From NCBI GenBank assembly GCA_022709425.1, contig JAKLIW010000013.1, positions 183-64,182 on the forward strand: a stretch of 64,000 nucleotides of DNA, read 5' to 3'. The notes under the pieces were generated by a model, which was given only the letters and a program-made list of their open reading frames with translations, searched no databases and had not been told where the DNA came from. Below are positions 1 through 64,000 of this stretch, piece by piece; the stretch's first letter is position 1; each line of letters begins with the position of its first letter. Source of the stretch: a bacterium (GTDB taxonomy: Bacteria > UBP6 > UBA1177 > JAKLFG01). Both the position numbers and the translations under genes were made by a program.

Positions 1-517
1 CTTCTGATTTAACGATAACATGATCTCCTCTAAGGAGGCAATCTTTATCGGCGGGGAGATTCTTTATGTACACTGTTTTCACCACAATCTTTCTTAACAT
101 TTCTACCTTGACACACATGGGAGGGCCACATCTTACTACACAGGAGTTCTCCTTTTCATTTTCTAAAGGCAACGAAAACCACAAATCTTTTTCGGTATCA
201 GGTTTAACTAAAAGAAATTTGCCAGAATGTTTCCCCGGGTGTATTAGCATTTCAGAAGCTCTCAAAGATGGCGTTATCAACACATTGTTGTCATAATAAA
301 CACAAAAGGGAGATAGGAGTTGCCGGTCTTCAAAATCGCTCAAGACCCAAATTGGAAAAGAATCTTTGTTTGCAATTCTTACTTTCACTTTGAGAGCCGA
401 ATCTGAAAAGTCGATTTGGGCGATTTTCATCTCAATCGCATGCTTTGTTATCATATTCTTTTCATTAACACAGGAAAAAAGAACTATTGAAAAGAGAATC
501 GCGATAATCTTTTTCAT
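1..517 (-). CDS. Lipoprotein, candidate immunity protein of the upstream Rhs toxin (3' end runs off the window)
   Basis: Not in the ORF track. Manual translation from ATG 517 is open to base 1: MKKIIAILFSIVLFSCVNEKNMITKHAIEMKIAQIDF... Lipobox LFSC; ATGA overlap with the Rhs stop; GGAGGGAG SD upstream; AT-rich like the toxin tip. Confidence 0.8.
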   Translation of the reverse strand, partial: MKKIIAILFSIVLFSCVNEKNMITKHAIEMKIAQIDFSDSALKVKVRIANKDSFPIWVLSDFEDRQLLSPFCVYYDNNVLITPSLRASEMLIHPGKHSGKFLLVKPDTEKDLWFSLPLENEKENSCVVRCGPPMCVKVEMLRKIVVKTVYIKNLPADKDCLLRGDHVIVKSE

Positions 518-1788
518 CTGCAGAAGTACTCCCTCCTTTCTATTACTAACGGATAATATCTCATGTATTCTCTTCTTACTTGATTCTCGGTAAACGATTC
601 ACCTGCGTATTCTTCAAGACCAACCGTGAACATTTCCTCATCGATATTAGTGCCTAATGGCGTATACCCTTCTTTTCTCGTATAAACGCCTCCTCTGTCG
701 TGGAACGCATGTATCATTTCATGAATAAAACCAATCTCTTCGGGCTGATTGATTTCCCACTCAGGTGTTTCTGTGCAGGGACCAGTATAAGAAGGGTCAT
801 AATATAATGTTCCACTGTATCCTTCGTCATTAAAATGAGAATATCTGGAGCCTCTCTCTCTTTTATCCGTGGAAGGGTCAGTAATTCTGATATTAAATTT
901 GGTGTCGCTTTCTATGGTGTCAAGGATGATGGCAGCTGTTGGGGAATATGCTCGCAATTTCAAAATCGCGGCATTGACCATTTTTACAAATGCTGTGTTT
1001 TGAGCTTCTGTCCAGTACGGATTTTTAATTATTTCCCACTTTAGCCCGCTCACATCAACCCGGTTCACGGGGTCATTCCCGGCGTAGGTGTAGAAGTTCA
1101 TGCTGCCGGCGAAGCCCAGCGGTTCCTTGCTGATCCACCGCCCGACTTCGGGGTCATACCACCGCGCCCCGAACTTCGTGAGTCCCGTGTCGGTGTCGCG
1201 GATGCCGCCCGCGAAGCCGAAAGGCAGGTCGTAGGTGCCGGTTTCCGCGGTGATGTTCCCGAATTCATCGTAGGCGACTTCTTTCACGATCTCGCCGGTC
1301 GCGGCGTTCACCACCATGCGCGGACCGCCGAGGTGGTCATGGATGATGCGGTAGGTCGTCCCGTCGGCTTCGAGGATCGCTTCGGGTACATTGGCGTGCA
1401 AGGCGTAGAGATAGCGCCGCTCCACATTCCCCTCCCCATCCACTTCGGCCGCGATCTTCAACTGCCCGTCATAGAGATACCGTGCCGTCACCGTTCCATT
1501 CACCCGTTTCCCTATCAGCCTCCCTTGCGCGTCGTAAGTATACCCGATGACGCTGTTGTTTGGCAAGATAACCTGATCGAGATTCCCCAGCGCATTATAT
1601 CTGTAGGTCGTTATCCCCTCAAGGGTCGTCTTGGTCTCAAGGTCCCCATTGAGCGTGTACCGGTAGGTCGTCGTCCCGTACCGGACGAGTTGGTCTTGGG
1701 CGTTGTAGGAGGCGGTCACCTGACCGGTGGCAAGGCTCCGGGTCCAATCGCTTTCTTTGGTGTAGGCGATCCGGTCGTTGGTGCGCAT
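514..1788 (-). CDS. Orphan Rhs-core protein with C-terminal HEXXH zinc metallopeptidase toxin (M91/NleD-like)
   Basis: YD-type repeats; Rhs core LPFGFAGGIRDTDTGLTKFGARWYDPEVGRWISKEP; junction NDPVNRVDVSGL; tip HEMIHAFH...EEMFTVGL...TENQVRRE. In-frame TAG three codons upstream of the ATG; GC drops after about 1041. Confidence 0.88.
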   Translation of the reverse strand: MRTNDRIAYTKESDWTRSLATGQVTASYNAQDQLVRYGTTTYRYTLNGDLETKTTLEGITTYRYNALGNLDQVILPNNSVIGYTYDAQGRLIGKRVNGTVTARYLYDGQLKIAAEVDGEGNVERRYLYALHANVPEAILEADGTTYRIIHDHLGGPRMVVNAATGEIVKEVAYDEFGNITAETGTYDLPFGFAGGIRDTDTGLTKFGARWYDPEVGRWISKEPLGFAGSMNFYTYAGNDPVNRVDVSGLKWEIIKNPYWTEAQNTAFVKMVNAAILKLRAYSPTAAIILDTIESDTKFNIRITDPSTDKRERGSRYSHFNDEGYSGTLYYDPSYTGPCTETPEWEINQPEEIGFIHEMIHAFHDRGGVYTRKEGYTPLGTNIDEEMFTVGLEEYAGESFTENQVRREYMRYYPLVIERREYFCR

Positions 1789-1855
1789 GCTGTCCTATTT
1801 CCCCATAAAGAACGGTCGATTGTAGCGAAAGGCGGAAGGAAAGACAAGAAAAGAA

Positions 1856-1879
1856 GGCGCGATAAATCGCCGTCCCTAC
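1856..1879 (-). repeat. GTAG-type REP-like palindrome
   Basis: Minus strand GTAGGGACG-GCGAT-TT-ATCGC-GCC: a GTAG tetranucleotide followed by a GC-rich palindrome, typical of RAYT-associated REPs. Single copy seen. Confidence 0.5.
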
Positions 1880-1907
1880 GGCAACAATATGCGGCACGCA
1901 TCCTTCC

Positions 1908-1927
1908 TCCCCCTTGTCAAAGGGGGA
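1908..1927. repeat. Perfect hairpin TCCCCCTT-GTCA-AAGGGGGA (palindromic element or possible pur operon terminator)
   Basis: 8-bp perfect stem, 4-nt loop, 24 nt past the stop of the small ORF after purQ. No U-tract. Confidence 0.5.
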
Positions 1928-1951
1928 TTGACGGGATTTGAAGAGAGGTCT

Positions 1952-2095
1952 CTACCCGATGAGCGCCTTTACCTGCTCGATGATGAGGTCGATGACAAAC
2001 ATATTGAATTTGTGGAAGGTCTCGGAAGAACCGATGAGCCAGAGCAGGAGCGCGACGACAAAACCGATGGCGAGTGCGAGCGCGACTTTTTTCAC
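1952..2095 (-). CDS. Small 47-aa membrane protein coupled to purQ
   Basis: Not in the track. GTG overlaps the purQ stop (GTGA): MKKVALALAIGFVVALLLWLIGSSETFHKFNMFVIDLIIEQVKALIG*. One hydrophobic helix; host-like codon usage. Confidence 0.6.
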   Translation of the reverse strand: MKKVALALAIGFVVALLLWLIGSSETFHKFNMFVIDLIIEQVKALIG

Positions 2096-2889
2096 AGTTC
2101 GTTCTTCACATACTCGATGGCGTTCCGGAATATCTTGAGCCCCGGCCCCTCCTCCTCGAGTTCGGGCAGACGGGTCCAGTGCGGGTGCTGGGTCTTGGAT
2201 ATGAACACCTCGGGGTGCGGCATAAGGCCGAGTATATTACCGCGCTTATTGGTGATACCGGCGATCGCCTGTTCCGAGCCGTTCGGGTTCTGCGGATATT
2301 CCTGCGTCGGATTGCCGGTCTTGTCGACATACTGGAACGCCACCATGTTGTGGGCGCGGATGCGGGCCAGTTCATGGTCGAAGGCGAGGAATTTCCCTTC
2401 GCCGTGCCGCACCGCGCAGGGAAGCGTCGTGATGCCGCGCAGGAAGGGACTTTTGTTCTTCGCGTTGACCTTGAGCGTCACCCACCGGTCCTCGTAGCGC
2501 GCCGAATCGTTGTGGGCGAGCGTCGCCTTCTGTTCGCCGAAGACCGTTTCGTCGTCGCCGGGAAGCAGGCCGATCTTCACGAGCACCTGAAAGCCGTTGC
2601 AGATGCCGATGACGAGCCTTCCCGACCGGACGAAGTCGGCCAGTTGCGGGCCGAGTTGCTGTTTCACCTTGATGCCGAGCACGCGCCCCGAGGCGATGTG
2701 ATCGCCGAAGGAAAAGCCGCCGGGGAATACGAGCACCGAGAAATCCTTGAGCGGGACCTCGCCCGAAACGACGCGGTTGACGTGGGCCGTAACGACCTTG
2801 TCGGCCCCGGCCATCTCGAAGGCCCAGCCGGTCTCCACCTCACAGTTGATGCCGTATCCGCTGAGTATCAGGACATTCGCCTTTGCCAT
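2092..2889 (-). CDS. purQ: Phosphoribosylformylglycinamidine synthase glutaminase subunit
   Basis: GYGINCE, PGGFSFGD, GICNGFQ (catalytic Cys), GLMPHPE; directly after purL. Confidence 0.96.
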   Translation of the reverse strand: MAKANVLILSGYGINCEVETGWAFEMAGADKVVTAHVNRVVSGEVPLKDFSVLVFPGGFSFGDHIASGRVLGIKVKQQLGPQLADFVRSGRLVIGICNGFQVLVKIGLLPGDDETVFGEQKATLAHNDSARYEDRWVTLKVNAKNKSPFLRGITTLPCAVRHGEGKFLAFDHELARIRAHNMVAFQYVDKTGNPTQEYPQNPNGSEQAIAGITNKRGNILGLMPHPEVFISKTQHPHWTRLPELEEEGPGLKIFRNAIEYVKNEL

Positions 2890-2907
2890 ATATCGGATCC
2901 TCCGCCG

Positions 2908-5900
2908 CTACTTCAGTTTCTCGAGAGGCGCCTTCCAGTGCCGCCACAGTTCCTCGCACGGCACCGCGATCTGCACCTTGCCGGCCGTGCCGCTCACCTT
3001 CAGGAAGCCCGAGCCGTTCACCTCGCCGATGGCCGCCAGCGGAGAGCCCGCCAGCACCTCCTCGAACCGCGCGCGGTGCGCCGGGCTGACCGACACGAGG
3101 ATGCGGCCGTTCGATTCGGAGAAGAGTACGATGTCGTCGCGCTCGATGGCCCCCTTGCGCGGCACTTTGGTCAGGTCTATCTTGACCCCGAGTCCGCCCG
3201 CGAAGGCCGATTCGGCGACCGCTGTGGCCAAACCACCGTCCGAAAGGTCGTGCGCCGAAGCGACCAGCCCCTCCTTCATCGCGGCGTGCAGTTTCCGGTA
3301 GTTCGCGAGGAACTCGGCCGGCCGCACCTTCGGAGACCAGCCGTTGCTCTTGATCCCGTGGTAGGCGAAATATTCGCTCGCACCCATCTCCTCGGCCGTT
3401 TCGCCGAGGATATAGACGATGTCGCCGGCGTTCTTGAAATCCATCGTGACCATCTTGTCGACATCGTTCATCCGTGACAGCAGGGTGAACAGCAGCGTCG
3501 GCGGGACCGATATCTTCTCTTTGCCCGAGCCGTAGTCGTTCTTCATGCTGTCCTTGCCCGATATGAGCGGGATGCGGTACTGGGTGCAGATATCGTAGAG
3601 CGCCATGTTGGAACGGACCAGCGCCGCCAGTTTCTCCTTGCCGCCCGGGTTCTTTTCTTCGTGGTGGACCGGGTCGGGCCAGCAGAAATTGTCGAGTCCC
3701 GCGAGGAAATCGGGATCGCCGCCCACCGCCACGGCGTTGCGCACCGCCTCGTCGATGACCGACGCGGTCATCCAGTAGGCGTCGATGTCGCTGAAGGTAG
3801 GTTTGAGGCCGTGCGAGACCACGCAGGCCGCCTTGCGGAACGGGGTGAGCCGCACCACCGCCGCGTCGGCCGGGCCGTCGTTGAAGGCGCCGACGAACGG
3901 TTTCCCCGCCGACCGCCCCTGCACCTCGTGGTCGTACTGGCGCACCCACTCTTCCTTGCTGGCGATGTTGAGCCGCCCGATCATGTCGATCATGATGGCG
4001 TTGAGATCGTCGTACTGCGGCAGGTCCCACTGGTTGTTCTCGGGCCGCGCCCAGAGCGCTTCGAGTTTCATCTTGGGCAGGCCGTCGTGGAGGAACTCCA
4101 TGTCGAGGAGCGCCACCGGCGTTTTGCCGTGGTATATCTCCAACTGACCGCTGGTGGTGAATTCGCCTATCGCCGTCATCTCAACCTCGTGCACCGCCGC
4201 TATCCGCTGGAGTTCCGGCATATTCCCCGCCGGGACCGACAGGGTCATCCGCTCCTGCGCCTCGGAGACGAATATCTCCCACGGCTGGAGTCCTTCGTAC
4301 TTGAGCGGCACCTTGTCGAGGAACACCTTCGCACCGCCGGTGCCGGTAGCCATCTCCCCGATCGAACTGGACAGACCGCCCGCGCCGTTGTCGGTGATCG
4401 CGGTGTAGAGCCCCTTGTCGCGCGCCTCGAGGATGAAGTCGGTCATCCGCTTCTGGACGATCGGGTCGCCGATCTGGACCGCCGTGACGGGACTGCCCGG
4501 ATGGAGCTCTTCGGAACTGAAGGTGGCGCCGTGGATGCCGTCCTTGCCGACCCGCCCGCCGGTCATGACGATGAGGTCGCCCGGTTCCGGTTTTTTCTGC
4601 CACGACGGCTTCCCGCCCACCGCGGCCGGCATGAGCCCGCCGGTGCCGCAGAATACCAGCGGCTTGCCGATGAAGCGGTTGTCGAAGAAGATACTGCCGT
4701 TGACCACCGGGATGCCCGATTCGTTGCCGCCGTCCTTGACCCCCTGATGGACGCCGCGGAAGATGCGCGCCGGATGGAGCAGGTTCGGCCCCGGCAGTTC
4801 GCCGCGGTAGAAGGGCGACGCGAAGCAGAAGACATCGGTATTGAATATCGGTTTCGCCCCCAGCCCGCACCCCATGATGTCGCGGTTGACCCCGACGATG
4901 CCGGTCAGCGCGCCGCCGTACGGATCGAGTGCCGAAGGAGAGTTGTGCGTTTCGACCTTCATCGCCAACAGCAGGCCGTCGTCTATCTCGATGACCCCGG
5001 CGTTGTCGTCGAAGACCGATTTCACCCACGGCATCGAGGGGAGCAGATCGTAGGTCGTTTTCTTGATATAGGATTTGAAGAGCGAATCGATCTTCATCGC
5101 GACGTTGTTGACCGCATCGGTGTAGAATATCTCGGCGCTGAATATCTTGTGTTTGCAGTGTTCCGACCACGTCTGACCGATCACCTCGAGTTCACAGTCG
5201 GTCGGCAGTTCGGGGAACCCCAGTTCCTTGCGCATCGCCTTGGTACGGGGCCGCCGGTAGTAGGCCTGCACCGCCTTCATCTCCTCGTGGGAAAGCGCCA
5301 GCACGCGCTCTTTGGATATCTTGTCGAGCGCCTCGTCCTCTATCTCGAGCGGCACCAGACGCACTTCGGGACGCGCCTGTTCGGTGACCGCCGGGATGCG
5401 GTCGCCCATCCGGTCGCCCTTGTCCCACGCCGCGCGGCCGATGACCCGGTGCCGCTGGATGAGTTTGTTGCACAGGAGCCCCGTCGCTATCCGTTCCACC
5501 TCTTTCTGGCCCAACGGGCCGCTCAGGAGATACTTGCGCCCCGCGTAGATCGCATCGTGCTCGCCGACGATGCCGGGGAACATCGTCTTGAAGGCCCAGA
5601 GCGCCGTCCGTCCCTCGTTGTCGGTGACGCCGGGGAGGAAGCCCACCTCGGCCAGCCAGTCGAAGGCGAAGGCGTCGGTCAGATCCTCATTCAGATGCGC
5701 CACCTCGGTGACCGGATCGGTCAGCACCTCGGCCATGAAGCGCCGGACCTGCGCGAGGTCGGCCTTCTGCACATCGATGAGATAGACCTTGAAGACGCGG
5801 ACATCGGCCACGTTCTCAATGCCGAAGTCGCTTTTGACGCGCCGCTGTATTATCTTGCCGTGCGGATCCTTGAGATCGCCCCGCAGACCCACTTCCACGC

Positions 5901-5910
5901 GAAAGACCAT
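2908..5910 (-). CDS. purL: FGAM synthase synthetase subunit with N-terminal PurS-like extension (1000 aa)
   Basis: QTWSEHCKHK, KVETHNSPS, DNGAGGLSSS, SEAQERM, ISGKDS, HDLSDGGL, FSESNGR. Confidence 0.95.
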   Translation of the reverse strand: MVFRVEVGLRGDLKDPHGKIIQRRVKSDFGIENVADVRVFKVYLIDVQKADLAQVRRFMAEVLTDPVTEVAHLNEDLTDAFAFDWLAEVGFLPGVTDNEGRTALWAFKTMFPGIVGEHDAIYAGRKYLLSGPLGQKEVERIATGLLCNKLIQRHRVIGRAAWDKGDRMGDRIPAVTEQARPEVRLVPLEIEDEALDKISKERVLALSHEEMKAVQAYYRRPRTKAMRKELGFPELPTDCELEVIGQTWSEHCKHKIFSAEIFYTDAVNNVAMKIDSLFKSYIKKTTYDLLPSMPWVKSVFDDNAGVIEIDDGLLLAMKVETHNSPSALDPYGGALTGIVGVNRDIMGCGLGAKPIFNTDVFCFASPFYRGELPGPNLLHPARIFRGVHQGVKDGGNESGIPVVNGSIFFDNRFIGKPLVFCGTGGLMPAAVGGKPSWQKKPEPGDLIVMTGGRVGKDGIHGATFSSEELHPGSPVTAVQIGDPIVQKRMTDFILEARDKGLYTAITDNGAGGLSSSIGEMATGTGGAKVFLDKVPLKYEGLQPWEIFVSEAQERMTLSVPAGNMPELQRIAAVHEVEMTAIGEFTTSGQLEIYHGKTPVALLDMEFLHDGLPKMKLEALWARPENNQWDLPQYDDLNAIMIDMIGRLNIASKEEWVRQYDHEVQGRSAGKPFVGAFNDGPADAAVVRLTPFRKAACVVSHGLKPTFSDIDAYWMTASVIDEAVRNAVAVGGDPDFLAGLDNFCWPDPVHHEEKNPGGKEKLAALVRSNMALYDICTQYRIPLISGKDSMKNDYGSGKEKISVPPTLLFTLLSRMNDVDKMVTMDFKNAGDIVYILGETAEEMGASEYFAYHGIKSNGWSPKVRPAEFLANYRKLHAAMKEGLVASAHDLSDGGLATAVAESAFAGGLGVKIDLTKVPRKGAIERDDIVLFSESNGRILVSVSPAHRARFEEVLAGSPLAAIGEVNGSGFLKVSGTAGKVQIAVPCEELWRHWKAPLEKLK

Positions 5911-5985
5911 GATCGTCTCCTGAAAGAGTTGGAACGCTTATCCTATATAGAATTTGGATGGATTATTCAAGAAAAAGGGGAACTC

Positions 5986-7965
5986 TTATGCGGGATCGAC
6001 GCACTCGTAGTCGAACGATATCTGACCGACGACCGGCGAAACACCGACATTCTTGGAATAGAGACGCACTTCCAGCTCGATGTAGTGTCCCTGCTGGAGC
6101 GTTGCGGGCATGACCTTGGGCGACACGTCGCTGGGCACTTCGACGATGATCTGCCACTGCTCAAGGGCAAGCTGGGCCAGCTGGTCGCTCGTCCGGGCGC
6201 GGATGATGACCCGGGTATCGGCCGGGACATCGGCGTCCCAGTAGATCTTCTGCCAGTCGGTCGACAGCGACGAAGAACAGATCTCGAAGGTATGGCGGAA
6301 CCACCCCTCTTTCGAGGCGAAGTTCTTGAGGTTGTAGCCGATCATGTCGCTGTAGACGTAGGGACCATTCCCCACCGGGATGATCTTCTTTTGCGCCTCG
6401 AGCACGGTCGGGATCATCGTCGAACGATCCACCGGCAGATAGGTCACATAGCCCTGACCGGCGTTACAGCGCGACATACCCCACACATTACCCTTGAAGT
6501 CGATCCCGACGCCGGTCCCTTGGAACGGATGGATCGTTGCGTCGCTCAAAAGATACGGGCCGTGTATCGAGGCGGGATCAGGATAGACCGATGCATCTAT
6601 CATGTAGATGCTCGAATCGACGCCGGCACCCTCCTCGGTGGAAATGGTCCAGATAAAACCCGAATCATCGGCCGCGATGCCGCGGAATCCGTGGGCGGTC
6701 GACACCTGCAGGGAGGTCCAGGTCCCCTGATCAGCGAAGATCGAATCATCGGGGGTATAGCGATGGACGAAGCCGTCGGTGAAGGAGGTGATCCAGATGT
6801 TGTCGTCCTTGTCGATGGCGATACCGTAGAAGCCGCCCGCACCGCCGTAGGCCGGGATATCGGGAGCATAGTGTATCTGTCCGGTCACATCGTTGGTATC
6901 GAACCATGCAAGACCGCCGTTGGTGGGCGTTATCCATTCGGGGATATAGCGGCAGGAGACCCAGTTACGACCATATTTATCCAGCACATAACCGTAAGGA
7001 CGGCAGATCTCGGTGTCGGCACTGGTCATTGAAAAGACCTGCATTATATCGCCGGTATTGCCGTTGAGCCGGTAGGAGAAGGGATCGCCCAAGTGACAAC
7101 CAAGCATCAGATGGCCGGTGTACTCGAAGTTGGCGCCGGTCTCCGGTGTGGCCGCGACACCGCGAATACCGCCGCAGGCGTAGGGGCTCTGGAGATCGGT
7201 CCCGTCGAAGACCCGGGTCCAGACGACGCATTCATCGGTCGAACGGCCATCAACGTCGCGCGGCAGTACGTCGGTCGGTCCGGTCGAGGTCTGGATAATG
7301 CTGTCGCCGTTGCGGTCAACGCAGTATTCGGGATGCCCCGCGATCTTGGTAACCGAACCGTCGAAGCGATTCCCGACGAACATATTACCCGCCAGATCGA
7401 CACTGGTCCGCGATGGATCCGAAGCGGCAGAAAGTCCGACATTATAGCGTCCCACCTCGACCTGCGTGAAGGAGTCTATCTTCGAGATGGTCCCGTCTAT
7501 CGAGTTGGGGACCCAGACATAGCGCAGAAGAGTGTTGACCGTCTCGGAACCGTTGTCGAGTTCCAGTCCACCCTCTTCATTGACCTTCACATTGTCGGCG
7601 TTCGACGAACCTTCATCGTAGCCGTTCTCGGTCCCCGGCCCCATACCGGCGTGCGCCGCATCGCTGTCGACGATCGAGACCGTGTCGCTGTCGGAAAGCA
7701 GTTCGTCCCCCGCCCCGTCGTTTTGCCCGTCACCCGCCTCATCGTTCGATCCATCACCGTTCAAAGCATCCTCGTCGGACGCTATGCCGTCACCGCCCGG
7801 GACATCACTGTCGGCCGTATCGGGCAATGTCACATCGCCGTCGCTTTGCTGATCGGCACCGATATTGTCAAGATCATCACCCTGCGCCGGCTTGTTGTCA
7901 CTGCAGGCTACCATAAGGCACAGAACCGACAGGATACCGCAGTACAACAGAAAGGTTACCTTCAT
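5986..7965 (-). CDS. Lipoprotein with Asp-rich tether and beta-propeller (Vgb/NHL-like) domain
   Basis: Lipobox LMVAC; acidic linker; repeated blades (SRTSVDLAGNMFVGN, YGIAIDKDDNIWIT, RGIAADDSGFIWT, TGVGIDFKGNVWG); strong SD. Confidence 0.75.
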   Translation of the reverse strand: MKVTFLLYCGILSVLCLMVACSDNKPAQGDDLDNIGADQQSDGDVTLPDTADSDVPGGDGIASDEDALNGDGSNDEAGDGQNDGAGDELLSDSDTVSIVDSDAAHAGMGPGTENGYDEGSSNADNVKVNEEGGLELDNGSETVNTLLRYVWVPNSIDGTISKIDSFTQVEVGRYNVGLSAASDPSRTSVDLAGNMFVGNRFDGSVTKIAGHPEYCVDRNGDSIIQTSTGPTDVLPRDVDGRSTDECVVWTRVFDGTDLQSPYACGGIRGVAATPETGANFEYTGHLMLGCHLGDPFSYRLNGNTGDIMQVFSMTSADTEICRPYGYVLDKYGRNWVSCRYIPEWITPTNGGLAWFDTNDVTGQIHYAPDIPAYGGAGGFYGIAIDKDDNIWITSFTDGFVHRYTPDDSIFADQGTWTSLQVSTAHGFRGIAADDSGFIWTISTEEGAGVDSSIYMIDASVYPDPASIHGPYLLSDATIHPFQGTGVGIDFKGNVWGMSRCNAGQGYVTYLPVDRSTMIPTVLEAQKKIIPVGNGPYVYSDMIGYNLKNFASKEGWFRHTFEICSSSLSTDWQKIYWDADVPADTRVIIRARTSDQLAQLALEQWQIIVEVPSDVSPKVMPATLQQGHYIELEVRLYSKNVGVSPVVGQISFDYECVDPA

Positions 7966-7990
7966 CTCCCCCCTCCTCCCAATAAATTAT

Positions 7991-9166
7991 TCAATTCACG
8001 CCAATGCCGCGAACATCGCCCCCGGACGGTATCTGGAGGAGCCGCAGTCCGAAGATCGGCGCGACGGCGACGAGGAACTCGATGAGTTCGCCCTGTATCG
8101 CCTCATATTCCTCCCAGACCGTGGTCGCGGTGAAACAGTAGAGTTGGAGCGGCAATCCCGCGTGGGTCGGCTCGAGCGTCCGGACAAGGATGGTAAGGTC
8201 CTGCCGGATATCGGTGCGACCGCGCAGATAGAGCGCCATGACGCGCCGCAGGATGAGCAGATTGGTCGCCTGTTCGCCCAGCCCTTCGACGGCGCGGGCC
8301 ACCAGTCGGCCCACCACCGGATCGGTCGAAAGCCGTGCGATCTCATCGGTGGTCACGAACCGGACCGACGTCATGTCGAGCGGGACCGAACGGCTGATGC
8401 GCCGTGCGCCGCTTTCCTGCATGCCGCGCCAGTTGGTGAACGATTCCTCGAGGAACTTCTGGGTCGGTATCGAGGTGAAGGTGTTGTTCCAGTTGCGCAC
8501 CTTGAGCGAGTAGAGCGAGATGTCGGCCACCTCGCCGTCGGCGCCGTATTTCTCCATCGCTATCCAGTCGCCTTTGCGGATGGAGTTGTTGAGGCTCATC
8601 TGAAGGCTCGACACGAACCCGAGAATGGCATCCTTGAAAACCAGCATGAAGACCGCCGTCATCGCGCCGATGCCCGACAGGATGATGACGGGCGACTTGC
8701 CCATGAGGATCGCCGCCATGAGAACGAGGCCGACGAGATAGACAATGACCGTCACTATCTGGAAAAAGCCCTTTATCGGTTTGTCCTTCGCGAATTCGGT
8801 CCGTTCATAGACCGCCTGCACCGTGGCGAGGACCCGGGCGATGAACACCACCATGGTAAAGGCGATGAGCGCCAGCGTGAGCCGCCGCACCGCCGTCTCG
8901 AAGCCGGTGAAAAGATAGCTCGCGTTGTGGACCACCAGTATCGGGATGAGGTGAATGAGGGTGTGGAACACCTTCTTCTCGAACAGCAGATCGTCCCACG
9001 AGATGGTGCTTTTCTTTATCACATAGCCGATGGCGCGCAGGATGTAGAAGCGGCCGATGAAGAACAGGATGTAGGCGATGGCGAGCACCAACGCGATGCG
9101 TACCGGTGTTTCAAGGAAGGGATATCCCGCGAAGAGCGAATCGAAGATGTTATGATAAGCGTTCAT
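7991..9166 (-). CDS. MscS-family mechanosensitive channel (YbdG/MscM-like)
   Basis: N-terminal TM helices; LSGIGAMTAVFMLVFKDAILGFV, GDWIAMEKYGADGEV, NWRGMQESGARRISRS, QGELIEFLVAVAPIFGLRLLQ. Confidence 0.92.
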   Translation of the reverse strand: MNAYHNIFDSLFAGYPFLETPVRIALVLAIAYILFFIGRFYILRAIGYVIKKSTISWDDLLFEKKVFHTLIHLIPILVVHNASYLFTGFETAVRRLTLALIAFTMVVFIARVLATVQAVYERTEFAKDKPIKGFFQIVTVIVYLVGLVLMAAILMGKSPVIILSGIGAMTAVFMLVFKDAILGFVSSLQMSLNNSIRKGDWIAMEKYGADGEVADISLYSLKVRNWNNTFTSIPTQKFLEESFTNWRGMQESGARRISRSVPLDMTSVRFVTTDEIARLSTDPVVGRLVARAVEGLGEQATNLLILRRVMALYLRGRTDIRQDLTILVRTLEPTHAGLPLQLYCFTATTVWEEYEAIQGELIEFLVAVAPIFGLRLLQIPSGGDVRGIGVN

Positions 9167-9169
9167 GGC

Positions 9170-11551
9170 TTACTGTTCCACGAAAATGCACGGCGCGGTT
9201 ATCTTCTGCATAAGGTCGAACCCACCGTCAAGCGTCAACTGCGGATTGGGCGTCCCGTATTCGCCGGGCGACAGAAGGAAGCGGGCCGCCTGCGTCCCGG
9301 AGGCGGGGAAAAACACCTTGGCGCGGGTATCGCCCGATATCTCAATAAAGCCGCGCGCCGTCGCAGCACCGGTGACGGCGGCGCCGTTGGCCGTCAGATC
9401 GCCCGTGAAGGCGACCACGGCGAGCTCCTTTTCAGCCGTGGTATCGGTCGAGACGTTGACCAACTGCGCGACGAGCGAACGGAACACCGATGATTCGCTC
9501 CCCTCTTTCACATACAGGTTCAGGTAGAGGTCCCACGAAGGGCTTTTCAAGACTTGGATATAGGGATCGGGCTGCGCCTCCACCACCGGGATGACGGCGG
9601 AACCGATGGTGTTCTTGTCGTTGGCCGCCGAAAGATCGTAGTGGTCTATCTCGGGATGAGCCGTGAGATAGTCGGCCAGCGATTCCCCATTGACGGTGAT
9701 GCCGAGCGCTATCTTGGCCGTACCGATGTCGAGTGTTTTAGCCGTTATGTCGGCGGCGGCGGCCGTCAGATCGGTATCGATGACCGCGCGCTGTTCGTAG
9801 CCGAGGTAAAAGCCTCCTTTGTATACCACATGGTAGGAACCGGCAGGCACCGCGAAGGTATAGGCGCCCCCCGCGAGATCCTTGAGGTTGATCACCGGCG
9901 TCTCTGTCTGCGTCTCGACATCGCGGACAAAAAGCATGTCGCCCGCCGCGGCCGCGGCCGCGGCGCCGTTGAAGGTGACGGTGCCCGACACCGCTACCGG
10001 AGCGATGACCGGATCGAGCGTCAGTTCGTCGGTGAATTGACCGCCGCCATCGGTGAACTGGAAGGTCTCGGCGCCGTTGATCGCCACCTTCGTGCTGAAA
10101 GGCAGATAGTTGGTCATCCCTTCGATGTCGTTGAAATAGCTTTCAAAGGAAAGTGAGAAGGCACGCGGGGTATAGGTCGGGTTGGCGCAGGCATCATCGT
10201 CGCATATCTTCTGACGCCGCACCAGCAGTCCCTCATAGGTGTAATCGTCGCCGGAAACGCCCAGATTCTTGAGAATGACGGTGCCGCCTGAAAAACTGAG
10301 CGCCTTAAGCCGGCCGCGGAAACACTGCGCCTCGGCGGCGGTGCAGGCGGTTAGGGCCGGGAACGGCCCACCCGGGGTCTTGAGCGATATCGTACCCTGC
10401 ACCAAGCCGAAGTCGAGCGACACCGCGCCGGTGGTTTTCGGGGTGAGGTCGGCCCATTCGACGAGTTTCTGGAAGCTGTAAGGATAATCGGCGAGACTCG
10501 CCAGATAAACGACCACATAGGTGATCCCGGTGTTGCTGAGCACCTCGACGTTGTAGTCCTTCGTTGCCGACAGGTCGGGAATGAGGGCGACCGAGATCGG
10601 TTCGAGCGGCGGGTCCTTGACGATGGCCAGCACGCCCGCATCGACCGCCGCGCCGTCGACCGTCGCGGTGCCGCTGACGGTGGTGGTGAGAAGATCTATC
10701 GGAGCGCTCGTGTCGCCGGTCAGCGCGATGGCGGTGGCGCCGAAAAGGGCCTTGCCGGTGAACAGCGGTGCGCCGGCCGCAAGACGGCCGGTGAAAGATA
10801 CCGTATAGTTCCCCTTAGGCATAACACGGCTGAACGACGCGAATTCGCTGTAGGGTATCTCGAAGGAATAGGTCCCGCTCTGGATCGTCAGTTTGGTGTC
10901 GGTCGCATCGGTCCCGGTGAGCGCCGGATAGGCGGCGCCGTTCTTGGTGACGCTGCCCGACAGTTCATACAGCGGCAGATCGATATCGAGCGTCTTGGCG
11001 GCGGCGATGATGACCTTCTCCTGCATCGGCACGGCCGTATGAGAAGGATCGGCCGCGTTCGCCTTCGCGCCGCGGTAGAAGAAGTTATAGGTCCCTTCGG
11101 CCAGCCCGAAGGTCTCGCCGGTGAGCGCCGGGGTCAGGTCGGCCACCTTGAATTCATCCTTGGTATCGTCGTTCTCGGCCCACAGTTCGCCCGCAACGAG
11201 GGTATCATCCGCCGCGCCGCCGACGGTGATGGCGCCGATGGTGAGGGCATGGATCTTCACGTCGAAGGTGATCGATCCCCCTTCCACGGCATAGAGGCAG
11301 GATCCGGTATAACTGTCGGCGTCGGGAAGAATCTCGTCGGTCACGATATCGTCAGCGTCCTCAACGAGAGGATCATCCTTGACGATGTCAATATCCTTTT
11401 CGTTGTCTGGTTCGCTCGTATCCTGTTCACATTGACCGGTGAGATCGTCCCAATGGTATCCGACCGGACAGTTGCCGGTACTGTCTGAATCGCACGAACC
11501 GGCATAGAGCAGGGTGAACAAACATCCCGCAAGGACGAGATAGCGACGCAT
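9170..11551 (-). CDS. Large lipoprotein with repeated beta-sandwich-like domains, function unknown
   Basis: Start MRRYLVL after a GGAGG SD; lipobox AGSC; CPVGYHWDDLTGQC mini-motif; acidic linker; repeated 'SGTVTxNGAA' segments. Confidence 0.72.
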   Translation of the reverse strand: MRRYLVLAGCLFTLLYAGSCDSDSTGNCPVGYHWDDLTGQCEQDTSEPDNEKDIDIVKDDPLVEDADDIVTDEILPDADSYTGSCLYAVEGGSITFDVKIHALTIGAITVGGAADDTLVAGELWAENDDTKDEFKVADLTPALTGETFGLAEGTYNFFYRGAKANAADPSHTAVPMQEKVIIAAAKTLDIDLPLYELSGSVTKNGAAYPALTGTDATDTKLTIQSGTYSFEIPYSEFASFSRVMPKGNYTVSFTGRLAAGAPLFTGKALFGATAIALTGDTSAPIDLLTTTVSGTATVDGAAVDAGVLAIVKDPPLEPISVALIPDLSATKDYNVEVLSNTGITYVVVYLASLADYPYSFQKLVEWADLTPKTTGAVSLDFGLVQGTISLKTPGGPFPALTACTAAEAQCFRGRLKALSFSGGTVILKNLGVSGDDYTYEGLLVRRQKICDDDACANPTYTPRAFSLSFESYFNDIEGMTNYLPFSTKVAINGAETFQFTDGGGQFTDELTLDPVIAPVAVSGTVTFNGAAAAAAAGDMLFVRDVETQTETPVINLKDLAGGAYTFAVPAGSYHVVYKGGFYLGYEQRAVIDTDLTAAAADITAKTLDIGTAKIALGITVNGESLADYLTAHPEIDHYDLSAANDKNTIGSAVIPVVEAQPDPYIQVLKSPSWDLYLNLYVKEGSESSVFRSLVAQLVNVSTDTTAEKELAVVAFTGDLTANGAAVTGAATARGFIEISGDTRAKVFFPASGTQAARFLLSPGEYGTPNPQLTLDGGFDLMQKITAPCIFVEQ

Positions 11552-11712
11552 GGGACCCTCCATCGTTCGATATGAGAACGGCCCATTGTAAGAATTTCGA
11601 CGAAAGAAGTCAACTGGCCGTTTCCCCCTGCGCGCATCAAGTTTGCGTAACGAGGTTGCATCGGCGCTCCTTTTTTGCTATGCTGGGCCACGAACGGAGC
11701 CGGGAGGAAAAC

Positions 11713-12348
11713 ATGTCGTCAGAGAAAAAGCCGAAGATCGTCGTGGCGCGGCACACGCCGTTCCTCGTGACGGGGCTCACCGAATTCTTCGACGCGAAAG
11801 GGAACCGCTACGAGGTGCGGCCGGTCATGGCGCTGTGCCGATGCGACAAATCCAAGAAGTTCCCCTACTGCGACGGCGCACACGCCGAAACGGGGCTCGA
11901 CTGCTGCAAACTGCCGGAGCGGCCCAAAGACAAGATGCGCGACTATGTCGGGCAACACATCACGGTCCATTTCAATCTCGGCGTCTGTTCTCATCACGGC
12001 TACTGCCTCGAACTGGCGTCGGTGTTCGATGTCAAGCAACGACCGTGGATACAGCCCGACAATGCACCGGTCGAAGATATCATCAAGACCATCGAACGCT
12101 GTCCGAGCGGCGCCCTTTCCTACACCATCGGCGGGGTCTACCATGACCGGCAGGAGCGGACGCCGGCGATAAAGGTCAGCAAGCGCGGGCCGTTCGAGAT
12201 AACGGGCGGGATAGAACTGGAGACCGACGACGGGTCGAAACCGCAGTGCGACGAGCACTACTGCCTATGCCGGTGCAACAAGACCAAGAATCAGCCCTTC
12301 TGCGACGGCTCACACCTGCCGCATAAACTGATAGGTTCCGGTTCTTGA
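11713..12348 (+). CDS. CDGSH - divergent 4Fe-4S (YjdI-like) - CDGSH iron-sulfur protein
   Basis: CRCDKSKKFPYCDGAH; CSHHGYC...PWIQPDNA...CPSGAL; CRCNKTKNQPFCDGSH. Start after GGAGG. Confidence 0.88.
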   Translation: MSSEKKPKIVVARHTPFLVTGLTEFFDAKGNRYEVRPVMALCRCDKSKKFPYCDGAHAETGLDCCKLPERPKDKMRDYVGQHITVHFNLGVCSHHGYCLELASVFDVKQRPWIQPDNAPVEDIIKTIERCPSGALSYTIGGVYHDRQERTPAIKVSKRGPFEITGGIELETDDGSKPQCDEHYCLCRCNKTKNQPFCDGSHLPHKLIGSGS

Positions 12349-12409
12349 CTTCGCCCCGGTCGCCGGTAGAATGCCGGTGCTGAGAATGTTCCACTGTTGG
12401 GAGGAATTC

Positions 12410-13291
12410 ATGGTTACCAAGACCCCGTTCGACACCGTCGTCGCCGAACTCGCACTCGTCGAGAAATACCGCTCGCTCGCCCACCTTTCGCGCAACAATA
12501 CCCCGATGCCCTCGGTCGAGACCCTCTCCGAGATCGTCGAGATGTTGCGGCAGGTGCTCTTCCCCGGCTACTACGGCGAATCGGACCTCACGCAGGATAA
12601 CCTCAAATACTACATCGGCGCGAAACTCGACCGCGCCTACCACCTCCTCGCCGAGGAGATAAAACGGGGCCAGTGCTTCTCCTGCACGATAACCAACGAG
12701 GCCGAATGCCGCCACTGCGAAACGACATCGAAGGAAAAGGCGGCGAAGTTCATCGTCCGCCTACCCGAGGTGCGCCGCCTGCTGGCTACCGATGTCGAAG
12801 CGGCCTACGAAGGCGACCCGGCCGCCACCAGCCACGGCGAAACGATCTACTGCTACCCGTCGATATACGCCATGACCAACTTCCGCATCGCCCACGAACT
12901 GCAGGTGCTCGAAGTGCCGCTCATTCCGCGCATCATCACCGAGATAGCCCACTCCAAGACCGGCATCGACCTCCACCCCGGCGCGCAGATCGGCGAAAAG
13001 TTCTTCATGGACCACGGGACCGGCATCGTCGTCGGCGGCACCTCGATCATCGGCAAGGGGGTGAAACTCTATCAGGGGGTCACGCTCGGCGCCAAATCGT
13101 TCCCGCTCGACGAGCACGGCAACCCCATCAAGGGGGTCCCGCGGCATCCCATCGTCGAGGACAATGTGGTCATCTACGCCGGCGCCACGGTGCTCGGCCG
13201 CATCACCATCGGCCACGACGCGATGATCGGCGGCAACACATGGGTCACGCAGGATGTCGCGCCGGGCGCCAAGGTGCTCAACCCGAAGTAG
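12410..13291 (+). CDS. cysE: Serine O-acetyltransferase
   Basis: DVEAAYEGDPAA, TGIDLHPGAQIG, FMDHGTGIVVG, YQGVTLGA, RHPIVEDNVVIYAGATVLG hexapeptide repeats. Confidence 0.92.
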   Translation: MVTKTPFDTVVAELALVEKYRSLAHLSRNNTPMPSVETLSEIVEMLRQVLFPGYYGESDLTQDNLKYYIGAKLDRAYHLLAEEIKRGQCFSCTITNEAECRHCETTSKEKAAKFIVRLPEVRRLLATDVEAAYEGDPAATSHGETIYCYPSIYAMTNFRIAHELQVLEVPLIPRIITEIAHSKTGIDLHPGAQIGEKFFMDHGTGIVVGGTSIIGKGVKLYQGVTLGAKSFPLDEHGNPIKGVPRHPIVEDNVVIYAGATVLGRITIGHDAMIGGNTWVTQDVAPGAKVLNPK

Positions 13292-13396
13292 TCGCAAATA
13301 CTCCGCTAACGGTAACTTTCTTGCCTTTTTCTTCCTAATTGGTATGGTGTCGCGTCTTTTGGGATGAGACTTATTGTGATCATAGGAGGTTCCCGC

Positions 13397-15775
<2,379 letters not shown>

Positions 15776-15778
15776 GTT

Positions 15779-16963
15779 CTACCCGACCACGCACAACAGA
15801 CCTTTGAGATATTCGGTCTCGGGGACCGACACCCGCACCGGGTGATCGTCCGCCTGATGGAGGTGGTGCAGTACCCGCACCTCACGCCCCGCATCTTTGG
15901 CCGCGTAGGCGATCTGCTGGCGGAAGAGTTCCATCGTCACGGCGCCCGAACAGGAGAAACTGGCCAATATCCCGCCGGGATTCAGCAGTTTCATGGCGTT
16001 GAGATTGATATCCTTGTAGCCCCGGATCCCCTTTTCGAGATCCTTGGGATGAGCGACGAATTTGGGCGGATCGAGTACGATGAGATCGTAGCGGTTCTTG
16101 TCGCGCTGGAGGTCGCGCAACAGCTGGAGTCCGTCGGCGCAGATAAAGCGGCACTTCGACTCGGGAACATTATTGAGCCGCAGATGCCGTTTGGCCCCTT
16201 CGATGGCGTCCTCGGAGGTGTCGCACAGCGTCACCGACGCGGCCCCCTGCGCCATCGCGTAGACCGAAAAGGCGCCGGTGTAACAGCAGACATCGAGCAC
16301 CTTCTTTCCGGCGGCATAGCTTGATGTTATGAGACGGTTCTGCCGCTGGTCGGTATAGAACCCGGTCTTCTGCCCCGCCGGCGACACATGGAACAGATGC
16401 CCGTTCTCGTGGATGACCACCTTTTCGGGCGGCTCTTTCCCCGCCAGCGCGCCGTAGCGCACCGGGAGCCCCTCCATCTTGCGGCCGTCGCCGTCGCTCT
16501 TCTCGTAGACCCCTTTGAGTCCGCACTCCTCCATGAGCATCTTGGCGATGCGCTCCTTCACCGTGTCGAACCCGGCCGAAAGCGACTGAAGCACCGCGAA
16601 CTCGCCGAAACGGTCGACGATGAGCCCCGGCAGGAAGTCGGCCTCGCTGTAGATGAGGCGGCAGGCGTCGGTCACCCCTTCGGTCAGTATCGGGGCGCGC
16701 AGGGCGACGGCCCGTTTGATCTTTTCGCGGTACCAATCGTCGTTGACGGACACGCTCTCATCCCATTCGAGGAGCCGCACCTGTATCTTGGAATCCTTGT
16801 TGAAGTGGCCGTAAGCAACGAACCGGCCGTCGGCGCCGTGGAGCGCGATGACCTCGCCGGTCTGCGGCGACCCTTCGATATCCTTGACCGCGCCCGAGAA
16901 GACCCACGGATGGTGGTTGCGCGGCAGTTTGTCCTTGTCGGGGTGAAGAATGATCCTGTTCAT
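15779..16963 (-). CDS. rlmI: 23S rRNA m5C1962 methyltransferase (RlmI family)
   Basis: PUA start HPWVFSG, DFLPGLIVDRF, GQKTGFYTDQR, VLDVCCYTGAF, DLIVLDPP, ETEYLK. Confidence 0.9.
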   Translation of the reverse strand: MNRIILHPDKDKLPRNHHPWVFSGAVKDIEGSPQTGEVIALHGADGRFVAYGHFNKDSKIQVRLLEWDESVSVNDDWYREKIKRAVALRAPILTEGVTDACRLIYSEADFLPGLIVDRFGEFAVLQSLSAGFDTVKERIAKMLMEECGLKGVYEKSDGDGRKMEGLPVRYGALAGKEPPEKVVIHENGHLFHVSPAGQKTGFYTDQRQNRLITSSYAAGKKVLDVCCYTGAFSVYAMAQGAASVTLCDTSEDAIEGAKRHLRLNNVPESKCRFICADGLQLLRDLQRDKNRYDLIVLDPPKFVAHPKDLEKGIRGYKDINLNAMKLLNPGGILASFSCSGAVTMELFRQQIAYAAKDAGREVRVLHHLHQADDHPVRVSVPETEYLKGLLCVVG

Positions 16964-16993
16964 GGGAAATTACCTCAGAAGAAGAAAGAAAAA

Positions 16994-17343
16994 TGGTGGA
17001 GACGGCGGGAATCGAACCCGCGTCCGAAAAGAGAGCCATGCGTGCATACTACAATGCGTGTCCGGTTGATTTGATCTCAGCCTTTGCGCCCCCCGTACCG
17101 GCATGGGTAGCATTGGCCCAGTCGCTTTTGTGTCATCCGTGACCTTGTGACCCGATCACGGTACTATCCCGCTGTTTTGCGCCCTGATCTCACCGCGGGA
17201 GAGATCCTTCAGGACGGCGGCAATTAAGCCGCTAGTGCGAGTTCGTTGTTCGCGTTTCTTGTTTTGCCGCTTTTAACGAGGCCTGCGGCACCTCGGCATG
17301 CAGCTCGCACATCTCCTACTTCCCGTCGAAGCCGTTCGTCCCC
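16994..17343 (-). ncRNA. ssrA: tmRNA, tag peptide ANNELALAA
   Basis: 5' GGGGACGAACGGCTTCGAC; 3' T-arm GGACGCGGGTTCGATTCCCGCCGTCTCCACCA with encoded CCA; tag ORF GCG AAC AAC GAA CTC GCA CTA GCG GCT TAA (17253-17224); 350 nt. Confidence 0.96.
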
Positions 17344-17372
17344 ACTTTTCAAAAAACCTGTCGACAGCGGCA

Positions 17373-17400
17373 AGTATACCTCCGAGCGGTCCAATGTCAA
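17373..17400 (-). promoter_or_regulatory. Sigma70 promoter of ssrA
   Basis: TTGACA-16 nt-TATACT, about 30 nt upstream of the mature tmRNA 5' end. Confidence 0.75.
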
Positions 17401-17499
17401 CCGAACCATCCCTTTATAGCCAGATTTATTTCCTTTTCCAAAAGATGTGCTACGCTGTGCCGTTCCGTGGGAAGGATCATTAGCAAGATGAGGATAGCG

Positions 17500-19521
17500 A
17501 TGAAACACGTTCTGTTCGCCGCCCTGTTATGCGCCTCGGCCCTGCTGTGGGCACAGGAGGCACCGGCACCAGCTCCCGACGACGCCGAGATAACCAGTGA
17601 AAAGATCCGTGATAACGCCGCCCGGTCGCTTCCCGAAGCGCTCCAGACCGTTCCGGGACTCTTTTTCCGTGAAGCGGGCGCCGCCCTGAGTTATCCCGTC
17701 CTGCGCGGCATGCCTTCGGAATCGGTCCCGGTCATCTTCGACGGCATCGCGCTGTCCGGCACCGCATTCACCGGCGGCACCGGGACATGGCTGTCACTCC
17801 TTGACCGACGGCTGGCCGAACGAGTGACTATTGCGAACGGCCCCGACACGGTCGCGGCATCGACAACGGCGGCGGGCGGCTCTATAACGATCCACCCCTT
17901 CACCACCGCGCCGGTCCGCGGCACTCCCGAACTCGGAGCGGCAGGCCGCTTCAACACGCGATTCTCGAGCGCCGATACCGACCGCGATGCCCATGCCCGC
18001 ATCGCCGTGGGATACGGCGATCTCGGCGCGTTGGCGGCCGGTTCGGTCAACTTCACCGACACCCGCATGAACGGCGCCGGACAAGAGGAACCATACTCCT
18101 CTTTCGAGAACTACGGCGCATTCTTCACCGGCGACTGGGCATTCACCCGGGCATCGGGGAACGATTGGCGCCTCAGCGTCGGATATCTTTTCGCCGAAAC
18201 AAGCGACGCGGCCGATACGACCGCCCGCTGGATAACGGGACCGACCCCCGACACCCTTCAGATTTACAACCGTTCCGCCCATGTTGCGTGGGGACGGCTC
18301 GGGATGGATCTTCCCGCCTCCGATCTCACCGGCGCCTTCACTATTTCCTATCAGAACGCCGTTGAATCGGCCGAAACCGCCTTCATCGCCGACAGCCGCG
18401 CCATTTGGCGCGCTCGGGAGCGGAATGAACTGACCGGGCATACGGCGGGGATCGCCGTCGATTTCGTCGCCGATGTAGCGCCGCAACTGTTCACGTTGCG
18501 TTACGGCGGATCCTACTACCACGACTTCATCCTTGCCGATCATCGTGAACGGTTGGATACGACCGCGCCGCTCACCCGGATCGGTATCACGGCACTACCC
18601 GATGATTCGGCCGTCGACCGTTTCGCCGGATACCTCACCGGCGCGTTCGACCTCCTCTCCGGCGATGGACCGCACCGGCTGACCGCAAGGGCCGGGTACC
18701 GTTTCGAAGGAACGGCCCTGCGAGCCCCCCAGCATGACGATATCGCCGCGATCAATCTCACCGAACCGGGCCACGGCGTGGAAGCCGGGATCGCCTACGG
18801 CTGGCGCAGGAATCTTGATGTCGCTCTCACTTACGGACACGGCACCCGCGCTCCAACCCTTCGCGAAGCGGCATATTACGGCATGCGCGAGGGATATTTC
18901 TTCGTCCCCAACGGCGGGCTTGAGGCCGAAACGACCGACACGCTCGATCTGACCTTGCGCGGCCGCACCAAGTGGCTCACCTCTTCGATCAGCGGCTTCG
19001 CCACCCATATCGCCGACCGTATCGGCCGGGTCTCCGCCACTTGGCGCAACGCCTCAGAGATAGAAAGCTTCCCGGTCGCCGGATATGCCAATACCGGCCG
19101 CGCCCTTATCTGGGGCGTCGCCGCCGCCGAGGAACTGAAGCTACCCTTCGGCCTCGCCATCACCGGCGGCGCCACCTATCTGTGGGGTGAGGAACGGCTG
19201 AAGAACGACGATATCGCCGTGCTCGACCACATCCCGCCGCTCCTCTGGAACACCGCCCTGCGTTGGGATTCCACCGCACCGGGCGACTATCAGGGGTTTG
19301 CCGAGGTCGCCCTTCGCGCCGCGACCGATCCGCGGCCCGCACAGGAGAGCACCGACACCGCATGGCAGGTACTCACCCTGCGCGGCGGATTCACCTTCGA
19401 CGAATATATCCGGGTCATCCTGACGCTGGAAAACCTGCTCGACCGCGACTACCGTACCTTTCAGGCCGGCATCAACGGACCGGGCATCAATGCAATATTG
19501 TCGCTGGACGCCGAATTCTAG
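17500..19521 (+). CDS. TonB-dependent outer-membrane receptor
   Basis: Signal peptide; plug EALQTVPG...PVLRGM...VIFDG; TLREAAY...NGGLEAE; LENLLDRDY; C-terminal Phe. Confidence 0.88.
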   Translation: MKHVLFAALLCASALLWAQEAPAPAPDDAEITSEKIRDNAARSLPEALQTVPGLFFREAGAALSYPVLRGMPSESVPVIFDGIALSGTAFTGGTGTWLSLLDRRLAERVTIANGPDTVAASTTAAGGSITIHPFTTAPVRGTPELGAAGRFNTRFSSADTDRDAHARIAVGYGDLGALAAGSVNFTDTRMNGAGQEEPYSSFENYGAFFTGDWAFTRASGNDWRLSVGYLFAETSDAADTTARWITGPTPDTLQIYNRSAHVAWGRLGMDLPASDLTGAFTISYQNAVESAETAFIADSRAIWRARERNELTGHTAGIAVDFVADVAPQLFTLRYGGSYYHDFILADHRERLDTTAPLTRIGITALPDDSAVDRFAGYLTGAFDLLSGDGPHRLTARAGYRFEGTALRAPQHDDIAAINLTEPGHGVEAGIAYGWRRNLDVALTYGHGTRAPTLREAAYYGMREGYFFVPNGGLEAETTDTLDLTLRGRTKWLTSSISGFATHIADRIGRVSATWRNASEIESFPVAGYANTGRALIWGVAAAEELKLPFGLAITGGATYLWGEERLKNDDIAVLDHIPPLLWNTALRWDSTAPGDYQGFAEVALRAATDPRPAQESTDTAWQVLTLRGGFTFDEYIRVILTLENLLDRDYRTFQAGINGPGINAILSLDAEF

Positions 19522-19525
19522 CGGG

Positions 19526-20164
19526 TCACCGGGAAACCGAAACGGTCGATACGACCTTCCCCAGTATCTTGAAATCTTCGCGCAGGGTCACATCGATGGG
19601 CGTGTAACGCTCATTCTCCGGCATCAGGAAGACGCCGGAGCGGTCGATGCGCAGACGTTTGACCGTCGCCTCGTCGCCCAGCAGAGCGGCCACTATCTCA
19701 CCCGATGCCGCGACCGGCTGACGCCTGACAATCACCAGGTCGCCGTCGTTGATCGACGCGTTCACCATCGAGTCGCCCGCGATGCGCAGGGCGAAGAATT
19801 TACCGGTGCCGATGGAGCTCGCGTCGACCAGTATCTCCTCTTCGCAGTTCTCCACGGCGAGGAGCGGTTCGCCCGCCGCGATGCGTCCGAGGAGCGGAAC
19901 ACGGATGAAATTGATCCCGGCGGGGTTAAGGAGCTTTTTCATCCCTTTTATCAGTTCGAGTGAGCGCGCCGCCCTCTTTCGCCGACGGATATAGCCCTTT
20001 TTCTCCAGCCGCGCAAGCTGTTCGTGGACGCTCGCGGCGGTGATGTCGAGCTCTTCGGCAAGTTCCCGCGTGGTCGGCGGTATCCCCTGTTTGGCAATGA
20101 AAGTCTCGATGGCGGCGAGCAGTCGCTCCTGCGATCCGGTGAGCCCTTCGCGGTTCTCTTCCAT
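19526..20164 (-). CDS. lexA: LexA repressor
   Basis: wHTH PPTTRELA...LEKKGYI; cleavage site GRIAAG; Ser GDSM; Lys ATVKRL. Confidence 0.95.
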   Translation of the reverse strand: MEENREGLTGSQERLLAAIETFIAKQGIPPTTRELAEELDITAASVHEQLARLEKKGYIRRRKRAARSLELIKGMKKLLNPAGINFIRVPLLGRIAAGEPLLAVENCEEEILVDASSIGTGKFFALRIAGDSMVNASINDGDLVIVRRQPVAASGEIVAALLGDEATVKRLRIDRSGVFLMPENERYTPIDVTLREDFKILGKVVSTVSVSR

Positions 20165-20195
20165 GGCATACCTCCTGCCTAACGGAATAGCACAT

Positions 20196-20231
20196 CTTTC
20201 ATCAGCATATACCTTACAAATGAAAGGTCAA
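20196..20231 (-). promoter_or_regulatory. lexA promoter with overlapping inverted repeat
   Basis: TTGACC (20231-20226)-16 nt-TATGCT (20209-20204); CTTTCAT-N17-ATGAAAG dyad at 20196-20226. Confidence 0.55.
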
Positions 20232-20238
20232 GAAAAAT

Positions 20239-20700
20239 CTATCGGGTGATGAGCGCCGCGATCTTTTCGAGTCCGGCGGCATCGTCGGCGTCGAACGAGT
20301 CGAGTTCATCCGAATCGACATCGAGCACTGCCCAGATATGGCCGTCGCGGTCGTACAGCGGCACCACCACCTCCGACCTTGAACGACTGTCGCAGGCGAT
20401 ATGGCCGGGAAACGCCTCGACATCGGGGACCAGCACCGTTCCGGCGCGGTCTATCGAGGCCCAGCAGACGCCGGTATGTTTTTTGAGCACCTGACAGGCG
20501 AGCGCTCCCTGATAGGGCCCGACCGTCAGTTCACCGTCGACCAGCCGGTAGAAACCGACCCAGAAGAAATATTTGAACTTACCCTTGAGCAGTGCCGCCG
20601 CCGTCGCCATCCGCGCTATCGGATCGGGCGTCTTGCGGTACAGTTCCTCAAGCTGGGCGACGATACGCCCATACTTTTCCTGTTTCGCCGTTGCAGTCAT
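20239..20700 (-). CDS. msrC: GAF-domain free methionine-(R)-sulfoxide reductase
   Basis: FWVGFY, VGPYQGALAC, GVCWAS, VPDVEAFPGHIACDSRSRSEVVVP, VLDVDS. Confidence 0.85.
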   Translation of the reverse strand: MTATAKQEKYGRIVAQLEELYRKTPDPIARMATAAALLKGKFKYFFWVGFYRLVDGELTVGPYQGALACQVLKKHTGVCWASIDRAGTVLVPDVEAFPGHIACDSRSRSEVVVPLYDRDGHIWAVLDVDSDELDSFDADDAAGLEKIAALITR

Positions 20701-20709
20701 GTATTCCTC

Positions 20710-21819
20710 CTAACCGAAATCATCAAAATAGATCCGCTCGCGTGCTACGCCGATAGCGGTGAGCGCCGCGATATAGGACTTGATCACCGCCGAACCGGCG
20801 CACAGATAGGCCTCGATAGCGGCGCCGTTCGGGATGTACTGCGGCAGGATATCGGTGAGCCGCCCGGTCTGGCCATCCCAGCCGTCCTCCGCGTTCGGGC
20901 GGCTGATGGCGGGAACGAACCGGAAATTGGGCAGGCGTTTTTCGAGCTCCCGCATCTCATCGAGCAGGAACAGGTCGCACCGCTCTTTGCAGCCGAACAG
21001 GTAGGTCACCTTGCGCGCGCTCCCCTTTTCGGCCATGTCGAGCAGTATCGAACGCATCGGCGCCATTCCCGACCCGGTCGCCATCATGATGATGTCGCGG
21101 TCGCCGTCGTGCAGGCCGAAATCGCCGTAGGGGCCGTTGAGGGTGACGATGTCGCCCACCGCGAGATGGCGGTGGACCCACGTCGTGGCGATACCCTCCG
21201 GGACATACTTTATCTCCAGTTCCAGCCGGTCCTTCATCGAAGGCGCCGAGGCGACCGAATAGGCGCGGTAGAGCGGTTCGTCGGTCAGTTCATAGGGCGA
21301 CACCTCGAGCTGGACGTACTGCCCCGCTTTGAAGTCGATGGTCGCCGGTCCGCGCAGGGCGAAGGTCACCTCCTTGAGATCGCGCGTCAGGTCGACGATG
21401 CGGGTCACTTCAGCGGTGTATTCGCGCACCGACAGAAGTTCCTGCGGCACCGCTATCTTGAGATCGTTCTTCACCTTGAACTGGCAGGAGAGCCGCACCT
21501 TCGCCGCCCGCTCCCCGGCGCTGAGCCACGGCAGTTCGGTCGCCAATATCTCACCGCCCCCCGCCGCCACTTTCACCTTGCACAGGCCGCACGAACCGCG
21601 CCCGCCGCAGGCCGACGGGATGAAAAGCCCCTGTTCCTTGAGCGCGGTAAGCAGCGTGAGCCCGCCGGTCACCGTGAGTTCCTTGTCGTCGTTGACCGTG
21701 ACCTTCTTTTCGCCGTAATTCCCGATGGTGGCGTCGGCAATGACCATGAGAACGGCGAGCGCCACGGCGATCGCGGCGACCACCCCGACGCTGATGAGCA
21801 GTTCCATCACCATCGCCAT
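20710..21819 (-). CDS. nqrF: NqrF-like membrane-anchored [2Fe-2S]/FAD NAD(P)H reductase
   Basis: N-terminal TM helix; PSACGGRGSCGLC...RLSCQ; RAYSVAS; ATGSGMAP; C-terminal FDDFG; follows nqrE. Confidence 0.85.
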   Translation of the reverse strand: MAMVMELLISVGVVAAIAVALAVLMVIADATIGNYGEKKVTVNDDKELTVTGGLTLLTALKEQGLFIPSACGGRGSCGLCKVKVAAGGGEILATELPWLSAGERAAKVRLSCQFKVKNDLKIAVPQELLSVREYTAEVTRIVDLTRDLKEVTFALRGPATIDFKAGQYVQLEVSPYELTDEPLYRAYSVASAPSMKDRLELEIKYVPEGIATTWVHRHLAVGDIVTLNGPYGDFGLHDGDRDIIMMATGSGMAPMRSILLDMAEKGSARKVTYLFGCKERCDLFLLDEMRELEKRLPNFRFVPAISRPNAEDGWDGQTGRLTDILPQYIPNGAAIEAYLCAGSAVIKSYIAALTAIGVARERIYFDDFG

Positions 21820-21822
21820 CCC

Positions 21823-22419
21823 CTAGTTGAGGCCGAGCATGCCGGCGAAGCCCATGAAGGCCATCGCCATGATGCCCGCGATGATGAGCGCTATCCCCGC
21901 CCCGTCGAGTCCCCGGGGGATACGGGCGTTCTTGAGCCGTTCGCGGATCCCCGCCATCGCGACGATGGCCACCAGCCAGCCGACGCCGCTCCCGGCGCCG
22001 TAGACCACCGATTGGGCGAGACTGTAGTGACGGATGATCATGAACAGCGCCGCGCCGAGTATCGCGCAGTTGACCGTGATGAGCGGCAGGAAGATGCCGA
22101 GCGCCTGATAGAGCGGCTCGCTCACCCGTTCGATCACCATTTCGACCAGCTGGACGAAGGCGGCAACCACGATGATGAAGACGATGTATTTGAGATGATC
22201 GAGGTCGAAGGGGAGCAGCAGGTAGTAGTAGACGAGCCAGTTGATGGCGCTGGTCGCGGTCATCACGAAGACGACCGCCGCCCCGAGCCCGATGGCGGTC
22301 CTGACCTGCCGCGACACGGCGAGGAACGAACACATCCCGAGATAGAGCGTCAGCAGTATGTTGCCGGTGAAGACCGCCGCGAAGAATATGGTGAAAAGTC
22401 CGGGACCCTGACCGCTCAT
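21823..22419 (-). CDS. nqrE: NqrE/RnfA-family membrane subunit (NqrE-like)
   Basis: LGMCSFLAVS, LGIFLPLITVNCAILG, GSGVGWLVAIVAMAGIRE. Confidence 0.88.
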   Translation of the reverse strand: MSGQGPGLFTIFFAAVFTGNILLTLYLGMCSFLAVSRQVRTAIGLGAAVVFVMTATSAINWLVYYYLLLPFDLDHLKYIVFIIVVAAFVQLVEMVIERVSEPLYQALGIFLPLITVNCAILGAALFMIIRHYSLAQSVVYGAGSGVGWLVAIVAMAGIRERLKNARIPRGLDGAGIALIIAGIMAMAFMGFAGMLGLN

Positions 22420-23030
22420 TTGGCCCCTCCCTCATCGCGCAGGAACCGTCCCTTGACCACCCAAACGAAAAGGGCCAGCATGAAGAAGGCGCCGGGGGCC
22501 ATCACCATGATGGACCACTTCACCCACCAGTCGCCGAGCACCGCGATGCCCCAGACGGTGCCGCTTCCCATCAGTTCGCGCAGAAAGGCGATCACCATGA
22601 GCACCCACGAGTAGCCGATCCCGGCGGTGATGCCGTCGACGAGCGACAGAAGCGGCCGGTTGGTCAATGCGAATGCCTCGGCGCGCCCCATGATGATGCA
22701 GTTGGTGATGATGAGCCCGACATAGGGTCCCAACTGGCGCGAGATATCGGGGGCGGTCGCCTTGAGAACGATATCGACGATGATGACATAGGCGGCGATG
22801 ATGAGCGTAGTGACCATCATCCGGACCCGCTGGGGTATCCATGACCGCAGCGCGCTTATCGTCAGATTGGAAAGCCCCGTGGTGAAGATGAGCCCGAGGC
22901 ACATCACGAGGGTGTTGCGCAGGTCGTTGGTGACCGCGAGCGTCGAACAGATGCCGAGCACATGGACGAATACCTGATTCTCGCGGCCGAGGTTGGCGAT
23001 GGTCACGGTGCGCATCTTTTTGAGGTTCAT
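22416..23030 (-). CDS. nqrD: NqrD/RnfE-family membrane subunit (NqrD-like)
   Basis: VLGICSTLAVT, YVGLIITNCIIMGRAEAFA, APGAFF; 4-nt overlaps with its neighbours. Confidence 0.88.
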   Translation of the reverse strand: MNLKKMRTVTIANLGRENQVFVHVLGICSTLAVTNDLRNTLVMCLGLIFTTGLSNLTISALRSWIPQRVRMMVTTLIIAAYVIIVDIVLKATAPDISRQLGPYVGLIITNCIIMGRAEAFALTNRPLLSLVDGITAGIGYSWVLMVIAFLRELMGSGTVWGIAVLGDWWVKWSIMVMAPGAFFMLALFVWVVKGRFLRDEGGAK

Positions 23031-23635
23031 CGCCCGCCTCCGACGATGCCCGGCGCGTCGGCGATGACGCCGTTAACGATATCGCCCGCCGCCGTGGTGG
23101 TCACCGTCGCGCCGGTGACGGCGTCGAACCGGCCGTCGGCCGCGCCGGTACCTTCGGGTTGCGGCCGGAACGGCCCCTTTTTGCCGCGGAACTGTGCGGT
23201 GAACCACGGTTCGCTGATGCGGGCGCCGAGCCCCGGCGTCTCGCCGTGGGCGTAGAAATCGACCCCGGTCAGGCGGTCGAGCGCCGCGTCGAGCCCCACA
23301 TGGGCGTCTATTGGTCCCCAGAGTCCCGTACCGCGCCGCGTGAAGACGTAGACCGCGTCGCCGTCGTGCCGAAGGACGCGGTAGTGACGGCCGTCGGCCG
23401 CGCGGACCCGGTCGGCGTAGAGTTTTTCGACCGCCGCGCCGTCGGCGGGCGCCGCGATACCGGCCGCCGCGAGCACCGACCGTTTGAGGAAGAGCGATTC
23501 GTTGCGTTTTATGGCGTCGCGGGCGAACAGATGTGCCGCCGATACCGCCGCGACGAACACCACCGTCACCGCGAACATGAAAAAAACGGTGAAAAGACGT
23601 TCGCGCCCCTTCGAACGGGGTTTCCGGCCGCTCAT
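23027..23635 (-). CDS. nqrC: NqrC/RnfG-family FMN-binding subunit
   Basis: N-terminal TM helix; GTGLWGPI, HGETPGLGARI, DAVTGATVT (flavinylation motif). Start at ATG overlapping the nqrB stop. Confidence 0.88.
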   Translation of the reverse strand: MSGRKPRSKGRERLFTVFFMFAVTVVFVAAVSAAHLFARDAIKRNESLFLKRSVLAAAGIAAPADGAAVEKLYADRVRAADGRHYRVLRHDGDAVYVFTRRGTGLWGPIDAHVGLDAALDRLTGVDFYAHGETPGLGARISEPWFTAQFRGKKGPFRPQPEGTGAADGRFDAVTGATVTTTAAGDIVNGVIADAPGIVGGGR

Positions 23636-24582
23636 GTCCCTTTCCCCGTCTGCCGTTTCTTCAGCGTCTCGAAGGCGATATCGGTGATCGGGCCGAACAT
23701 GTTGGCCAGCAGTATCGCGAACATCATCCCTTCGGGCCACACCGAGAAGGTGCGGATGAGGACCGTCAACATCCCGATGAAGAGGCCGTACACCTTCTGT
23801 GCCGTCGGGTTCTTGGGCGCCGAGACCGGATCGGTGGTCATGAAGAAGAGCCCCAGCACGAAACCGCCCGCCAGCAGCGCCGTCAGCGGATCGTGGGCGC
23901 GCGGCACCCCGGCCCACCACAGCAGCGCCTGCAGGCCGATCATCCCGAAAAGCGTCCAGTTGACGATAGCGCGGTTCGCCACCTTTTTCCCGTAAAGCCA
24001 GCCGCCGCCGATGATAAGGGCGATGGCGCTCGTTTCGCCGAGCGACCCCGCCTCATACCCGATGAGCGACCGCAGCCAGAAATCGGGATCTATGGCCGGC
24101 ATCGCCGAAAGCATCGTCGCGGCGGTCACCGCATCGGTGCTCCAGAGGGCGAGCCCGCCCCACGGCAGCGCCGCCGGTTCGGCCCAGCGGCCCGTCATCC
24201 AGCCCGCGAAGGTGATGTAGATGAAGGCGCGGCCGACCATCGCCGGGTTGAAGACATTGCGCCCGAAGCCGCCAAAGACCATCTTGCCGAACACCACCGC
24301 GAAGGCGCACCCCACCGCCGCCATCCAGAACGGGAGCGTCGGCGGTAACGACAGGGCGAGCAGCGTCCCGGTGACGAAGACCGAACTGTGGACCGGTTCG
24401 TTATAGTGCCGCGCGAAAAGATATTCGGAAAGAAAAGCGGTCAGGTTGACCACCGCCAGCATCATGACGGCGCGCCACCCGAAGAAATAGACCGCACAGA
24501 GCATCGCCGGGAGGAGCGCCCAGAGCACCCGCCGCATCGGCGGCGTCCACTGGATGAGCGGCCTGTCGTTCCCCGGCGTCAT
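23632..24582 (-). CDS. nqrB: NqrB/RnfD-family membrane flavoprotein, short (316 aa) form
   Basis: FGGFGRNVFNPAMVGRAF, DAVTAAT (FMN-Thr), GSLGETS, FMTTDPVS, PEGMMFAILLANMF. Lacks the long NqrB N-terminus. Confidence 0.85.
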   Translation of the reverse strand: MTPGNDRPLIQWTPPMRRVLWALLPAMLCAVYFFGWRAVMMLAVVNLTAFLSEYLFARHYNEPVHSSVFVTGTLLALSLPPTLPFWMAAVGCAFAVVFGKMVFGGFGRNVFNPAMVGRAFIYITFAGWMTGRWAEPAALPWGGLALWSTDAVTAATMLSAMPAIDPDFWLRSLIGYEAGSLGETSAIALIIGGGWLYGKKVANRAIVNWTLFGMIGLQALLWWAGVPRAHDPLTALLAGGFVLGLFFMTTDPVSAPKNPTAQKVYGLFIGMLTVLIRTFSVWPEGMMFAILLANMFGPITDIAFETLKKRQTGKGT

Positions 24583-24642
24583 GAGATACTCCGTCAAAAG
24601 GCAAAGATATCCTAACGGGAATCGGCGGAAATGCAAAAAGAA

Positions 24643-26676
24643 CTACTTCTTCAGTTTCCAGTCGAGCGCGCCGACGGGGCACTCGCCGATGCACTTGCCG
24701 CAGTCGCGGCAGAGCTGTGACGGGAGCGGTTGGGAGAAGGCGGTATCGACATGGGTGCCGAAGCCGCGGAACTTGAAGCCGAGGATATTCTGATTGACCA
24801 CCTCGGAGCAGACCTTGACGCAGACGCCGCACTTGATGCACTTGCCGCGGTCGAGGATGATCTCGGGGTGGCGCACATCGTAGCCGAAGTTCGGCTTCTC
24901 GCCGATCATCGCATCGGGCTTGGCGGTGTAGGTCTCGCTGTGTTTCTTGAGCGAGCAGTCGCCCTTGGCGGTGCAGGAACATTCGATGCACCGTTCGCCC
25001 TCTTTGGTTATCTCGCCCTGCGTGTAGGTGAGCGATACTTCCTTGAACGTCGCGGTCCGGTCGTGTTCCGGAATGAGCCGCTGCGGGGTCCGCTTGCGCT
25101 CGATCGCCTCCTTGAGGTAGACCAGATCGGTGGGTTTCAGGCTCTGCCATTTGCCGCGCGAGACATTGAGCAGGTAGGGCTCTTTGAATTCCGTGCTCTC
25201 TATCTGCGCGAGGATGGCCAGCGCCGTCCGGCGCGCCCCGGCGACCGCCTCGACGACGGTGGCGGGACCGCTCACGCAGTCGCCCGCCGCGTAGATACTG
25301 CCCTCCATGCGGCAGTTCTCCTTGCTCACCTCGACATCGCCCCACTTGGTCGCCTTGACCCCCTGCGGCGCGATGGTCTTCTGGCCGATGGCGCCGATGA
25401 CGGTGTCGGCGACGGTGTCGAAATCGCTGTTGGGGACCGGGACCGGCTTGCGGCGGCCCGAGGCGTCGGGTTCGCCGAGCGTCATCCGCTGGCTGGTGAG
25501 GACGAGCCGCCCGTTCTCCTTGCGCAGTTTCACCGGCGCGACGAGGAATTCGAACTTGACCCCTTCCTCCTTCGCCTCGTGTATCTCTATCTTTTCGGCC
25601 GGCATCTCGGCCTCGGTCCGGCGGTAGAAGCAGGTCACCTCCTTGGAACCGAGCCGCACCGAGGTACGCAGGCAGTCCATCGCGGTGTTGCCGCCGCCGA
25701 TGACTATCGTTTTGCCCGGGTTCGCCCCTTTCCAGCCGGCGAGCGCTATCTTTTCAAGGTACTGGATGCCGCCGACGGCGAGTTCTTCCCCTTCGACACC
25801 CGCCGCGCTCGACTTCCACGAACCGACCGTTATCGCGACGGCGTCATAGTTCTTCTGCAGGTCGGCGAGGGCGATATCCTTGCCCAGTTCCTTGTTGCAG
25901 TGGATGGCGATGCCGCCCATCTTGGTAAAGTGCGCTATCTCGCGGTCGAGTATCGCCTTGGGAAGACGGTATTCGGGGATGCCGTAGCGCAGCATGCCGC
26001 CCGGTTCGGGTTGCTTGTCGTAGAGGTCCGACGCGACGCCGTTCAGCCGCAGGAAATAGGCGACCGACAGCCCGGCGGGACCGGCGCCGATGATGGCGAC
26101 CTTTTTGCCGGTGAGCGGTTTCCGCTCTTCCATATAAGAATCATAATGCATGTCGGCGGCGAGCCGTTTGAAGTCGTTGATGGCGACCGGTTCCTTGTCG
26201 ACGACATTGCGGCGGCAGTCCTTTTCGCAGAACCGCGGACAGACGCGGCCGATCGACATCGGGAGCGGTATCCGTTCCTTGATGAGTTTGAGCGCTTCGA
26301 GCAGATTCCCCTTCTTCCCTTCGCGGACATACTCTTCGACCTGCGCATGGGCCGGACAGGCGATGGTGCAGGGCGCCTCACAGTCGCCGCTGTGTTCCGA
26401 AAGCATCAGATTGAGCGCCGTTTTGCGCATATCCCACACTTCCGGGGTGTCGGACTCAATGGTCATCCCATCGGCGATCTCCATCGCGCAGGACGGCACG
26501 AACCGCCCCGTTTTCGTGTCCTTCACAAGGCAGACGAAGCAGGAGGTGGTCTTGGTGATCTTCTGGTTGAAACAGAGCGTCGGGATCGAGATACCGTTGC
26601 GTTCGGCGACCTGCAGGATCGTTTCGCCCTTTTCGGCCGCGAAGGGCTTGTTGTCTATCGTGATGGTGAAGCTCAT
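24643..26676 (-). CDS. NuoG/HydA-type Fe-S scaffold with inserted GltD-like FAD/NADP(H) domain (BfuA/NfnA-like); no H-cluster or Mo/W domain
   Basis: IPTLC..SCFVC..C; HSGDCEAPC..CP; GRVCPRFCEKDC; IGAGPAGL; GGGNTAMD..YRR; CIECSC; CIKCGVCVKVC; CRDCGKCIGECPVGAL; then stop. Confidence 0.85.
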   Translation of the reverse strand: MSFTITIDNKPFAAEKGETILQVAERNGISIPTLCFNQKITKTTSCFVCLVKDTKTGRFVPSCAMEIADGMTIESDTPEVWDMRKTALNLMLSEHSGDCEAPCTIACPAHAQVEEYVREGKKGNLLEALKLIKERIPLPMSIGRVCPRFCEKDCRRNVVDKEPVAINDFKRLAADMHYDSYMEERKPLTGKKVAIIGAGPAGLSVAYFLRLNGVASDLYDKQPEPGGMLRYGIPEYRLPKAILDREIAHFTKMGGIAIHCNKELGKDIALADLQKNYDAVAITVGSWKSSAAGVEGEELAVGGIQYLEKIALAGWKGANPGKTIVIGGGNTAMDCLRTSVRLGSKEVTCFYRRTEAEMPAEKIEIHEAKEEGVKFEFLVAPVKLRKENGRLVLTSQRMTLGEPDASGRRKPVPVPNSDFDTVADTVIGAIGQKTIAPQGVKATKWGDVEVSKENCRMEGSIYAAGDCVSGPATVVEAVAGARRTALAILAQIESTEFKEPYLLNVSRGKWQSLKPTDLVYLKEAIERKRTPQRLIPEHDRTATFKEVSLTYTQGEITKEGERCIECSCTAKGDCSLKKHSETYTAKPDAMIGEKPNFGYDVRHPEIILDRGKCIKCGVCVKVCSEVVNQNILGFKFRGFGTHVDTAFSQPLPSQLCRDCGKCIGECPVGALDWKLKK

Positions 26677-28409
26677 GACTTACCTCCGCTCTTGCCGTAG
26701 TGGCCGGTCCCTTTCTCGACCCGGCTGATCGTTTTCTTCGGACAGACCTCGATGCAGGAATTGCAGCGCGTGCAGATCGCATTGTCGACCACAAATTCGG
26801 GGCTGATCGCCTTGACGGCGCAGGTCTTGACGCAGATGCCGCACTTGATGCACTTGTCGATGTGGATGGCGACATCGGAAAGCTGATTGCACTGGAGCGC
26901 CGGACATTTGTGGTGCACCGTGTGGGCATCGTACTCGTGCTTGAAATAGCGCAGGGTCGAAATGACCGGGTTGGGCGCCGTTTGGCCGAGGCCGCAGAGC
27001 GACCCCTTGATGACCTTCGGGCCAAGATCGGCAAGGAATGCCACATCATCGGCGTTCCCTTTTCCATGGGTTATCTTCTCAAGCCGTTCGAGCATCCGCT
27101 TGGTGCCGATGCGGCAGAAAGTACATTTGCCGCAGCTTTCGCGCGCGGTGAATTCGAGGAAATAACGCGCCGTTTCGACCATGCAACGGTTCTGGCCGAT
27201 AACGATCAGACCGCCCGACCCCATGATGGCGCCGAGGCTTTTGAGCGAATCGTAATCGACCACCGCGTCGAACTTATCGGCCGGGATGCAGCCGCCCGAC
27301 GGGCCGCCGATCTGGACCGCTTTGACCGAACCGCGCTCGGCGCCGCCCACTTCGTAGACGATATCGCCGATGGTGACCCCCATCGGAACCTCGGCGAGCC
27401 CCGGATACTTCACGTCGCCCGCCAGCGCGAAAAGTTTGGTCCCCTTCGACCCCTGCGTGCCGACCGACGCGAACGCCGCCGCTCCCTCTTTGAGGATGAG
27501 CGGCACATTGCCGAAGGTCTCGACGTTATTTATCGCGGTCGGATAGCCTTTGTAGCCGCTGTCGGTCGGGTACGGCGGACGGAAGCGCGGCGTACCGCGT
27601 TTTCCTTCCAGCGAATGAATCATCGCCGTCTCTTCGCCGCAGACGAAGGCGCCGGCACCCTCTTTAAGTCTGAACTCGACCGTGCGCGTTCCCAGTTTGT
27701 TGAGACCGCGCTCGTATATCTGATCTATCGCGATCTTGAGGTTCCGTATCGCGAGCGGATATTCGGCGCGGCAGTAGATCGTCAACTGGGTCGCTCCGGT
27801 CGCAAGCGCACCGATGAGCATCCCTTCGAGCACCTGATGCGGCACCGATTCCATCAGCGACCGGTCCATGAACGCGCCCGGATCGCCTTCGTCGGCGTTG
27901 CAGATAAGCACCTTCTCCTTCGCCTCTTTCGCCGCGAGGAATCCCCATTTGGTGCCGGTCGGGAAACCGCCGCCGCCGCGACCGCGCAGACCCGATGCCT
28001 TGACCTCGGCGACGATGTCGGCCGGCTTCATCTCGAGCGCCTTTTTCAGCGCCGTGTAACCGCCGTGGGCGATATATTCATCGATGGAGGTCATATCGAT
28101 GCGTCCGGCGAGGGCGAGCACCTTGATCATCTCGCGGCCGGAACGCTGTTTCCGCTCCACCAGACGCCCCTCCTCCTTGAGCGCCAGCATCCGGTCGAGA
28201 TGCTCCTTTTTCGGCTGGACCCTTTCGTAGAAGAAAGGACCGCCGTCGGTCTCGATCTCAACGAGCGGTTCGGCATAGCAGTGACCCACACAACCCACCT
28301 CGACGATAGGGATATCCTTCACCTCTTTGCGGATGAAGGTGAGTAGCTCGGTCGCCCCCGCCGCGATACCGCAGGAGCCGGCGCCGACCTTGATACGCGT
28401 TATCTTCAT
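26673..28409 (-). CDS. HydB/NuoF-like FMN/NADH subunit (BfuB) with N-terminal thioredoxin-like and C-terminal 2x[4Fe-4S] domains
   Basis: GSCG..GCVGHC; SGLRGRGGGGFPTGTKW; CNADEGDPGAFMDR; GAGAFVCGEET; SCGKCTFCRIG..SLCGLG; CIKCGICVKTC..CTRCNSCIEVCP. Confidence 0.92.
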   Translation of the reverse strand: MKITRIKVGAGSCGIAAGATELLTFIRKEVKDIPIVEVGCVGHCYAEPLVEIETDGGPFFYERVQPKKEHLDRMLALKEEGRLVERKQRSGREMIKVLALAGRIDMTSIDEYIAHGGYTALKKALEMKPADIVAEVKASGLRGRGGGGFPTGTKWGFLAAKEAKEKVLICNADEGDPGAFMDRSLMESVPHQVLEGMLIGALATGATQLTIYCRAEYPLAIRNLKIAIDQIYERGLNKLGTRTVEFRLKEGAGAFVCGEETAMIHSLEGKRGTPRFRPPYPTDSGYKGYPTAINNVETFGNVPLILKEGAAAFASVGTQGSKGTKLFALAGDVKYPGLAEVPMGVTIGDIVYEVGGAERGSVKAVQIGGPSGGCIPADKFDAVVDYDSLKSLGAIMGSGGLIVIGQNRCMVETARYFLEFTARESCGKCTFCRIGTKRMLERLEKITHGKGNADDVAFLADLGPKVIKGSLCGLGQTAPNPVISTLRYFKHEYDAHTVHHKCPALQCNQLSDVAIHIDKCIKCGICVKTCAVKAISPEFVVDNAICTRCNSCIEVCPKKTISRVEKGTGHYGKSGGKS

Positions 28410-28867
28410 GCCGCTCCTCCCTTCCGGTAATCTTTGAGTATCTTGAGCAGTCCTTTCCGGTCGAGATTGCCGAAGACCTTGCCGTTGACCGAGATGACCG
28501 GTGCGAGGCTACAACAGCCGAGACAGGCGACCGTTTCAAGGGAGAAAAGCCCCTCTTTATCGGTCTGGCCGTCCTTGATGCCGAGATCCTCCGACAACCA
28601 GCCGGTAACCAATGATGCCCCCTTGATATGGCAGGCGGTCCCGTCACAGACCGAGATCTTGTACTTGCCGGGTTTGACCCGTTTGAACTGGGCGTAAAAA
28701 CTGACCACCCCCTCGACCTCGACGGTCGCGATGGTGAAATGGTGGGCGATCGCCTCGATCGCCGCGTTCGAGATGTAACCTTCATCCGTCTGCACGGCCT
28801 GCAGCGCCTTGATGAGATTGCTCCGATCGGTGTCGATCTTCCTGAGCAGTTCAGACAAGTGACTCAT
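28406..28867 (-). CDS. HydC/NuoE-like [2Fe-2S] subunit (BfuC)
   Basis: EGVVSFYAQF, VCDGTACHIKGA, ACLGCCSLAPV. Start after GGAGG. Confidence 0.92.
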   Translation of the reverse strand: MSHLSELLRKIDTDRSNLIKALQAVQTDEGYISNAAIEAIAHHFTIATVEVEGVVSFYAQFKRVKPGKYKISVCDGTACHIKGASLVTGWLSEDLGIKDGQTDKEGLFSLETVACLGCCSLAPVISVNGKVFGNLDRKGLLKILKDYRKGGAA

Positions 28868-29028
28868 CGTTCCTCCGGGGTGCGGGTAATATGCCACACT
28901 TCGCTCATAATTCGGATAATTCAAAACGAAAGTCAAGCAGAAAGAGCCACACGCGACCGAATCTAACGGAACGCTAAAGGAAAAAGGGCGACACGGGAAG
29001 GACAAGCCTTTTTTTTCTTAGGCAATTT

Positions 29029-29056
29029 TTGACTTTCCCTCTCTTCCTATTATAAT
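29029..29056 (+). promoter_or_regulatory. Sigma70 promoter of dnaG-rpoD
   Basis: TTGACT-16 nt-TATAAT, 30 nt before the dnaG start. Confidence 0.75.
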
Positions 29057-29086
29057 GCCACCGAATTTTTTTATACGGGGCCCCTC

Positions 29087-30889
29087 TTGACCCTTGTCGA
29101 TGTGAACCGGATAATCGAAGAACGCGTCAACATCGTCGATGTGGTCCGCCGTTACGTCAAACTCCAGTCGGCGGGACGTCGCCAGACCGGGCTGTGTCCC
29201 TTTCACAAAGAAAAGACCCCGTCGTTCAGCGTCAACGAAGAACGGCAGTTTTATCATTGTTTCGGTTGCGGCGCCCACGGCAATGCCCTGACCTTTGTAA
29301 TGAACATCGAGAACCTCTCGTTCCGCGAGGCGGTCAAGAAACTCGGCACCGACTTCGGCATCCGCGAACTTTTGCAGGAACAGTCGACCCCCGAGGCCGA
29401 CCGTAGCGAGGAGGAACGCCGCCAGATACTCGCGATCAACCGTCTCGCCGCGCTGTTCTTCCACCGCAAACTCGGTGAAAGCCGCGAGGCGTCCGATTAT
29501 TTGGCCAAACGCGGCATCACACCCGACACGATAAAACGGTTCGGGCTCGGCTGGATAGGCAACGGCGACGAACTGATCCTTTTCCTGCGCAACAACGGCG
29601 TCGCTTCGAAACTGATGGAGAAAAGCGGGCTGACACGCGTCGACCAGAACGGCAACCTGCGCTCCTTCTTCCACGACCGTATCATGGTGCCGGTGGTCAA
29701 CATGCGGCGCCAAGTCATCGGTTTCGGCGGTCGCATCATCGGCCCCGGCGAACCGAAATACCTCAACACCGCCGAAACGCCGGTCTTCCTGAAACGAGCC
29801 AGTCTTTTCGGCATCAACCTCATTCGTGACGGTCTCAAAGATCATAAGTATATCATCCTCACCGAAGGCTATTTCGATGTGATGGCGCTTCACGCCCACG
29901 GCTTCGGCACCGCGGTCGCGGCGCTCGGCACCGCAATAACCGAGGATCACCTGAAACTCATCGAACGGTTCGGCGTGCCGCTGGTGATGATACTTGACGG
30001 TGACGCGGCGGGCCGCAAGGCGATGCGGCGGGTGCTCGATCTCGCGCTACCCGAAAAACTCGACCTGCGCGCCGCCTTCATCGAAAGTCCCGACGGCAAG
30101 GAAGACCCCGATTCGCTGGTGCGCCGACCCGACGGCAAGGAACGCATGGAGGCGGTCATCGCAGGGGCCAAGGATATCACCCAGCACTATATCGACGATC
30201 TTGCCGAGCAGGCGCTCTGGGATCCCAACATCCCGGCGCGGGACGTCGCCAAGGACGAGATGGCCCGCTTGATACTGCGTTTCCCGCTCAACAAGCGGAT
30301 GGAGTACCTCAACAACCTCGGCGATATTCACCGCCGTCACCATAATTTCGACGAGACGGCGGCGAAGAAACTGCGCAAAGAGGTCGATCTGCAACTCCGC
30401 GATATCGCCAAACGGGAGCGCGGTAACACGGCAAGCCGAAATGACCGCGCCCCGGAAAGCGGAAGCGTCGCCAAACGATCGATCCCGGCCGAACTGACGC
30501 GGGAACTGTTCGTGCTCGCCGCAACCCACCGATCGCTCATCCCGGCGCTTGACGATCCATTCCTGCAGCGCTATGACCTCAACGACCTAAGAATTCGACT
30601 GCTCACCGCCCACGACAGCGGCGAAGGCAACGAAACCTATGAGAAGATGATAGCGGAACTCGACCGCGACGGCAAACTGGTTCTCGCCTCCGGCAAACTC
30701 ACTGAAGCCGCCGCCGCCACGCGCTTTCAACAGATCGTATTCAAACTGCGCATCGCTGATATCGACAAAGCGGTTCTCGATCTCAAGACCGAGTCGTCGC
30801 CCGATGCAATAGCCGAGATACAACGCCTGATGAATGAGAAAAAACACCTGTCAGCCTCCCTCACCATGGGGACCGGCGCGGCCACCTAA
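29087..30889 (+). CDS. dnaG: DNA primase
   Basis: CPFHKEKTPSF..CFGCG zinc finger; FHDRIMVP, GFGGR, PKYLNTAET, TEGYFDV, LGTA, DGDAAG, DPD. Confidence 0.97.
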   Translation: MTLVDVNRIIEERVNIVDVVRRYVKLQSAGRRQTGLCPFHKEKTPSFSVNEERQFYHCFGCGAHGNALTFVMNIENLSFREAVKKLGTDFGIRELLQEQSTPEADRSEEERRQILAINRLAALFFHRKLGESREASDYLAKRGITPDTIKRFGLGWIGNGDELILFLRNNGVASKLMEKSGLTRVDQNGNLRSFFHDRIMVPVVNMRRQVIGFGGRIIGPGEPKYLNTAETPVFLKRASLFGINLIRDGLKDHKYIILTEGYFDVMALHAHGFGTAVAALGTAITEDHLKLIERFGVPLVMILDGDAAGRKAMRRVLDLALPEKLDLRAAFIESPDGKEDPDSLVRRPDGKERMEAVIAGAKDITQHYIDDLAEQALWDPNIPARDVAKDEMARLILRFPLNKRMEYLNNLGDIHRRHHNFDETAAKKLRKEVDLQLRDIAKRERGNTASRNDRAPESGSVAKRSIPAELTRELFVLAATHRSLIPALDDPFLQRYDLNDLRIRLLTAHDSGEGNETYEKMIAELDRDGKLVLASGKLTEAAAATRFQQIVFKLRIADIDKAVLDLKTESSPDAIAEIQRLMNEKKHLSASLTMGTGAAT

Positions 30890-30904
30890 CAGCGGGGAAT
30901 ACGC

Positions 30905-32959
<2,055 letters not shown>

Positions 32960-32969
32960 ATAAAGATGG

Positions 32970-32998
32970 TTGACACCACTAGACGCATCTGGTACAAA
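32970..32998 (+). promoter_or_regulatory. Sigma70 promoter for the nucleotidyltransferase cassette
   Basis: TTGACA-17 nt-TACAAA, preceded by TG (extended -10). Confidence 0.6.
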
Positions 32999-33015
32999 TA
33001 AACTGTCTTGGGAAG

Positions 33016-33522
33016 ATGGGGCAGATGGAAAGAACGCTTGCGGTGATTAACGAACTTGAAAAGGGCGGGCTTGTTTCGCGGTATGCCATAGGCGGCGCGA
33101 TGGGCGCCACTTTTTATGTCGAACCGGTGGTCACCTTCGACCTTGATGTTTTTGTCGTTCTTCCGACCGACTCCGGCGGCCTACTGACCCTCGCGCCGAT
33201 CTATGAAATGCTTCGTTCCCGCGGATATCAAGAAGAGGGCGAATGTATTGTCATCGAAGGGATACCGGTGCAATTCCTTCCGGCCTACAATCCGCTTCTC
33301 GAAGAGGCGCTTGCCGAGGCACGCGAAACGATGTATGCCGATGTCCCTACCCGCGTCCTGCGTGTCGAGCATCTGTTAGCAATAGCGTTGCAGACCGGGC
33401 GCCCCAAGGACCATGAACGCATACGACTTTTCCTGAAGGAAGCGGATTTTGACCGCCCTTATCTAACGGCCATCTTAAAGCGCCACGACCTTGAAGAACT
33501 CTGGGAAAGGATGAACGGATGA
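33016..33522 (+). CDS. Stand-alone Pol-beta-superfamily nucleotidyltransferase (toxin-like)
   Basis: YAIGGAMGA...TFDLDVFV (GG..A / DxD), RPKD; 4-nt overlap with the small downstream ORF. Confidence 0.72.
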   Translation: MGQMERTLAVINELEKGGLVSRYAIGGAMGATFYVEPVVTFDLDVFVVLPTDSGGLLTLAPIYEMLRSRGYQEEGECIVIEGIPVQFLPAYNPLLEEALAEARETMYADVPTRVLRVEHLLAIALQTGRPKDHERIRLFLKEADFDRPYLTAILKRHDLEELWERMNG

Positions 33523-33725
33523 CACCGGAATTCGAGCGCATCATCGCGGCGAAAGAAAAGCGGCGTAAGGATTTGGCGGCGCTTTCGTTCCCCGAAAAAG
33601 TCGCCATCGTCGTGCTGTTGCAGAAGATGGTCGCGCCGATATGGAAAGGTCGCGGTCGCGAGGTCCATGTTTGGCAGATCCCGGCGGCAAACGATCAATC
33701 GGTACTTGCCGATCCTTCCCGGTAA
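33519..33725 (+). CDS. Small basic helical protein, probable partner of the nucleotidyltransferase
   Basis: MTPEFERIIAAKEKRRKDLAALSFPEKVAIVVLLQKM; ATGA coupling. Confidence 0.65.
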   Translation: MTPEFERIIAAKEKRRKDLAALSFPEKVAIVVLLQKMVAPIWKGRGREVHVWQIPAANDQSVLADPSR

Positions 33726-34355
33726 ATGAAACGATTCTCGACCATATTAATTTCTTTAGTTTTTCTCGCCGCCTGCACATCCCCCACCACGAAGAATGAC
33801 ACCGACACGGTTAAGCCCGACGGCGATATGCCGGTCTTATCGTCTACTGATGCGAAAATAATCCGTGAAGTCATTAACGACGACGATACAGTGACATTGT
33901 CCTCTGCTGACACGCAAAAAATTAACGAAGTTGTAAAGGAAGCGAGAAAAGCCATTCTTAATAAGGACACGGAAGCTCTTCTAAAGAATATCAGTGCGAC
34001 GAAGGGATTAACATGCACTGACACACTTTACACATACAAAGAAATAAAGAAATTCCTCCGTGACAAGAACAGTCATCTTTATATATCCTTGTTTGATACT
34101 GTTCGCTATTCGAAACGTTTTTCGAAGGAATGCCGCGGCTTTTCCTCAGAGTACGCTATAATCGCCGACATAGATTTTCTCCAAAGCGCGAATGAGTCGA
34201 TTAAAATTACTCCATTTGGTAACGATTGGGTTGAAGTCATTATTGAGTCCCCAATAAAAACTCACTGGCCTTTGTCGTGGGCGTTGCATAGAGAAGGTCC
34301 AACATGGAAGATTGCCGGGAGCAGTTTTATTATAGGGTCGTGTTCGTGCGGGTAG
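33726..34355 (+). CDS. AT-rich lipoprotein of unknown function
   Basis: MKRFSTILISLVFLAAC lipobox; starts immediately after the previous stop; visibly lower GC than the flanks. Confidence 0.72.
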   Translation: MKRFSTILISLVFLAACTSPTTKNDTDTVKPDGDMPVLSSTDAKIIREVINDDDTVTLSSADTQKINEVVKEARKAILNKDTEALLKNISATKGLTCTDTLYTYKEIKKFLRDKNSHLYISLFDTVRYSKRFSKECRGFSSEYAIIADIDFLQSANESIKITPFGNDWVEVIIESPIKTHWPLSWALHREGPTWKIAGSSFIIGSCSCG

Positions 34356-34421
34356 TTATAAATCATAATCTGTTACTGCAAAGTCGATCCTTCGCGCTGT
34401 CCATTCGAGTGAGGTAAAAAG

Positions 34422-34450
34422 TTGACTCATTCCAACCCTCCCGGTATTGT
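34422..34450 (+). promoter_or_regulatory. Sigma70 promoter of the GT2-deacetylase-folC-recN operon
   Basis: TTGACT-17 nt-TATTGT. Confidence 0.6.
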
Positions 34451-34492
34451 ACCCCGACCACGGCAACCCGTACCTGAAACGACGGAGACACC

Positions 34493-35212
34493 ATGGATAA
34501 GCGACTCGTCACGATAGTCATTCCGGTCTACAACGAGGAACAGATACTCGAACAGGCGGTCACCGGCCTCTACGCCGAACTGGAGCGGTACCGCGCCGAC
34601 TTCGATTTCGAACTGATACTCGCCGAGAACGGCTCCAAGGACAACACCATCGCCAAAGGTCAGGAGATAGCGAAACGGTTCCCCGGGATGTCGATATTCC
34701 ACCACCCCGAACCGGACTACGGCAACGCCCTCAAGGCGGGCATCCGCCGCGCCAAGGGGGAGATCATCGTCTGCGACGAGATAGACCTCTGCCTGCCGGA
34801 GTTCTATGAAAAGGCGCTCGCCATCTTCAAGGCCAACGGCGCGCAGATGATCGTCGGCTCCAAGGCGATGAAGGGGGCCAAGGACGAACGCCCCTTCAAG
34901 CGCAAATTCGCCACCTTCGTGCTGAACTTACTCCTCAAGATCATCCTCGGCTTCAAGGGTACCGACACCCACGGCGTGAAAGCGTTCCTCAAGGCGCCGC
35001 TCATGCCGGTGCTCGACCGGTGCCTCGTCGGCAAGGATATCTTTGCCAGCGAATTCGTGATACGCGCCGAACGGGCCGGCATCGACATCCACGAGATACC
35101 GATATCGCTCGACGAGAAGCGCGCCCCCTCGATACGGCTCCTCAAACGGGTCCCCCGCGTCATCTCCAATCTCGCCTATCTCTTCTGGGCCATACGGATC
35201 AAAAGAATATAA
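34493..35212 (+). CDS. GT2 glycosyltransferase (DPM1-like)
   Basis: VIPVYNEE, AENGSKDNT, YGNALKAG, DTHGVKAF, FASEFVIRA. Confidence 0.88.
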   Translation: MDKRLVTIVIPVYNEEQILEQAVTGLYAELERYRADFDFELILAENGSKDNTIAKGQEIAKRFPGMSIFHHPEPDYGNALKAGIRRAKGEIIVCDEIDLCLPEFYEKALAIFKANGAQMIVGSKAMKGAKDERPFKRKFATFVLNLLLKIILGFKGTDTHGVKAFLKAPLMPVLDRCLVGKDIFASEFVIRAERAGIDIHEIPISLDEKRAPSIRLLKRVPRVISNLAYLFWAIRIKRI

Positions 35213-35216
35213 CACG

Positions 35217-36110
35217 ATGCCCACCGTAGCCTTCACGGTCGATCTCGACCCCACGCCCGCCTATTACGCGATACACGGCCTGCAGTGGAACGGCGGCGCC
35301 GATCCGATATTCCAGAGCGGACTCCGGCGGCTGATCGACCTTTTGAAAGAGGAAGGTATCCCCGCGACGCTCTTTGTCACCGGTGGAACGCTGGGCCCCG
35401 CCGAGTGGGCGCTCCTGCGTGACGCGGCCGCCGCCGGCTGTGAGCTGGCCGACCACAGCTTCTCGCACGATTACCGCCTGTCGCTACGGCCGCAGGAGGA
35501 TATCGTGACCGATCTGAAACGCAATTCTTTCGCCCTGCGCGAGAATACCGGCATCACCCCGCGCGGTTTCCGGGCGCCGGGCTATAACACCTCGCCCGCG
35601 ATGCTGGCCGCCCTGCGCGAGATGGGCTACCGCTACGATTCGTCGCGATTCCCGTCGCTTTTCTACAACGCGGCGAAACAACTCCTGATCTGGATAAAAC
35701 GGCTCATGGGGAAACGGTCGGTGTCGTTCGTCGGATCGTTCCGCGATTCGTTCGGTCCGCAGAGCGCCTATATGATAGAGGAAGGGCTGGTCGAACTGCC
35801 CATCACGACGCTCTTCCCGCCGGTCGGCCTGCCGCTCATCGGCACGGCGCTCATCACCTTTCCCGCGCCGTTGGTCCACCTCATGGTCTCCCGCGCCCTG
35901 AAACGCGACTTCGCCCTCATCGAGATGCACGCGATAGACTTCGCCGAAACGGCCGACGGCATCGAACTGCGGCCGCTTTCGGACCGCCAACCCGACCTCG
36001 CCCACGGCATCGACCGGAAACTAAAACGGATACGGCGCACCATCCAACGGTTCAAGGAGCGCGGCTTCACCTTCGAGACGCTCGGCGCGATCGCCGACCG
36101 GCACCAATAA
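35217..36110 (+). CDS. Polysaccharide deacetylase (CE4/NodB-like)
   Basis: TVDLD, ATLFVTG, ELADHSFSH, GFRAPGY, YDSS, ELP, EMHAID. Confidence 0.85.
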   Translation: MPTVAFTVDLDPTPAYYAIHGLQWNGGADPIFQSGLRRLIDLLKEEGIPATLFVTGGTLGPAEWALLRDAAAAGCELADHSFSHDYRLSLRPQEDIVTDLKRNSFALRENTGITPRGFRAPGYNTSPAMLAALREMGYRYDSSRFPSLFYNAAKQLLIWIKRLMGKRSVSFVGSFRDSFGPQSAYMIEEGLVELPITTLFPPVGLPLIGTALITFPAPLVHLMVSRALKRDFALIEMHAIDFAETADGIELRPLSDRQPDLAHGIDRKLKRIRRTIQRFKERGFTFETLGAIADRHQ

Positions 36111-37357
36111 TGAACATCTCCTTTCTCGAAGACCTCTACAAACGGCGCGGCGGTATCAAACTGGGACTCGGCCGCGTCGCCGAGGCGTTCCCGGCCGTCA
36201 AACGGCGCGCCATCCCGGTCTACCATGTCGCCGGGACCAACGGCAAAGGGACCGCCGTCTACGCGCTCGACCATCTATTGCGGCGCGCGGGGCTCAAGAC
36301 CGGCTGTTTCGTGTCGCCCCACATCACCGACTTCAACGAACGGATACTGGTCGACGGGACGCCGATACCCGACGCGACGGTCGAACGGCTCTTCCGCGAA
36401 CTGGAGCGGGAGCTGGCGATATTCCCCGAACTCTCTTTTTTTGAGATAACCTTTCTGCTGGCGTGGCGCTGGTGGGAGGAATGCGGCATCGAACGGGCGG
36501 TGGTCGAGGTGGGGCTCGGCGGCCGGCTCGACGCCACCAACACCATCGACTGGCCGAAAACCGATATCATCACCTCCATCGGACTCGACCACACCCAGAT
36601 ACTCGGCCAGACCGCCGAAGAGATCGCGGCGGAAAAACTGGGCATCGTCCACCGCGGCGACCGGCTTCTGCTCGGCCCCACCATCCCGGCCGACCTCGCC
36701 GCCCGTATGGAACAGGATGCACTTGCGGCGGGCGCACTGCTGGTGGAAAAGGGACCGGTGACCGTGCCCGACCGCTTCATGCCGCCGACGCAGATGTCGC
36801 TCTCGTCCGAACAGCAGGCCAATCTCCACCTTGCCCACCGCGCGGTCACGCTGACCGAAGGACGGGAGATCGCCCCCGACTTCTCGGAACTTTTCATACC
36901 GGGCCGCTTCCAGCGACTTCACGACCGCATCATACTCGATGTCGCCCACAATCCCCCCGCCATGCAGGCGCTGGTGAAGCACCTCGCGGCCCAGCGGCTG
37001 CGGCCCTCGCTCCTCTTCGGCGCGATGAAGGATAAGGACATCACCGCGATGCTCGACCTCATCGCCCCGGCGGTCGGCGATATCTTCGTGGTGGGGCTCG
37101 ATACCGGCGGCGATCGCGGGGCATCGGTGGCGGAGTTGACCAACCGCGCCGCCGCGCCGCTGAGACCTCACCTGCGGCACGCCGCCGATGCCGAGGCGAC
37201 AATGGCCGCCGCGCTGGAAAGCCTGTGTCATACCCACGCACCGCTACTGGTCACCGGCAGTTTCTTTTTGCTGGAGCGGTTCATCGGTTTCATCAACTCG
37301 CCGAAAGGAAAAGAAATGCTTTCTCATTTGCAATCGGGCCCGAGAGGTCTGCGGTGA
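36110..37357 (+). CDS. folC: Folylpolyglutamate synthase/dihydrofolate synthase
   Basis: HVAGTNGKGT, FVSPHITDFNERI, SFFE, EVGLGGRLDATN, EKLGI, PGRFQ, DVAHNP. Confidence 0.93.
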   Translation: MNISFLEDLYKRRGGIKLGLGRVAEAFPAVKRRAIPVYHVAGTNGKGTAVYALDHLLRRAGLKTGCFVSPHITDFNERILVDGTPIPDATVERLFRELERELAIFPELSFFEITFLLAWRWWEECGIERAVVEVGLGGRLDATNTIDWPKTDIITSIGLDHTQILGQTAEEIAAEKLGIVHRGDRLLLGPTIPADLAARMEQDALAAGALLVEKGPVTVPDRFMPPTQMSLSSEQQANLHLAHRAVTLTEGREIAPDFSELFIPGRFQRLHDRIILDVAHNPPAMQALVKHLAAQRLRPSLLFGAMKDKDITAMLDLIAPAVGDIFVVGLDTGGDRGASVAELTNRAAAPLRPHLRHAADAEATMAAALESLCHTHAPLLVTGSFFLLERFIGFINSPKGKEMLSHLQSGPRGLR

Positions 37358-38982
37358 AGATACGCTCGATCATCCTGCGCAATTTTCTCATCATCCAGAA
37401 GGCCGACATCGACCTCGACGCCGGCTTGACCGCCGTCACCGGCGAGACCGGCAGCGGCAAAAGCCTTTTTGTCGAGGCGGTAAAACTGCTCCTCGGCGGC
37501 AAGTCGCACAAAGGAATGGTCGGCCCGTGGGGCAAGACGGGCGAACTTTCAGCGCTTGTCGAACTGGGAGACGCGGACGGCCTGCTCCGGGAACGGCTGG
37601 CGGCGCTCGCCATCGAACCGGACGAGGAGCGCTTTGTCACGGTGCGGCGCGTCATCGGCGACAAGAGCCTCACCTACCTCAATGATTCCCCCGTCTCGGC
37701 CCAGAGCCTCACCGACCTGTTCGCCGACTGGATGGAGATATCGTCGCAGTTCGAGAACCGCGAACTATTCAAGGCCGAGTACCAATTGTCGGTGCTCGAC
37801 GGCTTCGCGCTCTCCGATAAACTCAAGGCCGAATACGCGGCGCAGTGGGAAAAACTGCAGGCGCTCAGGAACGAGATCGAGACGCTCAAACGGCAGGACG
37901 ACCCGGCGCGACGCGACTATCTCGAATTCCAGATACGCGAACTCGACGAATTCCGTCCCAAGGCGGGTGAAGAGGAGCGGCTCCGCCAGAAGATGCTCCT
38001 CTCCGAGAACCGCAAGAAACTCGAGGCGCTCATCACGAAAGGCGACGACGGCCTGCAGGCGGCTGTCGAAGCGCTCCACGGGGCCGACCGCGCCATCGCC
38101 GACATGGCGAAGATAACCGATCTGGGTGATCTGCCGCAGCGCACCGCGTCGGCGCTCATCGAATGCCGGGACCTCCACCGCACCTTGCGGAGCGTCGCCG
38201 GCCGGATGGATCTCGACGACGCCGATGAAGAACTCAAAGGACGCTGGGACAAGCTGAGCGGCCTACTGATGAAGCATGGCGTGAAGGATGCCGACGGGCT
38301 TATCGAGAAGCATATCGTGATGAAGCGGGAACTGGCCGACCTCATCAAGACCCCCGACCGGGTCCGCGAACTGAACCGCGAGTTCTTCGCGCTCAAGAGC
38401 GAGGCGGAGAAAACGGCGCAGAAGATGCGCAAGGCGCGGCTCAAGACCATCGCGCCGCTCGAAAAGGAGCTGACCGGCTATCTGCTGAAATTCGGCATGG
38501 AGCGGATCGTCTTCAAGATCGTCGTCGCCCAGAACGAGGAACTGTCGGCCGCCGGGCTCGATACCGTCCGGTTCATGATGAACACCATCGGCTCGGGCGA
38601 ACTCTACCCCATCAAGAACCTGTCGGGCGGCGAACTGTCGCGCCTATTGCTCGCGCTGAAACTGGTCGACAACGACGCAGGGCGCTTCATCCTGTTCGAC
38701 GAGATCGACGCGAACATCGGCGGCGAGATCGCGGCGCGGGCCGCTGCGGAACTGAAGGAGAACTCGAAGTTCAACCAGATACTGGTGGTCACCCACTTCC
38801 CGCAGACCGCCGCGTGGGCAGACGCCCATCTGGTGGTCGAGAAGTCGGCGGAAGGAGAAGCGATGGAATCGACTCTACACGCCGTAGAAAGCGACGATCG
38901 GGTCCGCGAACTGGCCCGCATGATGGGAGATTCGAGTTCGAAAGAGAATATCAAAGCGGCTCACAAACTGTTGGAGAGATAA
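37354..38982 (+). CDS. recN: DNA repair ATPase RecN
   Basis: GTG start overlaps the folC stop; GETGSGKS, coiled coil, LSGGELSR, FDEIDANIGG, VTHFPQ. Confidence 0.9.
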   Translation: MKIRSIILRNFLIIQKADIDLDAGLTAVTGETGSGKSLFVEAVKLLLGGKSHKGMVGPWGKTGELSALVELGDADGLLRERLAALAIEPDEERFVTVRRVIGDKSLTYLNDSPVSAQSLTDLFADWMEISSQFENRELFKAEYQLSVLDGFALSDKLKAEYAAQWEKLQALRNEIETLKRQDDPARRDYLEFQIRELDEFRPKAGEEERLRQKMLLSENRKKLEALITKGDDGLQAAVEALHGADRAIADMAKITDLGDLPQRTASALIECRDLHRTLRSVAGRMDLDDADEELKGRWDKLSGLLMKHGVKDADGLIEKHIVMKRELADLIKTPDRVRELNREFFALKSEAEKTAQKMRKARLKTIAPLEKELTGYLLKFGMERIVFKIVVAQNEELSAAGLDTVRFMMNTIGSGELYPIKNLSGGELSRLLLALKLVDNDAGRFILFDEIDANIGGEIAARAAAELKENSKFNQILVVTHFPQTAAWADAHLVVEKSAEGEAMESTLHAVESDDRVRELARMMGDSSSKENIKAAHKLLER

Positions 38983-38984
38983 TC

Positions 38985-39707
38985 ATGGCCCACAAGATCG
39001 CGGTATGCATCCCGACCTACAATGAGAAGGAGAATATCCTCGCCATCGCGCAGGCGGTGCGGGGTTCTCTGCCGACCGCCGACATACTCGTGGTGGACGA
39101 CAGTTCGCCCGACGGCACCGCCGATATCGTGCGGGGCGCCCAGTTGGAGAACCCGTGGCTCAAACTTCATGTCCGCAAGGAGAAGAAGGGGCTCGGCGCC
39201 GCCTACATCGACGGCTTCCAGCGACTCATTGAAGGAGGCTACGATATCATCATCCAAATGGACGCCGATTTCTCGCACCAGCCGAAGTACCTCCCCCATT
39301 TCATCGAGGCGATCGACGCGGGAGCCGATGTGGTCATCGGGTCGCGCTATGTGAAGGGCGGCGGCACCGAGAACTGGGACCTGTCGCGCCGCATCATCTC
39401 GCGCGGCGGCAGTCTCTACGCCCGGACCATCCTCTGCCTGAAACAGAACGACGTGACCGCCGGGTACAAGTGCTGGCGCGCCGATATGCTGAAGAAAGTG
39501 ATCGTCGGCGACCTCAAGCTCTCCGGCTTCGGCTTCCAGATAGAGATGTCGTTTCGCACCAAACTGGTCGGCGCGAATATCAAAGAATATCCCATCGTTT
39601 TCCCCGACCGTGAAAAGGGCGTTTCGAAGATGAGCGGTAAGATATTCAAAGAGGCGCTTATCGGCGTCTGGAAGCTTCGTTTCATGGGCCGGAAGGTATT
39701 CGCGTAG
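38985..39707 (+). CDS. Polyprenol-monophosphomannose synthase-like GT2
   Basis: IPTYNEKEN, VDDSSPDGT, GLGAAY, MDADFSHQP, IGSRYVKGG, DVTAGYKCWR, GFQIEM, SKMS. Confidence 0.92.
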   Translation: MAHKIAVCIPTYNEKENILAIAQAVRGSLPTADILVVDDSSPDGTADIVRGAQLENPWLKLHVRKEKKGLGAAYIDGFQRLIEGGYDIIIQMDADFSHQPKYLPHFIEAIDAGADVVIGSRYVKGGGTENWDLSRRIISRGGSLYARTILCLKQNDVTAGYKCWRADMLKKVIVGDLKLSGFGFQIEMSFRTKLVGANIKEYPIVFPDREKGVSKMSGKIFKEALIGVWKLRFMGRKVFA

Positions 39708-39708
39708 C

Positions 39709-40872
39709 CTATTCGGTGGGCCGCAGATAGATCGTCGCCCCTTTCTGGAACAGGAAGAACCGCTCCTTTCCCCGCGTCAGTATCTCCAGCGCCCGGTAGG
39801 TGGCGTCCTCGGTGTCGCGGTCCGACCAGAGTTGTACGAACGCGGCGTCATACTTGACCAGCACCAGTTCGGTCTCGTGGGTCTTGACGGTGGTATCGTC
39901 GCCGCCGTATGCGCAGGCCTCGAAATTCTGCACCCGGTCGTTGGCCCCGAAGACATAGAGATTCGCACCGATGAACCGGATATCGCGCTGATAGGTCATA
40001 TCGCCCGCGTCGAGTATCGCAGATGTCTCGATGGTCACCTTCGCGCCGCGGACGAAACGATATAGCCCATTATCCTCGCCGAACCAATGAAGCGTCGATC
40101 CGTTCAGGGCCGCCGCTATTCCGCGTGAACCGACCGATGGATCGGGATCGATGGCATCGCCGCTGATGGTCAATGCGTTGGTGATCGCCCCCTCTCCGTC
40201 GACGACCAGATAGCGGAAACCGCTCTCCGGGAACCAGCGGACCAGATGCAGTTCGCTCTTGTTACCGGCAAGAAAGACCACAAGCCCGTCCGTTTCATCA
40301 GCCAAAACCGCACCGCCGCTCTTCTCTCCCGTCGCCGGATCATACCGATCGACGAACAATGCGCCGGCGCTCATACCGGCGACCGCCAGCAGTCCATCGG
40401 CGGTCAGATAGGCGGCATGTATCTCCCGCGTCTCATCGGAAGATATCTCGAGTTCCTCCCCCGCTTCCAGCGAAGAAGAAAGTTCGGTCACCACCACATC
40501 GAACGCGGGGTGACTCTCGCCTGTATCGGCCGTCATCCACTCGCCGGTCAGCGCGACCAGATAGTAGCCTCCCGAGGTCCGGGGATACAGCGCCGTCATG
40601 AGCTGTTGTCCCGCGTGATCGTGGCTGTAAAGAGCGGTGCGTTTGAATTCCTTATCGTACCGCGCGACAAAGGCACGCCGGCAAAGCGTCATCTCCTCGG
40701 CGCAGGAGAAGGACTTCCCGTCCATCCCGGTCCCGGAGTGGTCGATACCAAATACAATGAGTTCGTCGCCGTCCATCAGGGCGCCCGCCCCGTCGCCGAC
40801 CCCCAGTTTCGTCTCCTGCGCGGTGCAGGCCGAGAGCAAAAGAATCAAAAAGAGAGCGCACGCGTTGAACAT
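39709..40872 (-). CDS. Lipoprotein of unknown function
   Basis: MFNACALFLILLLSAC lipobox; starts 5 nt after the sulfotransferase stop. Confidence 0.7.
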   Translation of the reverse strand: MFNACALFLILLLSACTAQETKLGVGDGAGALMDGDELIVFGIDHSGTGMDGKSFSCAEEMTLCRRAFVARYDKEFKRTALYSHDHAGQQLMTALYPRTSGGYYLVALTGEWMTADTGESHPAFDVVVTELSSSLEAGEELEISSDETREIHAAYLTADGLLAVAGMSAGALFVDRYDPATGEKSGGAVLADETDGLVVFLAGNKSELHLVRWFPESGFRYLVVDGEGAITNALTISGDAIDPDPSVGSRGIAAALNGSTLHWFGEDNGLYRFVRGAKVTIETSAILDAGDMTYQRDIRFIGANLYVFGANDRVQNFEACAYGGDDTTVKTHETELVLVKYDAAFVQLWSDRDTEDATYRALEILTRGKERFFLFQKGATIYLRPTE

Positions 40873-40877
40873 CGTCG

Positions 40878-42731
40878 TTAATCCTGTGGTGCAGGGTAGA
40901 GCATCGGCCACCGGGCGCTCCGGTAGACCCGCCAGCCTCGCAGAGCCGCGGCCGGATCGTCAATCGACAGATCGAACACCTTTTGCGACGGCCCCGCCCC
41001 ACGCGTCACTTCGATGATACGGGCGGAGATCGCGCAGTTGAGCAGATCGTCGGTCGGCGTACCGCTCGCGTCGGTGGTAATGCCGCCGAAGGTGATGAGG
41101 ATATTGCCGGTCTGCGGCAAATGATCGGCATCGCTGAGATAGGAGGAATATATCTTCTCTCCCGTATCGCCGCCCCACTCCCACACCTGCGAAACGGTCA
41201 TGGCGAACGGATCGACATCAAAAATGACGGCGCGACTCCAATTGTCGGTCGCCGGATATATGGTCTCATAGGGAAAGGCGCGATACGCGCCGTTATCGAA
41301 CAGCAATAGGGTCCCGTCATCGAGGATGGTTGGCGCATGTTGATAGTAGTTCCACGCGAAGGGATCACCGACCGGCGTGAGCAGATACGACGCCCACGGC
41401 GCATCCCAGTTATCGTGCGGGCCAAGCATCCATTTGATCAGTCCATCCGCGCGACCGATCTTCATCACTACCGATTGGTTGCGTAGCGATACGACCACCG
41501 TATCGTCGCTTTCATCGTAATAGACTGCGTTGGCATGGCTCCACTGCTTGAACATCCGTATCGAGGTGTAGCCTATCCGATAAGGATCGAGCAGATCGAG
41601 CATCAAATAGCGATGAAGCACCGTCCCATCGCGAGAGAATTCGACCGCCTCGTCGCCGGTGATGGTCGCATCGGCCGGTGCGGCGGCGGGATCGGTCTCG
41701 CTGGTGGGCCAATCGGCCACCGTCCGTTTATCGGTATCGAGTGTCAGCAGATTGCCCGAAGGCATTTCGGTGACCGCATGGTGAAAGGTCTCGACCGCGA
41801 CCGGCACGCTGAAGTCGTAAAGCGGCGTCCGTTTCTCGGGATGCCACGCGGCGGTAACGTTCCCGAGCATATCGGTCATGATGATACGGGGCAGGAACTG
41901 TATCATCAGCGATCCGTCGGCCATAAGGCCGAAATCATAACAGTCGCCCGCCGTATCGTGATAATACCAGCCGACGCGCCCCGCACTGTCTACCGCCGCC
42001 AGCAGACAGCCGAACACCCCATCGGTATTGCCATTGCCGTTCGAACGCGAGATATTAAGCAGTGTCCAGCCCGGTTCCATAGCGTCGGGTTGAGCCGAAA
42101 GTACGGTCAGCGGTGGGAAATCGGCGGGAAGCGCCGGGGCATCGAGGATGACCGGCGCTCCGGCGGCGATGTAATTGCCGCCCTCGACCTTCATTTCAAC
42201 GGTGATGGTATTGGACAGGCCGGGAAAAAGACCCAGTACCGGAAAGCTGTGGTCGGCGGTCGCAACGCCCGGAAGTTCGGCGACCCGAGCCCCCTCGGTC
42301 GAGGCGATGGTGATGCGCAGTCGCGTCGGGATATTAGTTTTCAGCGTCCCTTTCGCCGCGAGCGGCACCAACGGGTTGTCGTTGAGCGTTATCGTCGGTC
42401 CGGCGATCGTCTGTGGCAATGGCCCGGCATCGTCGTCAGTCGACAGCAGGTCATCCGCATCGACCGATCCATCGACCGGCTCATCGGACGATTCGTCGGA
42501 AAGAAGATCGGGCGACTCATCCACGAAGTCATCGGTCGCGTTGTCGACCGCGACGGGATCATCGTTTTTTGCCTGATCCGTCTGATCGGAGTGATCGGAC
42601 TGATCCGACGGATCGACCAAATCGCCGTCCGTCAGACCATCCATCTCTCCGTCGTCCCTTTCCCCATTGATTCCACCGCCGCAGGAAACGAACAACAGCA
42701 TCGATATGATGATACCCGGCCATAGACGCAT
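40878..42731 (-). CDS. Aryl-sulfate sulfotransferase (AssT family) lipoprotein with Asp-rich tether
   Basis: Lipobox FVSC; NPLVPLAA..H.FPVLGL Ig-like N-domain; FHHAVTEMPSGN, WSHAN, SLRNQS, YQHAP, DNG. Confidence 0.85.
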   Translation of the reverse strand: MRLWPGIIISMLLFVSCGGGINGERDDGEMDGLTDGDLVDPSDQSDHSDQTDQAKNDDPVAVDNATDDFVDESPDLLSDESSDEPVDGSVDADDLLSTDDDAGPLPQTIAGPTITLNDNPLVPLAAKGTLKTNIPTRLRITIASTEGARVAELPGVATADHSFPVLGLFPGLSNTITVEMKVEGGNYIAAGAPVILDAPALPADFPPLTVLSAQPDAMEPGWTLLNISRSNGNGNTDGVFGCLLAAVDSAGRVGWYYHDTAGDCYDFGLMADGSLMIQFLPRIIMTDMLGNVTAAWHPEKRTPLYDFSVPVAVETFHHAVTEMPSGNLLTLDTDKRTVADWPTSETDPAAAPADATITGDEAVEFSRDGTVLHRYLMLDLLDPYRIGYTSIRMFKQWSHANAVYYDESDDTVVVSLRNQSVVMKIGRADGLIKWMLGPHDNWDAPWASYLLTPVGDPFAWNYYQHAPTILDDGTLLLFDNGAYRAFPYETIYPATDNWSRAVIFDVDPFAMTVSQVWEWGGDTGEKIYSSYLSDADHLPQTGNILITFGGITTDASGTPTDDLLNCAISARIIEVTRGAGPSQKVFDLSIDDPAAALRGWRVYRSARWPMLYPAPQD

Positions 42732-42849
42732 ACAGCACTCCCTATACCGCTACGAAGATACGACCGACGACGCTCATTGTCAACAAGAATGGTCTCTTTT
42801 CTTGCCTCCGGCCACCGGAGCCGCTATAGTCGCGGCGACCGTACGGAGG

Positions 42850-43554
42850 ATGACCGTGAAGATATCCCTGCTCCTCGTTCTTGTCTGCCTCATGCTGCCG
42901 CTCGCGGCGCAGGAACCGGGCGAACTACCCGACACCGCCGCGCTCATCGCCAAACTGCGCGAGAAGTACGCCCCGGTCTATAAAAAGTACGCCGGTATCG
43001 AGACGACGCGCGATTTCACGACGAAGACCTACGATCCCGACACAGGGAAACTGCTCTCTACCGCCCATACCGTCGTCCGCAAGAAGGAATACTTCTACAA
43101 AGAACCCGACAGCATCGTCATCAGCCACGAGGAGAACGGCAAGAAACTTGATCCCGGCGACTACGACACCACCGAGATAGAGCCGTTCTGGCCGCTGTTC
43201 GATGACAAGAGCGCGGAGCACTACGACTTCCGCGTCTCGGGGACCGCGACGGTCGAGAACCGCCCCTGCATCATGCTCGAGGTGACCCCCAAGGGGAACG
43301 ACTACCGCCATTTCAAGGGGAACGCCTACATCACCGCCGACACCAACGAACTCCTGATGATAGAAGGAAAACCGGCCAAGTCGCACTGGGCGATGAAAGA
43401 ATTTTCGGTGAAATACCTCTACGAACCGGTCGGCGGCGGGTACTGCATGAAACGGGGCTGGTTCACCGCCCGCGTCTATGTCCTCCTCATCCGGCCCGAC
43501 CGCCGTCATGTCTATGAGGTGAAAGGCTCCGACTCGAAGCCGATCCCGAAGTGA
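42850..43554 (+). CDS. Secreted protein of unknown function (LolA/RseB-like fold possible)
   Basis: ATG after GGAGG; cleavable signal MTVKISLLLVLVCLMLPLAA; host-like codon usage. Confidence 0.7.
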   Translation: MTVKISLLLVLVCLMLPLAAQEPGELPDTAALIAKLREKYAPVYKKYAGIETTRDFTTKTYDPDTGKLLSTAHTVVRKKEYFYKEPDSIVISHEENGKKLDPGDYDTTEIEPFWPLFDDKSAEHYDFRVSGTATVENRPCIMLEVTPKGNDYRHFKGNAYITADTNELLMIEGKPAKSHWAMKEFSVKYLYEPVGGGYCMKRGWFTARVYVLLIRPDRRHVYEVKGSDSKPIPK

Positions 43555-43560
43555 CGATCG

Positions 43561-43836
43561 TTACCGCTGCTGGTCGTCCGATCCACGGATGGTGATGACG
43601 ACATCCTTTTGCTGGCGGCCCTGCGCCTGCGCCATCTCGCGGGCGGCGCGGCGGGCGAAAAAGTAGGTCTTCAGAAGCAGGAACGGCATTTTTATCAGCA
43701 TGATCGGCAACTGGACAAGGCATCCCAGACAACCGCTTGAATAGACCACCTGTTGATTAACGACCACACGCGGCGGGGCGTCACCACGCCGGTCGTCGCG
43801 CTCGATGACCTCGACCTTCTCTATCTCTTGGGGCAT
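43561..43836 (-). CDS. Small single-TM hypothetical protein
   Basis: 91 aa with a hydrophobic core GCLGCLVQLPIMLIKMPFLLL; weak SD. Confidence 0.5.
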   Translation of the reverse strand: MPQEIEKVEVIERDDRRGDAPPRVVVNQQVVYSSGCLGCLVQLPIMLIKMPFLLLKTYFFARRAAREMAQAQGRQQKDVVITIRGSDDQQR

Positions 43837-43843
43837 GGGGTTT

Positions 43844-44227
43844 TTACTTGTGCTTTTTAGTCAGTCGTTTCGCTTTCTCGTCGGCTCCGTAGGTTGCCGC
43901 TTTTTCGCGGATGATCCCGACAAGCGACCTCGTAATCGTCCCGCGCCGTAACACATTCTTCCGTGCCGCGTGGATGACCGCCAACACTTCGATCAGTTCA
44001 TCCGACATGCGATAGATGACACGATAATGCCCGTAGAGCACTTGACGGATATTCGGCTGACGGTATTCAGGGACCGATCTGCCTAAACGCGGATATTCTT
44101 CAAGCCGTTCAACCAAGGCAACGATCTGAAAAACGGTGAGTTCCGCATATGCGAGGGAATCACGGGCGATGTACTCTTTTATCCCTTCAAGGTCGACGGC
44201 CGCCGGGTCGGTCCATTCAATGCGCAT
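43844..44227 (-). CDS. RelE/ParE-family toxin
   Basis: MRIEWTDPAAVDLEGIKEYI..YPRLGRSVPE..YRVIYR..EVLAVIHAAR; overlaps the antitoxin stop. Confidence 0.9.
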   Translation of the reverse strand: MRIEWTDPAAVDLEGIKEYIARDSLAYAELTVFQIVALVERLEEYPRLGRSVPEYRQPNIRQVLYGHYRVIYRMSDELIEVLAVIHAARKNVLRRGTITRSLVGIIREKAATYGADEKAKRLTKKHK

Positions 44228-44408
44228 GGACAGAAAGCCGCTTCTTTAATTCGGCGTGTGATATCGTACGACCTTCTTCGGCCGCTTTGAGGCCGTTCTC
44301 TATTTTCCCTCTGACATAAAGTTCGTACATCAGGTCATCCCAAGATGCGTTCTTGGGCAAAGAGTCGATGACCTTCCGTGCTTTGTCGACCGCCGCTGTA
44401 GGTTCCAT
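44217..44408 (-). CDS. Type II antitoxin
   Basis: Start after GGAGG; LPKNASWDDLMYELYVRGKIENGLKAAEEGRTISHAELKKR; lies upstream of and overlaps the toxin. Confidence 0.85.
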   Translation of the reverse strand: MEPTAAVDKARKVIDSLPKNASWDDLMYELYVRGKIENGLKAAEEGRTISHAELKKRLSVHAH

Positions 44409-44433
44409 GACATCCTCCAAAAGTCGTCGGCCC

Positions 44434-44461
44434 ATTATATCGGCCTTTTATCGATAATCAA
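44434..44461 (-). promoter_or_regulatory. TA promoter with operator palindrome
   Basis: TTGATT-16 nt-TATAAT; perfect palindrome TTATCGATAA (44448-44457) overlapping the -35. Confidence 0.7.
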
Positions 44462-44482
44462 GTTAGCTGTGGTTTTCCCGCT

Positions 44483-45010
44483 CTATTTCGGCAGATAGTC
44501 AAACTCTACTTGGTTCTTTCCGTAACAGTTGTCGGCATCGAACTCTATCATAAAATGCCCCGAAATGTCCTGACGATACACATATGCGCGAACTTGCGTC
44601 AATTCCCGATCACAAACGGTCGTCGTGTAGTCCTGCATTCCAATGTACTCATACTCCACCATCCCAATGCTGGGGTTGGGTATTTTCTGCTTGTTTAGCA
44701 CATCGCATCCACTGGTCCCGCAGGGATATCCGCTGGAGCCAGTGACCAGAAGGCCATCAACAAGCGCTGCATCGTACACGCCAAGGTGAAGACGTGTCGC
44801 GACAACGATCTTCTCCCCGTTCTCGATCCGGTAAAGACGAACATTACCAGCCAAATAATCGCCGGCATCACAATATAAATAAGTACAGTTATGCTCCTCC
44901 GGCAACAGAACGGTCACCTTTCTTCCATCGATCTCCACTTTTAATGAGTCGTTGTCACAAGCCACGAAGCACAAAAGCACGGCGACAAGAATGAAAAGGT
45001 ACTTGGTCAT
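44483..45010 (-). CDS. Lipoprotein of unknown function
   Basis: MTKYLFILVAVLLCFVAC lipobox; ATG overlaps the upstream stop. Confidence 0.72.
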   Translation of the reverse strand: MTKYLFILVAVLLCFVACDNDSLKVEIDGRKVTVLLPEEHNCTYLYCDAGDYLAGNVRLYRIENGEKIVVATRLHLGVYDAALVDGLLVTGSSGYPCGTSGCDVLNKQKIPNPSIGMVEYEYIGMQDYTTTVCDRELTQVRAYVYRQDISGHFMIEFDADNCYGKNQVEFDYLPK

Positions 45011-45606
45011 GGACAATTTTCCTGTGGGATGGGTATGGTGCCGCTCCCCTGCGATAGGTCGAACGAACCTGACCAAACTGCGGTCTCCCCCTTATCTTCC
45101 GACTCATATACGACATGACGTACGACCGTTACCGGCACCACGCCCGACTCGATCCCGAGCAGTACCGTCTCGTAATCAAAAGAGCAAATACAATTTGCCG
45201 CGCCGTGGGGAAGTTCCCATTCTATGATCTTATACCCCGCCTCATCCTTGATAGCTTCAGTCTCAAGTCCGCCTTCCGCGCCGCAGTTGAGAACGATATC
45301 CTCGTGACGCACCGTCAGGCGTTGGGTCTCGGGATCATAGCTCCAATTGAGTGTTTCGTCACAGGAGGCAGCCATCCTGACCTGCGCCTTTTCGGGTTCA
45401 AAGCCGCCACAGGCACTTGTGCGCCCCTCGAACGCCACCGGCTGGATATCGTCGGTTATTGCCGCGTCATCATCGACAGTAGAATTGTCGACAGCGTTCT
45501 TGTCCGGCGGAAGCACGGCGCAGCCCTCATCGTCACCAGACGCGCAGGTCTCACATCCCACACAAAGAACAAACGCGGCAAGAAGGATGAAAAGGTACTT
45601 GGTCAT
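45007..45606 (-). CDS. Lipoprotein of unknown function with acidic linker
   Basis: MTKYLFILLAAFVLCVGC lipobox; GGAGG SD; Cys motifs CGGF, LNC, CICSF. Confidence 0.75.
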   Translation of the reverse strand: MTKYLFILLAAFVLCVGCETCASGDDEGCAVLPPDKNAVDNSTVDDDAAITDDIQPVAFEGRTSACGGFEPEKAQVRMAASCDETLNWSYDPETQRLTVRHEDIVLNCGAEGGLETEAIKDEAGYKIIEWELPHGAANCICSFDYETVLLGIESGVVPVTVVRHVVYESEDKGETAVWSGSFDLSQGSGTIPIPQENCP

Positions 45607-45654
45607 GGTCGCCTCCCCCGTGGTTTTCAGTATGGTGACAGAAACATAGACCTT

Positions 45655-46269
45655 TTATTGTTTGACATTGTTCCGCTCAGCCAGTTTCTTCATCGCTTTA
45701 TCATGGCTCTTGCTCATGAAGATGACGGCGACGGTCGCGCCGATGGTGGCGTAGAGCATGTCGGACTGGGTATCCCAGACATACCCCTGCGTACCGAGGA
45801 ACGCGTCGGCCGCCTCGCCGGTCGCCACCGCGACGCCCCACTCAAGGAACTCGTAGAGGACGCTGATAGCGGCGCACAGCGACACGACGATGACGCCGAG
45901 CCAGCCACGGCCCTTCACCACTTCGAGCCGCACCAGCAGTTCGCGGGCGATGAGCGCCGGGACGAAGCCTTGGAAGAAGTGGCCGACCTTGTCGTAGTTG
46001 TTGCGCGTCTGGTGGAAGGTGTCGCGGATCCAGTTGAACAGCGGCATCTCGGCGTAGGTGTAGTGACCGCCGATGAAGAGTATCCAGCAGTGTATCAGTA
46101 TAAAGGTATAGACGAGGTCGGTGAAACGGAATCGCTTATAGGTCGCCGCAAGGAGGCCGAACCCGATAACCGCCGGGAACACCTCCATTATCCAAGTGAA
46201 CTGGTCCTTCGGATAAATACCGGACCATATAAGCCCGATGAAGAAGGTAATGACAAACAGCCGCGACAC
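45655..46269 (-). CDS. DUF2238/YjdF-family membrane protein
   Basis: WIMEVFP, IGGHYTYAEMP, RNNYDKVGHFFQGF, YEFLEW, FLGTQGYVWDTQSDM. GTG start after GAGGTG (alternative start 46308). Confidence 0.88.
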   Translation of the reverse strand: MSRLFVITFFIGLIWSGIYPKDQFTWIMEVFPAVIGFGLLAATYKRFRFTDLVYTFILIHCWILFIGGHYTYAEMPLFNWIRDTFHQTRNNYDKVGHFFQGFVPALIARELLVRLEVVKGRGWLGVIVVSLCAAISVLYEFLEWGVAVATGEAADAFLGTQGYVWDTQSDMLYATIGATVAVIFMSKSHDKAMKKLAERNNVKQ

Positions 46270-46417
46270 GCCCACCTCTTTCAAGACAACGATGAAGGCA
46301 TTTTCCACTAATCGTGTTTGAAAGTCAATGGAAATCTTTTCCGTTTTGCGATGATTTTATTGCCAAATCCTTGAATTTTATTTATTCTGGAACGCCTATG
46401 CATCGGGAGGGAACACT

Positions 46418-48358
46418 ATGACGCGCACCGCATTAAAGACCGCGCTATTCCTAGCGCTCTGGGCGATGTTCATCGCCGCCTGTGGCAATGTCACCCTCAG
46501 CAGTAACGATAGCGATAGCCCGGCCGCAGACAATGACCAGCAGCCGTACAGTGACGACATTTTGATCGTTCCCGACATCGACGATCCATCGCCCGATGCA
46601 GGGAGCGACGATATCGCGACCGACATTCACCAGTCCGACGATGACCAGCTCATTGTTACCGACGACGATACTGTGATCGTCGACGACACTCTGCCCGACC
46701 AAGACATATCCGACGATACGCCACTCGACTCGGAGTTGGAACCGGATATCGACAATATGTCCGATATCGATGTGGACGCCGATGTCGAACTGCCGTCCGG
46801 CGACGACGACGGCGACGGTATCCCCAATAATGTCGAAGGAGCGGGAGACAAGGACCTGGACGGGCTCCCGAATTGGCTCGATCTCGATTCCGACGGCGAC
46901 GGCATACGCGATGATGATGAAGCGGGTCCCGACCCAGAGGAACCGCAGGACGGCGACGGCGACGGACACCCCGACTATCTCGACAAGGATTCCGATAATG
47001 ACGGTCTTTCGGATCATGAAGAGGTGGTGGCGGGGACCGATCCAACTCGAAAAGACACCGACAGTGACGGCGACGAGGACCTCGCAGAGATCGTCCACGG
47101 CTCCGATCCGACCGACCCGACCGACAAAATACCCGGCGAACCGACAGCTATATATGTAGTTACGCCTTATCAAGAGAACCCCGGTGAGGGCCGTACGCGT
47201 TCACTCTCCTTTTCAACCGATTTCTCGAAACTTGATGTCGCCATCCTGCTCGATCTGTCCGGTTCGATGGGGGAAGAGATGCTCGAATTGAAGAACGGCA
47301 TAAAAACCGGATTTTTCGACGGCATCGGGACGCGATTGTCGGGTGTCGATCTGTCGATGGGATTGGCCCACTTCATGGATATGGCGAACGGTCAGGTCTT
47401 TGCGGTCGATCAGAAGATGACGACCGACGCGGAGTCCCTGCAGGTCGCCGCAGAGAATCTTCCCGAAATGGCGGGGGGCACCGAACCGCATCAGGAGGTG
47501 CTCTATCAGGCGGCGACCGGAGAAGGACTGGTGGCGACATACTACACCGATCCGATGGGCATGTCGTCGGTTGACATTGACCTTCCGCCGGTCGACTGCG
47601 CGGGAGAGCCGGGGTCCATCGGCGGTCTGTGTTTCCGTAGCTCGGCCCTCGACCTTTTCATCATGATAACCGATGAGGCATTCCCCAACTTCGCCATCAA
47701 GGGCACGCCCGACTGTTCCATCAACAATCCCGTAGACGGCTGTTGGGATGCGGCTTCTCCGGGGCACACGCTCGACGATGCCATTGCCGCGATGAACGGC
47801 ATCAACGCTAAATTCATCGGGCTCGACACCGGATTCAGTTGCGACAATGTGGACCCGAACACGTATGAATGTCTCGGGACCTACACCCCACAGACGTTCG
47901 CCGGGCAGGATTACCTGCAGGTCGCGGAGGGTACCGATTCCCTTGATGGGTACGGGCAGGGCTTCTTGTATCACACCGCCGCTCCGGATGCGGTCGGCAT
48001 GGCGGAACAGCTGGCCGACGCGGTCTACGATCTCGTCACGGAGTTGTCGAAAGATGTGCGTGTCGCCGTTTCCTCCGCGCAGGAATGCGATGGGCAGAAC
48101 GCCGCTCAGTTCGTCATTTCGGCAACCCCGGAGAGCACCGATCCGGCCGATGGATATCTCTCCAAGGATGAGACTGCATTCTATGCGGTTTCACCGGGGA
48201 CGATCGTGTCGTTCGCCGTCGTCTTCAATAATCATTTTTGCGAGAACAGCGGCACCCAACCACAAATATTCACCCTTTCCCTTACCGCACTCGGCGAAGG
48301 GGCGTTGCTCTCGGAAAAGGAGATACAGATCATTGTTCCTGCCGGATCGAGTTATTAA
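46418..48358 (+). CDS. Lipoprotein: Asp-rich tether + TSP3-like DxDxDG repeats + vWA (MIDAS) domain
   Basis: Lipobox IAAC; DDDGDG, DLDG, DSDGDG, DGDGDG, DSDNDG, DTDSDG; [11 protein letters not shown] (DxSxS); GGTEP; MITDE. Confidence 0.85.
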
Positions 48359-48376
48359 CGGCGTGGGGAGGCGCTC

Positions 48377-50095
48377 ATGGGCTCGTTCTTTCGTATATTA
48401 GGTATCCTGGCGGCCTTTCTCCTGTTCGCCTGCGGCAATGTCACCCTTCACAACAGCGACGGCGACAACACGACCACAGACAACGACCTACCACAAAACG
48501 ACGATACTCTGACCGTGACCGACACTGACGGATCGGTGACGCAGGACGAGGATCAACTCGTCGCCGACAACATCCAAACCGACGAGGGCGCCGACGATAC
48601 GACGGCCGACATCGATGAGCTGATCACCGACGATGACCTCGACGGCACAGCGGTCATTGACGATGACACTATCTCCGACGATGACACCAACGATGACACA
48701 CCCGTCGATACCGACTATAATATCGACGCCGATATCGTTCCCGATGCCGATGCCGATACCGACGAGACGAACCCCAACGGGGACAGCGACGGCGACGGCA
48801 TCTCCGACGAAGAGGAGGCCGTATTCGGGACCGACCCGACCAAAAAGGACACCGACGGCGACGGCGACGAGGATCTCGCCGAGGTGGTCTATGGTTCCAA
48901 CCCGACAAATGGCTCCGATACGATCCCTGAGAACGAATATTATCTGGTCCTTCCTTATGCACCGGTCATATTCAAGTCGCTTTCCCTCTCTTTCACATCG
49001 GCCATCGAAAGTATAGACGTTGCCCTGTTGGTCGATTCGTCAGGATCGATGCAGAATGAATTCTCGGCATTGAAATCGAACTTCACCACGGAAGTATTTA
49101 CCCCGGTCAGAGACCACCGGGAAGATTCGCTGTTCGGTTTGGCTACTTTCGAGTGGCAGCCACCTTTCACTATCCACGAAAGAATGACTGATGACTCCAT
49201 GGCAATGAACGAAGCATTGGCCGCTATAGGAGATGCTACGGGCGATGACGAATACGCCGCCTCCGCACTCTATCTCATGGCGACATCTTCGCCGATACAG
49301 GGAACGGTCGAGGCTTGCGTGTCGGGTTTCGGCGGATGCGAACAGACGATGATACCTGATTCGATCTTCAACTACCCGGAGGCCGACTGCATCGGAGCTT
49401 TGGGAGAGGAAGGTCGCGCCTGTTTCAGGCATCGCTCAATGCCGATATTCGTCACGATAACCGACGAGTCTCTTAAAGAGTGCCCGTTGATCGGGAACGA
49501 AACGACAAACGATGCGTGCCGTTGGTCGGTCGGCGGACCGTTCAACAAGCCCGAGGCCACCGCAGCGATGAACGCCATCGGCGCTAAATTCATAGGCATC
49601 GATACCGGATTCGACGACAACGGGGTCCTCACTGATGCGTCGCTGGAAGATTTCGGCGAGATCGGCATAGCGACCCTATCGATCGACGATGACGGCAACC
49701 CATTCCGCTATCACACCGCTACCGTCGCCGCTACCGACCTGAATTCTCTGATTGCCGATGCGGTCATCGACTTCACTACGCGGATCGATCTGGACATGCA
49801 TATCGAGGCCTATTCGACCCAACAGTGTAATGCGACACCGTTGAAAGAGTTCCTGTCAAAAGGAAAAACCTTCAAGAGCGAACCTTCCACCGGCGTTCAG
49901 GCGTATGACGAAGAGAACTTCTATTCGGTCACGCAAGGGACCTTGTTATGGTTCGAGGCACAATTCATCAATGATTTCTGCCAGAATACCAGCAATGACC
50001 CGGTCGTGTATGAACTACCGATAGAACTGCGAGGCAACGGCTCCTACATCAGCTCCCGAAGGGTGTATATCATCATCCCCCGGAACATCCCGTAA
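48377..50095 (+). CDS. Paralogous lipoprotein: Asp/Thr tether + DxDxDG repeats + vWA domain
   Basis: Lipobox LFAC; DSDGDG, DTDGDG; DVALLVDSSGS; TITDE; shares ACGNVTL and AMNxIxAKFIGxDTGF with the upstream gene. Confidence 0.85.
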   Translation: MGSFFRILGILAAFLLFACGNVTLHNSDGDNTTTDNDLPQNDDTLTVTDTDGSVTQDEDQLVADNIQTDEGADDTTADIDELITDDDLDGTAVIDDDTISDDDTNDDTPVDTDYNIDADIVPDADADTDETNPNGDSDGDGISDEEEAVFGTDPTKKDTDGDGDEDLAEVVYGSNPTNGSDTIPENEYYLVLPYAPVIFKSLSLSFTSAIESIDVALLVDSSGSMQNEFSALKSNFTTEVFTPVRDHREDSLFGLATFEWQPPFTIHERMTDDSMAMNEALAAIGDATGDDEYAASALYLMATSSPIQGTVEACVSGFGGCEQTMIPDSIFNYPEADCIGALGEEGRACFRHRSMPIFVTITDESLKECPLIGNETTNDACRWSVGGPFNKPEATAAMNAIGAKFIGIDTGFDDNGVLTDASLEDFGEIGIATLSIDDDGNPFRYHTATVAATDLNSLIADAVIDFTTRIDLDMHIEAYSTQQCNATPLKEFLSKGKTFKSEPSTGVQAYDEENFYSVTQGTLLWFEAQFINDFCQNTSNDPVVYELPIELRGNGSYISSRRVYIIIPRNIP

Positions 50096-50103
50096 CCGTC
50101 CAA

Positions 50104-50502
<399 letters not shown>

Positions 50503-50513
50503 TGCCGCCTCCC

Positions 50514-52163
<1,650 letters not shown>

Positions 52164-52280
52164 TGTTATCTCCGTATGAAAGTGAACGGTCGTGCCGGGG
52201 TGAGTCTAGATTGGTCGAACGGAAAAAGCAATGAAAAGCGGTGGAGGACTAGAACACGCATATATTGAGATGACCGTCGC

Positions 52281-52309
52281 CATAGTATCAGACCGGAAAT
52301 GAAAGTCAA
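52281..52309 (-). repeat. 29-bp direct repeat copy 1, equal to a sigma70 promoter upstream of the mutase operon
   Basis: Minus strand TTGACT-TTCATTTCCGGTCTGA-TACTAT-G, identical to 53464-53492; flanking bases differ. Confidence 0.9.
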
Positions 52310-52356
52310 ACGCTTAGTTGTCGGCGTTCCAGATAGACTTCTTTGCGATGAGGCCC

Positions 52357-52575
52357 TTATAAGCCGAGGCGCTTCCACACCTTCTCGCCCGCGATGACCG
52401 CATCGCCGGGGTCGGCCAACCTTTTCTCGGCTAGATAGATATCTAGATGGTCGAAAAAATAGCGCAACGAATCTTCGACAAGCGCATTGCGCGTCATTTC
52501 CAACTCTTTGGCTACCGATTCGATATGATTGAGCGTTTCGCTTTCAAGCGAAACCACTAACCGCTTGCGTCCCAT
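52357..52575 (-). CDS. Ribbon-helix-helix (CopG/RelB-like) protein with no adjacent toxin
   Basis: RLVVSLESETLNHIESVAKELEMTRNALVEDSL..D.YLAEKRL..EKVWKRLGL. Confidence 0.75.
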   Translation of the reverse strand: MGRKRLVVSLESETLNHIESVAKELEMTRNALVEDSLRYFFDHLDIYLAEKRLADPGDAVIAGEKVWKRLGL

Positions 52576-52578
52576 TCG

Positions 52579-52742
52579 TCAATCCTTCAGTAAAACATCC
52601 TCGTCAGTCGTATCATCATCGACCGTGGCATCGTCGTAGTCGACATAAATGTTACCGTATTTCGGCGTGGCCTCGCCGCAACTTGACGCGACGACCATCC
52701 CCAGCGCCACGACCATCAGCCGATAGAAGTGTGTTTCAACAT
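52579..52742 (-). pseudogene. Frameshifted short lipoprotein paralogue of 52755-53423
   Basis: ATG TTG AAA CAC [AC] TTC TAT CGG. Removing 2 nt gives MLKHFYRLMVVALGMVVASSCGEATPKYGNIYVDYDDATVDDDTTDEDVLLKD* (53 aa); good SD. Confidence 0.75.
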
Positions 52743-52754
52743 CTTTTTCTCCCC

Positions 52755-53423
52755 TCACTCATCCGGCAGCAGGGCATCGTCGTCAGAAGAGACTTCTTCG
52801 AGTTCTATTTTCACATCGATGTTGGTGCAGGTGTAGTAACCGAAGTCGCTTGGATCATAAGTACACTCTAACGGGACACTGACCTCTTTATCCTGATACC
52901 GGCCGTTCGTCGCGCCATCGATGTCCATGACCCCGAGCATCGCCGTGTCTTGGGGAGACAAACCACAGGACTCTTGCTCTTGAATGAAGAAAGTTCCGTC
53001 GCTGCCGCTCAACACCTGAGATGTCGATGAATATTCGCTCAACTGGTAGGTTATCGCTATACCCTCTATCGGCGAACCGCCCACAGCGCTGACCGCACCT
53101 TCGACATGGAACTCGACGGTCGGGCATCCGTACAAGGTATCCTCAAACTCCGGATCATCTCCGTCCTCGTCGGGCACTTCCGACTCACTGTCGAAACCCT
53201 CCGCGTCAACAGCATCCTTATCCGGCGGAGTATCTTCGTCGGGATCAACGGGCACATCGAAATCGTCGTCGGGCGTGATGGTTTCGTTCTCGGCGACATC
53301 CTCATCGACCGTGCCATCATCGAAATCGGTCTGTTCGATGCCGTAGAGCGGCGTGCTGTGGCAACTTGACGCAAGGAAGAAACTCACCGCCACGATCATG
53401 AGCCGGTAAAAGTGCTTGAGCAT
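52755..53423 (-). CDS. Lipoprotein resembling radical-SAM-associated putative lipoproteins (xYGxP + Ig-like domain)
   Basis: Real start MLKHFYRL (the track's 1056-aa ORF is antisense to secA); lipobox ASSC; TPLYG; acidic linker; LYGCPTVEFHVEGAVSAVGGSPIEGIAI. Confidence 0.75.
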   Translation of the reverse strand: MLKHFYRLMIVAVSFFLASSCHSTPLYGIEQTDFDDGTVDEDVAENETITPDDDFDVPVDPDEDTPPDKDAVDAEGFDSESEVPDEDGDDPEFEDTLYGCPTVEFHVEGAVSAVGGSPIEGIAITYQLSEYSSTSQVLSGSDGTFFIQEQESCGLSPQDTAMLGVMDIDGATNGRYQDKEVSVPLECTYDPSDFGYYTCTNIDVKIELEEVSSDDDALLPDE

Positions 53424-53463
53424 GACACCCACCCCATTCGCCGATTGCTTCGAAAACCATCCA

Positions 53464-53492
53464 CATAGTATCAGACCGGAAATGAAAGTCAA
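53464..53492 (-). repeat. 29-bp direct repeat copy 2, promoter of the lipoprotein gene
   Basis: Identical to 52281-52309; about 40 nt upstream of the ATG at 53423. Confidence 0.9.
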
Positions 53493-53573
53493 TCGTTCCT
53501 CCTTTTTACCTCTAAAATTGCTTTTTCCCCATTTTTTGGTTACCTGTGCTGAACATTTTCTTAGGAGTACGTC

Positions 53574-56288
53574 ATGTTCAAAACCATAGCGAGAAAGATA
53601 TTCGGGAGCGAGAACGACCGCTTCCTCAAGATGTGCCGTCCCTTCGTCGCCCGCACCAACGAACTCGAGGCCGAAACGGCGAAACTGACCCGCGGCGACA
53701 TGGTCAGCCGGTGCAACGACATCAAACAGCGGCTCATGAACGGCGAACCGATCGACCACGTCATCCCCGAGGTTTTCGCGATGGTCCGCGAGGCGGGCAA
53801 ACGGACCCTCAACATGCGCCACTACGATGTTCAGCTCATCGGCGGCATGGTCCTGCACAAAGGGAAGATCGCCGAGATGAAGACGGGCGAAGGTAAAACG
53901 CTCGTCGCTACTCTGGCGTTGGTCCTCAATGCCCTGTCGGGTAAGGGCTGTCACCTCGTCACGGTCAACGACTACCTCGCCCAGCGCGACGCCGAATGGA
54001 TGGGCAACATCTACAAATACCTCGGCCTCACGGTCGGCGTGGTCCTGCACGGTCTGTCCAACAAGGAAAAAAAGGACAACTACAACTGCGATATCACCTA
54101 CGGCACCAACAGCGAATTCGGCTTCGACTATCTGCGCGATAACATGAAGTACGATCTGGCCAACTATGTCCAGCGCGACCTTCATTTCGGCATCGTCGAC
54201 GAGGTCGACAGCATCCTCATCGACGAGGCGCGCACCCCGCTGATCATCAGCGGCCCGTCGGAGGATTCGACCGAACTCTATACCGTGGTCAATTCGATCA
54301 TGTACGGCCTCAGGGACGAGGTCCACTTCAAGCGCGACGAGAAGGCGAAGAGCGTCGTACTCAACGAGGACGGCGTCCACAAGGTGGAACAGCTCCTCAA
54401 GATACAGAATCTCTACGCCCCGGAGAATCTCCAGCTGGTCCACCATGTCCAGCAGGCGCTCAAGGCGCACTTCATGTTCGCCAAGGAGGTCGACTACATC
54501 CTGCGCGACAACCGCGTCATGATCGTCGACGAGTTCACCGGTCGCATCATGGAGGGGCGCCGCTGGTCCGACGGCCTCCATCAGGCGATCGAGGCCAAGG
54601 AGGGGGTCAAGGTCGAGAGCGAGAACCAGACGCTCGCCACCATCACCTACCAGAACTACTTCCGCATGTACAAGAAACTCGCCGGCATGACCGGCACCGC
54701 CGACACCGAGGCGGCCGAGTTCGCCGACATCTACAATCTCGGCGTCATCGTGATACCGACCAACCGCCCCACCATCCGTACCGACCACGGCGATGTCATC
54801 TTTAAGACGCGCCGGTCGAAGGAACAGGAGGTCATCAAGGAGATCCAGAAGCGGCATGAGGCGGGCCAGCCGGTACTGGTGGGCACCATATCGGTCGACA
54901 GTTCCGAGGTGTTCCGGCAGCTGCTCGAAAAGGCGCGGATACCGCACAATGTCCTCAACGCGAAGTTCCACCATAAAGAGGCCGACATCATCGCGCAGGC
55001 GGGCCGCAAGGGGGCCGTCACCATCGCCACCAACATGGCGGGTCGCGGTACCGACATCGTTCTGGGCGGCAACCCCGAAAAGCTCGCGAAGGCCGAACTC
55101 AACGGCTGGCTGGCGGGTCGCGAAGGGACGACGGAAGAAGAACTGAAGACGAAGTTCGACGAACTGGTCGAAAAATACCGTCCCATCTGCATCCGCGAAC
55201 GGGACGAAGTGGTCGCGGCGGGCGGCCTGCATATCGTCGGCACCGAACGCCATGAATCGCGCCGCATCGACAACCAGCTCCGCGGCCGGTCGGGCCGTCA
55301 GGGCGACCCCGGCTCGTCGCGCTTCTTCCTGTCGCTGGAGGACGATCTCCTGCGCATCTTCGGCGGCGAGAAGGTCTTCAACATCATGGACAAACTCGGG
55401 CTCGAAGAGGGCCAGCCCATCGAGCACCGCTGGATAACCAAAGCGATCGAGAACGCCCAGAAAAAGGTCGAAGGACACAACTTCAGCATCCGTAAACACG
55501 TTCTTGAATATGACGATGTGATGAACCAGCAGAGAAAGGCGGTCTATGCCCTGCGCCGCGATATCCTCACCGGCGGCGAGAAGAACCGCGAGACGGTCCT
55601 GTCGATGATCGAAGAGGTGACCAATTCGCTCGTCGGCAGTTCCATCCCCGAAGGGCAGTCGCCCGGTGCGTGGGACTGCGAAGCGGTCCGCGAACAGCTC
55701 GCCCGCGTCGTGATGATACCCCCTGAGACCTTCACCTTCGTTACGCCCGATGTGGCATTGAATGTGGAACGCGGCAAGGACCCCCGCACCGCGCTGGCTC
55801 AGGTAATATACGATTTCATGGTCGAACAGTACACCAAGAAGATGTCGCAATACACCCCGGAGCTCACCTTCGAACTGGAACGGCACGTCATTCTCGAGGT
55901 GCTCGATTTCTTCTGGCGCCGTCACCTATTGACGATGGACCATCTGCGCGAAGGTATCGGTCTGCGCGGCTACGGCCAGAAGAATCCGAAACTCGAATAC
56001 AAGCGCGAGGGCTTCAGTCTCTTCACCGAGATGATGTCCACCATCTACAGCGAATCGATCAAACGGCTCTTCGCGGTCCAGATCGTGACGCAGGAATCGC
56101 TGGAGAAGTTCGAGAAGAAGGAGGAGAAGCGGGAGCGCGAGATGCAGGCAGGAAGCGGTCCCAAGACGGCGGTCGCCAAAGAACCGGCCAAACGGATCGC
56201 GCCGAAGGTCAACCGCAACGATCCGTGCCCGTGCGGATCAGGCCAGAAATTCAAAAAATGCTGTATGGATAAAGGTATCTACGACTGA
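53574..56288 (+). CDS. secA: Preprotein translocase ATPase SecA
   Basis: EMKTGEGKTL, VTVNDYLA, DEVDSILIDEARTPLIISG, TNMAGRGTDI, ESRRIDNQLRGRSGRQGDPG, RNDPCPCGSGQKFKKCC. Confidence 0.98.
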   Translation: MFKTIARKIFGSENDRFLKMCRPFVARTNELEAETAKLTRGDMVSRCNDIKQRLMNGEPIDHVIPEVFAMVREAGKRTLNMRHYDVQLIGGMVLHKGKIAEMKTGEGKTLVATLALVLNALSGKGCHLVTVNDYLAQRDAEWMGNIYKYLGLTVGVVLHGLSNKEKKDNYNCDITYGTNSEFGFDYLRDNMKYDLANYVQRDLHFGIVDEVDSILIDEARTPLIISGPSEDSTELYTVVNSIMYGLRDEVHFKRDEKAKSVVLNEDGVHKVEQLLKIQNLYAPENLQLVHHVQQALKAHFMFAKEVDYILRDNRVMIVDEFTGRIMEGRRWSDGLHQAIEAKEGVKVESENQTLATITYQNYFRMYKKLAGMTGTADTEAAEFADIYNLGVIVIPTNRPTIRTDHGDVIFKTRRSKEQEVIKEIQKRHEAGQPVLVGTISVDSSEVFRQLLEKARIPHNVLNAKFHHKEADIIAQAGRKGAVTIATNMAGRGTDIVLGGNPEKLAKAELNGWLAGREGTTEEELKTKFDELVEKYRPICIRERDEVVAAGGLHIVGTERHESRRIDNQLRGRSGRQGDPGSSRFFLSLEDDLLRIFGGEKVFNIMDKLGLEEGQPIEHRWITKAIENAQKKVEGHNFSIRKHVLEYDDVMNQQRKAVYALRRDILTGGEKNRETVLSMIEEVTNSLVGSSIPEGQSPGAWDCEAVREQLARVVMIPPETFTFVTPDVALNVERGKDPRTALAQVIYDFMVEQYTKKMSQYTPELTFELERHVILEVLDFFWRRHLLTMDHLREGIGLRGYGQKNPKLEYKREGFSLFTEMMSTIYSESIKRLFAVQIVTQESLEKFEKKEEKREREMQAGSGPKTAVAKEPAKRIAPKVNRNDPCPCGSGQKFKKCCMDKGIYD

Positions 56289-57019
56289 TGAGTGAACCAC
56301 TCACCGTCCGTATCAACCGTTTTCTGGCCGAGTCGGGGGTCGCTCCGCGCCGCAAGGCCGATCTGCTGGTGGCGGCGGGCCGCGTCACACTCAACGGCCG
56401 CACGGCGGTCACCGGCGACAAGATCGATCCGACAAAGGACACGGTGACGGTCGATGGTGTCGCGGTCACCCGCACCGAAGAAAAGGTCTGGTATCTGCTC
56501 AATAAGCCCGAAGGGGTCATATCGGCCGTCACCGACCGGCGCGGCCGCAAAACGGTGGTCGACCTGCTTCCCCCCACGCCGGGGATATTCCCGGTCGGCC
56601 GGCTCGATCAGGAGGTCGAAGGGGTGCTCCTCCTCACCACCGACGGCGATCTCGCTCACCGCCTCACCCACCCCAGCTTCGGCATCGCGAAGGTCTACCG
56701 TGTGATCGTCGCGGGCTATTTTCCCGCCGACAAGATACGTCACATAAAAACGGGCGTGGAGATCGACGGCCACCTCTGCCGCGCCCGTGACGTGATCATC
56801 ACCGAGGAAAAACAAACCACCACCACCCTCGAACTGACCCTCAGCGAAGGACGCAAGCACGAGGTCAAGGAACTCATCAAAGGGGTCGACAGCCTGCTGT
56901 TGCACCTCGAACGCATCTCATTCGCAGGACTGACCGCGCAGGGTCTCAAACCGGGCCAGTTCCGCCGCCTCACCCCCGCCGAGGTCGAATTCCTCCGGAA
57001 ATTAACTTCTTCAAAATAA
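56288..57019 (+). CDS. RsuA/RluB-family rRNA pseudouridine synthase
   Basis: S4 domain RINRFLA..RRKAD..GRV; LLNKPEG; VGRLD; EGRKHEVK; LERISF. Confidence 0.92.
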   Translation: MSEPLTVRINRFLAESGVAPRRKADLLVAAGRVTLNGRTAVTGDKIDPTKDTVTVDGVAVTRTEEKVWYLLNKPEGVISAVTDRRGRKTVVDLLPPTPGIFPVGRLDQEVEGVLLLTTDGDLAHRLTHPSFGIAKVYRVIVAGYFPADKIRHIKTGVEIDGHLCRARDVIITEEKQTTTTLELTLSEGRKHEVKELIKGVDSLLLHLERISFAGLTAQGLKPGQFRRLTPAEVEFLRKLTSSK

Positions 57020-57040
57020 ATATGAGGAAAAATAAAAAAA

Positions 57041-57200
57041 GAACCCGCCGTGGCCGTGTCACCGACTCGTTTCTTACCTGTGCTTCACAGGTGGGGCATG
57101 TTCGGCCGCTACCTTTTTACAGTCACGGCACGGTGACCGCCCCAATAAGTAGTCACGGAAGAAACTACTTTCGCCAGCAGATCACGCACCCGGCAGGCTC
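57041..57200 (-). ncRNA. ssrS: Probable 6S RNA
   Basis: Ends pair (GAGCCUGCCG/CGGCGGGUUC); interrupted rod continues (GCUGGC/GUCGGU, GUUUCUU/AAGAAAC); central bubble with 3' hairpin ACCUGUG-AAG-CACAGGU; apical GGGGC/GCCCC stem. Consensus promoter puts +1 near 57200; U-tract follows the 3' end. Confidence 0.72.
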
Positions 57201-57205
57201 GGCTC

Positions 57206-57234
57206 ATTCTACGCCCATTATTCCCGGCTGTCAA
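57206..57234 (-). promoter_or_regulatory. Near-consensus sigma70 promoter of the ncRNA
   Basis: TTGACA-17 nt-TAGAAT. Confidence 0.82.
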
Positions 57235-57244
57235 CGGGTATCTT

Positions 57245-59002
57245 ATGGCGCGTAACCTCTACGAGCTTTTCGCGGAGAATCAGGGCCGTTGCGCCGGCCG
57301 GACCGCGCTCCACACCGTGAAGCGCGATGGCGCCGACGAGATGACCTACGCCGAAATGCACGACCGGGTCCTCCGCATCGCCGGAGCGCTCGCCGCGGCG
57401 GGCATCAATAAAGGTGATCGCGTGGTACTCCTGAGCGAGAACCGCGCCGAATGGTATATCTGCCTCTACGCCATCATGCGGGCCGGCGGCGTCGCGGTGC
57501 CGCTCTACACCACCGCCAGCGCCGAACAGCAGGACTACATCATCCGCGACTGCGGAGCCCGGTTCGGCTTCGTGTCGAAAGAGGCGCTCTACGACACCAT
57601 CCGCCGCCCGGCTGAAGAGTTCTTTGCCGGTACCGTCATATTCGACCCTGAAACGCAGCGGCCCGAACTGACGCCGCTCGACCGCTTCATGGCTCAGGGC
57701 GATCCCGCTTTCGACCCGGCGCAGGAACGGCCCGCCGCGTGGGAAGACACCGCCATCCTCATCTACACCTCCGGCACCACCGGTGAACCCAAAGGAGTGA
57801 TGCTTTCGCACCGCAACATCATCAGCGACGTCCTCATGCTCCAGCCGGTGCTTGCCTATATCACCGACCTGCGATACCTTTCGATACTGCCGCTGTCTCA
57901 CGCTTACGAATTCGCCGTCATCCAGACGGTCGTCTCGATGGGCGGCACCATCATCCCGGTCCCGGTCATGGCCAAAACGGTCGAATACATCGAAAAGGGC
58001 GGCCCGACCATCGCCTGCGCCGTCCCGCGCCTTTTCGAGAAGATCTACAACACCGTCCTGCGCAATGTCGGCAACGCCCATCCGGCGGTCCGGATGCTCT
58101 TCTACCGCGGCCTGCGACTCGGCGAGAAGATCTACCGCCACCTTGAGAAGAACGAACCGGTCCCCTTCCCCGCCAACCTGCTCTATCGGTTCTATCGTCG
58201 CATCGTGTTCGACAAGATACGCAACAAGACGGTCCGCACCATACAACTGTTCATATCGGGCGGCGCGGCGATACAGCCCGAGATCGTCCGCTTCTTCAAC
58301 ATCATCGGCACCCCCATCGTCGAAGGCTACGGCATATCCGAATGTTCCCCGGTGGTCAGCGTCAACATGCCCGACGACCGCGATGTGGGGACCGTCGGCC
58401 CGGCGCTCACGGGGCTCGATGTCCGCATCGCCCCCGACGGCGAGGTGATCGTGCGCGGCCCCATCGTCATGAGCGGTTACTGGAATAAGCCCGACGAGAC
58501 ACGCGCCGTGATGGACGACCACGGCTTTTTCCACACCGGCGACATCGCCGTGTGGACCGACAACAAGAAACTCAAGATCATCGGCCGGATGAAGGACATC
58601 ATCGTGATGGCTTCCGGCAAGAATGTCGCCCCCGCCAAGATAGAGAACATGCTCGCCGCCGACCCGTGGATAGATCAGGCGTGCGTGGTAGGCGACGAAC
58701 AGAAATACCTCGCGGCGCTCATCGTCCCCGACTTCGACCAGCTCAAGGTCTGGGCGAAGGACAACGGCATCGCGGCGGCCGACGAACGGGAACTTATCCA
58801 CCACCCCGCGTACAAGAAACTCATCAAGGAGAGCGTCGATAAGGTCAACCGGCAGATAGAGAGCCACGAGGCGCTCAAACGGTTCCACATCCATGAACGG
58901 CGCTTCACCGTCGAGGGGGGCGAACTGACCCCGACGCTCAAGCTCAAAAGACGCGAAATAACAAAAAAATACAAGGATATATTCGATAGTCTCTACAGTT
59001 AA
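57245..59002 (+). CDS. Long-chain acyl-CoA synthetase (FadD15-like AMP-binding enzyme)
   Basis: IYTSGTTGEPKGVMLSH, LPLSHAYE, EGYGISE, FHTGDI, GRMKDIIVMASGKNVAP, ELTPTLKLKR. Confidence 0.93.
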   Translation: MARNLYELFAENQGRCAGRTALHTVKRDGADEMTYAEMHDRVLRIAGALAAAGINKGDRVVLLSENRAEWYICLYAIMRAGGVAVPLYTTASAEQQDYIIRDCGARFGFVSKEALYDTIRRPAEEFFAGTVIFDPETQRPELTPLDRFMAQGDPAFDPAQERPAAWEDTAILIYTSGTTGEPKGVMLSHRNIISDVLMLQPVLAYITDLRYLSILPLSHAYEFAVIQTVVSMGGTIIPVPVMAKTVEYIEKGGPTIACAVPRLFEKIYNTVLRNVGNAHPAVRMLFYRGLRLGEKIYRHLEKNEPVPFPANLLYRFYRRIVFDKIRNKTVRTIQLFISGGAAIQPEIVRFFNIIGTPIVEGYGISECSPVVSVNMPDDRDVGTVGPALTGLDVRIAPDGEVIVRGPIVMSGYWNKPDETRAVMDDHGFFHTGDIAVWTDNKKLKIIGRMKDIIVMASGKNVAPAKIENMLAADPWIDQACVVGDEQKYLAALIVPDFDQLKVWAKDNGIAAADERELIHHPAYKKLIKESVDKVNRQIESHEALKRFHIHERRFTVEGGELTPTLKLKRREITKKYKDIFDSLYS

Positions 59003-59013
59003 GGGAGGGGGTT

Positions 59014-59247
59014 GTGGAGAGCAAGATGAAACTGGTGGCCACCGTCTTCGAGGTGAAGATCAAGCTCTATAACGACGGCGTCGCGGCGCCGAACTTCTTC
59101 GCGTTCTACCGCGAGAAGATGGGACAGTTCGACCTTGAGACGCTGGTGATGCTCGACGGCAACCTGCCGACGGCCACCGTCACCATCGTCACCGAATGGG
59201 CCGAAAATCACCGCGATGAACTCTGGGACGCATGGGAATCATTTTAG
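59014..59247 (+). CDS. Degenerate DUF4160-family protein
   Basis: Fits the DUF4160 pattern (F..KIKLY..P.F.A.Y..G.LP..V.EWA..H..EL...W), but the DHxPPHFH histidines are absent. Confidence 0.65.
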   Translation: MESKMKLVATVFEVKIKLYNDGVAAPNFFAFYREKMGQFDLETLVMLDGNLPTATVTIVTEWAENHRDELWDAWESF

Positions 59248-59336
59248 CCATCACCCATTTTTCTGTTGCTAAAAAATAAATTAGTATTATTCTTCTCTTA
59301 TACTGGGTTTTGAACAACTTCTTTGAGGGAGGTCGT

Positions 59337-61202
59337 ATGCGGGTGAAAAATATTTTGGTGTCCGGGGCTCTGATGCTCCTCATCTTTGTCGCCTGTTCGA
59401 CTGAAAAAAAGCCGGGATTCATCGCCGGAGGCTCCTGCGCCGATGAAAACGCGACCGTCTGCGACAGCGAGAAGATGACCATCCTGAAATGCGTATCGGA
59501 CGGCGCCGCGCTGGTATGGCAACCCTTGATCGATTGTCCCAAAGGCTGTAGCATGGCGACCGGTTCCGCCGAATGTATGTCCGACGGCACTTCCGATAAT
59601 GGGACGGACAAAGACGCCCTTACCCCCGATGCGGCCGACACCGTTGCCGATAAAGATATCGTTACCGACGGAAACATAACCGATGACCTCCTTAACGACA
59701 ACCCCGGCAATGATAACGCCGCCCCCGACGATCTGATCACCGACAACACCGTTCCTGACGACTCTGTTGTCGATGCTCCGGCCACCGATGACACCGTTAC
59801 TGACGATCCGACGATCACCGATGACACCGCCGCCGTAGATGATGCGACTTTCACCGACAGCGACACCGTCGGTGATGACACCGACAGCGGCGCCATTGTC
59901 GATACCGGCCTGTTCAACGATTCCGACATACCGGTCTTCTGTCTTGAACCGTGCGCCGGCATCGCCGACAACTGCCTCTCGCCGATGGATTCTGAGTCGC
60001 CCGCCTCCTGCGACGGACTCGACAACGATTGCGACGGCACCGTGGATGAAGGTTGTCCCTGCCGCACCGGCGCCGTTCAGCCCTGTTTCGCCGGCCCGCC
60101 CAATAAGCGCAACATCGGCGCCTGCACCGACGGCACGCAAACCTGCGAGAATGTCGGCGGCACGCTGAAATGGGGTGCCTGCACCGGCGGCATCGTCCCG
60201 TCGAACGAGGTGTGCGACTTCACCGACAACAACTGCGACGGGTGTGTCGACCGCACCGACTGTTGTGCGCCGCCGATCGACTGCTCCGGAACTATGCCCG
60301 ACGCACAGCCGTTCCAAGACTACGTGGTGGACGGCACCGCCTTCTACAGCGGCGGAGACGCTACGAGTTGGTCATGGGAACTCTCCAAGGGGCCCTGCGA
60401 CATCGTGAACGGCAAGGTCAGCTATACGATGAACGGCAACTTTGTGAGTCAGGCCACCACGACGGCGTCGTCGATGACGCTCAAGTTCTATCTCTCCGGG
60501 CAGTACACCCTCACCATGACGGCCCATACCCCGAGCGGCGACTACAGTTGCAGTTGGGTGATCCATGTGGTCGGTCCGGGACTGCGGGTCGAGATGTGCT
60601 GGGACACCACCACCTCAACCGATGTCGATCTGCACATGGGACGGCTGGTCAATGGTCTCGGCGGTTCAACGACGAGCGATTGGTTCTCCAATAGCAATAC
60701 CAGCGAAGACTGTTACTACGCGAACTGTTCGTCGACCTGGGACTATTCCGTCAACTGGGGCTACTCCAACTCTCCCCTCGCGGCCTGCTCGGGTAACCTT
60801 TATGGCGATTGGAGTTCCGAGGGGGCCTGCCCGAACCCCCGCATCGACATCGACAACTACACCAATATGAACGGGGTGGCCGAGAACCTCAATCTGGACA
60901 ATCCTAACGACGGCGACAAATTCCGTGTTTTCGTCCACTATTATGATGACGGCAAGCCCTTTGGAACAAGGGTCACCTACCCCGTGGTAAATGTCTATTG
61001 CGACGGCATCATGCTGGGTTCCTATGGGGTATCGCCGCAGGTCCAAGGATTCGATAAAAGCGGCGGCGATGACGGCGGAGACGGCTGGAAGGTCGTGGAT
61101 GTCACCACCGATGTCACCGCAGGCATCACCAGTTGCACGCTCGATCCGATCTTGAGCGGCAGTGCCTATGTGGTGGAGACCGGTCCTTTCTCGTGGCCGT
61201 AG
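59337..61202 (+). CDS. Multidomain Cys-rich lipoprotein (CDGxDNDCDG repeats, PKD-like, YfaP/DUF2135-like C-terminus)
   Basis: Lipobox FVAC; D/T tether; CDGLDNDCDGTVDE, CDFTDNNCDGCVD; WDTTTSTDVDLH..DIDN..ENLNL..FRVFVHYY. Confidence 0.8.
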   Translation: MRVKNILVSGALMLLIFVACSTEKKPGFIAGGSCADENATVCDSEKMTILKCVSDGAALVWQPLIDCPKGCSMATGSAECMSDGTSDNGTDKDALTPDAADTVADKDIVTDGNITDDLLNDNPGNDNAAPDDLITDNTVPDDSVVDAPATDDTVTDDPTITDDTAAVDDATFTDSDTVGDDTDSGAIVDTGLFNDSDIPVFCLEPCAGIADNCLSPMDSESPASCDGLDNDCDGTVDEGCPCRTGAVQPCFAGPPNKRNIGACTDGTQTCENVGGTLKWGACTGGIVPSNEVCDFTDNNCDGCVDRTDCCAPPIDCSGTMPDAQPFQDYVVDGTAFYSGGDATSWSWELSKGPCDIVNGKVSYTMNGNFVSQATTTASSMTLKFYLSGQYTLTMTAHTPSGDYSCSWVIHVVGPGLRVEMCWDTTTSTDVDLHMGRLVNGLGGSTTSDWFSNSNTSEDCYYANCSSTWDYSVNWGYSNSPLAACSGNLYGDWSSEGACPNPRIDIDNYTNMNGVAENLNLDNPNDGDKFRVFVHYYDDGKPFGTRVTYPVVNVYCDGIMLGSYGVSPQVQGFDKSGGDDGGDGWKVVDVTTDVTAGITSCTLDPILSGSAYVVETGPFSWP

Positions 61203-61248
61203 ATCCGCGGCGATGCGGAAGATCGATCATTGTAACAGGGAGGCATCC

Positions 61249-62457
61249 GTGAGAGAACAAGTTGTCGTTTCGCTCTTTGTGCCGTTCATCATCTTCTTGC
61301 TCGGGTGTGAGAATGGTTCGTCCCAGATCCATACCGACGGCACCGCTGACTCCGACGGCGTCGCCCCGACCGATAGCGATCAAACAACGACCGGCGATGC
61401 CGACGATACTCCAACCAATGACGCCCCGCTCAACGACACTACGACCGACACTGATACCACGGTTGAAAATGATGTCGTCCCTGATCAAGACCAAGATATC
61501 CCCCTCTCCTGCGGAAACGACACCATTGACTCGGGCGAAGTCTGTGACGGCGGGCTGATCTCTTGCACCGTGCTGGATGAGGCGCTTTATAAGGCCGGAA
61601 AGGCCACCTGCAAGACCGATTGTTCGGGCTGGGACACCGCGACCTGCGAAAAGAAGCCGGCCTGCGGGAACGGCGAGATTGAAGAGGGGGAAGTGTGTGA
61701 AGAGAGCAACCTCAAGGATTGCATCCTGATAGACAGCGACCTCTACCGCGGCGGGAAAGCCTACTGTAGCGATGATTGTACCGCGTGGGATACTTCGACC
61801 TGCGATACGGCCGTCGATAGCGATAACCGCGATAACGATACCCCCGATGTCGTGCAACCGGATGCCGACACAGACACCGCGGCATGCGATAATCCGAATG
61901 TCGGCAAGAACTGCAAGACCGATACCGAATGCGGCACCTGCCTTATCTGCGTGAACGCGAAATGCACCGCAGGCTGTCAATCCGATGCCGATTGTATGAA
62001 CTACGCCGGCACGAAATGCAATACGAAACTCAGTCGCTGCGTGAACACGACCGCCTCAAGCGGTGCCTGCAACCAGAGCAACTGCCCGAGCGGCTGCTGC
62101 TATGCGACGAAAGGCTTTCAGTCGGTCAAGTGCCTCATGACGGCGGCGCTCGCAACCTGCGGCATCTGCAAGCAGGGAGAGATCTATATGGACGGCAAAC
62201 AGTGCGTCCCAGCCGCATGCAGTACCGGCGACACCAAATGCCAGACCTACAATACCGCCGCGCCGGATCCCGAGTGTTACGAATGCAAAGCGGGAGAGTT
62301 GGTCTGCTACGATGACCCCGATTGTTCCAGTTCGACACTACGTTTACTGAGCGGATATCCCGTCAATTCGTTCGCCTGTGTCGCGGCAGGCAACTCTTGT
62401 GGCCCCAACGACTCCTGTTGTTCGGGTCAACCCTGCATTCAAGGCTATTGTTATTGA
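61249..62457 (+). CDS. Cys-rich lipoprotein with myxobacterial-type CGxxxxxxGEVC repeats, shared Cys module and knottin-like tail
   Basis: GTG after GGAGG; lipobox LLGC; CGNDTIDSGEVCDG, CGNGEIEEGEVCEE; tail CVAAGNSCGPNDSCCSGQPCIQGYCY. Confidence 0.8.
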   Translation: MREQVVVSLFVPFIIFLLGCENGSSQIHTDGTADSDGVAPTDSDQTTTGDADDTPTNDAPLNDTTTDTDTTVENDVVPDQDQDIPLSCGNDTIDSGEVCDGGLISCTVLDEALYKAGKATCKTDCSGWDTATCEKKPACGNGEIEEGEVCEESNLKDCILIDSDLYRGGKAYCSDDCTAWDTSTCDTAVDSDNRDNDTPDVVQPDADTDTAACDNPNVGKNCKTDTECGTCLICVNAKCTAGCQSDADCMNYAGTKCNTKLSRCVNTTASSGACNQSNCPSGCCYATKGFQSVKCLMTAALATCGICKQGEIYMDGKQCVPAACSTGDTKCQTYNTAAPDPECYECKAGELVCYDDPDCSSSTLRLLSGYPVNSFACVAAGNSCGPNDSCCSGQPCIQGYCY

Positions 62458-62478
62458 TGTGGATGTGAGGGAATAGTC

Positions 62479-63108
62479 ATGTACAAAGCTCTCCTCCTTG
62501 CATTCCTGCTTATTTTCGCCATCTCCTGCGAGAACGAGACCCATCTGCGGCTCGTGACCGATCAGGATATCTCCGGCGATACCGATCAGCCGACATCCGA
62601 CGACACGGCCGTCGTACCCGATGACCATGACACGACCGGACCCGACCAGAACGATGCCGCGACCCCGGACGACGATCTGAGCGTTCCCTGCGAACTCGAC
62701 AGCGAATGCGGCGACGGCGAGATATGCGTCCTCGGGAACTGTGCGCCGGGCTGTAAAGCGGACAAGGACTGCGCCGCCTATCCCGGCACCACCTGCAACA
62801 CCGAAACGAACCGCTGTCTCAACGAAACGGCGAACGACGGCGCCTGCAGCGAAAAGAACTGCCCCACCGGCTGCTGCTGGGCAGAACGGGGATTCGTGAC
62901 GCTCAAGTGTCTCATCCCCCCGGCCGTCAAGTACTGCGGCACCTGCGCGCAGGGCGAGGTATACATGGGTCAGAACACCTGTGTGCCGGCCGCCTGCTCG
63001 ACGAAAGATACTCTCTGTCAGACCTATAACTCCTATGATTCCCGCGCCGCCTGTTACGAATGCAAAACAGGCGATCTCCTCTGTTACGACAACCCCGCCT
63101 GCAACTGA
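62479..63108 (+). CDS. Cys-rich lipoprotein paralogue (22-Cys module, no tail)
   Basis: Lipobox AISC; acidic tether; GC..D.DC..Y.GT.CN..RC.N..GAC...NCP.GCC..GF..QGE.YM..CVPAAC..CYECK. Confidence 0.82.
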   Translation: MYKALLLAFLLIFAISCENETHLRLVTDQDISGDTDQPTSDDTAVVPDDHDTTGPDQNDAATPDDDLSVPCELDSECGDGEICVLGNCAPGCKADKDCAAYPGTTCNTETNRCLNETANDGACSEKNCPTGCCWAERGFVTLKCLIPPAVKYCGTCAQGEVYMGQNTCVPAACSTKDTLCQTYNSYDSRAACYECKTGDLLCYDNPACN

Positions 63109-63112
63109 GCCC

Positions 63113-63149
63113 CATGGAACTCATCGACACCGGGAAATGCATCGTCTGC
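63113..63149 (+). repeat. 37-bp direct repeat copy 1 (start of lipoprotein gene)
   Basis: CATGGAACTCATCGACACCGGGAAATGCATCGTCTGC; 36/37 identical to 63939-63975. Confidence 0.92.
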
Positions 63150-63938
63150 AAGGTCTTCTTTCTGACGATCACGGTTCTTTTTCTGTCATCCTGCGAATCG
63201 AACACTCACAAAACAGCGCTCGATAGCGACGCTACCGCCGACCAGACGGAGAACGACCCCGTGATCATACCGGATGACGATTCCGTTGCCGATACCGATG
63301 TTGACGCCTACGACGACGCACCTATTACCGACAACAGCGCGCCCGATGTCGATCTGCCCGACAACTGCAACACGTATAATATCGGCCGGAACTGCCTAGC
63401 TCCCGACGAATGCGGTGCCTGCCTCATTTGTGTCAAGGCAAAGTGCCAAATTGGATGCCTCCGCGATGACGACTGCGCCGCTTATCCGGGCACCCTGTGC
63501 AACCGCAAACTTGCCCGGTGTCTCAATGTCGTGGCCTCGGACGGCGCCTGCAACGAAACGAACTGCCCAGATGGCTGTTGCTACGCAGAGAAGGGCTTCA
63601 GGGAGCTTAGGTGTCTGCAAAGTCCCGAACTGACAAAGTGCAGTGTCTGCGATCAGGGAGAGGTCAACATGGGCGAGGGGTACTGTGTGCCAGCCGCCTG
63701 TTCGACGACAGACACCAAATGTCAGGATTACAACACGTATACCGGGAAAACACCTGCCTGTTATGAATGCAAGGGAAACGAACTGATATGTTACGAGGAT
63801 TGCAATAACCCCGGATGCGACTGCGGAACTACGCTTATGCCGGTGAATCTGAGAAAGTGTGTCGCGGCGGGTGAAACCTGCACCAAAAACGACGAATGTT
63901 GCTCCAACCAACCCTGCATACAAGGATTCTGTTACTGA
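63114..63938 (+). CDS. Cys-rich lipoprotein paralogue with knottin-like tail and thioesterase-derived N-terminus
   Basis: MELIDTGKCIVC-KVFFLTITVLFLSSC; same Cys module; tail CVAAGETCTKNDECCSNQPCIQGFCY. Confidence 0.82.
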   Translation: MELIDTGKCIVCKVFFLTITVLFLSSCESNTHKTALDSDATADQTENDPVIIPDDDSVADTDVDAYDDAPITDNSAPDVDLPDNCNTYNIGRNCLAPDECGACLICVKAKCQIGCLRDDDCAAYPGTLCNRKLARCLNVVASDGACNETNCPDGCCYAEKGFRELRCLQSPELTKCSVCDQGEVNMGEGYCVPAACSTTDTKCQDYNTYTGKTPACYECKGNELICYEDCNNPGCDCGTTLMPVNLRKCVAAGETCTKNDECCSNQPCIQGFCY

Positions 63939-63975
63939 CATGGAACTCATCGACACCGGCAAATGCATCGTCTGC
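63939..63975 (+). repeat. 37-bp direct repeat copy 2 (start of thioesterase gene)
   Basis: CATGGAACTCATCGACACCGGCAAATGCATCGTCTGC. Confidence 0.92.
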
Positions 63976-64000
63976 GGGAAGGATAACCCGCACGGTTTTC
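63940..64000 (+). CDS. PaaI-family (hotdog) thioesterase, 5' fragment running off the window
   Basis: MELIDTGKCIVCGKDNPHGF matches the CxxCGxxNPxG N-terminal motif of PaaI-like thioesterases. Only 20 codons visible. Confidence 0.65.
   Translation, partial: MELIDTGKCIVCGKDNPHGF

Follow-up and report, generated by a model that had tools for sequence, protein, structure and literature searches.

A naturally shortened A subunit of a probable Stn/Nfn-Bfu electron-bifurcating transhydrogenase

The window analysed here, a 64,000-nucleotide stretch from a metagenome-assembled genome (MAG; 75 contigs, 91% complete), contains a gene whose product places a GltD-like flavin domain inside an electron-transfer frame of the HydA/NuoG type. 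To which enzyme does such a protein belong, and is it complete? The comparisons presented below suggest that it is probably the A subunit (NfnA/StnC/BfuA) of an Stn/Nfn-Bfu electron-bifurcating transhydrogenase, naturally shortened and acting together with NfnC and NfnB. NfnABC/Stn (PMC7483475; PMC10482914; PMC11829005) is a three-protein enzyme through which anaerobes keep NADH, NADPH and ferredoxin in balance. The features of the locus are collected in Table 1.

Table 1. Features of the nfn locus and its surroundings, in window coordinates.
Feature	Position	Strand	Basis or remark
rpoD	30905-32959	+	after dnaG
dnaG	29087-30889	+	far side of promoter region from nfnC
Divergent promoter region, nfnC versus dnaG-rpoD	28868..29086	.	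promoter-like sites, both strands
nfnC/stnA-like, NuoE-like, 153 aa, thioredoxin-like [2Fe-2S]	28406..28867	-	operon gene 1; Pfam 2Fe-2S_thioredx 9e-45
nfnB/stnB-like, NuoF-like, 578 aa	26673..28409	-	Pfam Complex1_51K, SLBB, NADH_4Fe-4S, Fer4 x2
Short nfnA/stnC (BfuA) gene	24643..26676	-	ORF open for 677 aa + stop
NfnA aa 1-94, HydA/NuoG-type N-terminal [2Fe-2S], C35/C46/C49/C63	26395..26676	-	Pfam Fer2_4 3.4e-17
First half of split motif, H95-x3-C99-x3-C103-x3-C107-P108	26353..26394	-	sequence; invariant
Inserted GltD/NfnL-like module, aa ~100-562	24991..26379	-	Pfam Fer4_20, Pyr_redox_2
Second half of split motif, C563-x2-C566-x-C568-x5-C574	24955..24990	-	sequence; invariant
C-terminal 2x[4Fe-4S] ferredoxin-like domain, C613/616/619/623, C656/659/662/666	24664..24864	-	Pfam Fer4_7, Fer4_Nqo3
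Large antisense ORF	24730-26700	+	taken to be a shadow ORF
Large antisense ORF	26700-28346	+	taken to be a shadow ORF
NqrA-less nqrB-C-D-E-F-like cluster	20710..24582	-	Pfam + NCBIfam; variable slot between nfnA and GAF gene
nqrB	24582-23632	-	nqr-like gene
nqrC	23635-23027	-	nqr-like gene
nqrD	23030-22416	-	nqr-like gene
nqrE	22419-21823	-	nqr-like gene
nqrF	21819-20710	-	nqr-like gene
Small GAF_2-domain gene	20239..20700	-	Pfam; directly after nfnA in closest relatives

The three nfn genes overlap by 4 nt at each junction, and the operon starts at 28867, as had been proposed from the sequence alone, with GGAGG-n4-ATG at the NuoE-like gene. The two antisense ORFs are taken to be of the kind usual at ~62% G+C. 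NfnB consists of an N-terminal thioredoxin-like domain, an FMN/NADH site, a [4Fe-4S] cluster and a C-terminal 2x[4Fe-4S] ferredoxin domain (Pfam Fer4 x2 at aa 513-565). Among 13 orthologues its C13/C40/H43/C44, C426/C429/C432/C472, H496/C502/C507, C520-C530 and C546-C556 are invariant.

In NfnA, Pfam recognises Fer2_4 (aa 3-77), Fer4_20 (99-178), Pyr_redox_2 (191-480) and a dicluster Fer4/Fer4_Nqo3 domain (605-671). The inserted module comprises two [4Fe-4S] sites, an FAD fold and an NADPH fold. All the motifs listed in the sequence-only reading were located: GAGPAG at 197-202, GGGNTAMD at 327-334, YRR at 351-353 and CIECSC at 563-568, followed by the two terminal CxxCxxCxxxC motifs at 613-623 and 656-666, with the stop 11 residues further on. 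That reading had also named the inserted flavin module as the only catalytic centre and denied the protein an H-cluster or Mo-pterin domain. Pfam agrees, since hydrogenase large-subunit and molybdopterin domains are absent from the 677 residues, and the orthologues, too, lack any additional catalytic domain. The interruption of the NuoG-type His-ligated cluster motif by a GltD-like domain was seen in two ways. NfnA aa 11-99 and 568-671 match a HydA-like gene on another contig of the same genome (C34), where the matched stretches lie just two codons apart; in solved HydA chains, residues 4-114 of NfnA correspond to 5-111 of 8a6t_A and residues 567-672 to 98-202 of 7p5h_A. Together these matches directly demonstrate insertion of the GltD module into a HydA frame.

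The cluster ligands were compared across 20 orthologues. The four cysteines of the [2Fe-2S] domain (C35, C46, C49, C63), both halves of the split motif (H95/C99/C103/C107-P and C563/C566/C568/C574), and C146, C150, C154, K170, R230, GGGNTA and Y351-R352-R353 are all invariant. K170 aligns with K170 of both StnC and the Caldicellulosiruptor saccharolyticus (Csac) NfnA, where it is the lysine ligand of cluster A7, and the second half of the split motif aligns with CLECGC...C of the same two proteins. From the motifs, the cluster order of complex I and the description of the Csac enzyme, residues can be tentatively assigned to clusters A1-A4; by this mapping the terminal ferredoxin-like domain would hold A2, on the electron wire, and A4, a stub. 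The A4 ligands are kept in all 20 orthologues although its downstream partner A5 is lost, which hints at some residual role for A4.

The assignment to the Nfn-Bfu family, already put forward in the sequence-only reading, is borne out by comparison with solved structures. NfnA aa 5-671 is colinear with Csac NfnA (9bov_A, E 5e-175), Sporomusa ovata StnC (8oh5_C, 4e-157) and Thermococcus sibiricus NfnA (9n5u_A, 8e-152); the last of these supplies the domain comparison with Thermococcus NfnABC which that reading had called for. The same chains are the top Foldseek matches, at 43%, 40% and 38% identity respectively. The AlphaFold model (mean pLDDT 71.5, below 50 in the cluster-binding C-terminus, aa 587-677) was used for this fold search alone. 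The best solved relatives of NfnC are 9n5u_C NfnC (2.5e-36) and 8oh5_A StnA, and those of NfnB are 9bov_B (1e-182), 9n5u_B and 8oh5_B, with E about 1e-180. The locus thus combines a NuoE/NuoF/A operon, the split motifs, a Lys-ligated A7, GxGxxA...YRR and the extra sites of BfuB; absent is the third NfnA domain, NuoG/FdhF-like and carrying cluster A5. The inserted GltD domain, which the sequence-only reading treated as unusual, is not new. It is a published hallmark of StnC/NfnA (PDB 8OH5, 9BOV, 9N5U), in which HxxxCxxxCxxxCP and CxxCxCxxxxC flank the insert (PMC7483475).

If the homologous solved enzymes are a guide, NADPH would deliver its electrons to the FAD of the inserted module, from which they would pass in single-electron steps to A7 (with Lys170 as ligand) and A6, the two GltD clusters. 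A6 would hand them to A3, the His-ligated cluster rebuilt from both halves of the split motif, and A3 to A2, one of the clusters of the C-terminal domain, and then to A1, the N-terminal [2Fe-2S] cluster. From A1 they would reach the B1-FMN-C1 site of NfnBC, where bifurcation to NAD+ and ferredoxin would take place; in the reverse direction, NADH and reduced ferredoxin would together yield NADPH. The wire described for Csac runs FAD-A7-A6-A3-A2-A1-B1/FMN, with A4/A5 as a dead-end branch off A2 (PMC11829005).

Bifurcating activity of the short form is suggested by homologues that are 38-43% identical. Could the complex instead be a non-bifurcating NAD(P)H-linked oxidoreductase, for instance one that simply transfers hydride between NADPH and NAD+, or one that uses NADPH to reduce sulfur or metals? 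Early descriptions of the T. litoralis homologue (Nso) and of Geobacter SfrAB were of this kind, and the names Nso and SfrB were once given to homologues (PMC7483475). Stn itself shows NADPH:NAD+ oxidoreductase as a side activity (PMC10482914), and related short proteins without NuoEF partners exist (P0252). Two further observations were counted against the main reading: the N-terminal site of NfnB is formed by three Cys and one His, as opposed to four Cys, and Cys114 of StnC, whose mutation halves activity (PMC10482914), aligns with Val113 of the short NfnA. A non-bifurcating enzyme is nevertheless unlikely. [quoted passage not shown] The partners are always NuoE/NuoF-like and never SfrA-like: the NuoE-NuoF-short-A trio was kept in every locus spanning those genes among 80 fetched loci from several phyla. 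The constant presence of these partners also rejects a stand-alone oxidoreductase of the PRK12814/SfrB type, as does the PRK12814 score, 626.8 bits where the cut-off is 916.

The sequence-only reading further supposed that the C-terminal clusters are free to contact a membrane partner. This found no support, since A2 would lie on the main wire, just A4 would be a stub, and the adjacent nqr genes are not a conserved neighbour. In a more specific version, the NqrA-less NqrBCDEF would receive its electrons on the cytoplasmic side from the Nfn complex, docked through an exposed stub A4, and NAD(P)H/ferredoxin chemistry would so be coupled to Na+ translocation. In the window itself the case has some appeal. 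All eight genes lie on one strand, nqrB has its own SD, and the gap between nfnA and nqrB is only 60 nt, with no terminator-like hairpin in it, so that co-transcription is possible in the source genome. Of the six Na+-NQR subunits (NqrA-F), only NqrB-F-like genes are present, with an RnfD-sized NqrB (316 aa); a search of the genome, 91% complete, gave no NqrA_N, and it is NqrA that caps the cytoplasmic face of canonical Nqr. The conservation of the A4 ligands without A5 points the same way, and the nfn-nqr arrangement recurs in one or more other public assembly records, among them L096, whose NfnA is identical.

The wider survey speaks against such a link. No nqr genes stand beside the trio in any of the 80 other loci, and in all the rest of the family, seven genomes, the short NfnA is present and an NqrF-like gene is absent. 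Elsewhere in the phylum, four genomes carry both nqrF and short NfnA, always on different contigs, and three carry nqrF only. The five-gene cluster stands alone in Pleomorphochaeta and on a metagenome contig, as do NqrA-less clusters in Pseudothermotoga lettingae/thermarum and Clostridium ultunense (PMC5924567). In the nearest relatives the slot after nfnA holds unrelated genes or nothing, and the GAF gene follows nfnA directly in five loci (L002, L003, L097-L099). Synteny, presence and absence in family and phylum, and the contexts of NqrF homologues therefore reject the Nqr link as a conserved feature: the cluster is a strain-specific insertion, a separable module and not a conserved partner. 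Recruitment of Nfn to Nqr is in our view very unlikely, and so is the idea that the orphan A4 could be a working second electron port, wiring NfnABC to the co-oriented NqrBCDEF; if true, two known machines would here be joined into one NAD(P)H/ferredoxin oxidoreductase that translocates ions.

Two other identities were considered. NCBIfam GltD-family models match NfnA at E 1e-48 to 1e-88, database names ('glutamate synthase small subunit', 'FAD-dependent oxidoreductase') point the same way, and the protein's own public name is no more than 'FAD-dependent oxidoreductase', yet it is extremely unlikely that the protein is the GltD of a glutamate synthase or a GltD-type donor to a separate catalytic protein: all these models score far below cut-off (TIGR01317 163 versus 448, TIGR01318 290 versus 483), a GltB-like gene is neither nearby nor conserved, and a HydA/NuoG frame surrounds the module and connects it to NuoF. 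The HydA of a group A [FeFe] hydrogenase is rejected, as Pfam and NCBIfam find no H-cluster domain; the NCBIfam hydrogenase profiles match the N-terminal and dicluster parts of NfnA only, far below their cut-offs.

What sets this probable transhydrogenase subunit apart is its length. Described NfnA/StnC proteins have 894-1241 aa and include an inactive formate-dehydrogenase-like domain which the 677-aa protein lacks, its end coinciding with the start of that domain in long forms; it aligns with 9bov_A (1178 aa) and 8oh5_C (1172 aa) only as far as residue 671 of each, and the solved homologues run on to 963-1178 aa. That a truncated gene, a frameshift or an assembly error accounts for this has next to no likelihood even in a 75-contig MAG, because all complete orthologues, which come from many species, the cultured Victivallis vadensis DSM 14823 among them, have their stop at this position to within 0-20 codons, the exact protein is present on several independent contigs, and no FdhF-like coding remnant was found downstream of the short nfnA. 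The idea that an FdhF/SfrA-like gene elsewhere supplies the missing part was likewise rejected: when the C-terminal domains from five long forms were compared by tblastn with the 80 loci, no FdhF-like gene lay beside the short form, and in the source genome the sole match was on contig C14, next to a different NuoEF pair. In the tree, the short clade is nested in a larger clade, mostly of long forms, that has 0.99 support, while its candidate sister groups have support of only 0.21 and 0.56; the short form appears to be derived from long forms.

The domain lost is only the formate-dehydrogenase-like one, described as a catalytically inactive remnant with a dead-end branch of clusters; in bacterial enzymes tetramers form through it (PMC10482914; PMC11829005). 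As these papers call it a non-functional remnant, its presence is a descriptive rather than a mechanistic mark of the family. From the loss of an inactive, tetramer-forming domain we infer that the short form is a soluble ABC heterotrimer of ~155 kDa.

The short-form loci include Victivallis vadensis, Lentisphaerota and the phylum of the source genome itself. All-against-all clustering of the flanking ORFs in the 80 loci revealed no conserved fourth gene, and the neighbours (a MiaB-like radical SAM protein, an ArnA-like protein, a deacetylase) are clade-limited. No NfnA of ~680 aa was found described in literature on short forms, on Victivallis and Sumerlaeota Nfn, or in one Schut 2022 supplement. 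The short NfnA is a modest variation on a known enzyme and reveals no new mechanism; its length is new, while the insertion, the subunit set and the family were already known. Still, a widespread form which dropped exactly the Fdh-like domain, and kept all ligands of the proposed FAD-to-FMN wire, lends independent comparative support to the argument of the structural papers. Being smaller and probably non-tetrameric, the complex may lend itself more readily to expression, engineering and imaging. Since public databases name these proteins just 'FAD-dependent oxidoreductase' or 'glutamate synthase small subunit', their recognition as NfnA changes redox-balance predictions for Victivallis, other Lentisphaerota and the poorly known phylum of the source genome.

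The closest parallels include the solved bacterial complexes. StnABC of S. ovata (PDB 8OH5/8OH9; Kremp 2020, PMC7483475; Kumar 2023, PMC10482914) has a similar three-gene NuoE/NuoF/A operon, and StnC, colinear over aa 3-671 (E 4e-157, 40% identity), shares the N-terminal [2Fe-2S] domain, the GltD insert between split motifs, Lys170, YRR and the 2x[4Fe-4S] domain. Residues 683-1172 of the 1172-aa StnC form the inactive FdhF-like domain absent here, which, together with the N-terminal domains, provides the tetramer contacts and, together with clusters C1/C2, makes up the dead-end branch. Csac NfnABC (PDB 9BOV/9BP5; PMC11829005) provides the best solved relatives of both NfnA (43% identity) and NfnB, and its A7 ligands C108/C147/C151/K170 correspond to C107/C146/C150/K170 of the short NfnA. 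The 1178-aa Csac NfnA has a Fdh/NuoG-like domain and A4-A5, and its trimers assemble into a tetramer; the window protein has A4 ligands, no A5 and no Fdh-like domain.

Also related are the stand-alone Fer2-GltD-Fer4 proteins (PRK12814; Geobacter SfrB type), similar in length and domain order, whose profile matches NfnA over aa 3-628 (4e-188); they lack the NuoE/NuoF partners (e.g. P0252), whereas the window NfnA has both. SfrB pairs with a separate FdhF-like SfrA. The bifurcating [FeFe] hydrogenase HydABC has the same BC core, and HydA and NfnA have in common the [2Fe-2S], His-ligated cluster and 2x[4Fe-4S] frame, but its third substrate is H2 instead of NADP(H), and the window NfnA is without the H-cluster domain. 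The nqr genes, for their part, resemble the NqrA-less clusters of Pseudothermotoga and C. ultunense in order and content; those are solitary, and placement right after nfnA was seen only in the source genome and in L096. Finally, Nfn-BfuABC of T. sibiricus (PDB 9N5U/9N5V; PMC12018979; PMC9304861) has the same subunit set and the same NfnL-like insert. Its NfnA keeps the NuoG/Fdh-like domain and A5 and is missing the A4 cysteines, the opposite of the window protein, which keeps A4 and has lost A5 and the domain. The T. sibiricus NfnA is already shortened (963 aa) and forms no tetramer, so that C-terminal trimming is compatible with activity.

The 677 open codons of nfnA hold all the motifs quoted in the sequence-only reading, in the domain order it claimed: GAGPAG, GGGNTAMD, YRR and CIECSC are followed by two CxxCxxCxxxC motifs, with the stop 11 residues later. 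Pfam confirmed that the protein has neither an H-cluster nor a molybdopterin domain, and the operon start had correctly been placed at 28867. The GltD-like insertion is directly visible, since NfnA residues 11-99 and 568-671 match a HydA-like gene on another contig of the same genome, C34, where the matched stretches lie two codons apart, and solved HydA chains break likewise. Domain and family-model searches (Pfam, NCBIfam) ruled out a hydrogenase and the GltD of glutamate synthase as the identity of NfnA, and its score under the PRK12814 model falls below the cut-off for that equivalog.

Coordinates of the nfn locus, its neighbours and related gene sets (L numbers, related loci; G000, source genome; C1, C14 and C34, its contigs)
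Feature	Location	Strand	Source
nfnA, open reading frame	window 26676-24643	-	
HydA/NuoG-type [2Fe-2S] domain	NfnA aa 3-77		Pfam
GltD/DPD two-cluster N-terminal domain	NfnA aa 99-178		Pfam
Pyridine-nucleotide-disulphide-oxidoreductase fold	NfnA aa 191-480		Pfam
Dicluster ferredoxin domain	NfnA aa 605-671		Pfam; Nqo3 ferredoxin-like model also matches
NqrB- (RnfD-sized, 316 aa), NqrC-, NqrD-, NqrE-, NqrF-like (369 aa) genes	window 20710-24582	-	Pfam, NCBIfam
Slot between nfnA stop and GAF gene, borders	window 24583-24642 and 20701-20709		
Slot, empty	L002 10032-10117		
Slot with beta-propeller protein and 23S-rRNA-IVP-family protein	L001 7751-11021		
Slot with two ORFs	L047 8603-9853		
Single GAF_2-domain protein, 153 aa	window 20239-20700	-	
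Second NuoE/NuoF set, then HydA-like gene	G000:C34:234946-237926		
Third NuoE/NuoF set, then NuoG/FdhF-like gene	G000:C14:22842-26726		
Canonical rnfC-D-G-(E)-A cluster, separate from nqr (L083)	G000:C1:about 201800-205800		
Separate GltD/NfnB-like gene	G000 C1:136218-137570		
Short NfnA with NuoE/NuoF partners (P0212)	L088 43-4323		
Short relative beside ispH (P0252)	L089 4822-6798		

Three solved proteins are colinear, over their first 671 residues, with NfnA residues 5-671: Caldicellulosiruptor saccharolyticus (Csac) NfnA (9BOV, 1178 aa; E 5e-175), Sporomusa ovata StnC (8OH5, 1172 aa; E 4e-157) and Thermococcus sibiricus NfnA (9N5U, 963 aa; E 8e-152). The same structures were the top matches of its AlphaFold model, at 43, 40 and 38% identity, respectively. 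Of the two upstream proteins, the NuoF-like one is closest, among solved structures, to NfnB/StnB (E about 1e-180) and the NuoE-like one to NfnC/StnA. As the best solved relatives of all three proteins are the matching subunits, the locus, which is divergent from dnaG-rpoD, is an nfnCBA (stnABC) operon, and the proposed A subunit of an NfnABC-type Bfu enzyme is borne out. By every mechanistic criterion tested, NfnA belongs to the Stn/Nfn-Bfu family; the one family feature it lacks, a descriptive one, is the third, Fdh/NuoG-like domain. According to the literature, the "interrupted" motif is an already published signature of the family: in T. sibiricus an NfnL-homologous FAD domain "is inserted", replacing the H-cluster arrangement (PMC12018979).

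The missing domain makes this NfnA a short form. Described StnC/NfnA proteins have 894-1241 aa (PMC7483475), and the solved ones 963-1178 aa. In them the dicluster domain is followed by a formate-dehydrogenase-like (Fdh-like) domain, which spans residues 683-1172 in StnC (PMC10482914); it is pterin-free and termed catalytically inactive, bears a dead-end cluster branch and takes part in tetramer contacts (PMC10482914, PMC11829005). An artefactual length is ruled out: every complete gene among 80 related loci from genome assemblies, that of cultured Victivallis vadensis DSM 14823 included (WP_116883242.1, publicly annotated just as "FAD-dependent oxidoreductase"), shares the stop position within 0-20 codons, and the identical protein occurs on several independent contigs. 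In these 80 loci the short forms have no FdhF-like gene next to them.

Across 20 aligned orthologues, little or no variation is seen in the four [2Fe-2S] cysteines, H95/C99/C103/C107, C146/C150/C154 with K170, R230, GGGNTAMD, Y351-R352-R353, C563/C566/C568/C574 and the full set of eight cysteines in the terminal dicluster domain. In both bacterial structures, the cluster next to FAD has this lysine, K170, as a ligand (PMC10482914, PMC11829005). NfnB retains the FMN/NADH site and the B1 cysteines followed by a His/Cys site; its C-terminus still carries the 2x[4Fe-4S] domain, and its N-terminus a thioredoxin-like domain in which three Cys and one His are kept. Non-bifurcating homologues do not have the binding sites for B2-B5, located in these N- and C-terminal extensions (PMC11829005).

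If the homologous Csac path, FAD-A7-A6-A3-A2-A1-[B1-FMN-C1] (PMC11829005), is a guide, FAD would be reduced by NADPH, and single electrons would pass via the Lys-ligated cluster and its neighbour, both in the GltD module, across the His-ligated cluster built from both halves of the split motif, and through one of the clusters in the terminal ferredoxin-like domain to the N-terminal [2Fe-2S]. At the flavobicluster site of NfnBC they would be bifurcated, reversibly, to NAD+ and ferredoxin. That A2 and A4 are the clusters of the terminal domain is suggested by how the motifs are arranged, by the order of clusters in complex I and by the branching of A4/A5 off A2 in the Csac enzyme (PMC11829005). 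One of the supposedly distal C-terminal clusters would then lie on the main wire, and A4 alone would be a stub. The T. sibiricus enzyme is active without A4 (PMC9304861), so this cluster is dispensable for the reaction; its ligands are kept in the short NfnA despite the absence of A5. The activity would be that of the solved homologues. Since the missing domain supplies tetramer contacts, a soluble heterotrimer is predicted.

The neighbouring nqr-like genes bear on the suggestion that NfnA contacts a membrane partner. The nfnA-nqrB gap of 60 nt has a Shine-Dalgarno sequence before the nqrB ATG and no terminator-like hairpin, and co-transcription is possible in this genome. This short gap speaks for a physical NfnA-Nqr complex, which we nevertheless consider very improbable: nqr genes adjoin the trio in none of the 80 other loci, and in every other genome of the phylum with both nfnA and nqrF the two lie on different contigs. 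Among 39 species genomes of the phylum, short NfnA occurs in 16 and an NqrF-like protein in 8 (both in 5, only nqrF in 3, only nfnA in 11). The adjacency is confined to this genome and another public assembly record, whose NfnA is identical, and within the family all seven other genomes have nfnA and none has nqrF; the membrane partner is therefore not supported. No NqrA was found in the 91%-complete genome. NqrA-less nqrBCDEF clusters are already known from Pseudothermotoga and Clostridium ultunense (PMC5924567), and the five-gene cluster is free-standing in Pleomorphochaeta (L086) and on a metagenome contig (L085). In the latter, an unannotated gene of ~150 aa, not homologous to the window GAF gene, comes next.

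Locus synteny, phylum-wide distribution and the free-standing clusters indicate that the Nfn and nqr modules are independent units, joined by insertion into a variable slot. DNA homology with the closest relatives stops exactly at the nfnA stop and restarts at the GAF ribosome-binding site, and these borders showed neither repeats nor mobility genes. The slot, which looks to sit within one transcription unit, holds nqrBCDEF in the window and is empty in L002, L003 and L097-L099, where the GAF gene immediately follows nfnA. The GAF_2 protein, kept right after nfnA in the family, presumably resembles free methionine-(R)-sulfoxide reductase in size and domain. Against L001 (3526-7747), window 24643-28867 shows 99% identity for NfnA, only 90% for NfnB and 93% for NfnC, and the flanking GAF and LexA genes show 96-98%; recombination inside the operon or very different constraints may account for this unevenness. 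Elsewhere in the genome, the C34 set is probably a HydABC hydrogenase.

Among 1.84 billion representative proteins searched, the 50%-identity cluster to which this NfnA belongs is itself short (P0122, 683 aa), and the next-best clusters, 40-46% identical, were nearly all long forms. A tree built on the region common to both forms puts the short clade on a long branch within a 0.99-supported group of mostly long forms, a placement firm to that group and not to a sister. The simplest reading of these relationships would be secondary loss of a remnant Fdh-like domain. The domain was lost independently in at least one further lineage, P0212, which likewise retains NuoE/NuoF partners. P0252 stands alone without NuoEF and in this resembles the PRK12814/SfrB type. 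Short relatives of these kinds (655-716 aa) are dispersed over the tree. We found no paper describing an NfnA of ~680 aa in the literature, of which our coverage was incomplete. Many Lentisphaerota and members of the genome's own phylum have this protein under uninformative database names, which the assignment corrects, and the short form gives structural and engineering studies a minimal enzyme. It also provides natural-deletion support for the Fdh-like domain being a remnant: compared with the long StnC/NfnA forms, this NfnA ends exactly at the expected onset of that domain.

Follow-up and report, generated by a model that had tools for sequence, protein, structure and literature searches.

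We found that the three pairs of short direct repeats lying at gene starts and promoters in this DNA each have their own, ordinary origin, with differing anatomies and ages. In our judgement they arose, with a probability of roughly three in four, as side effects of the usual duplications, deletions and rearrangements within surface-lipoprotein arrays that change fast, and no new gene-insertion machine is involved. The original prediction had seen in them a mechanism that places genes for surface proteins at resident genes' expression signals; three distinct anatomies and ages, the lack of target duplications and of a candidate enzyme, and an enrichment that is local all speak against that reading, and the alternative it had named, in which illegitimate repair accompanies ordinary duplication, is the best fit.

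The window, that is, the whole 64,000-nucleotide stretch that was analysed, belongs to a genome of 3.0 Mb in 75 contigs (G000), which we compared with five related uncultured-bacterium genomes (G001-G005) and four independent assemblies, all genomes compared being metagenome bins. Along the stretch, the housekeeping genes rpoD, recN, mutase, secA, rluB, acyl-CoA synthetase and thioesterase are conserved, and the intergenic slots between them are filled by lipoprotein arrays and a few toxin-antitoxin (TA) modules. The predicted lipoprotein blocks are thus real, and lipoproteins and TA modules are indeed a variable fill of slots between conserved genes. The bodies of the array genes diverge fast, with 63% amino-acid identity between G000 and G001 versus 93-96% for the flanking genes. 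The proposed association of lipoprotein blocks with TA genes does not rise above background, as 2 of 7 TA genes outside the window show such adjacency versus 27% of all genes.

All three repeat pairs exist, far above chance expectation, and each repeat is restricted to its own pair across the 3.0-Mb genome when up to 3 mismatches are allowed. Genome-wide, 1146 local repeats of at least 20 nt were observed versus about 3 per genome expected from a third-order Markov simulation, and 193 of the 348 local-repeat clusters fall within lipoprotein genes, which make up 18% of the genome. Short repeats at lipoprotein starts number 8 versus 0.24 expected, an enrichment found only within local paralog arrays; the sharing of signal peptides is likewise limited to local arrays, no start module being common to distant loci in the genome. 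About ten pairs genome-wide have a common 5' region and unrelated gene bodies. The isolated repeats are mixed in kind (a tRNA att site, terminators, REP-like elements, gene 3' ends, promoters). A further near-identical promoter pair upstream of non-homologous genes, with no known mobile element linked, is found on contig C12 (78775/81294).

The pair at the end of the window, pair 3, lies in the following setting:

59014-59247, plus strand: DUF4160 gene (Pfam 2.8e-9), conserved and syntenic.
59310-63938, plus strand: Cys-rich lipoprotein array, comprising a gene at 59310-61202, L1 (61249-62457), L2 (62479-63108) and a chimera (63114-63938).
63113-63149, plus strand: copy a of pair 3, the thioesterase's first 12 codons (MELIDTGKCIVC) starting the chimeric lipoprotein, then KVFFLTITVLFLSSC.
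63939-64000, plus strand: copy b of pair 3 (63939-63975), the true start of a hotdog-fold thioesterase gene that extends from 63940 to 64338, beyond the window end.

The two copies are identical at 36 of 37 positions, and the one at 63939, formerly taken for a lipoprotein start, is the start of the thioesterase gene. Paralogs of the Cys-rich array are 45-49% identical; the chimera body shares 49% amino-acid identity with L1 and clusters with the L1 clade in the tree with 100/100 support. The number of small paralogs varies (three in G003 and G005, one in G001, none in G002) with synteny conserved. The gene order, intact L2, chimera, intact thioesterase, is the one expected for a chimera at a tandem-duplication junction. 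The chimeric start is also present in two sister-genus genomes, G003 and G005, so that the event is older than the split of the two genera; in G001, L2 is directly followed by the thioesterase in a single-repeat configuration. In G003, two array members are merged in frame, the chimera having an L2-type 3' end, and the repeat is extended to about 80 nt. We therefore propose a model in which an old tandem duplication of about 2 kb, spanning L1 from codon 3, all of L2 and the thioesterase gene as far as codon 12/13, would have left pair 3 at its junction. The 12 codons of the thioesterase start would thereby have been joined to a Cys-rich lipoprotein body, giving the chimera within a product L1-L2-(thioesterase start::L1')-L2'-thioesterase, in which L2' would later have undergone deletion in G000 and G005 and in-frame fusion in G003. 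L2' is gone in G000 and G005, the hybrid in G003 is its only trace, and microhomology at the breakpoint is no longer readable. The model thus requires one additional step, the loss of L2'.

Third positions of thioesterase codons 1-12 are variable at 1 of 12 versus 61% elsewhere in a post hoc test across five genomes (P=2.6e-4); this segment is the lowest of 121 windows of that test and the most synonymously conserved, in single-copy genomes too. Conservation stops precisely at the duplication boundary (codon 13), which a generic 5'-end constraint does not predict. The two copies would have stayed near-identical because the 12 codons are under constraint at the nucleotide level, their most probable role being that of a translation-initiation region that lies 1-4 nt beyond the preceding stop codon. 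A bolder interpretation is that the 37-nt thioesterase start is a self-contained, portable expression module (an initiation or coupling element, or a regulator site) selected at the nucleotide level, that reuse of start modules is a selected route for launching and co-regulating new surface lipoproteins, and that such modules also anchor integrase-free gain and loss of cassettes; we regard this as doubtful. The boundaries of the candidate 37-nt module match those of the duplicated segment.

The layout of L2, chimera and thioesterase is exactly that of promoter or start capture, with illegitimate breakpoints and no mobile element. In E. coli experiments, promoters are captured through spontaneous deletion or tandem duplication, often at 3-12 bp of microhomology (PMC6614815), and PMC3575422 cites a related case, the Cit+ promoter capture of Blount et al.; here as there, a duplication junction sets a gene body behind a neighbour's signals and leaves both parents intact. 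Unlike the experimental events, that of pair 3 is natural, old and conserved across genera, it is in frame and includes 12 codons that provide the n-region of a lipoprotein signal peptide, and its breakpoint microhomology has become unreadable. The gene upstream, predicted as a solitary, TA-like DUF4160 gene, is confirmed as DUF4160 and has no partner gene; orthologs occupy the same position in G001, G002 and G005. Its conserved, syntenic orthologs rule out that it is a recent insertion.

Pair 1 lies in a second array:

43844-44435, minus strand: accessory ParDE module, with a ParE toxin gene (43844-44227; Pfam ParE_toxin 5e-17) and an upstream ORF in antitoxin position (44217-44435).
44483-45606, minus strand: small-lipoprotein array downstream of DUF2238, with lp1a (44483-45013) and lp1b (45007-45606).
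44955-45027, minus strand: copy a of pair 1, the 5' module of lp1a, with a -10-like element CACCATAC, the RBS region, the ATG and the first 8 codons; exact 22-nt core at 44991-45012.
45551-45623, minus strand: copy b of pair 1, the 5' module of lp1b; exact 22-nt core at 45587-45608.
46418-50095, plus strand: two accessory, paralogous TSP3-repeat lipoprotein genes (46418-48358 and 48377-50095; 33% amino-acid identity).

The exact 22-nt core is embedded in a 73-nt repeat of 71% identity, and the similarity of lp1a and lp1b is limited to the signal peptide. Arrays of two or three genes follow DUF2238 in G001, G002 and G005, all with MT[KRN]Y[LF]FI... starts and the same RBS. Pair 1 is thus a front end (-10, RBS, ATG, first 8 codons) conserved among members of the small-lipoprotein array, which every close relative carries at this place, and probably the relic of a tandem duplication whose mature parts have since diverged or been replaced. 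The shared front end and the relatives' arrays suggest that lp1a and lp1b are paralogs; the mature parts of the two show no detectable homology, which counts against an origin by tandem duplication, and the bodies may also have been replaced by recombination. The predicted ParE pair is confirmed, ParE and the small ORF upstream of it forming a recognizable toxin-antitoxin pair. At this site in G001, ParDE is missing and the array directly adjoins the 43561-43836 ortholog, which has its own upstream region; in G002, the TSP3 gene pair is absent and 176 nt separate the mutase small subunit gene from DUF2238. The boundaries of both indels are located at stop and start codons and carry no repeats.

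Pair 2 is of yet another kind:

52164-52243, minus strand: the methylmalonyl-CoA mutase gene's own conserved 5' region, matching G002 at 85/90 positions, with conservation in G001 and G003 as well.
52249-52280, minus strand: probable 3'-end remnant of a secreted-protein gene (GDGHLNICVF*), from an alignment by eye.
52281-52309, minus strand: copy P' of pair 2, 29 nt that match promoter P (TTGACT-N16-TACTAT) exactly, within a 43-nt filler (52281-52323).
52324-52350, minus strand: final 27 nt (HRKEVYLER) of a RelE/ParE-type toxin gene that is otherwise deleted, 26/27 identical to the intact toxin ends of G001 and G003.
52357-52575, minus strand: RHH (RelB-like) antitoxin gene whose toxin is lost (NCBIfam RelB-like 9e-6, below cut-off).
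52579-53423, minus strand: SecA-divergent lipoprotein array, with lp2b (52755-53423) and a short lp2a (52579-52740); signal peptide M[LF][KR]HFYRLMVVAL...C.
53464-53492, minus strand: copy P of pair 2, the lipoprotein array's conserved promoter, in the SecA-lp2b intergenic region.

P and P' are identical at 29 of 29 positions. P occurs at the equivalent position in G001, G002 and G003 with 0-2 mismatches, and homologous three-gene arrays lie at the corresponding position in the same genomes; here, lp2a is 48% identical to the N-terminus of lp2b. P' was not found in G001-G005. It lies 118 nt before the mutase start, outside the gene's conserved 5' region, whose conservation ends before P'. Hence the predicted duplications of 22-37 bp at starts and promoters are real as repeats, but the one at 52281 is not the mutase's own promoter; predicted from sequence as a promoter, P' may act as an extra one. 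On its mutase side, 52249-52280 aligns, as read by eye, with the end (...GDGCGCTLVF*) of the gene that lies immediately upstream of the mutase in G002. The RHH gene had been described as solitary; an RHH (RelB-like) gene it is, but not one that was originally alone, since its orthologs in G001 and G003 (62% identical) are each followed by an intact toxin gene of which only the 27-nt remnant is left here. On this comparison, the supposedly solitary RHH gene is what is left of a decayed RelBE-type pair. A strain variant of 96.9% identity has the toxin remnant followed by ancestral sequence, without P'. Pair 2 is therefore best read as the mark of a strain-level rearrangement of recent date, in which the mutase operon became joined to the SecA-side array at its decayed RelBE end, and the 43-nt filler, carrying a copy of the array promoter from 1.18 kb away, looks like a templated insertion produced by template switching. 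A copy within junction filler points to a templated repair product, not to a moving element. The pair resembles the putative mobile promoters catalogued by Nijveen, Matus-Garcia and van Passel, which are reused before unrelated genes (PMC3575422), in that near-identical copies of a predicted promoter stand upstream of non-homologous genes with no known mobile element linked; it differs in that P' is only 29 nt long, 1.18 kb from its source and inside the filler of a rearrangement junction.

An accessory block whose site is empty in relatives lies between RpoD and GT2:

32961-34492, plus strand: accessory block 1, from the RpoD stop to the GT2 start, with promoter-like sites at either end.
33016-34355, plus strand: its genes, a 168-aa ORF (33016-33522), a 68-aa ORF (33519-33725) and a lipoprotein gene (33726-34355).

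In G003 and G005, a 13-nt spacer separates the RpoD stop from the GT2 start; in G002, the slot holds different cargo. The 168-aa and 68-aa proteins have no match in Pfam, NCBIfam, PADLOC or PDB, which leaves their earlier description as a nucleotidyltransferase pair unconfirmed. The ends of the block show no target-site duplication (TSD) and no terminal inverted repeat (TIR), only chance 7-mer direct or inverted matches, and none of the four indels relative to the genomes compared has target duplications or terminal repeats at its boundaries. Comparison of boundary sequences revealed no attC-like inverted repeats beyond these 7-mers at block 1 and none at ParDE and TSP3. The absence of a recombinase gene noted for the window extends to its contig, which contains no recombinase, transposase or reverse transcriptase. 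The whole genome has only two PF00589 genes, Xer-sized tyrosine recombinases of 316 and 321 aa on contigs C14 and C11, and neither a resolvase nor a reverse transcriptase; rve matches are confined to C25 and, weakly, C3. The expected co-occurrence of a recombinase or reverse transcriptase was thus not seen, and no candidate enzyme accompanies the repeat pattern.

We considered whether an undescribed, dedicated mechanism could insert surface-protein genes at resident expression signals and duplicate 20-40 nt of target, for instance through widely staggered cuts. The original prediction would have been abandoned had neither genome-wide enrichment nor empty sites been found, and both were: the enrichment at lipoprotein starts, and empty-site alleles at RpoD-GT2 (G003, G005), TSP3 (G002), ParDE and the single repeat (both G001); the pairs with a common 5' region and unrelated bodies also agree with such a mechanism. 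Nevertheless, comparative anatomy largely refutes it and we hold it to be very unlikely. The repeats differ in age (old and cross-genus versus strain-level), in position (promoter; RBS and start; inside a coding region) and in context, P' lies, within junction filler, between two gene remnants and not at a resident signal, and the array that holds the chimera also holds a paralog of its body. Moreover, synteny with SecA holds in all relatives for the array lying between P and P', which was therefore not inserted there; the four indels are clean, and no candidate enzyme was found. That the repeats or junctions are assembly artefacts, created by misjoined strain variants, is scarcely credible: the genome is a metagenome bin in 75 contigs and strain variants exist, but ENA ERZ761563, NCBI GCA_035390685.1 and Logan SRR4244739 all have contigs that carry the SecA-array-RHH-P'-mutase region at 100% identity, the chimeric start recurs in the independent genomes G003 and G005, and arrays occupy the pair 1 site in three other genomes.

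It is also conceivable, if unlikely, that the repeated 5' modules serve as short anchors at which cassettes are gained, lost and swapped between strains by RecA-type or slippage recombination that needs no dedicated enzyme, as in an integrase-free pseudo-integron. The one-repeat state of G001 is exactly what recombination between the 37-nt repeats predicts, but may simply be ancestral; the G003 hybrid with its extended repeat agrees with exchange, as does array content that varies in every relative while start modules persist. A G/C polymorphism in the 37-mer is matched between the copies within G003 and within G005, but the G000 copies differ at that site. Repeats of 22-37 nt are at or below the usual length for efficient homologous recombination, distant loci share no start module, and cassette exchange largely overlaps with the preferred reading, covering loss and exchange but not origin. 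According to that preferred reading, arrays would turn over through ordinary tandem duplication, unequal crossing-over, deletion and illegitimate joining, the three repeats being three separate products of this turnover, and junctions would cluster at expression signals because survivors must keep a promoter, RBS, start codon and signal peptide.

Tandem multigene families that change by unequal crossing-over evolve by birth and death, and this is the frame that fits these arrays; nothing essential differs, copy number varying among close relatives, with hybrids (G003), truncated members (lp2a) and fast-diverging bodies. The arrays resemble integrons and superintegrons in their small accessory genes, many exported products, admixed TA modules and variable content, but IntI and attI are absent here, as is attC at the boundaries compared, the genes have their own promoters or start modules, and several separate slots between housekeeping genes hold paralogs born in place. 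They also differ from transposons and insertion sequences, with no transposase on the contig and no TIR or TSD at the ends of block 1. The vsp, vpma and vsa genes of Mycoplasma are variable surface-lipoprotein families with conserved 5' ends, and here too neighbouring lipoprotein genes have a common upstream region and signal peptide and divergent mature parts. In contrast to vsp and vpma, the arrays here have no site-specific recombinase beside them, their repeats are direct and not inverted, and each gene looks independently expressible, with no sign of a single movable promoter.

The window comes from a metagenome bin of 3.01 Mb in 75 contigs (G000), which we compared with related genomes of uncultured bacteria (G001, G002, G003 and G005). 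Between 30.9 and 64 kb it carries these conserved genes:

rpoD
two GT2 genes
polysaccharide deacetylase gene
Mur-ligase-like gene
recN
arylsulfotransferase gene
DUF2238 gene
methylmalonyl-CoA mutase gene and its small-subunit gene
secA
pseudouridine synthase gene
acyl-CoA synthetase (ACS) gene
DUF4160 gene
hotdog thioesterase gene

The gaps among them are filled by lipoprotein genes and a few toxin-antitoxin (TA) genes; genome-wide, the ∼300–380 predicted lipoprotein genes make up 18% of the genome. The first 1,000 nt of the window have a G+C content of 39% against ∼60% in the remainder, and the sole RNA gene that ARAGORN and Rfam report in the window is a tmRNA gene (16994–17343, minus strand; tag peptide ANNELALAA).

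The original prediction was built on three short duplications at gene starts or promoters, and this observation was largely right. All three repeats are real: the pair 44991/45587 has an exact core of 22 nt within a 73-nt repeat of 71% identity, the pair 52281/53464 is exact over 29 nt and the pair 63113/63939 is identical at 36 of 37 positions, and each is found nowhere else in the genome beyond its own pair. The copy at 63939 is not a lipoprotein start, and the copy at 52281 is not the promoter of the mutase gene. Local repeats of at least 20 nt number 1,146 in the real genome, compared with ∼3 per 3 Mb in a third-order Markov genome; filtering out low complexity left 805, grouped into 348 clusters, 193 of which lie within lipoprotein genes.

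At the third site, 63939 marks where the thioesterase gene starts (MELIDTGKCIVCGKDNPHGF...; window 63940–64000, on to 64338; G000:C5:64122–64520). Since the copy at 63113 opens a Cys-rich lipoprotein gene (63114–63938) with MELIDTGKCIVC, followed by KVFFLTITVLFLSSC, this gene is a chimera bearing the first 12 codons of its downstream neighbour; within it, MELIDTGKCIVCKVFFLTITVLFLSSC may be the sequence that directs lipidation. The gene order RluB-ACS-DUF4160-[array]-thioesterase-TPI is kept in all four relatives, with 3 small Cys-rich paralogs per genome in G003 and G005, 1 in G001 and 0 in G002. G003 and G005, assigned to another genus by GTDB, have the chimeric start too, so the duplication event is old. 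In G001, an ortholog of L2 (62479–63108, the gene directly upstream of the chimera) is followed by a single copy of the 37-mer and the thioesterase gene.

Copying of the chimera from this immediate neighbour was ruled out by a tree of the Cys-rich core, in which the chimeras cluster with the position-1 genes (L1, 61249–62457; the cys_61249 clade) with a support of 100/100. The 3′ end and flank of the G003 chimera, on the other hand, are of the L2 type. The simplest history is a duplication followed by loss or fusion of the second L2 copy (L2′): a tandem duplication running from L1 codon 3 through L2 to thioesterase codon 12/13 would have produced the order L1-L2-chimera-L2′-thioesterase, after which L2′ would have been lost in G000 and G005 and fused in frame with the chimera in G003. 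A recent duplication would also account for the 36/37 identity, and this was rejected as well, since G003 and G005 share the chimera and genomes with a single 37-mer conserve it to the same degree. Among the five genomes, 1 of the 12 third positions in thioesterase codons 1–12 is variable, compared with 61% over the remainder of the gene (P = 2.6e-4, the lowest of 121 windows), and synonymous variation begins exactly at codon 13, the duplication boundary. Because this synonymous conservation holds in single-copy genomes too, the identity of the pair reflects constraint and not recency. Both ATGs, of the chimera and of the thioesterase gene, lie 1–4 nt past the preceding stop codon and their Shine-Dalgarno sequences are weak, which suggests that the 37-nt start acts in translation initiation.

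At the first site, the two small lipoprotein genes on the minus strand (lp1a, 44483–45013; lp1b, 45007–45606) resemble each other in the signal peptide only. Directly after DUF2238, G001, G002 and G005 have 2–3 small lipoprotein genes which share an RBS-ATG-MT[KRN]Y[LF]FI... module and differ in their mature parts; the repeat thus represents the front end that the genes of a local array have conserved. The ParDE genes adjoin this array in G000 and are absent from G001. A conserved gene of 91 aa (43561–43836) has its ATG 7 nt after the ParE stop in G000 (gap at 43836–43844), whereas its G001 ortholog is preceded by ∼70 nt of native upstream sequence, implying that ParDE replaced this sequence up to the start codon.

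The second site lies on the secA side. A lipoprotein array with the start M[LF][KR]HFYRLMVVAL diverges from secA in all close relatives, with one copy of the promoter P (53464–53492 in the window) at 0–2 mismatches ahead of its first gene; this location of the array is ancestral. In G001 and G003 it closes with an RHH gene and, behind that, a toxin gene of the RelE/ParE type that is still intact; G000 retains only the final 27 nt of the toxin gene. The mutase gene adjoins this array in no relative. We considered whether P′, the copy of P at 52281–52309, was the mutase's own promoter duplicated onto a cassette; the relatives lack P′ and the conserved 5′ region of the mutase gene (52164–52243) excludes it, so that this reading falls. 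On the minus strand, in gene direction, the junction reads:

toxin remnant
14 nt between the toxin remnant and the copy of P
29-nt copy of P
probable 3′-end remnant of a secreted-protein gene
conserved 5′ region of the mutase gene

The probable gene-end remnant (52249–52280) reads GDGHLNICVF* and is homologous to the end (...GDGCGCTLVF*) of the gene that precedes the mutase in G002. Three independent assemblies agree on the P′ junction at 100% identity, which rules out an artefact. In a strain variant of 96.9% identity the same toxin remnant is followed by the ancestral sequence known from G001, with no P′; this copy of P thus dates from a recent rearrangement, in which it formed as junction filler, a kind of product that template switching would be expected to yield.

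The blocks themselves were correctly called accessory: block 1 is absent from G003 and G005, the TSP3 lipoprotein genes from G002 and ParDE from G001. The distance from the rpoD stop to the GT2 start is 13 nt in G003 and G005 and 1.5 kb in G000, where ORFs of 168 and 68 aa and a lipoprotein gene are found. The ends of this block show no target duplication and no terminal repeats in G000, and the ORF pair, originally called NTase, has no family match in four libraries. In block 1, about 70 nt around the sequence for the lipoprotein's signal peptide (33760–33833) have matches of 76–86% identity at numerous distinct loci in G002, G003 and G005 and may be the front end of a lipoprotein family widespread in the relatives. 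No TSP3 genes lie between the mutase small-subunit gene and DUF2238 in G002; the intergenic region there (L022, G002:C133, 1771–1948) holds two tandem REP-like palindromic units of ∼40 nt (ACACCCTCACCGCTTTGCGGAGCTCCCTGCGACAGGGA), and the same slot in G000 holds two TSP3 lipoprotein genes instead.

The prediction that a dedicated mechanism inserts surface-protein genes at expression signals was then weighed genome-wide, with a scan for repeats of 20–45 nt, at least 90% identical and 0.3–3 kb apart. The predicted enrichment was borne out: both copies lie at gene starts in 17 pairs (7.6 ± 2.8 expected) and at lipoprotein starts in 8 (0.24 ± 0.46 expected), numbers which are approximate because a few atypical lipoprotein genes (33726, lp1b and lp2b (52755–53423, in the secA-side array)) escape our gene caller and were added by hand. 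On inspection, the start-associated pairs proved to be simple paralogs, genes with a 3′ end in common and a few duplicated promoters. TA genes, presented as part of the recurring pattern, were dismissed as markers: outside the window, 2 of 7 have a lipoprotein gene within 500 bp, the background level (27% of all non-lipoprotein genes). A signal-peptide module portable across the genome was likewise discarded, as sharing stays within local arrays; at least 60% of the signal-peptide core is shared by 27 of 72,390 lipoprotein pairs, most with homologous bodies and the rest at chance-level nucleotide identity. Nor did any candidate recombinase or reverse transcriptase co-occur with the pattern: the genome has no resolvase and no reverse transcriptase, and its two Xer-sized tyrosine recombinases, one clear rve transposase and one weak match are on other contigs.

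A dedicated insertion mechanism is thus not supported: candidate enzymes are lacking and the three repeats are an array front end, a junction filler and a duplication junction. The pattern is what one would expect where arrays evolve fast by ordinary duplication, deletion and illegitimate joining and only expressible products are retained. Promoter capture by duplication- or deletion-type events has been shown experimentally (PMC6614815), and promoter reuse has been catalogued (PMC3575422). The window offers no new mobile-DNA mechanism but a natural, well-resolved illustration of the ways in which new surface genes that are expressed come about in compact bacterial genomes: through a duplication junction, the first 12 codons of a cytoplasmic enzyme were reused as the signal-peptide start of a lipoprotein, in a chimera retained across genera, and a promoter copy emerged as filler in a strain-level rearrangement. 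Short repeats at gene starts, together with empty sites in relatives, are insufficient to infer an insertion system, because survivorship of expressible duplication products gives the same pattern.

Isolated repeats in the genome also comprise a tRNA att duplication, terminator-like hairpins and REP-like sequences. A 60-nt direct repeat (G000:C2:66888–66947/68233–68292) corresponds to a tRNA gene 3′ end and flanks 1.3 kb; this is the classical attL/attR arrangement, marking a small integrated element or what remains of one. A 53-nt direct repeat, 100% identical, lies in an AT-rich region (G000:C4:45040–45092/46852–46904). In a further case of promoter duplication (G000:C12:78775–78811/81294–81330), a promoter (TTGCCT-N17-TATAAT) identical at 36 of 37 positions, with a partly similar leader, precedes two unrelated genes, one of them ribulose-phosphate-epimerase-like.

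Follow-up and report, generated by a model that had tools for sequence, protein, structure and literature searches.

Genetic organization of the locus

The window we analyzed is a 64,000-nt stretch of a contig from an uncultured bacterium, whose MAG is distantly labelled 'Spirochaetales'. Near the end of the window, the forward strand carries an operon in which an array of lipoprotein genes (genes 0 to 3) is followed by a thioesterase gene. The operon spacers measure 0-22 nt, and scans of the operon for promoters and terminators gave no signal above chance. Gene 0 (59373-61202, + strand; gene call L001 6260-8089) is the first lipoprotein of the array and has 609 aa as called. It contains a conserved N-terminal part, an acidic D/T-rich linker, and a C-terminal domain that varies by lineage; orthologues have a lectin-like or '...IEAQ' C-terminal domain instead. 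Pfam matches to gene 0 are weak (MopE/PKD). Loose ends at 63939/63940 pointed only to other strains, in which gene 0 abuts the thioesterase gene.

Gene 1 (61249-62457, + strand), identified by gene call, translation, and tree, codes for a 402-aa lipoprotein with an extra N-terminal domain, the Cys-rich core of the family, and a C-terminal knot-like module. Gene 2 (62479-63108, + strand) codes for a 209-aa lipoprotein that begins with a native signal peptide (MYKALLLAFLLIFAISC), contains the Cys-rich core without the C-terminal module, and ends in CYDNPACN*. Its orthologues are P0039-P0042, and it forms a separate clade in the core tree (support 100/99).

Gene 3 (63114-63938, + strand) codes for a chimeric 274-aa Cys-rich lipoprotein. 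It is paralogous to both genes directly upstream (genes 1 and 2), a relationship that the original prediction for this locus did not mention. The core of gene 3 groups with gene 1 and with stand-alone types in the tree, and its first mature residues (CESNTH) resemble those of gene 2 (CENETH). Identity profiles along the array genes are mosaic, and the ending TGTTAC TGA C ATG is common to the junction between genes 1 and 2 and the junction between gene 3 and the thioesterase gene. We discarded the idea that gene 3 stems from a simple duplication of gene 2, as the core tree separates the two genes and shows no sister relation; the array is mosaic via conversion, which can erase a sister signal. 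Gene 3, with a GC content of 54%, is not foreign, and it is a mosaic paralogue within a tandem, recombining lipoprotein array.

The thioesterase gene starts at 63940 (+ strand). Its 5' end (63940-64000) runs off the window, and the full gene, which continues on the same contig beyond the window edge, occupies window-equivalent positions 63940-64338 (L001 10827-11225). The 132-aa product has a hotdog fold (4HBT/PaaI-like). It scores 41.6 bits against Pfam 4HBT (PF03061; cut-off 20.6) and has a relative in the PDB (2ov9, E=2.9e-10). The source annotations call it 'PaaI family', but it reaches only 29.8 bits against the PaaI equivalog TIGR02286 (cut-off 118.9) and 27.1 bits against TIGR00369 (cut-off 36.6). 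We therefore assign the enzyme at the superfamily level only.

Two genes share one start

Repeat finding and a DNA search both recovered the predicted 37-bp direct repeat that brackets gene 3. The sequence CATGGAACTCATCGACACCGG[G/C]AAATGCATCGTCTGC, called R here, occurs exactly twice, at 63113-63149 (R1) and 63939-63975 (R2), both on the + strand. The two copies are identical at 36/37 positions, and the sole mismatch is synonymous (GGG/GGC). No match with up to three mismatches appeared in 100 dinucleotide-preserving shuffles. R1 begins 1 nt 5' of the gene 3 ATG (63114-63116) and supplies this codon and codons 2-12, which encode MELIDTGKCIVC. The frame then continues as K-VFFLTITVLFL-SSC, an h-region followed by a lipobox. 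R2 abuts the gene 3 stop codon (63936-63938) and contains the native start of the thioesterase, whose ATG at 63940 opens a frame encoding MELIDTGKCIVC-GKDNPHGF. The repeat measures 37 nt in the window and 38-39 nt in one related lineage (D, below). A metagenome scan for R found five stretches, none with an architecture beyond those described here. We also searched the window for other cases in which the first 20-40 nt of a gene recur downstream, and this search returned only a promoter-region repeat at 52273/53456. The latter belongs to a second lipoprotein cassette (52273-53495) that is bracketed by 29-40-nt repeats of a 5' control region.

The twelve shared codons had been predicted to be native to the thioesterase, and the homologues of both genes agree. 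The peptide MxLxDxGKCIxCGKxNPxG is kept in thioesterase homologues at 57-95% identity, and the motif CxxCGxxNPxG is present in 15/15 inspected thioesterase homologues, which range from 95% to 40% identity. In contrast, lipoprotein homologues with at most 57% identity all have ordinary short MK/MR n-regions. Conservation of this N-terminus among thioesterases, and ordinary signal peptides in the other lipoproteins, show that the thioesterase gene was the donor of the 12 codons.

Features of the chimeric lipoprotein

In the gene 3 product, the borrowed n-region is followed by the protein's own h-region and lipobox, an acidic linker that is disordered, a Cys-rich domain (~160 aa), and a C-terminal module (~29 aa) whose cysteines are spaced C-x6-C-x5-CC-x4-C-x4-C. 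Sequence searches of Pfam, NCBIfam, and the PDB returned no family match for gene 3. A fold search of the PDB with the lipoprotein found no significant match, and the C-terminal module was only weakly knottin-like (7fbp_B, E=3.8).

Lipoprotein signal peptides have an uncharged h-region and then a lipobox of the form [LVI][ASTVI][GAS]C, whose Cys falls within residues 15-35. Gene 3 has L24-S25-S26-C27 after VFFLTITVLF, and this Cys does not vary across the family alignment. The h-region and lipobox (VFFLTITVLFL-SS-C; 63153-63194, + strand) are conserved in all four lineages that carry the chimera (A-D, below), and the predicted lipidated residue, Cys27, is encoded at 63192-63194. An AlphaFold model places a helix at residues 10-24. 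The n-region, MELIDTGKCIVC followed by K, R, or G, is atypical for a Sec/SPII signal, as it has a net charge of 0 in lineages A and B and of -1 in lineages C and D. Judging from the conservation and from dN/dS (below), MELIDTGKCIVC would act as the n-region, and form the first part of the helix, of a signal peptide for export and lipidation.

The codon that adjoins the repeat, codon 13 (63150-63152, + strand), varies among lineages. Lineages C and D have GGG (for Gly, as does the thioesterase), lineage B has AGG (Arg), and lineage A has AAG (Lys). This pattern would place the original junction after TGC GG, with later G>A changes putting a positive charge beside the h-region. The borrowed ATG is the only usable start for gene 3; in lineage B, seven open codons lie upstream of R1 and include no start codon. 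An in-frame upstream ATG in a conserved YECK motif was considered as the true start and rejected, since it is missing in lineage B. The dN/dS of gene 3 between lineages is 0.25-0.35. Together with the conserved lipobox Cys and h-region, this ratio shows that gene 3 is a functional gene under purifying selection.

Distribution and age of the chimera

Assembly error does not explain the two-copy arrangement. Across 12.9 kb, the NCBI MAG contig has the same sequence as a JGI contig and a Logan contig, possibly reflecting one common sample. A JGI contig from a second sample (L010) contains both repeat copies exactly as in the window, and its gene 3 product is 99% identical. The same architecture is found in assembled contigs from other samples that represent three further, diverged lineages. 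We encountered neither an assembly chimera, nor a downstream ORF that is a paralogous lipoprotein, nor this N-terminus without an adjacent thioesterase gene, the three outcomes that the original prediction had listed as counting against it.

The chimera occurs in lineages A (the window and L010), B (L003-5, L032), C (L006-9, L035), and D (L011-14), with the same synteny and the same junction in each. The AMP-ligase, tpiA, and ackA genes resolve two clades, (A,B,F,G) and (C,D). Nucleotide identity of gene 3 among the orthologous chimeras is 73-85%, and R1 is identical or differs by 1 nt across the four lineages. Between the clades, gene 3 has a dS of 0.69-0.84, and the flanking tpiA, ackA, and AMP-ligase genes have values of 0.56-0.66; for the C-D pair, dS is 0.22 for gene 3 and 0.20-0.29 for the flanking genes. 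The near-identity of the repeats had been taken as a sign of a recent event. That dating does not hold, because the two clades share the chimera and the dS of gene 3 is like that of its flanks. These comparisons show that the fusion is ancient and older than the divergence of at least two clades (dS ~0.6-0.8).

An empty site, in which the gene at 62479-63108 (gene 2) is directly followed by the thioesterase gene, had also been predicted, and it exists in a relative. In L020, the gene 2 orthologue leads directly into the thioesterase gene through the same junction, TGAGGCCC|ATGGAACTC, with a single copy of R. L020 and a second non-carrier, L023, are nested among carriers on flanking-gene distances, and L020 falls inside the A/B/F/G clade. 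Because of this nesting, the L020 state is most simply read as a precise loss of gene 3 between the repeats rather than as the state before an insertion.

Origin of the chimeric gene

We propose that an old rearrangement in the tandem, recombining array of Cys-rich lipoprotein genes, upstream of the thioesterase gene in a tightly packed operon, made the chimeric gene 3 (probability about 0.7). The rearrangement would have joined thioesterase codons 1 to 12-13 (from position -1 to about +38) to the body of a lipoprotein without its own start and n-region, and the thioesterase start downstream would have stayed intact. The borrowed ATG would now initiate the lipoprotein, with MELIDTGKCIVC acting as signal-peptide n-region. 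The molecular route may have been a local duplication join point or a replication template switch among paralogues. Adaptation just outside the repeat would account for the change of codon 13 from Gly to Arg to Lys. The repeats would also act as recombination substrates, anchoring a conversion tract in one lineage and, in another, most likely mediating the precise loss of gene 3. One point against this model is that a simple tandem duplication of the neighbor predicts genes 2 and 3 to be sisters, and the core tree disagrees.

The original prediction held that the lipoprotein body was inserted with a long target duplication. Moved back in time, this model has a headless body entering after codon 12-13 of the thioesterase gene in an L020-like ancestor, with ~38 bp duplicated; the non-carriers would be ancestral or would have arisen via allelic exchange. 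We consider it unlikely, though several observations point its way. Direct repeats of more than 30 bp flank the unit exactly, L020 offers an empty site with a single R copy and an identical left junction, and no integrase or transposase Pfam families were found among the called genes within +/-10 kb. These three features would fit 'insertion with long target duplication' (PMC2853133) equally well, and that class is documented for restriction-modification gene units (PMC2853133). The spacer before R1 (GGCCC) resembles that of the thioesterase gene in L023 (GGCGCCC), and the second lipoprotein cassette in the window is likewise bracketed by repeats. Against the model, the adjacent genes are paralogues of the 'insert', whose GC content is not foreign. 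It would have had to begin exactly at the h-region, in frame, and to end exactly at the stop codon. The empty-site genomes do not appear ancestral, as the polarity of this model demands, but nest among carriers; both clades contain carriers, whose divergence appears vertical; and the mechanism of the class is itself unknown. Site-specific integration of an att or integron-like kind was rejected, given that no recombinase is present among the called genes within +/-10 kb.

Near-identity of the repeat copies

R1 has changed less than the sequence that follows it. Fixed differences between the clades number 0/36 in R1 and 7/45 in codons 13-27 (p=0.016). A conversion tract that ends in R is apparent in lineage C: over its final ~150 nt, gene 3 matches the gene 2 tail at ~90% identity, continuing past the stop codon into R, and similarity farther upstream drops to 50-65%. 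The single variable site between R1 and R2, the one informative position, agrees between the copies in lineages C and D and disagrees reciprocally in A and B. Under the rearrangement model, the most likely explanation for the resemblance of R1 to R2 is occasional gene conversion, since the clade split, against the thioesterase copy, which would be held in place by protein constraint and preferred codons. Conversion alone does not account for the pattern, because R is also poor in synonymous changes in the thioesterase gene of lineages F and G, which lack R1 (1/10 vs 53/83 codon columns, p=0.0015).

This depletion could instead mean that R is a functional nucleotide module, in which the start and 12 codons form a translation-initiation or coupling region for stop-start-coupled genes without Shine-Dalgarno sequences and are kept by selection on the mRNA. 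Pooled pS is 0.08 in R vs 0.39, the first 12 codons of other genes vary in 14/31 columns (p=0.06), and conservation falls at codon 13, where six lineages use four synonymous Gly codons. Translational coupling is suggested by the 0-8-nt spacers. Folding of the start regions is slightly less stable than that of shuffles, but the z-scores (+0.7 to +1.1) are not significant, and RNA folding at both starts revealed no stable or special structure. The depletion, however, disappears once outgroup E is added (5/8 vs 46/57), and R is made up of preferred codons. L036, a deeper outgroup, has many synonymous changes in a sequence that codes for nearly the same peptide. Rfam returned no match, and a miRNA match elsewhere in the locus was at chance level. 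We rejected R as a universally fixed nucleotide element because the outgroups differ at synonymous sites, and we find the broader notion of a nucleotide module doubtful.

A similarly long shot is that R works as a portable 'start plus homology arm' module, with start-less lipoprotein bodies being swapped in and out of the stop-start-coupled operon by R x R recombination. Under this reading, units would be deleted precisely, form circles, and re-enter by a Campbell-type or allelic route once DNA is taken up. If it were true, the locus would be a recombinase-free cassette system that varies surface lipoproteins in uncultured digester bacteria, and the repeat-bracketed cassette at 52273-53495 would be another instance. 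Finally, the idea that the two copies are an assembly chimera, or that gene 3 is a decaying fragment untranslated from the borrowed ATG, draws on the odd n-region charge and on an arrangement seen in assembler contigs, but it is already largely refuted and very improbable given that many independent assemblies and samples, and four lineages that have diverged, share the architecture, and given an intact gene 3 ORF that has kept its low dN/dS, h-region, and lipobox over dS ~0.7.

Implications and comparison with known systems

Gene 3 offers a clean, datable natural case in which a bacterial gene appears to have gained its start codon and the front of its signal peptide from an unrelated cytoplasmic neighbor. 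It shows that the two copies of a start can remain almost the same over a long span (dS ~0.7) even as other parts of the gene diverge. The near-identity of short repeats cannot serve as a clock if one copy is under constraint and exchange between the copies can occur, and the presence of an 'empty site' in a relative is not enough to tell which way an event went. Signal-peptide n-regions may tolerate surprising sequences, with compensation occurring outside the locked repeat, as at codon 13. The analysis also draws attention to a hypervariable locus for lipoproteins, which belongs to an uncultured lineage commonly found in anaerobic digesters.

The attL/attR repeats of integrative elements regenerate the end of their target gene. 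The R copies are similar in that they are direct repeats that bracket a unit and regenerate the interrupted host gene. They differ in that no recombinase lies in or near the unit, the unit is only a 789-bp gene body, and the repeat sits at a 5' coding end, which the newcomer uses in frame.

Insertion with long target duplication was reportedly described by Nobusato et al. in 2000. The class comprises foreign restriction-modification units recognized in within-species comparisons (Furuta et al. 2010, PMC2853133). By the standards of that study, our locus has a repeat of more than 30 bp (37 nt) where L020 has a single copy, and no integrase or transposase family among the called genes within +/-10 kb. 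It thus resembles the class in combining a unit without mobility genes, long repeats, and a single copy in the unit-less relative. Unlike those units, gene 3 would be a headless paralogue of its neighbors, its repeat serves as an in-frame coding start, the event is ancient, and the empty site is more likely secondary.

The erp (OspE/F-related, 'upstream homology box') lipoprotein genes of Borrelia share a conserved module of promoter, leader, and start at allelic prophage loci of this spirochaete (PMC10016077). Both systems place one conserved start module on otherwise unrelated bodies in a frequently recombining lipoprotein locus. Unlike the erp module, R is common to a cytoplasmic thioesterase and one adjacent chromosomal lipoprotein.

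The classical examples of chimeric genes in bacteria are said to be the tandem-duplication join-point fusions of Anderson and Roth. As in gene 3, such fusions have a breakpoint in the 5' end of one gene, join its start in frame to the body of another, and leave the donor intact. The sister copy of gene 3 expected for this class is not evident in the core tree. The gene 3 fusion also differs from these examples in being natural and long kept, in having a cytoplasmic enzyme as its donor, and in that the borrowed peptide now lies in a signal peptide. Gene 3 is an example of a known way in which new gene starts arise and involves no new kind of machinery.

Two repeat copies bracket a lipoprotein gene

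Repeat and DNA searches confirmed that the window contains exactly two copies of a 37-nt direct repeat, CATGGAACTCATCGACACCGG[G/C]AAATGCATCGTCTGC, alike at 36 of 37 positions. The upstream copy (R1, 63113-63149, plus strand) supplies the ATG (63114) and codons 2-12 of a lipoprotein gene, gene 3 (63114-63938, plus strand). The downstream copy (R2, 63939-63975, plus strand) lies directly 3' of the gene 3 stop codon and forms the start of a thioesterase gene. Shuffles of the window gave zero matches to the repeat at three or fewer mismatches. On translation, both frames continued as originally predicted: the gene 3 product begins MELIDTGKCIVC-K-VFFLTITVLFL-SS-C, an h-region and lipobox with Cys27, and the R2 gene product begins MELIDTGKCIVC-GKDNPHGF. 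The formal structure is R-U-R, in which R is the repeat and U is a lipoprotein body that lacks a start and runs to its own stop codon.

The same stretch occupies positions 161-64160 of a contig in the NCBI MAG GCA_035390685.1. Three assemblies, possibly from one sample, are identical across 12.9 kb, and in a second sample (contig L010) both repeat copies equal those of the window and the gene 3 product is 99% identical. Samples with the locus are anaerobic-digester and wastewater metagenomes. Because the architecture recurs in the identical assemblies, in L010 and in diverged relatives sampled elsewhere, the two-copy arrangement is not an assembly artefact.

The thioesterase gene (132 aa) runs past the window edge, and we recovered the rest from the same contig (L001 10827-11225). 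Its product scores 41.6 bits against Pfam 4HBT (threshold 20.6) and falls under the cut-off of the NCBIfam PaaI equivalog, so we name it at the superfamily level only, as a predicted hotdog-fold, PaaI-like thioesterase. The 4HBT score identifies the downstream ORF as a thioesterase, as predicted, and not as another paralogous lipoprotein. In a deeper outgroup (L036 1-1014), a different Cys-rich secreted protein is encoded upstream of the thioesterase, with 64 nt between the two genes; such a partnership between the enzyme and an exported Cys-rich protein may predate the window's array.

Gene 3 in the lipoprotein array

Gene 3 is no stranger to the locus. This 274-aa ORF closes a row of four lipoprotein genes that all lie on the plus strand (gene 0, 59373-61202; gene 1, 61249-62457; gene 2, 62479-63108), an array overlooked in the original prediction. 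Genes 1-3 have in common a Cys-rich core of about 130 aa, with blocks at roughly 60-77% nucleotide identity. Pfam and NCBIfam hold no model for this family. Purifying selection acts on gene 3 (dN/dS 0.25-0.35), and its h-region and lipobox are conserved. The n-region of the precursor has a net charge of 0 in lineages A (which includes the window) and B, and -1 in lineages C and D.

An AlphaFold model of the gene 3 product (20-sequence alignment, mean pLDDT 70.5) contains a helix at residues 10-24 that begins within the borrowed segment, a disordered acidic linker (26-76), a confidently modelled Cys-rich domain (about 80-240) and a small C-terminal module with the spacing C-x6-C-x5-CC-x4-C-x4-C. 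Foldseek returned no significant match in the PDB. The C-terminal module superposes weakly on the knottin scaffold 7fbp_B (E=3.8), a likeness we treat as a lead only. Its spacing recalls the inhibitor-cystine-knot framework. The module, of about 29 aa, occurs on the plus strand in gene 3 (63849-63935, residues ~246-274), in gene 1 (62371-62457) and in stand-alone paralogues; genes of the gene 2 type lack it, and gene 3 of lineage C has lost it. In the acidic linker, the L010 protein (P0023) differs from the window (63330-63350) in one local patch, ITDNSAPD versus ITDKRAHD, suggestive of a small, compensated frameshift or a micro-conversion.

In gene 0, the N-terminal part (..FIAGG.C...CDD..) and the acidic linker are retained, and the C-terminal domain varies by lineage: MopE/PKD-like in the window, lectin_C-like ('...EKNP') in D and outgroup E, and '...IEAQ' in B, C and the non-carrier lineages F and G. 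Its counterparts (L003 306-1613; L007 2129-3349; L011 3940-5340; L015 6514-7986; L020 4119-5387) indicate domain swapping in a hypervariable surface-protein locus.

Source of the shared codons and start codon

Homology indicates that the thioesterase is the donor of the 12 shared codons, as predicted. Its N-terminus, M[EQK]L[ILT]D[TSN]GKCI[VI]CGK[DNK]N[PS][HD]G, is conserved in homologues at 57-95% identity, and the CxxCGxxNPxG core is kept even at 40%. Lipoprotein homologues at or below 57% identity all have short MK/MR-type n-regions; the closest of these, P0026 and P0027, are encoded in outgroup genomes by stand-alone genes, at a locus unrelated to this one. Every protein that starts with MELIDTGKCIVC plus an h-region is encoded directly upstream of the thioesterase, and no homologue carries this N-terminus without that neighbor. 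The borrowed peptide would act as the n-region of a lipoprotein signal peptide, with export and lipidation predicted.

Start-codon capture is also supported. In lineage B, none of the seven open codons upstream of R1 is a start codon (0/7), so the borrowed ATG is the gene 3 start. In lineage A, a +2-frame ATG in the conserved gene 2 Y-E-C-K motif (GAATGC) opens an 18-codon Arg-rich extension in frame with gene 3 (63060-63113), which is longer in C and D. The extension is closed in B, and this ATG is probably unused.

Age of the chimera

The chimera has an identical junction in four lineages: A (window, L002, L010), B (L003-5, L032; 80% amino acid identity in gene 3), C (L006-9, L035; 65%) and D (L011-14). 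All four share the order AMP-ligase, DUF4160, lipoprotein array, chimera and thioesterase, followed by tpiA and ackA on the opposite strand. Flanking genes define one clade of A, F (L020) and G (L023) and another of C and D; the thioesterase assigns B to the former. Between clades, dS is 0.69-0.84 for gene 3 and 0.56-0.66 for the flanks (tpiA, ackA, AMP-ligase). For C versus D, the values are 0.22 and 0.20-0.29. Gene 3 has diverged in step with its flanks, so the fusion cannot be younger than the split between the clades. The recent event that had been proposed from the near-identity of the repeats is refuted by these results. The same junction and the same h-region clearly point to a single origin.

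Similarity of R1 and R2

R1 has 0/36 fixed between-clade differences in lineages A-D, compared with 7/45 in the next 15 codons, which encode the h-region and lipobox (p=0.016). Variation in the repeats of A-D is confined to one GGG/GGC site (R1 GGG and R2 GGC in A, the reverse in B, GGG in both copies in C, GGC in both in D) and one G>A change (E2K) in R2 of C. In the thioesterase of the A-D/F/G clade, synonymous change occurs in 1/10 amino-acid-invariant codon columns within the repeat versus 53/83 elsewhere (p=0.0015; pooled pS 0.08 versus 0.39). The first 12 codons of other genes vary in 14/31 columns (p=0.06). The repeat is built from preferred codons throughout. Adding outgroup E removes the synonymous depletion (5/8 versus 46/57), and L036 has a nearly identical peptide with many synonymous changes. 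At the repeat starts we found no Rfam family and no stable folded structure, and a promoter/terminator scan gave no signal at or between the two starts.

Protein constraint and codon preference probably keep R2 slow, and occasional conversion, perhaps with some selection on the initiation region, probably holds R1 alike. Change in the lipoprotein n-region would have fallen just outside the repeat. In C and D, codon 13 of gene 3 is GGG and encodes Gly, as the thioesterase does; B has AGG (Arg) there and A has AAG (Lys). This pattern suggests that the original junction fell after TGC GG and that the positive charge beside the h-region was acquired later.

Recombination and empty sites

Gene 3 has a mosaic make-up: the core falls with gene 1 and stand-alone knot-bearing types, apart from gene 2, which forms a separate clade (support 100/99); the first mature residues of gene 3 (C-ESNTH) resemble those of gene 2 (C-ENETH). 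Lineage B has a patch in gene 3 that matches gene 1 exactly. The gene 2 tail and the final ~150 nt of gene 3 share ~90% identity in lineage C, compared with 50-65% further upstream, and the similarity extends through the TGATG stop-start overlap into the repeat. This tail is a conversion or unequal-exchange tract anchored downstream by the repeat. The sequence TGTTAC TGA C ATG occurs at the gene 1-gene 2 junction (C, D) and the gene 3-thioesterase junction (A, B, D); with one informative base, it hints at a standard operon junction of the knot-bearing type rather than an arbitrary insert end.

A second lipoprotein cassette, between a mutase gene and secA, is bracketed by a 40-nt direct repeat (52273-52312 and 53456-53495; 90% identical, 29 nt exact). 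It holds a lipoprotein gene, a truncated paralogue and an RHH gene on the minus strand. Its repeat contains a sigma70-like promoter. The cassette follows the R-U-R logic seen at gene 3, with the 5' control region of the gene downstream as R.

The predicted empty site exists. Scanning genome contigs, we found that in L020 (thioesterase 95% amino acid and 93.7% nucleotide identity) a gene 2-type lipoprotein directly precedes the thioesterase via TGCAAC TGA GGCCC ATGGAACTC, with the left junction equal to the gene 2-R1 junction of lineage B. In L023, gene 0 adjoins the thioesterase (TAA GGCGCCC ATG), and loose contig ends from other runs add more strains with gene 0 beside the thioesterase start. 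Since F and G fall among the carrier lineages, both clades contain carriers with vertical-looking divergence and the chimera has a single origin, the most parsimonious reading of the empty sites is loss, which in F would have removed precisely the stretch from one repeat copy to the other. Alleles may also have been exchanged between lineages. The locus looks recombination-prone: its lipoprotein genes, and even the thioesterase, diverge out of step with the flanks (A versus B: gene 2 dS 0.93, thioesterase 0.16; C versus D: thioesterase 83% nucleotide identity, tpiA 94%). Alternatively, F could retain the pre-insertion state. The C and D thioesterase alleles (L006 2000-2398, L011 8001-8399) have a dS of 0.53, unlike tpiA, ackA and gene 3 (91-94% identical, dS 0.20-0.29); the allele was probably swapped by recombination in C or D.

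Origin of the chimera and known systems

We favor a local rearrangement within the array because the unit is paralogous to its neighbors, the array demonstrably recombines and the empty sites look secondary. The chimera could have arisen by a duplication whose breakpoints fell in codon 13 of the thioesterase and where the n- and h-regions of a lipoprotein signal peptide meet, or by two replication template switches at the CATG(G/A)AA microhomology of operon junctions. Later conversion and deletions would have obscured the sister relationship. [quoted passage not shown] It is less favored given a unit that is a paralogue of its neighbors and empty sites that look secondary. Integrase- or att-type integration is unlikely because no recombinase is present among the called genes within +/-10 kb.

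Within a lipoprotein array that recombines, gene 3 is an old chimera, a variant of rearrangements of known kinds. Join-point chimeric genes, which arise from duplications, are among the closest concepts. The locus resembles insertion with long target duplication in its repeat-flanked unit and the empty site in a relative (PMC2853133), and it resembles the Borrelia erp lipoprotein genes, whose promoter/leader module is shared (PMC10016077). Unlike in these known cases, the first codons of a cytoplasmic enzyme here form the n-region of a predicted lipoprotein signal peptide, and the borrowed codons have long been kept nearly identical to their donor.
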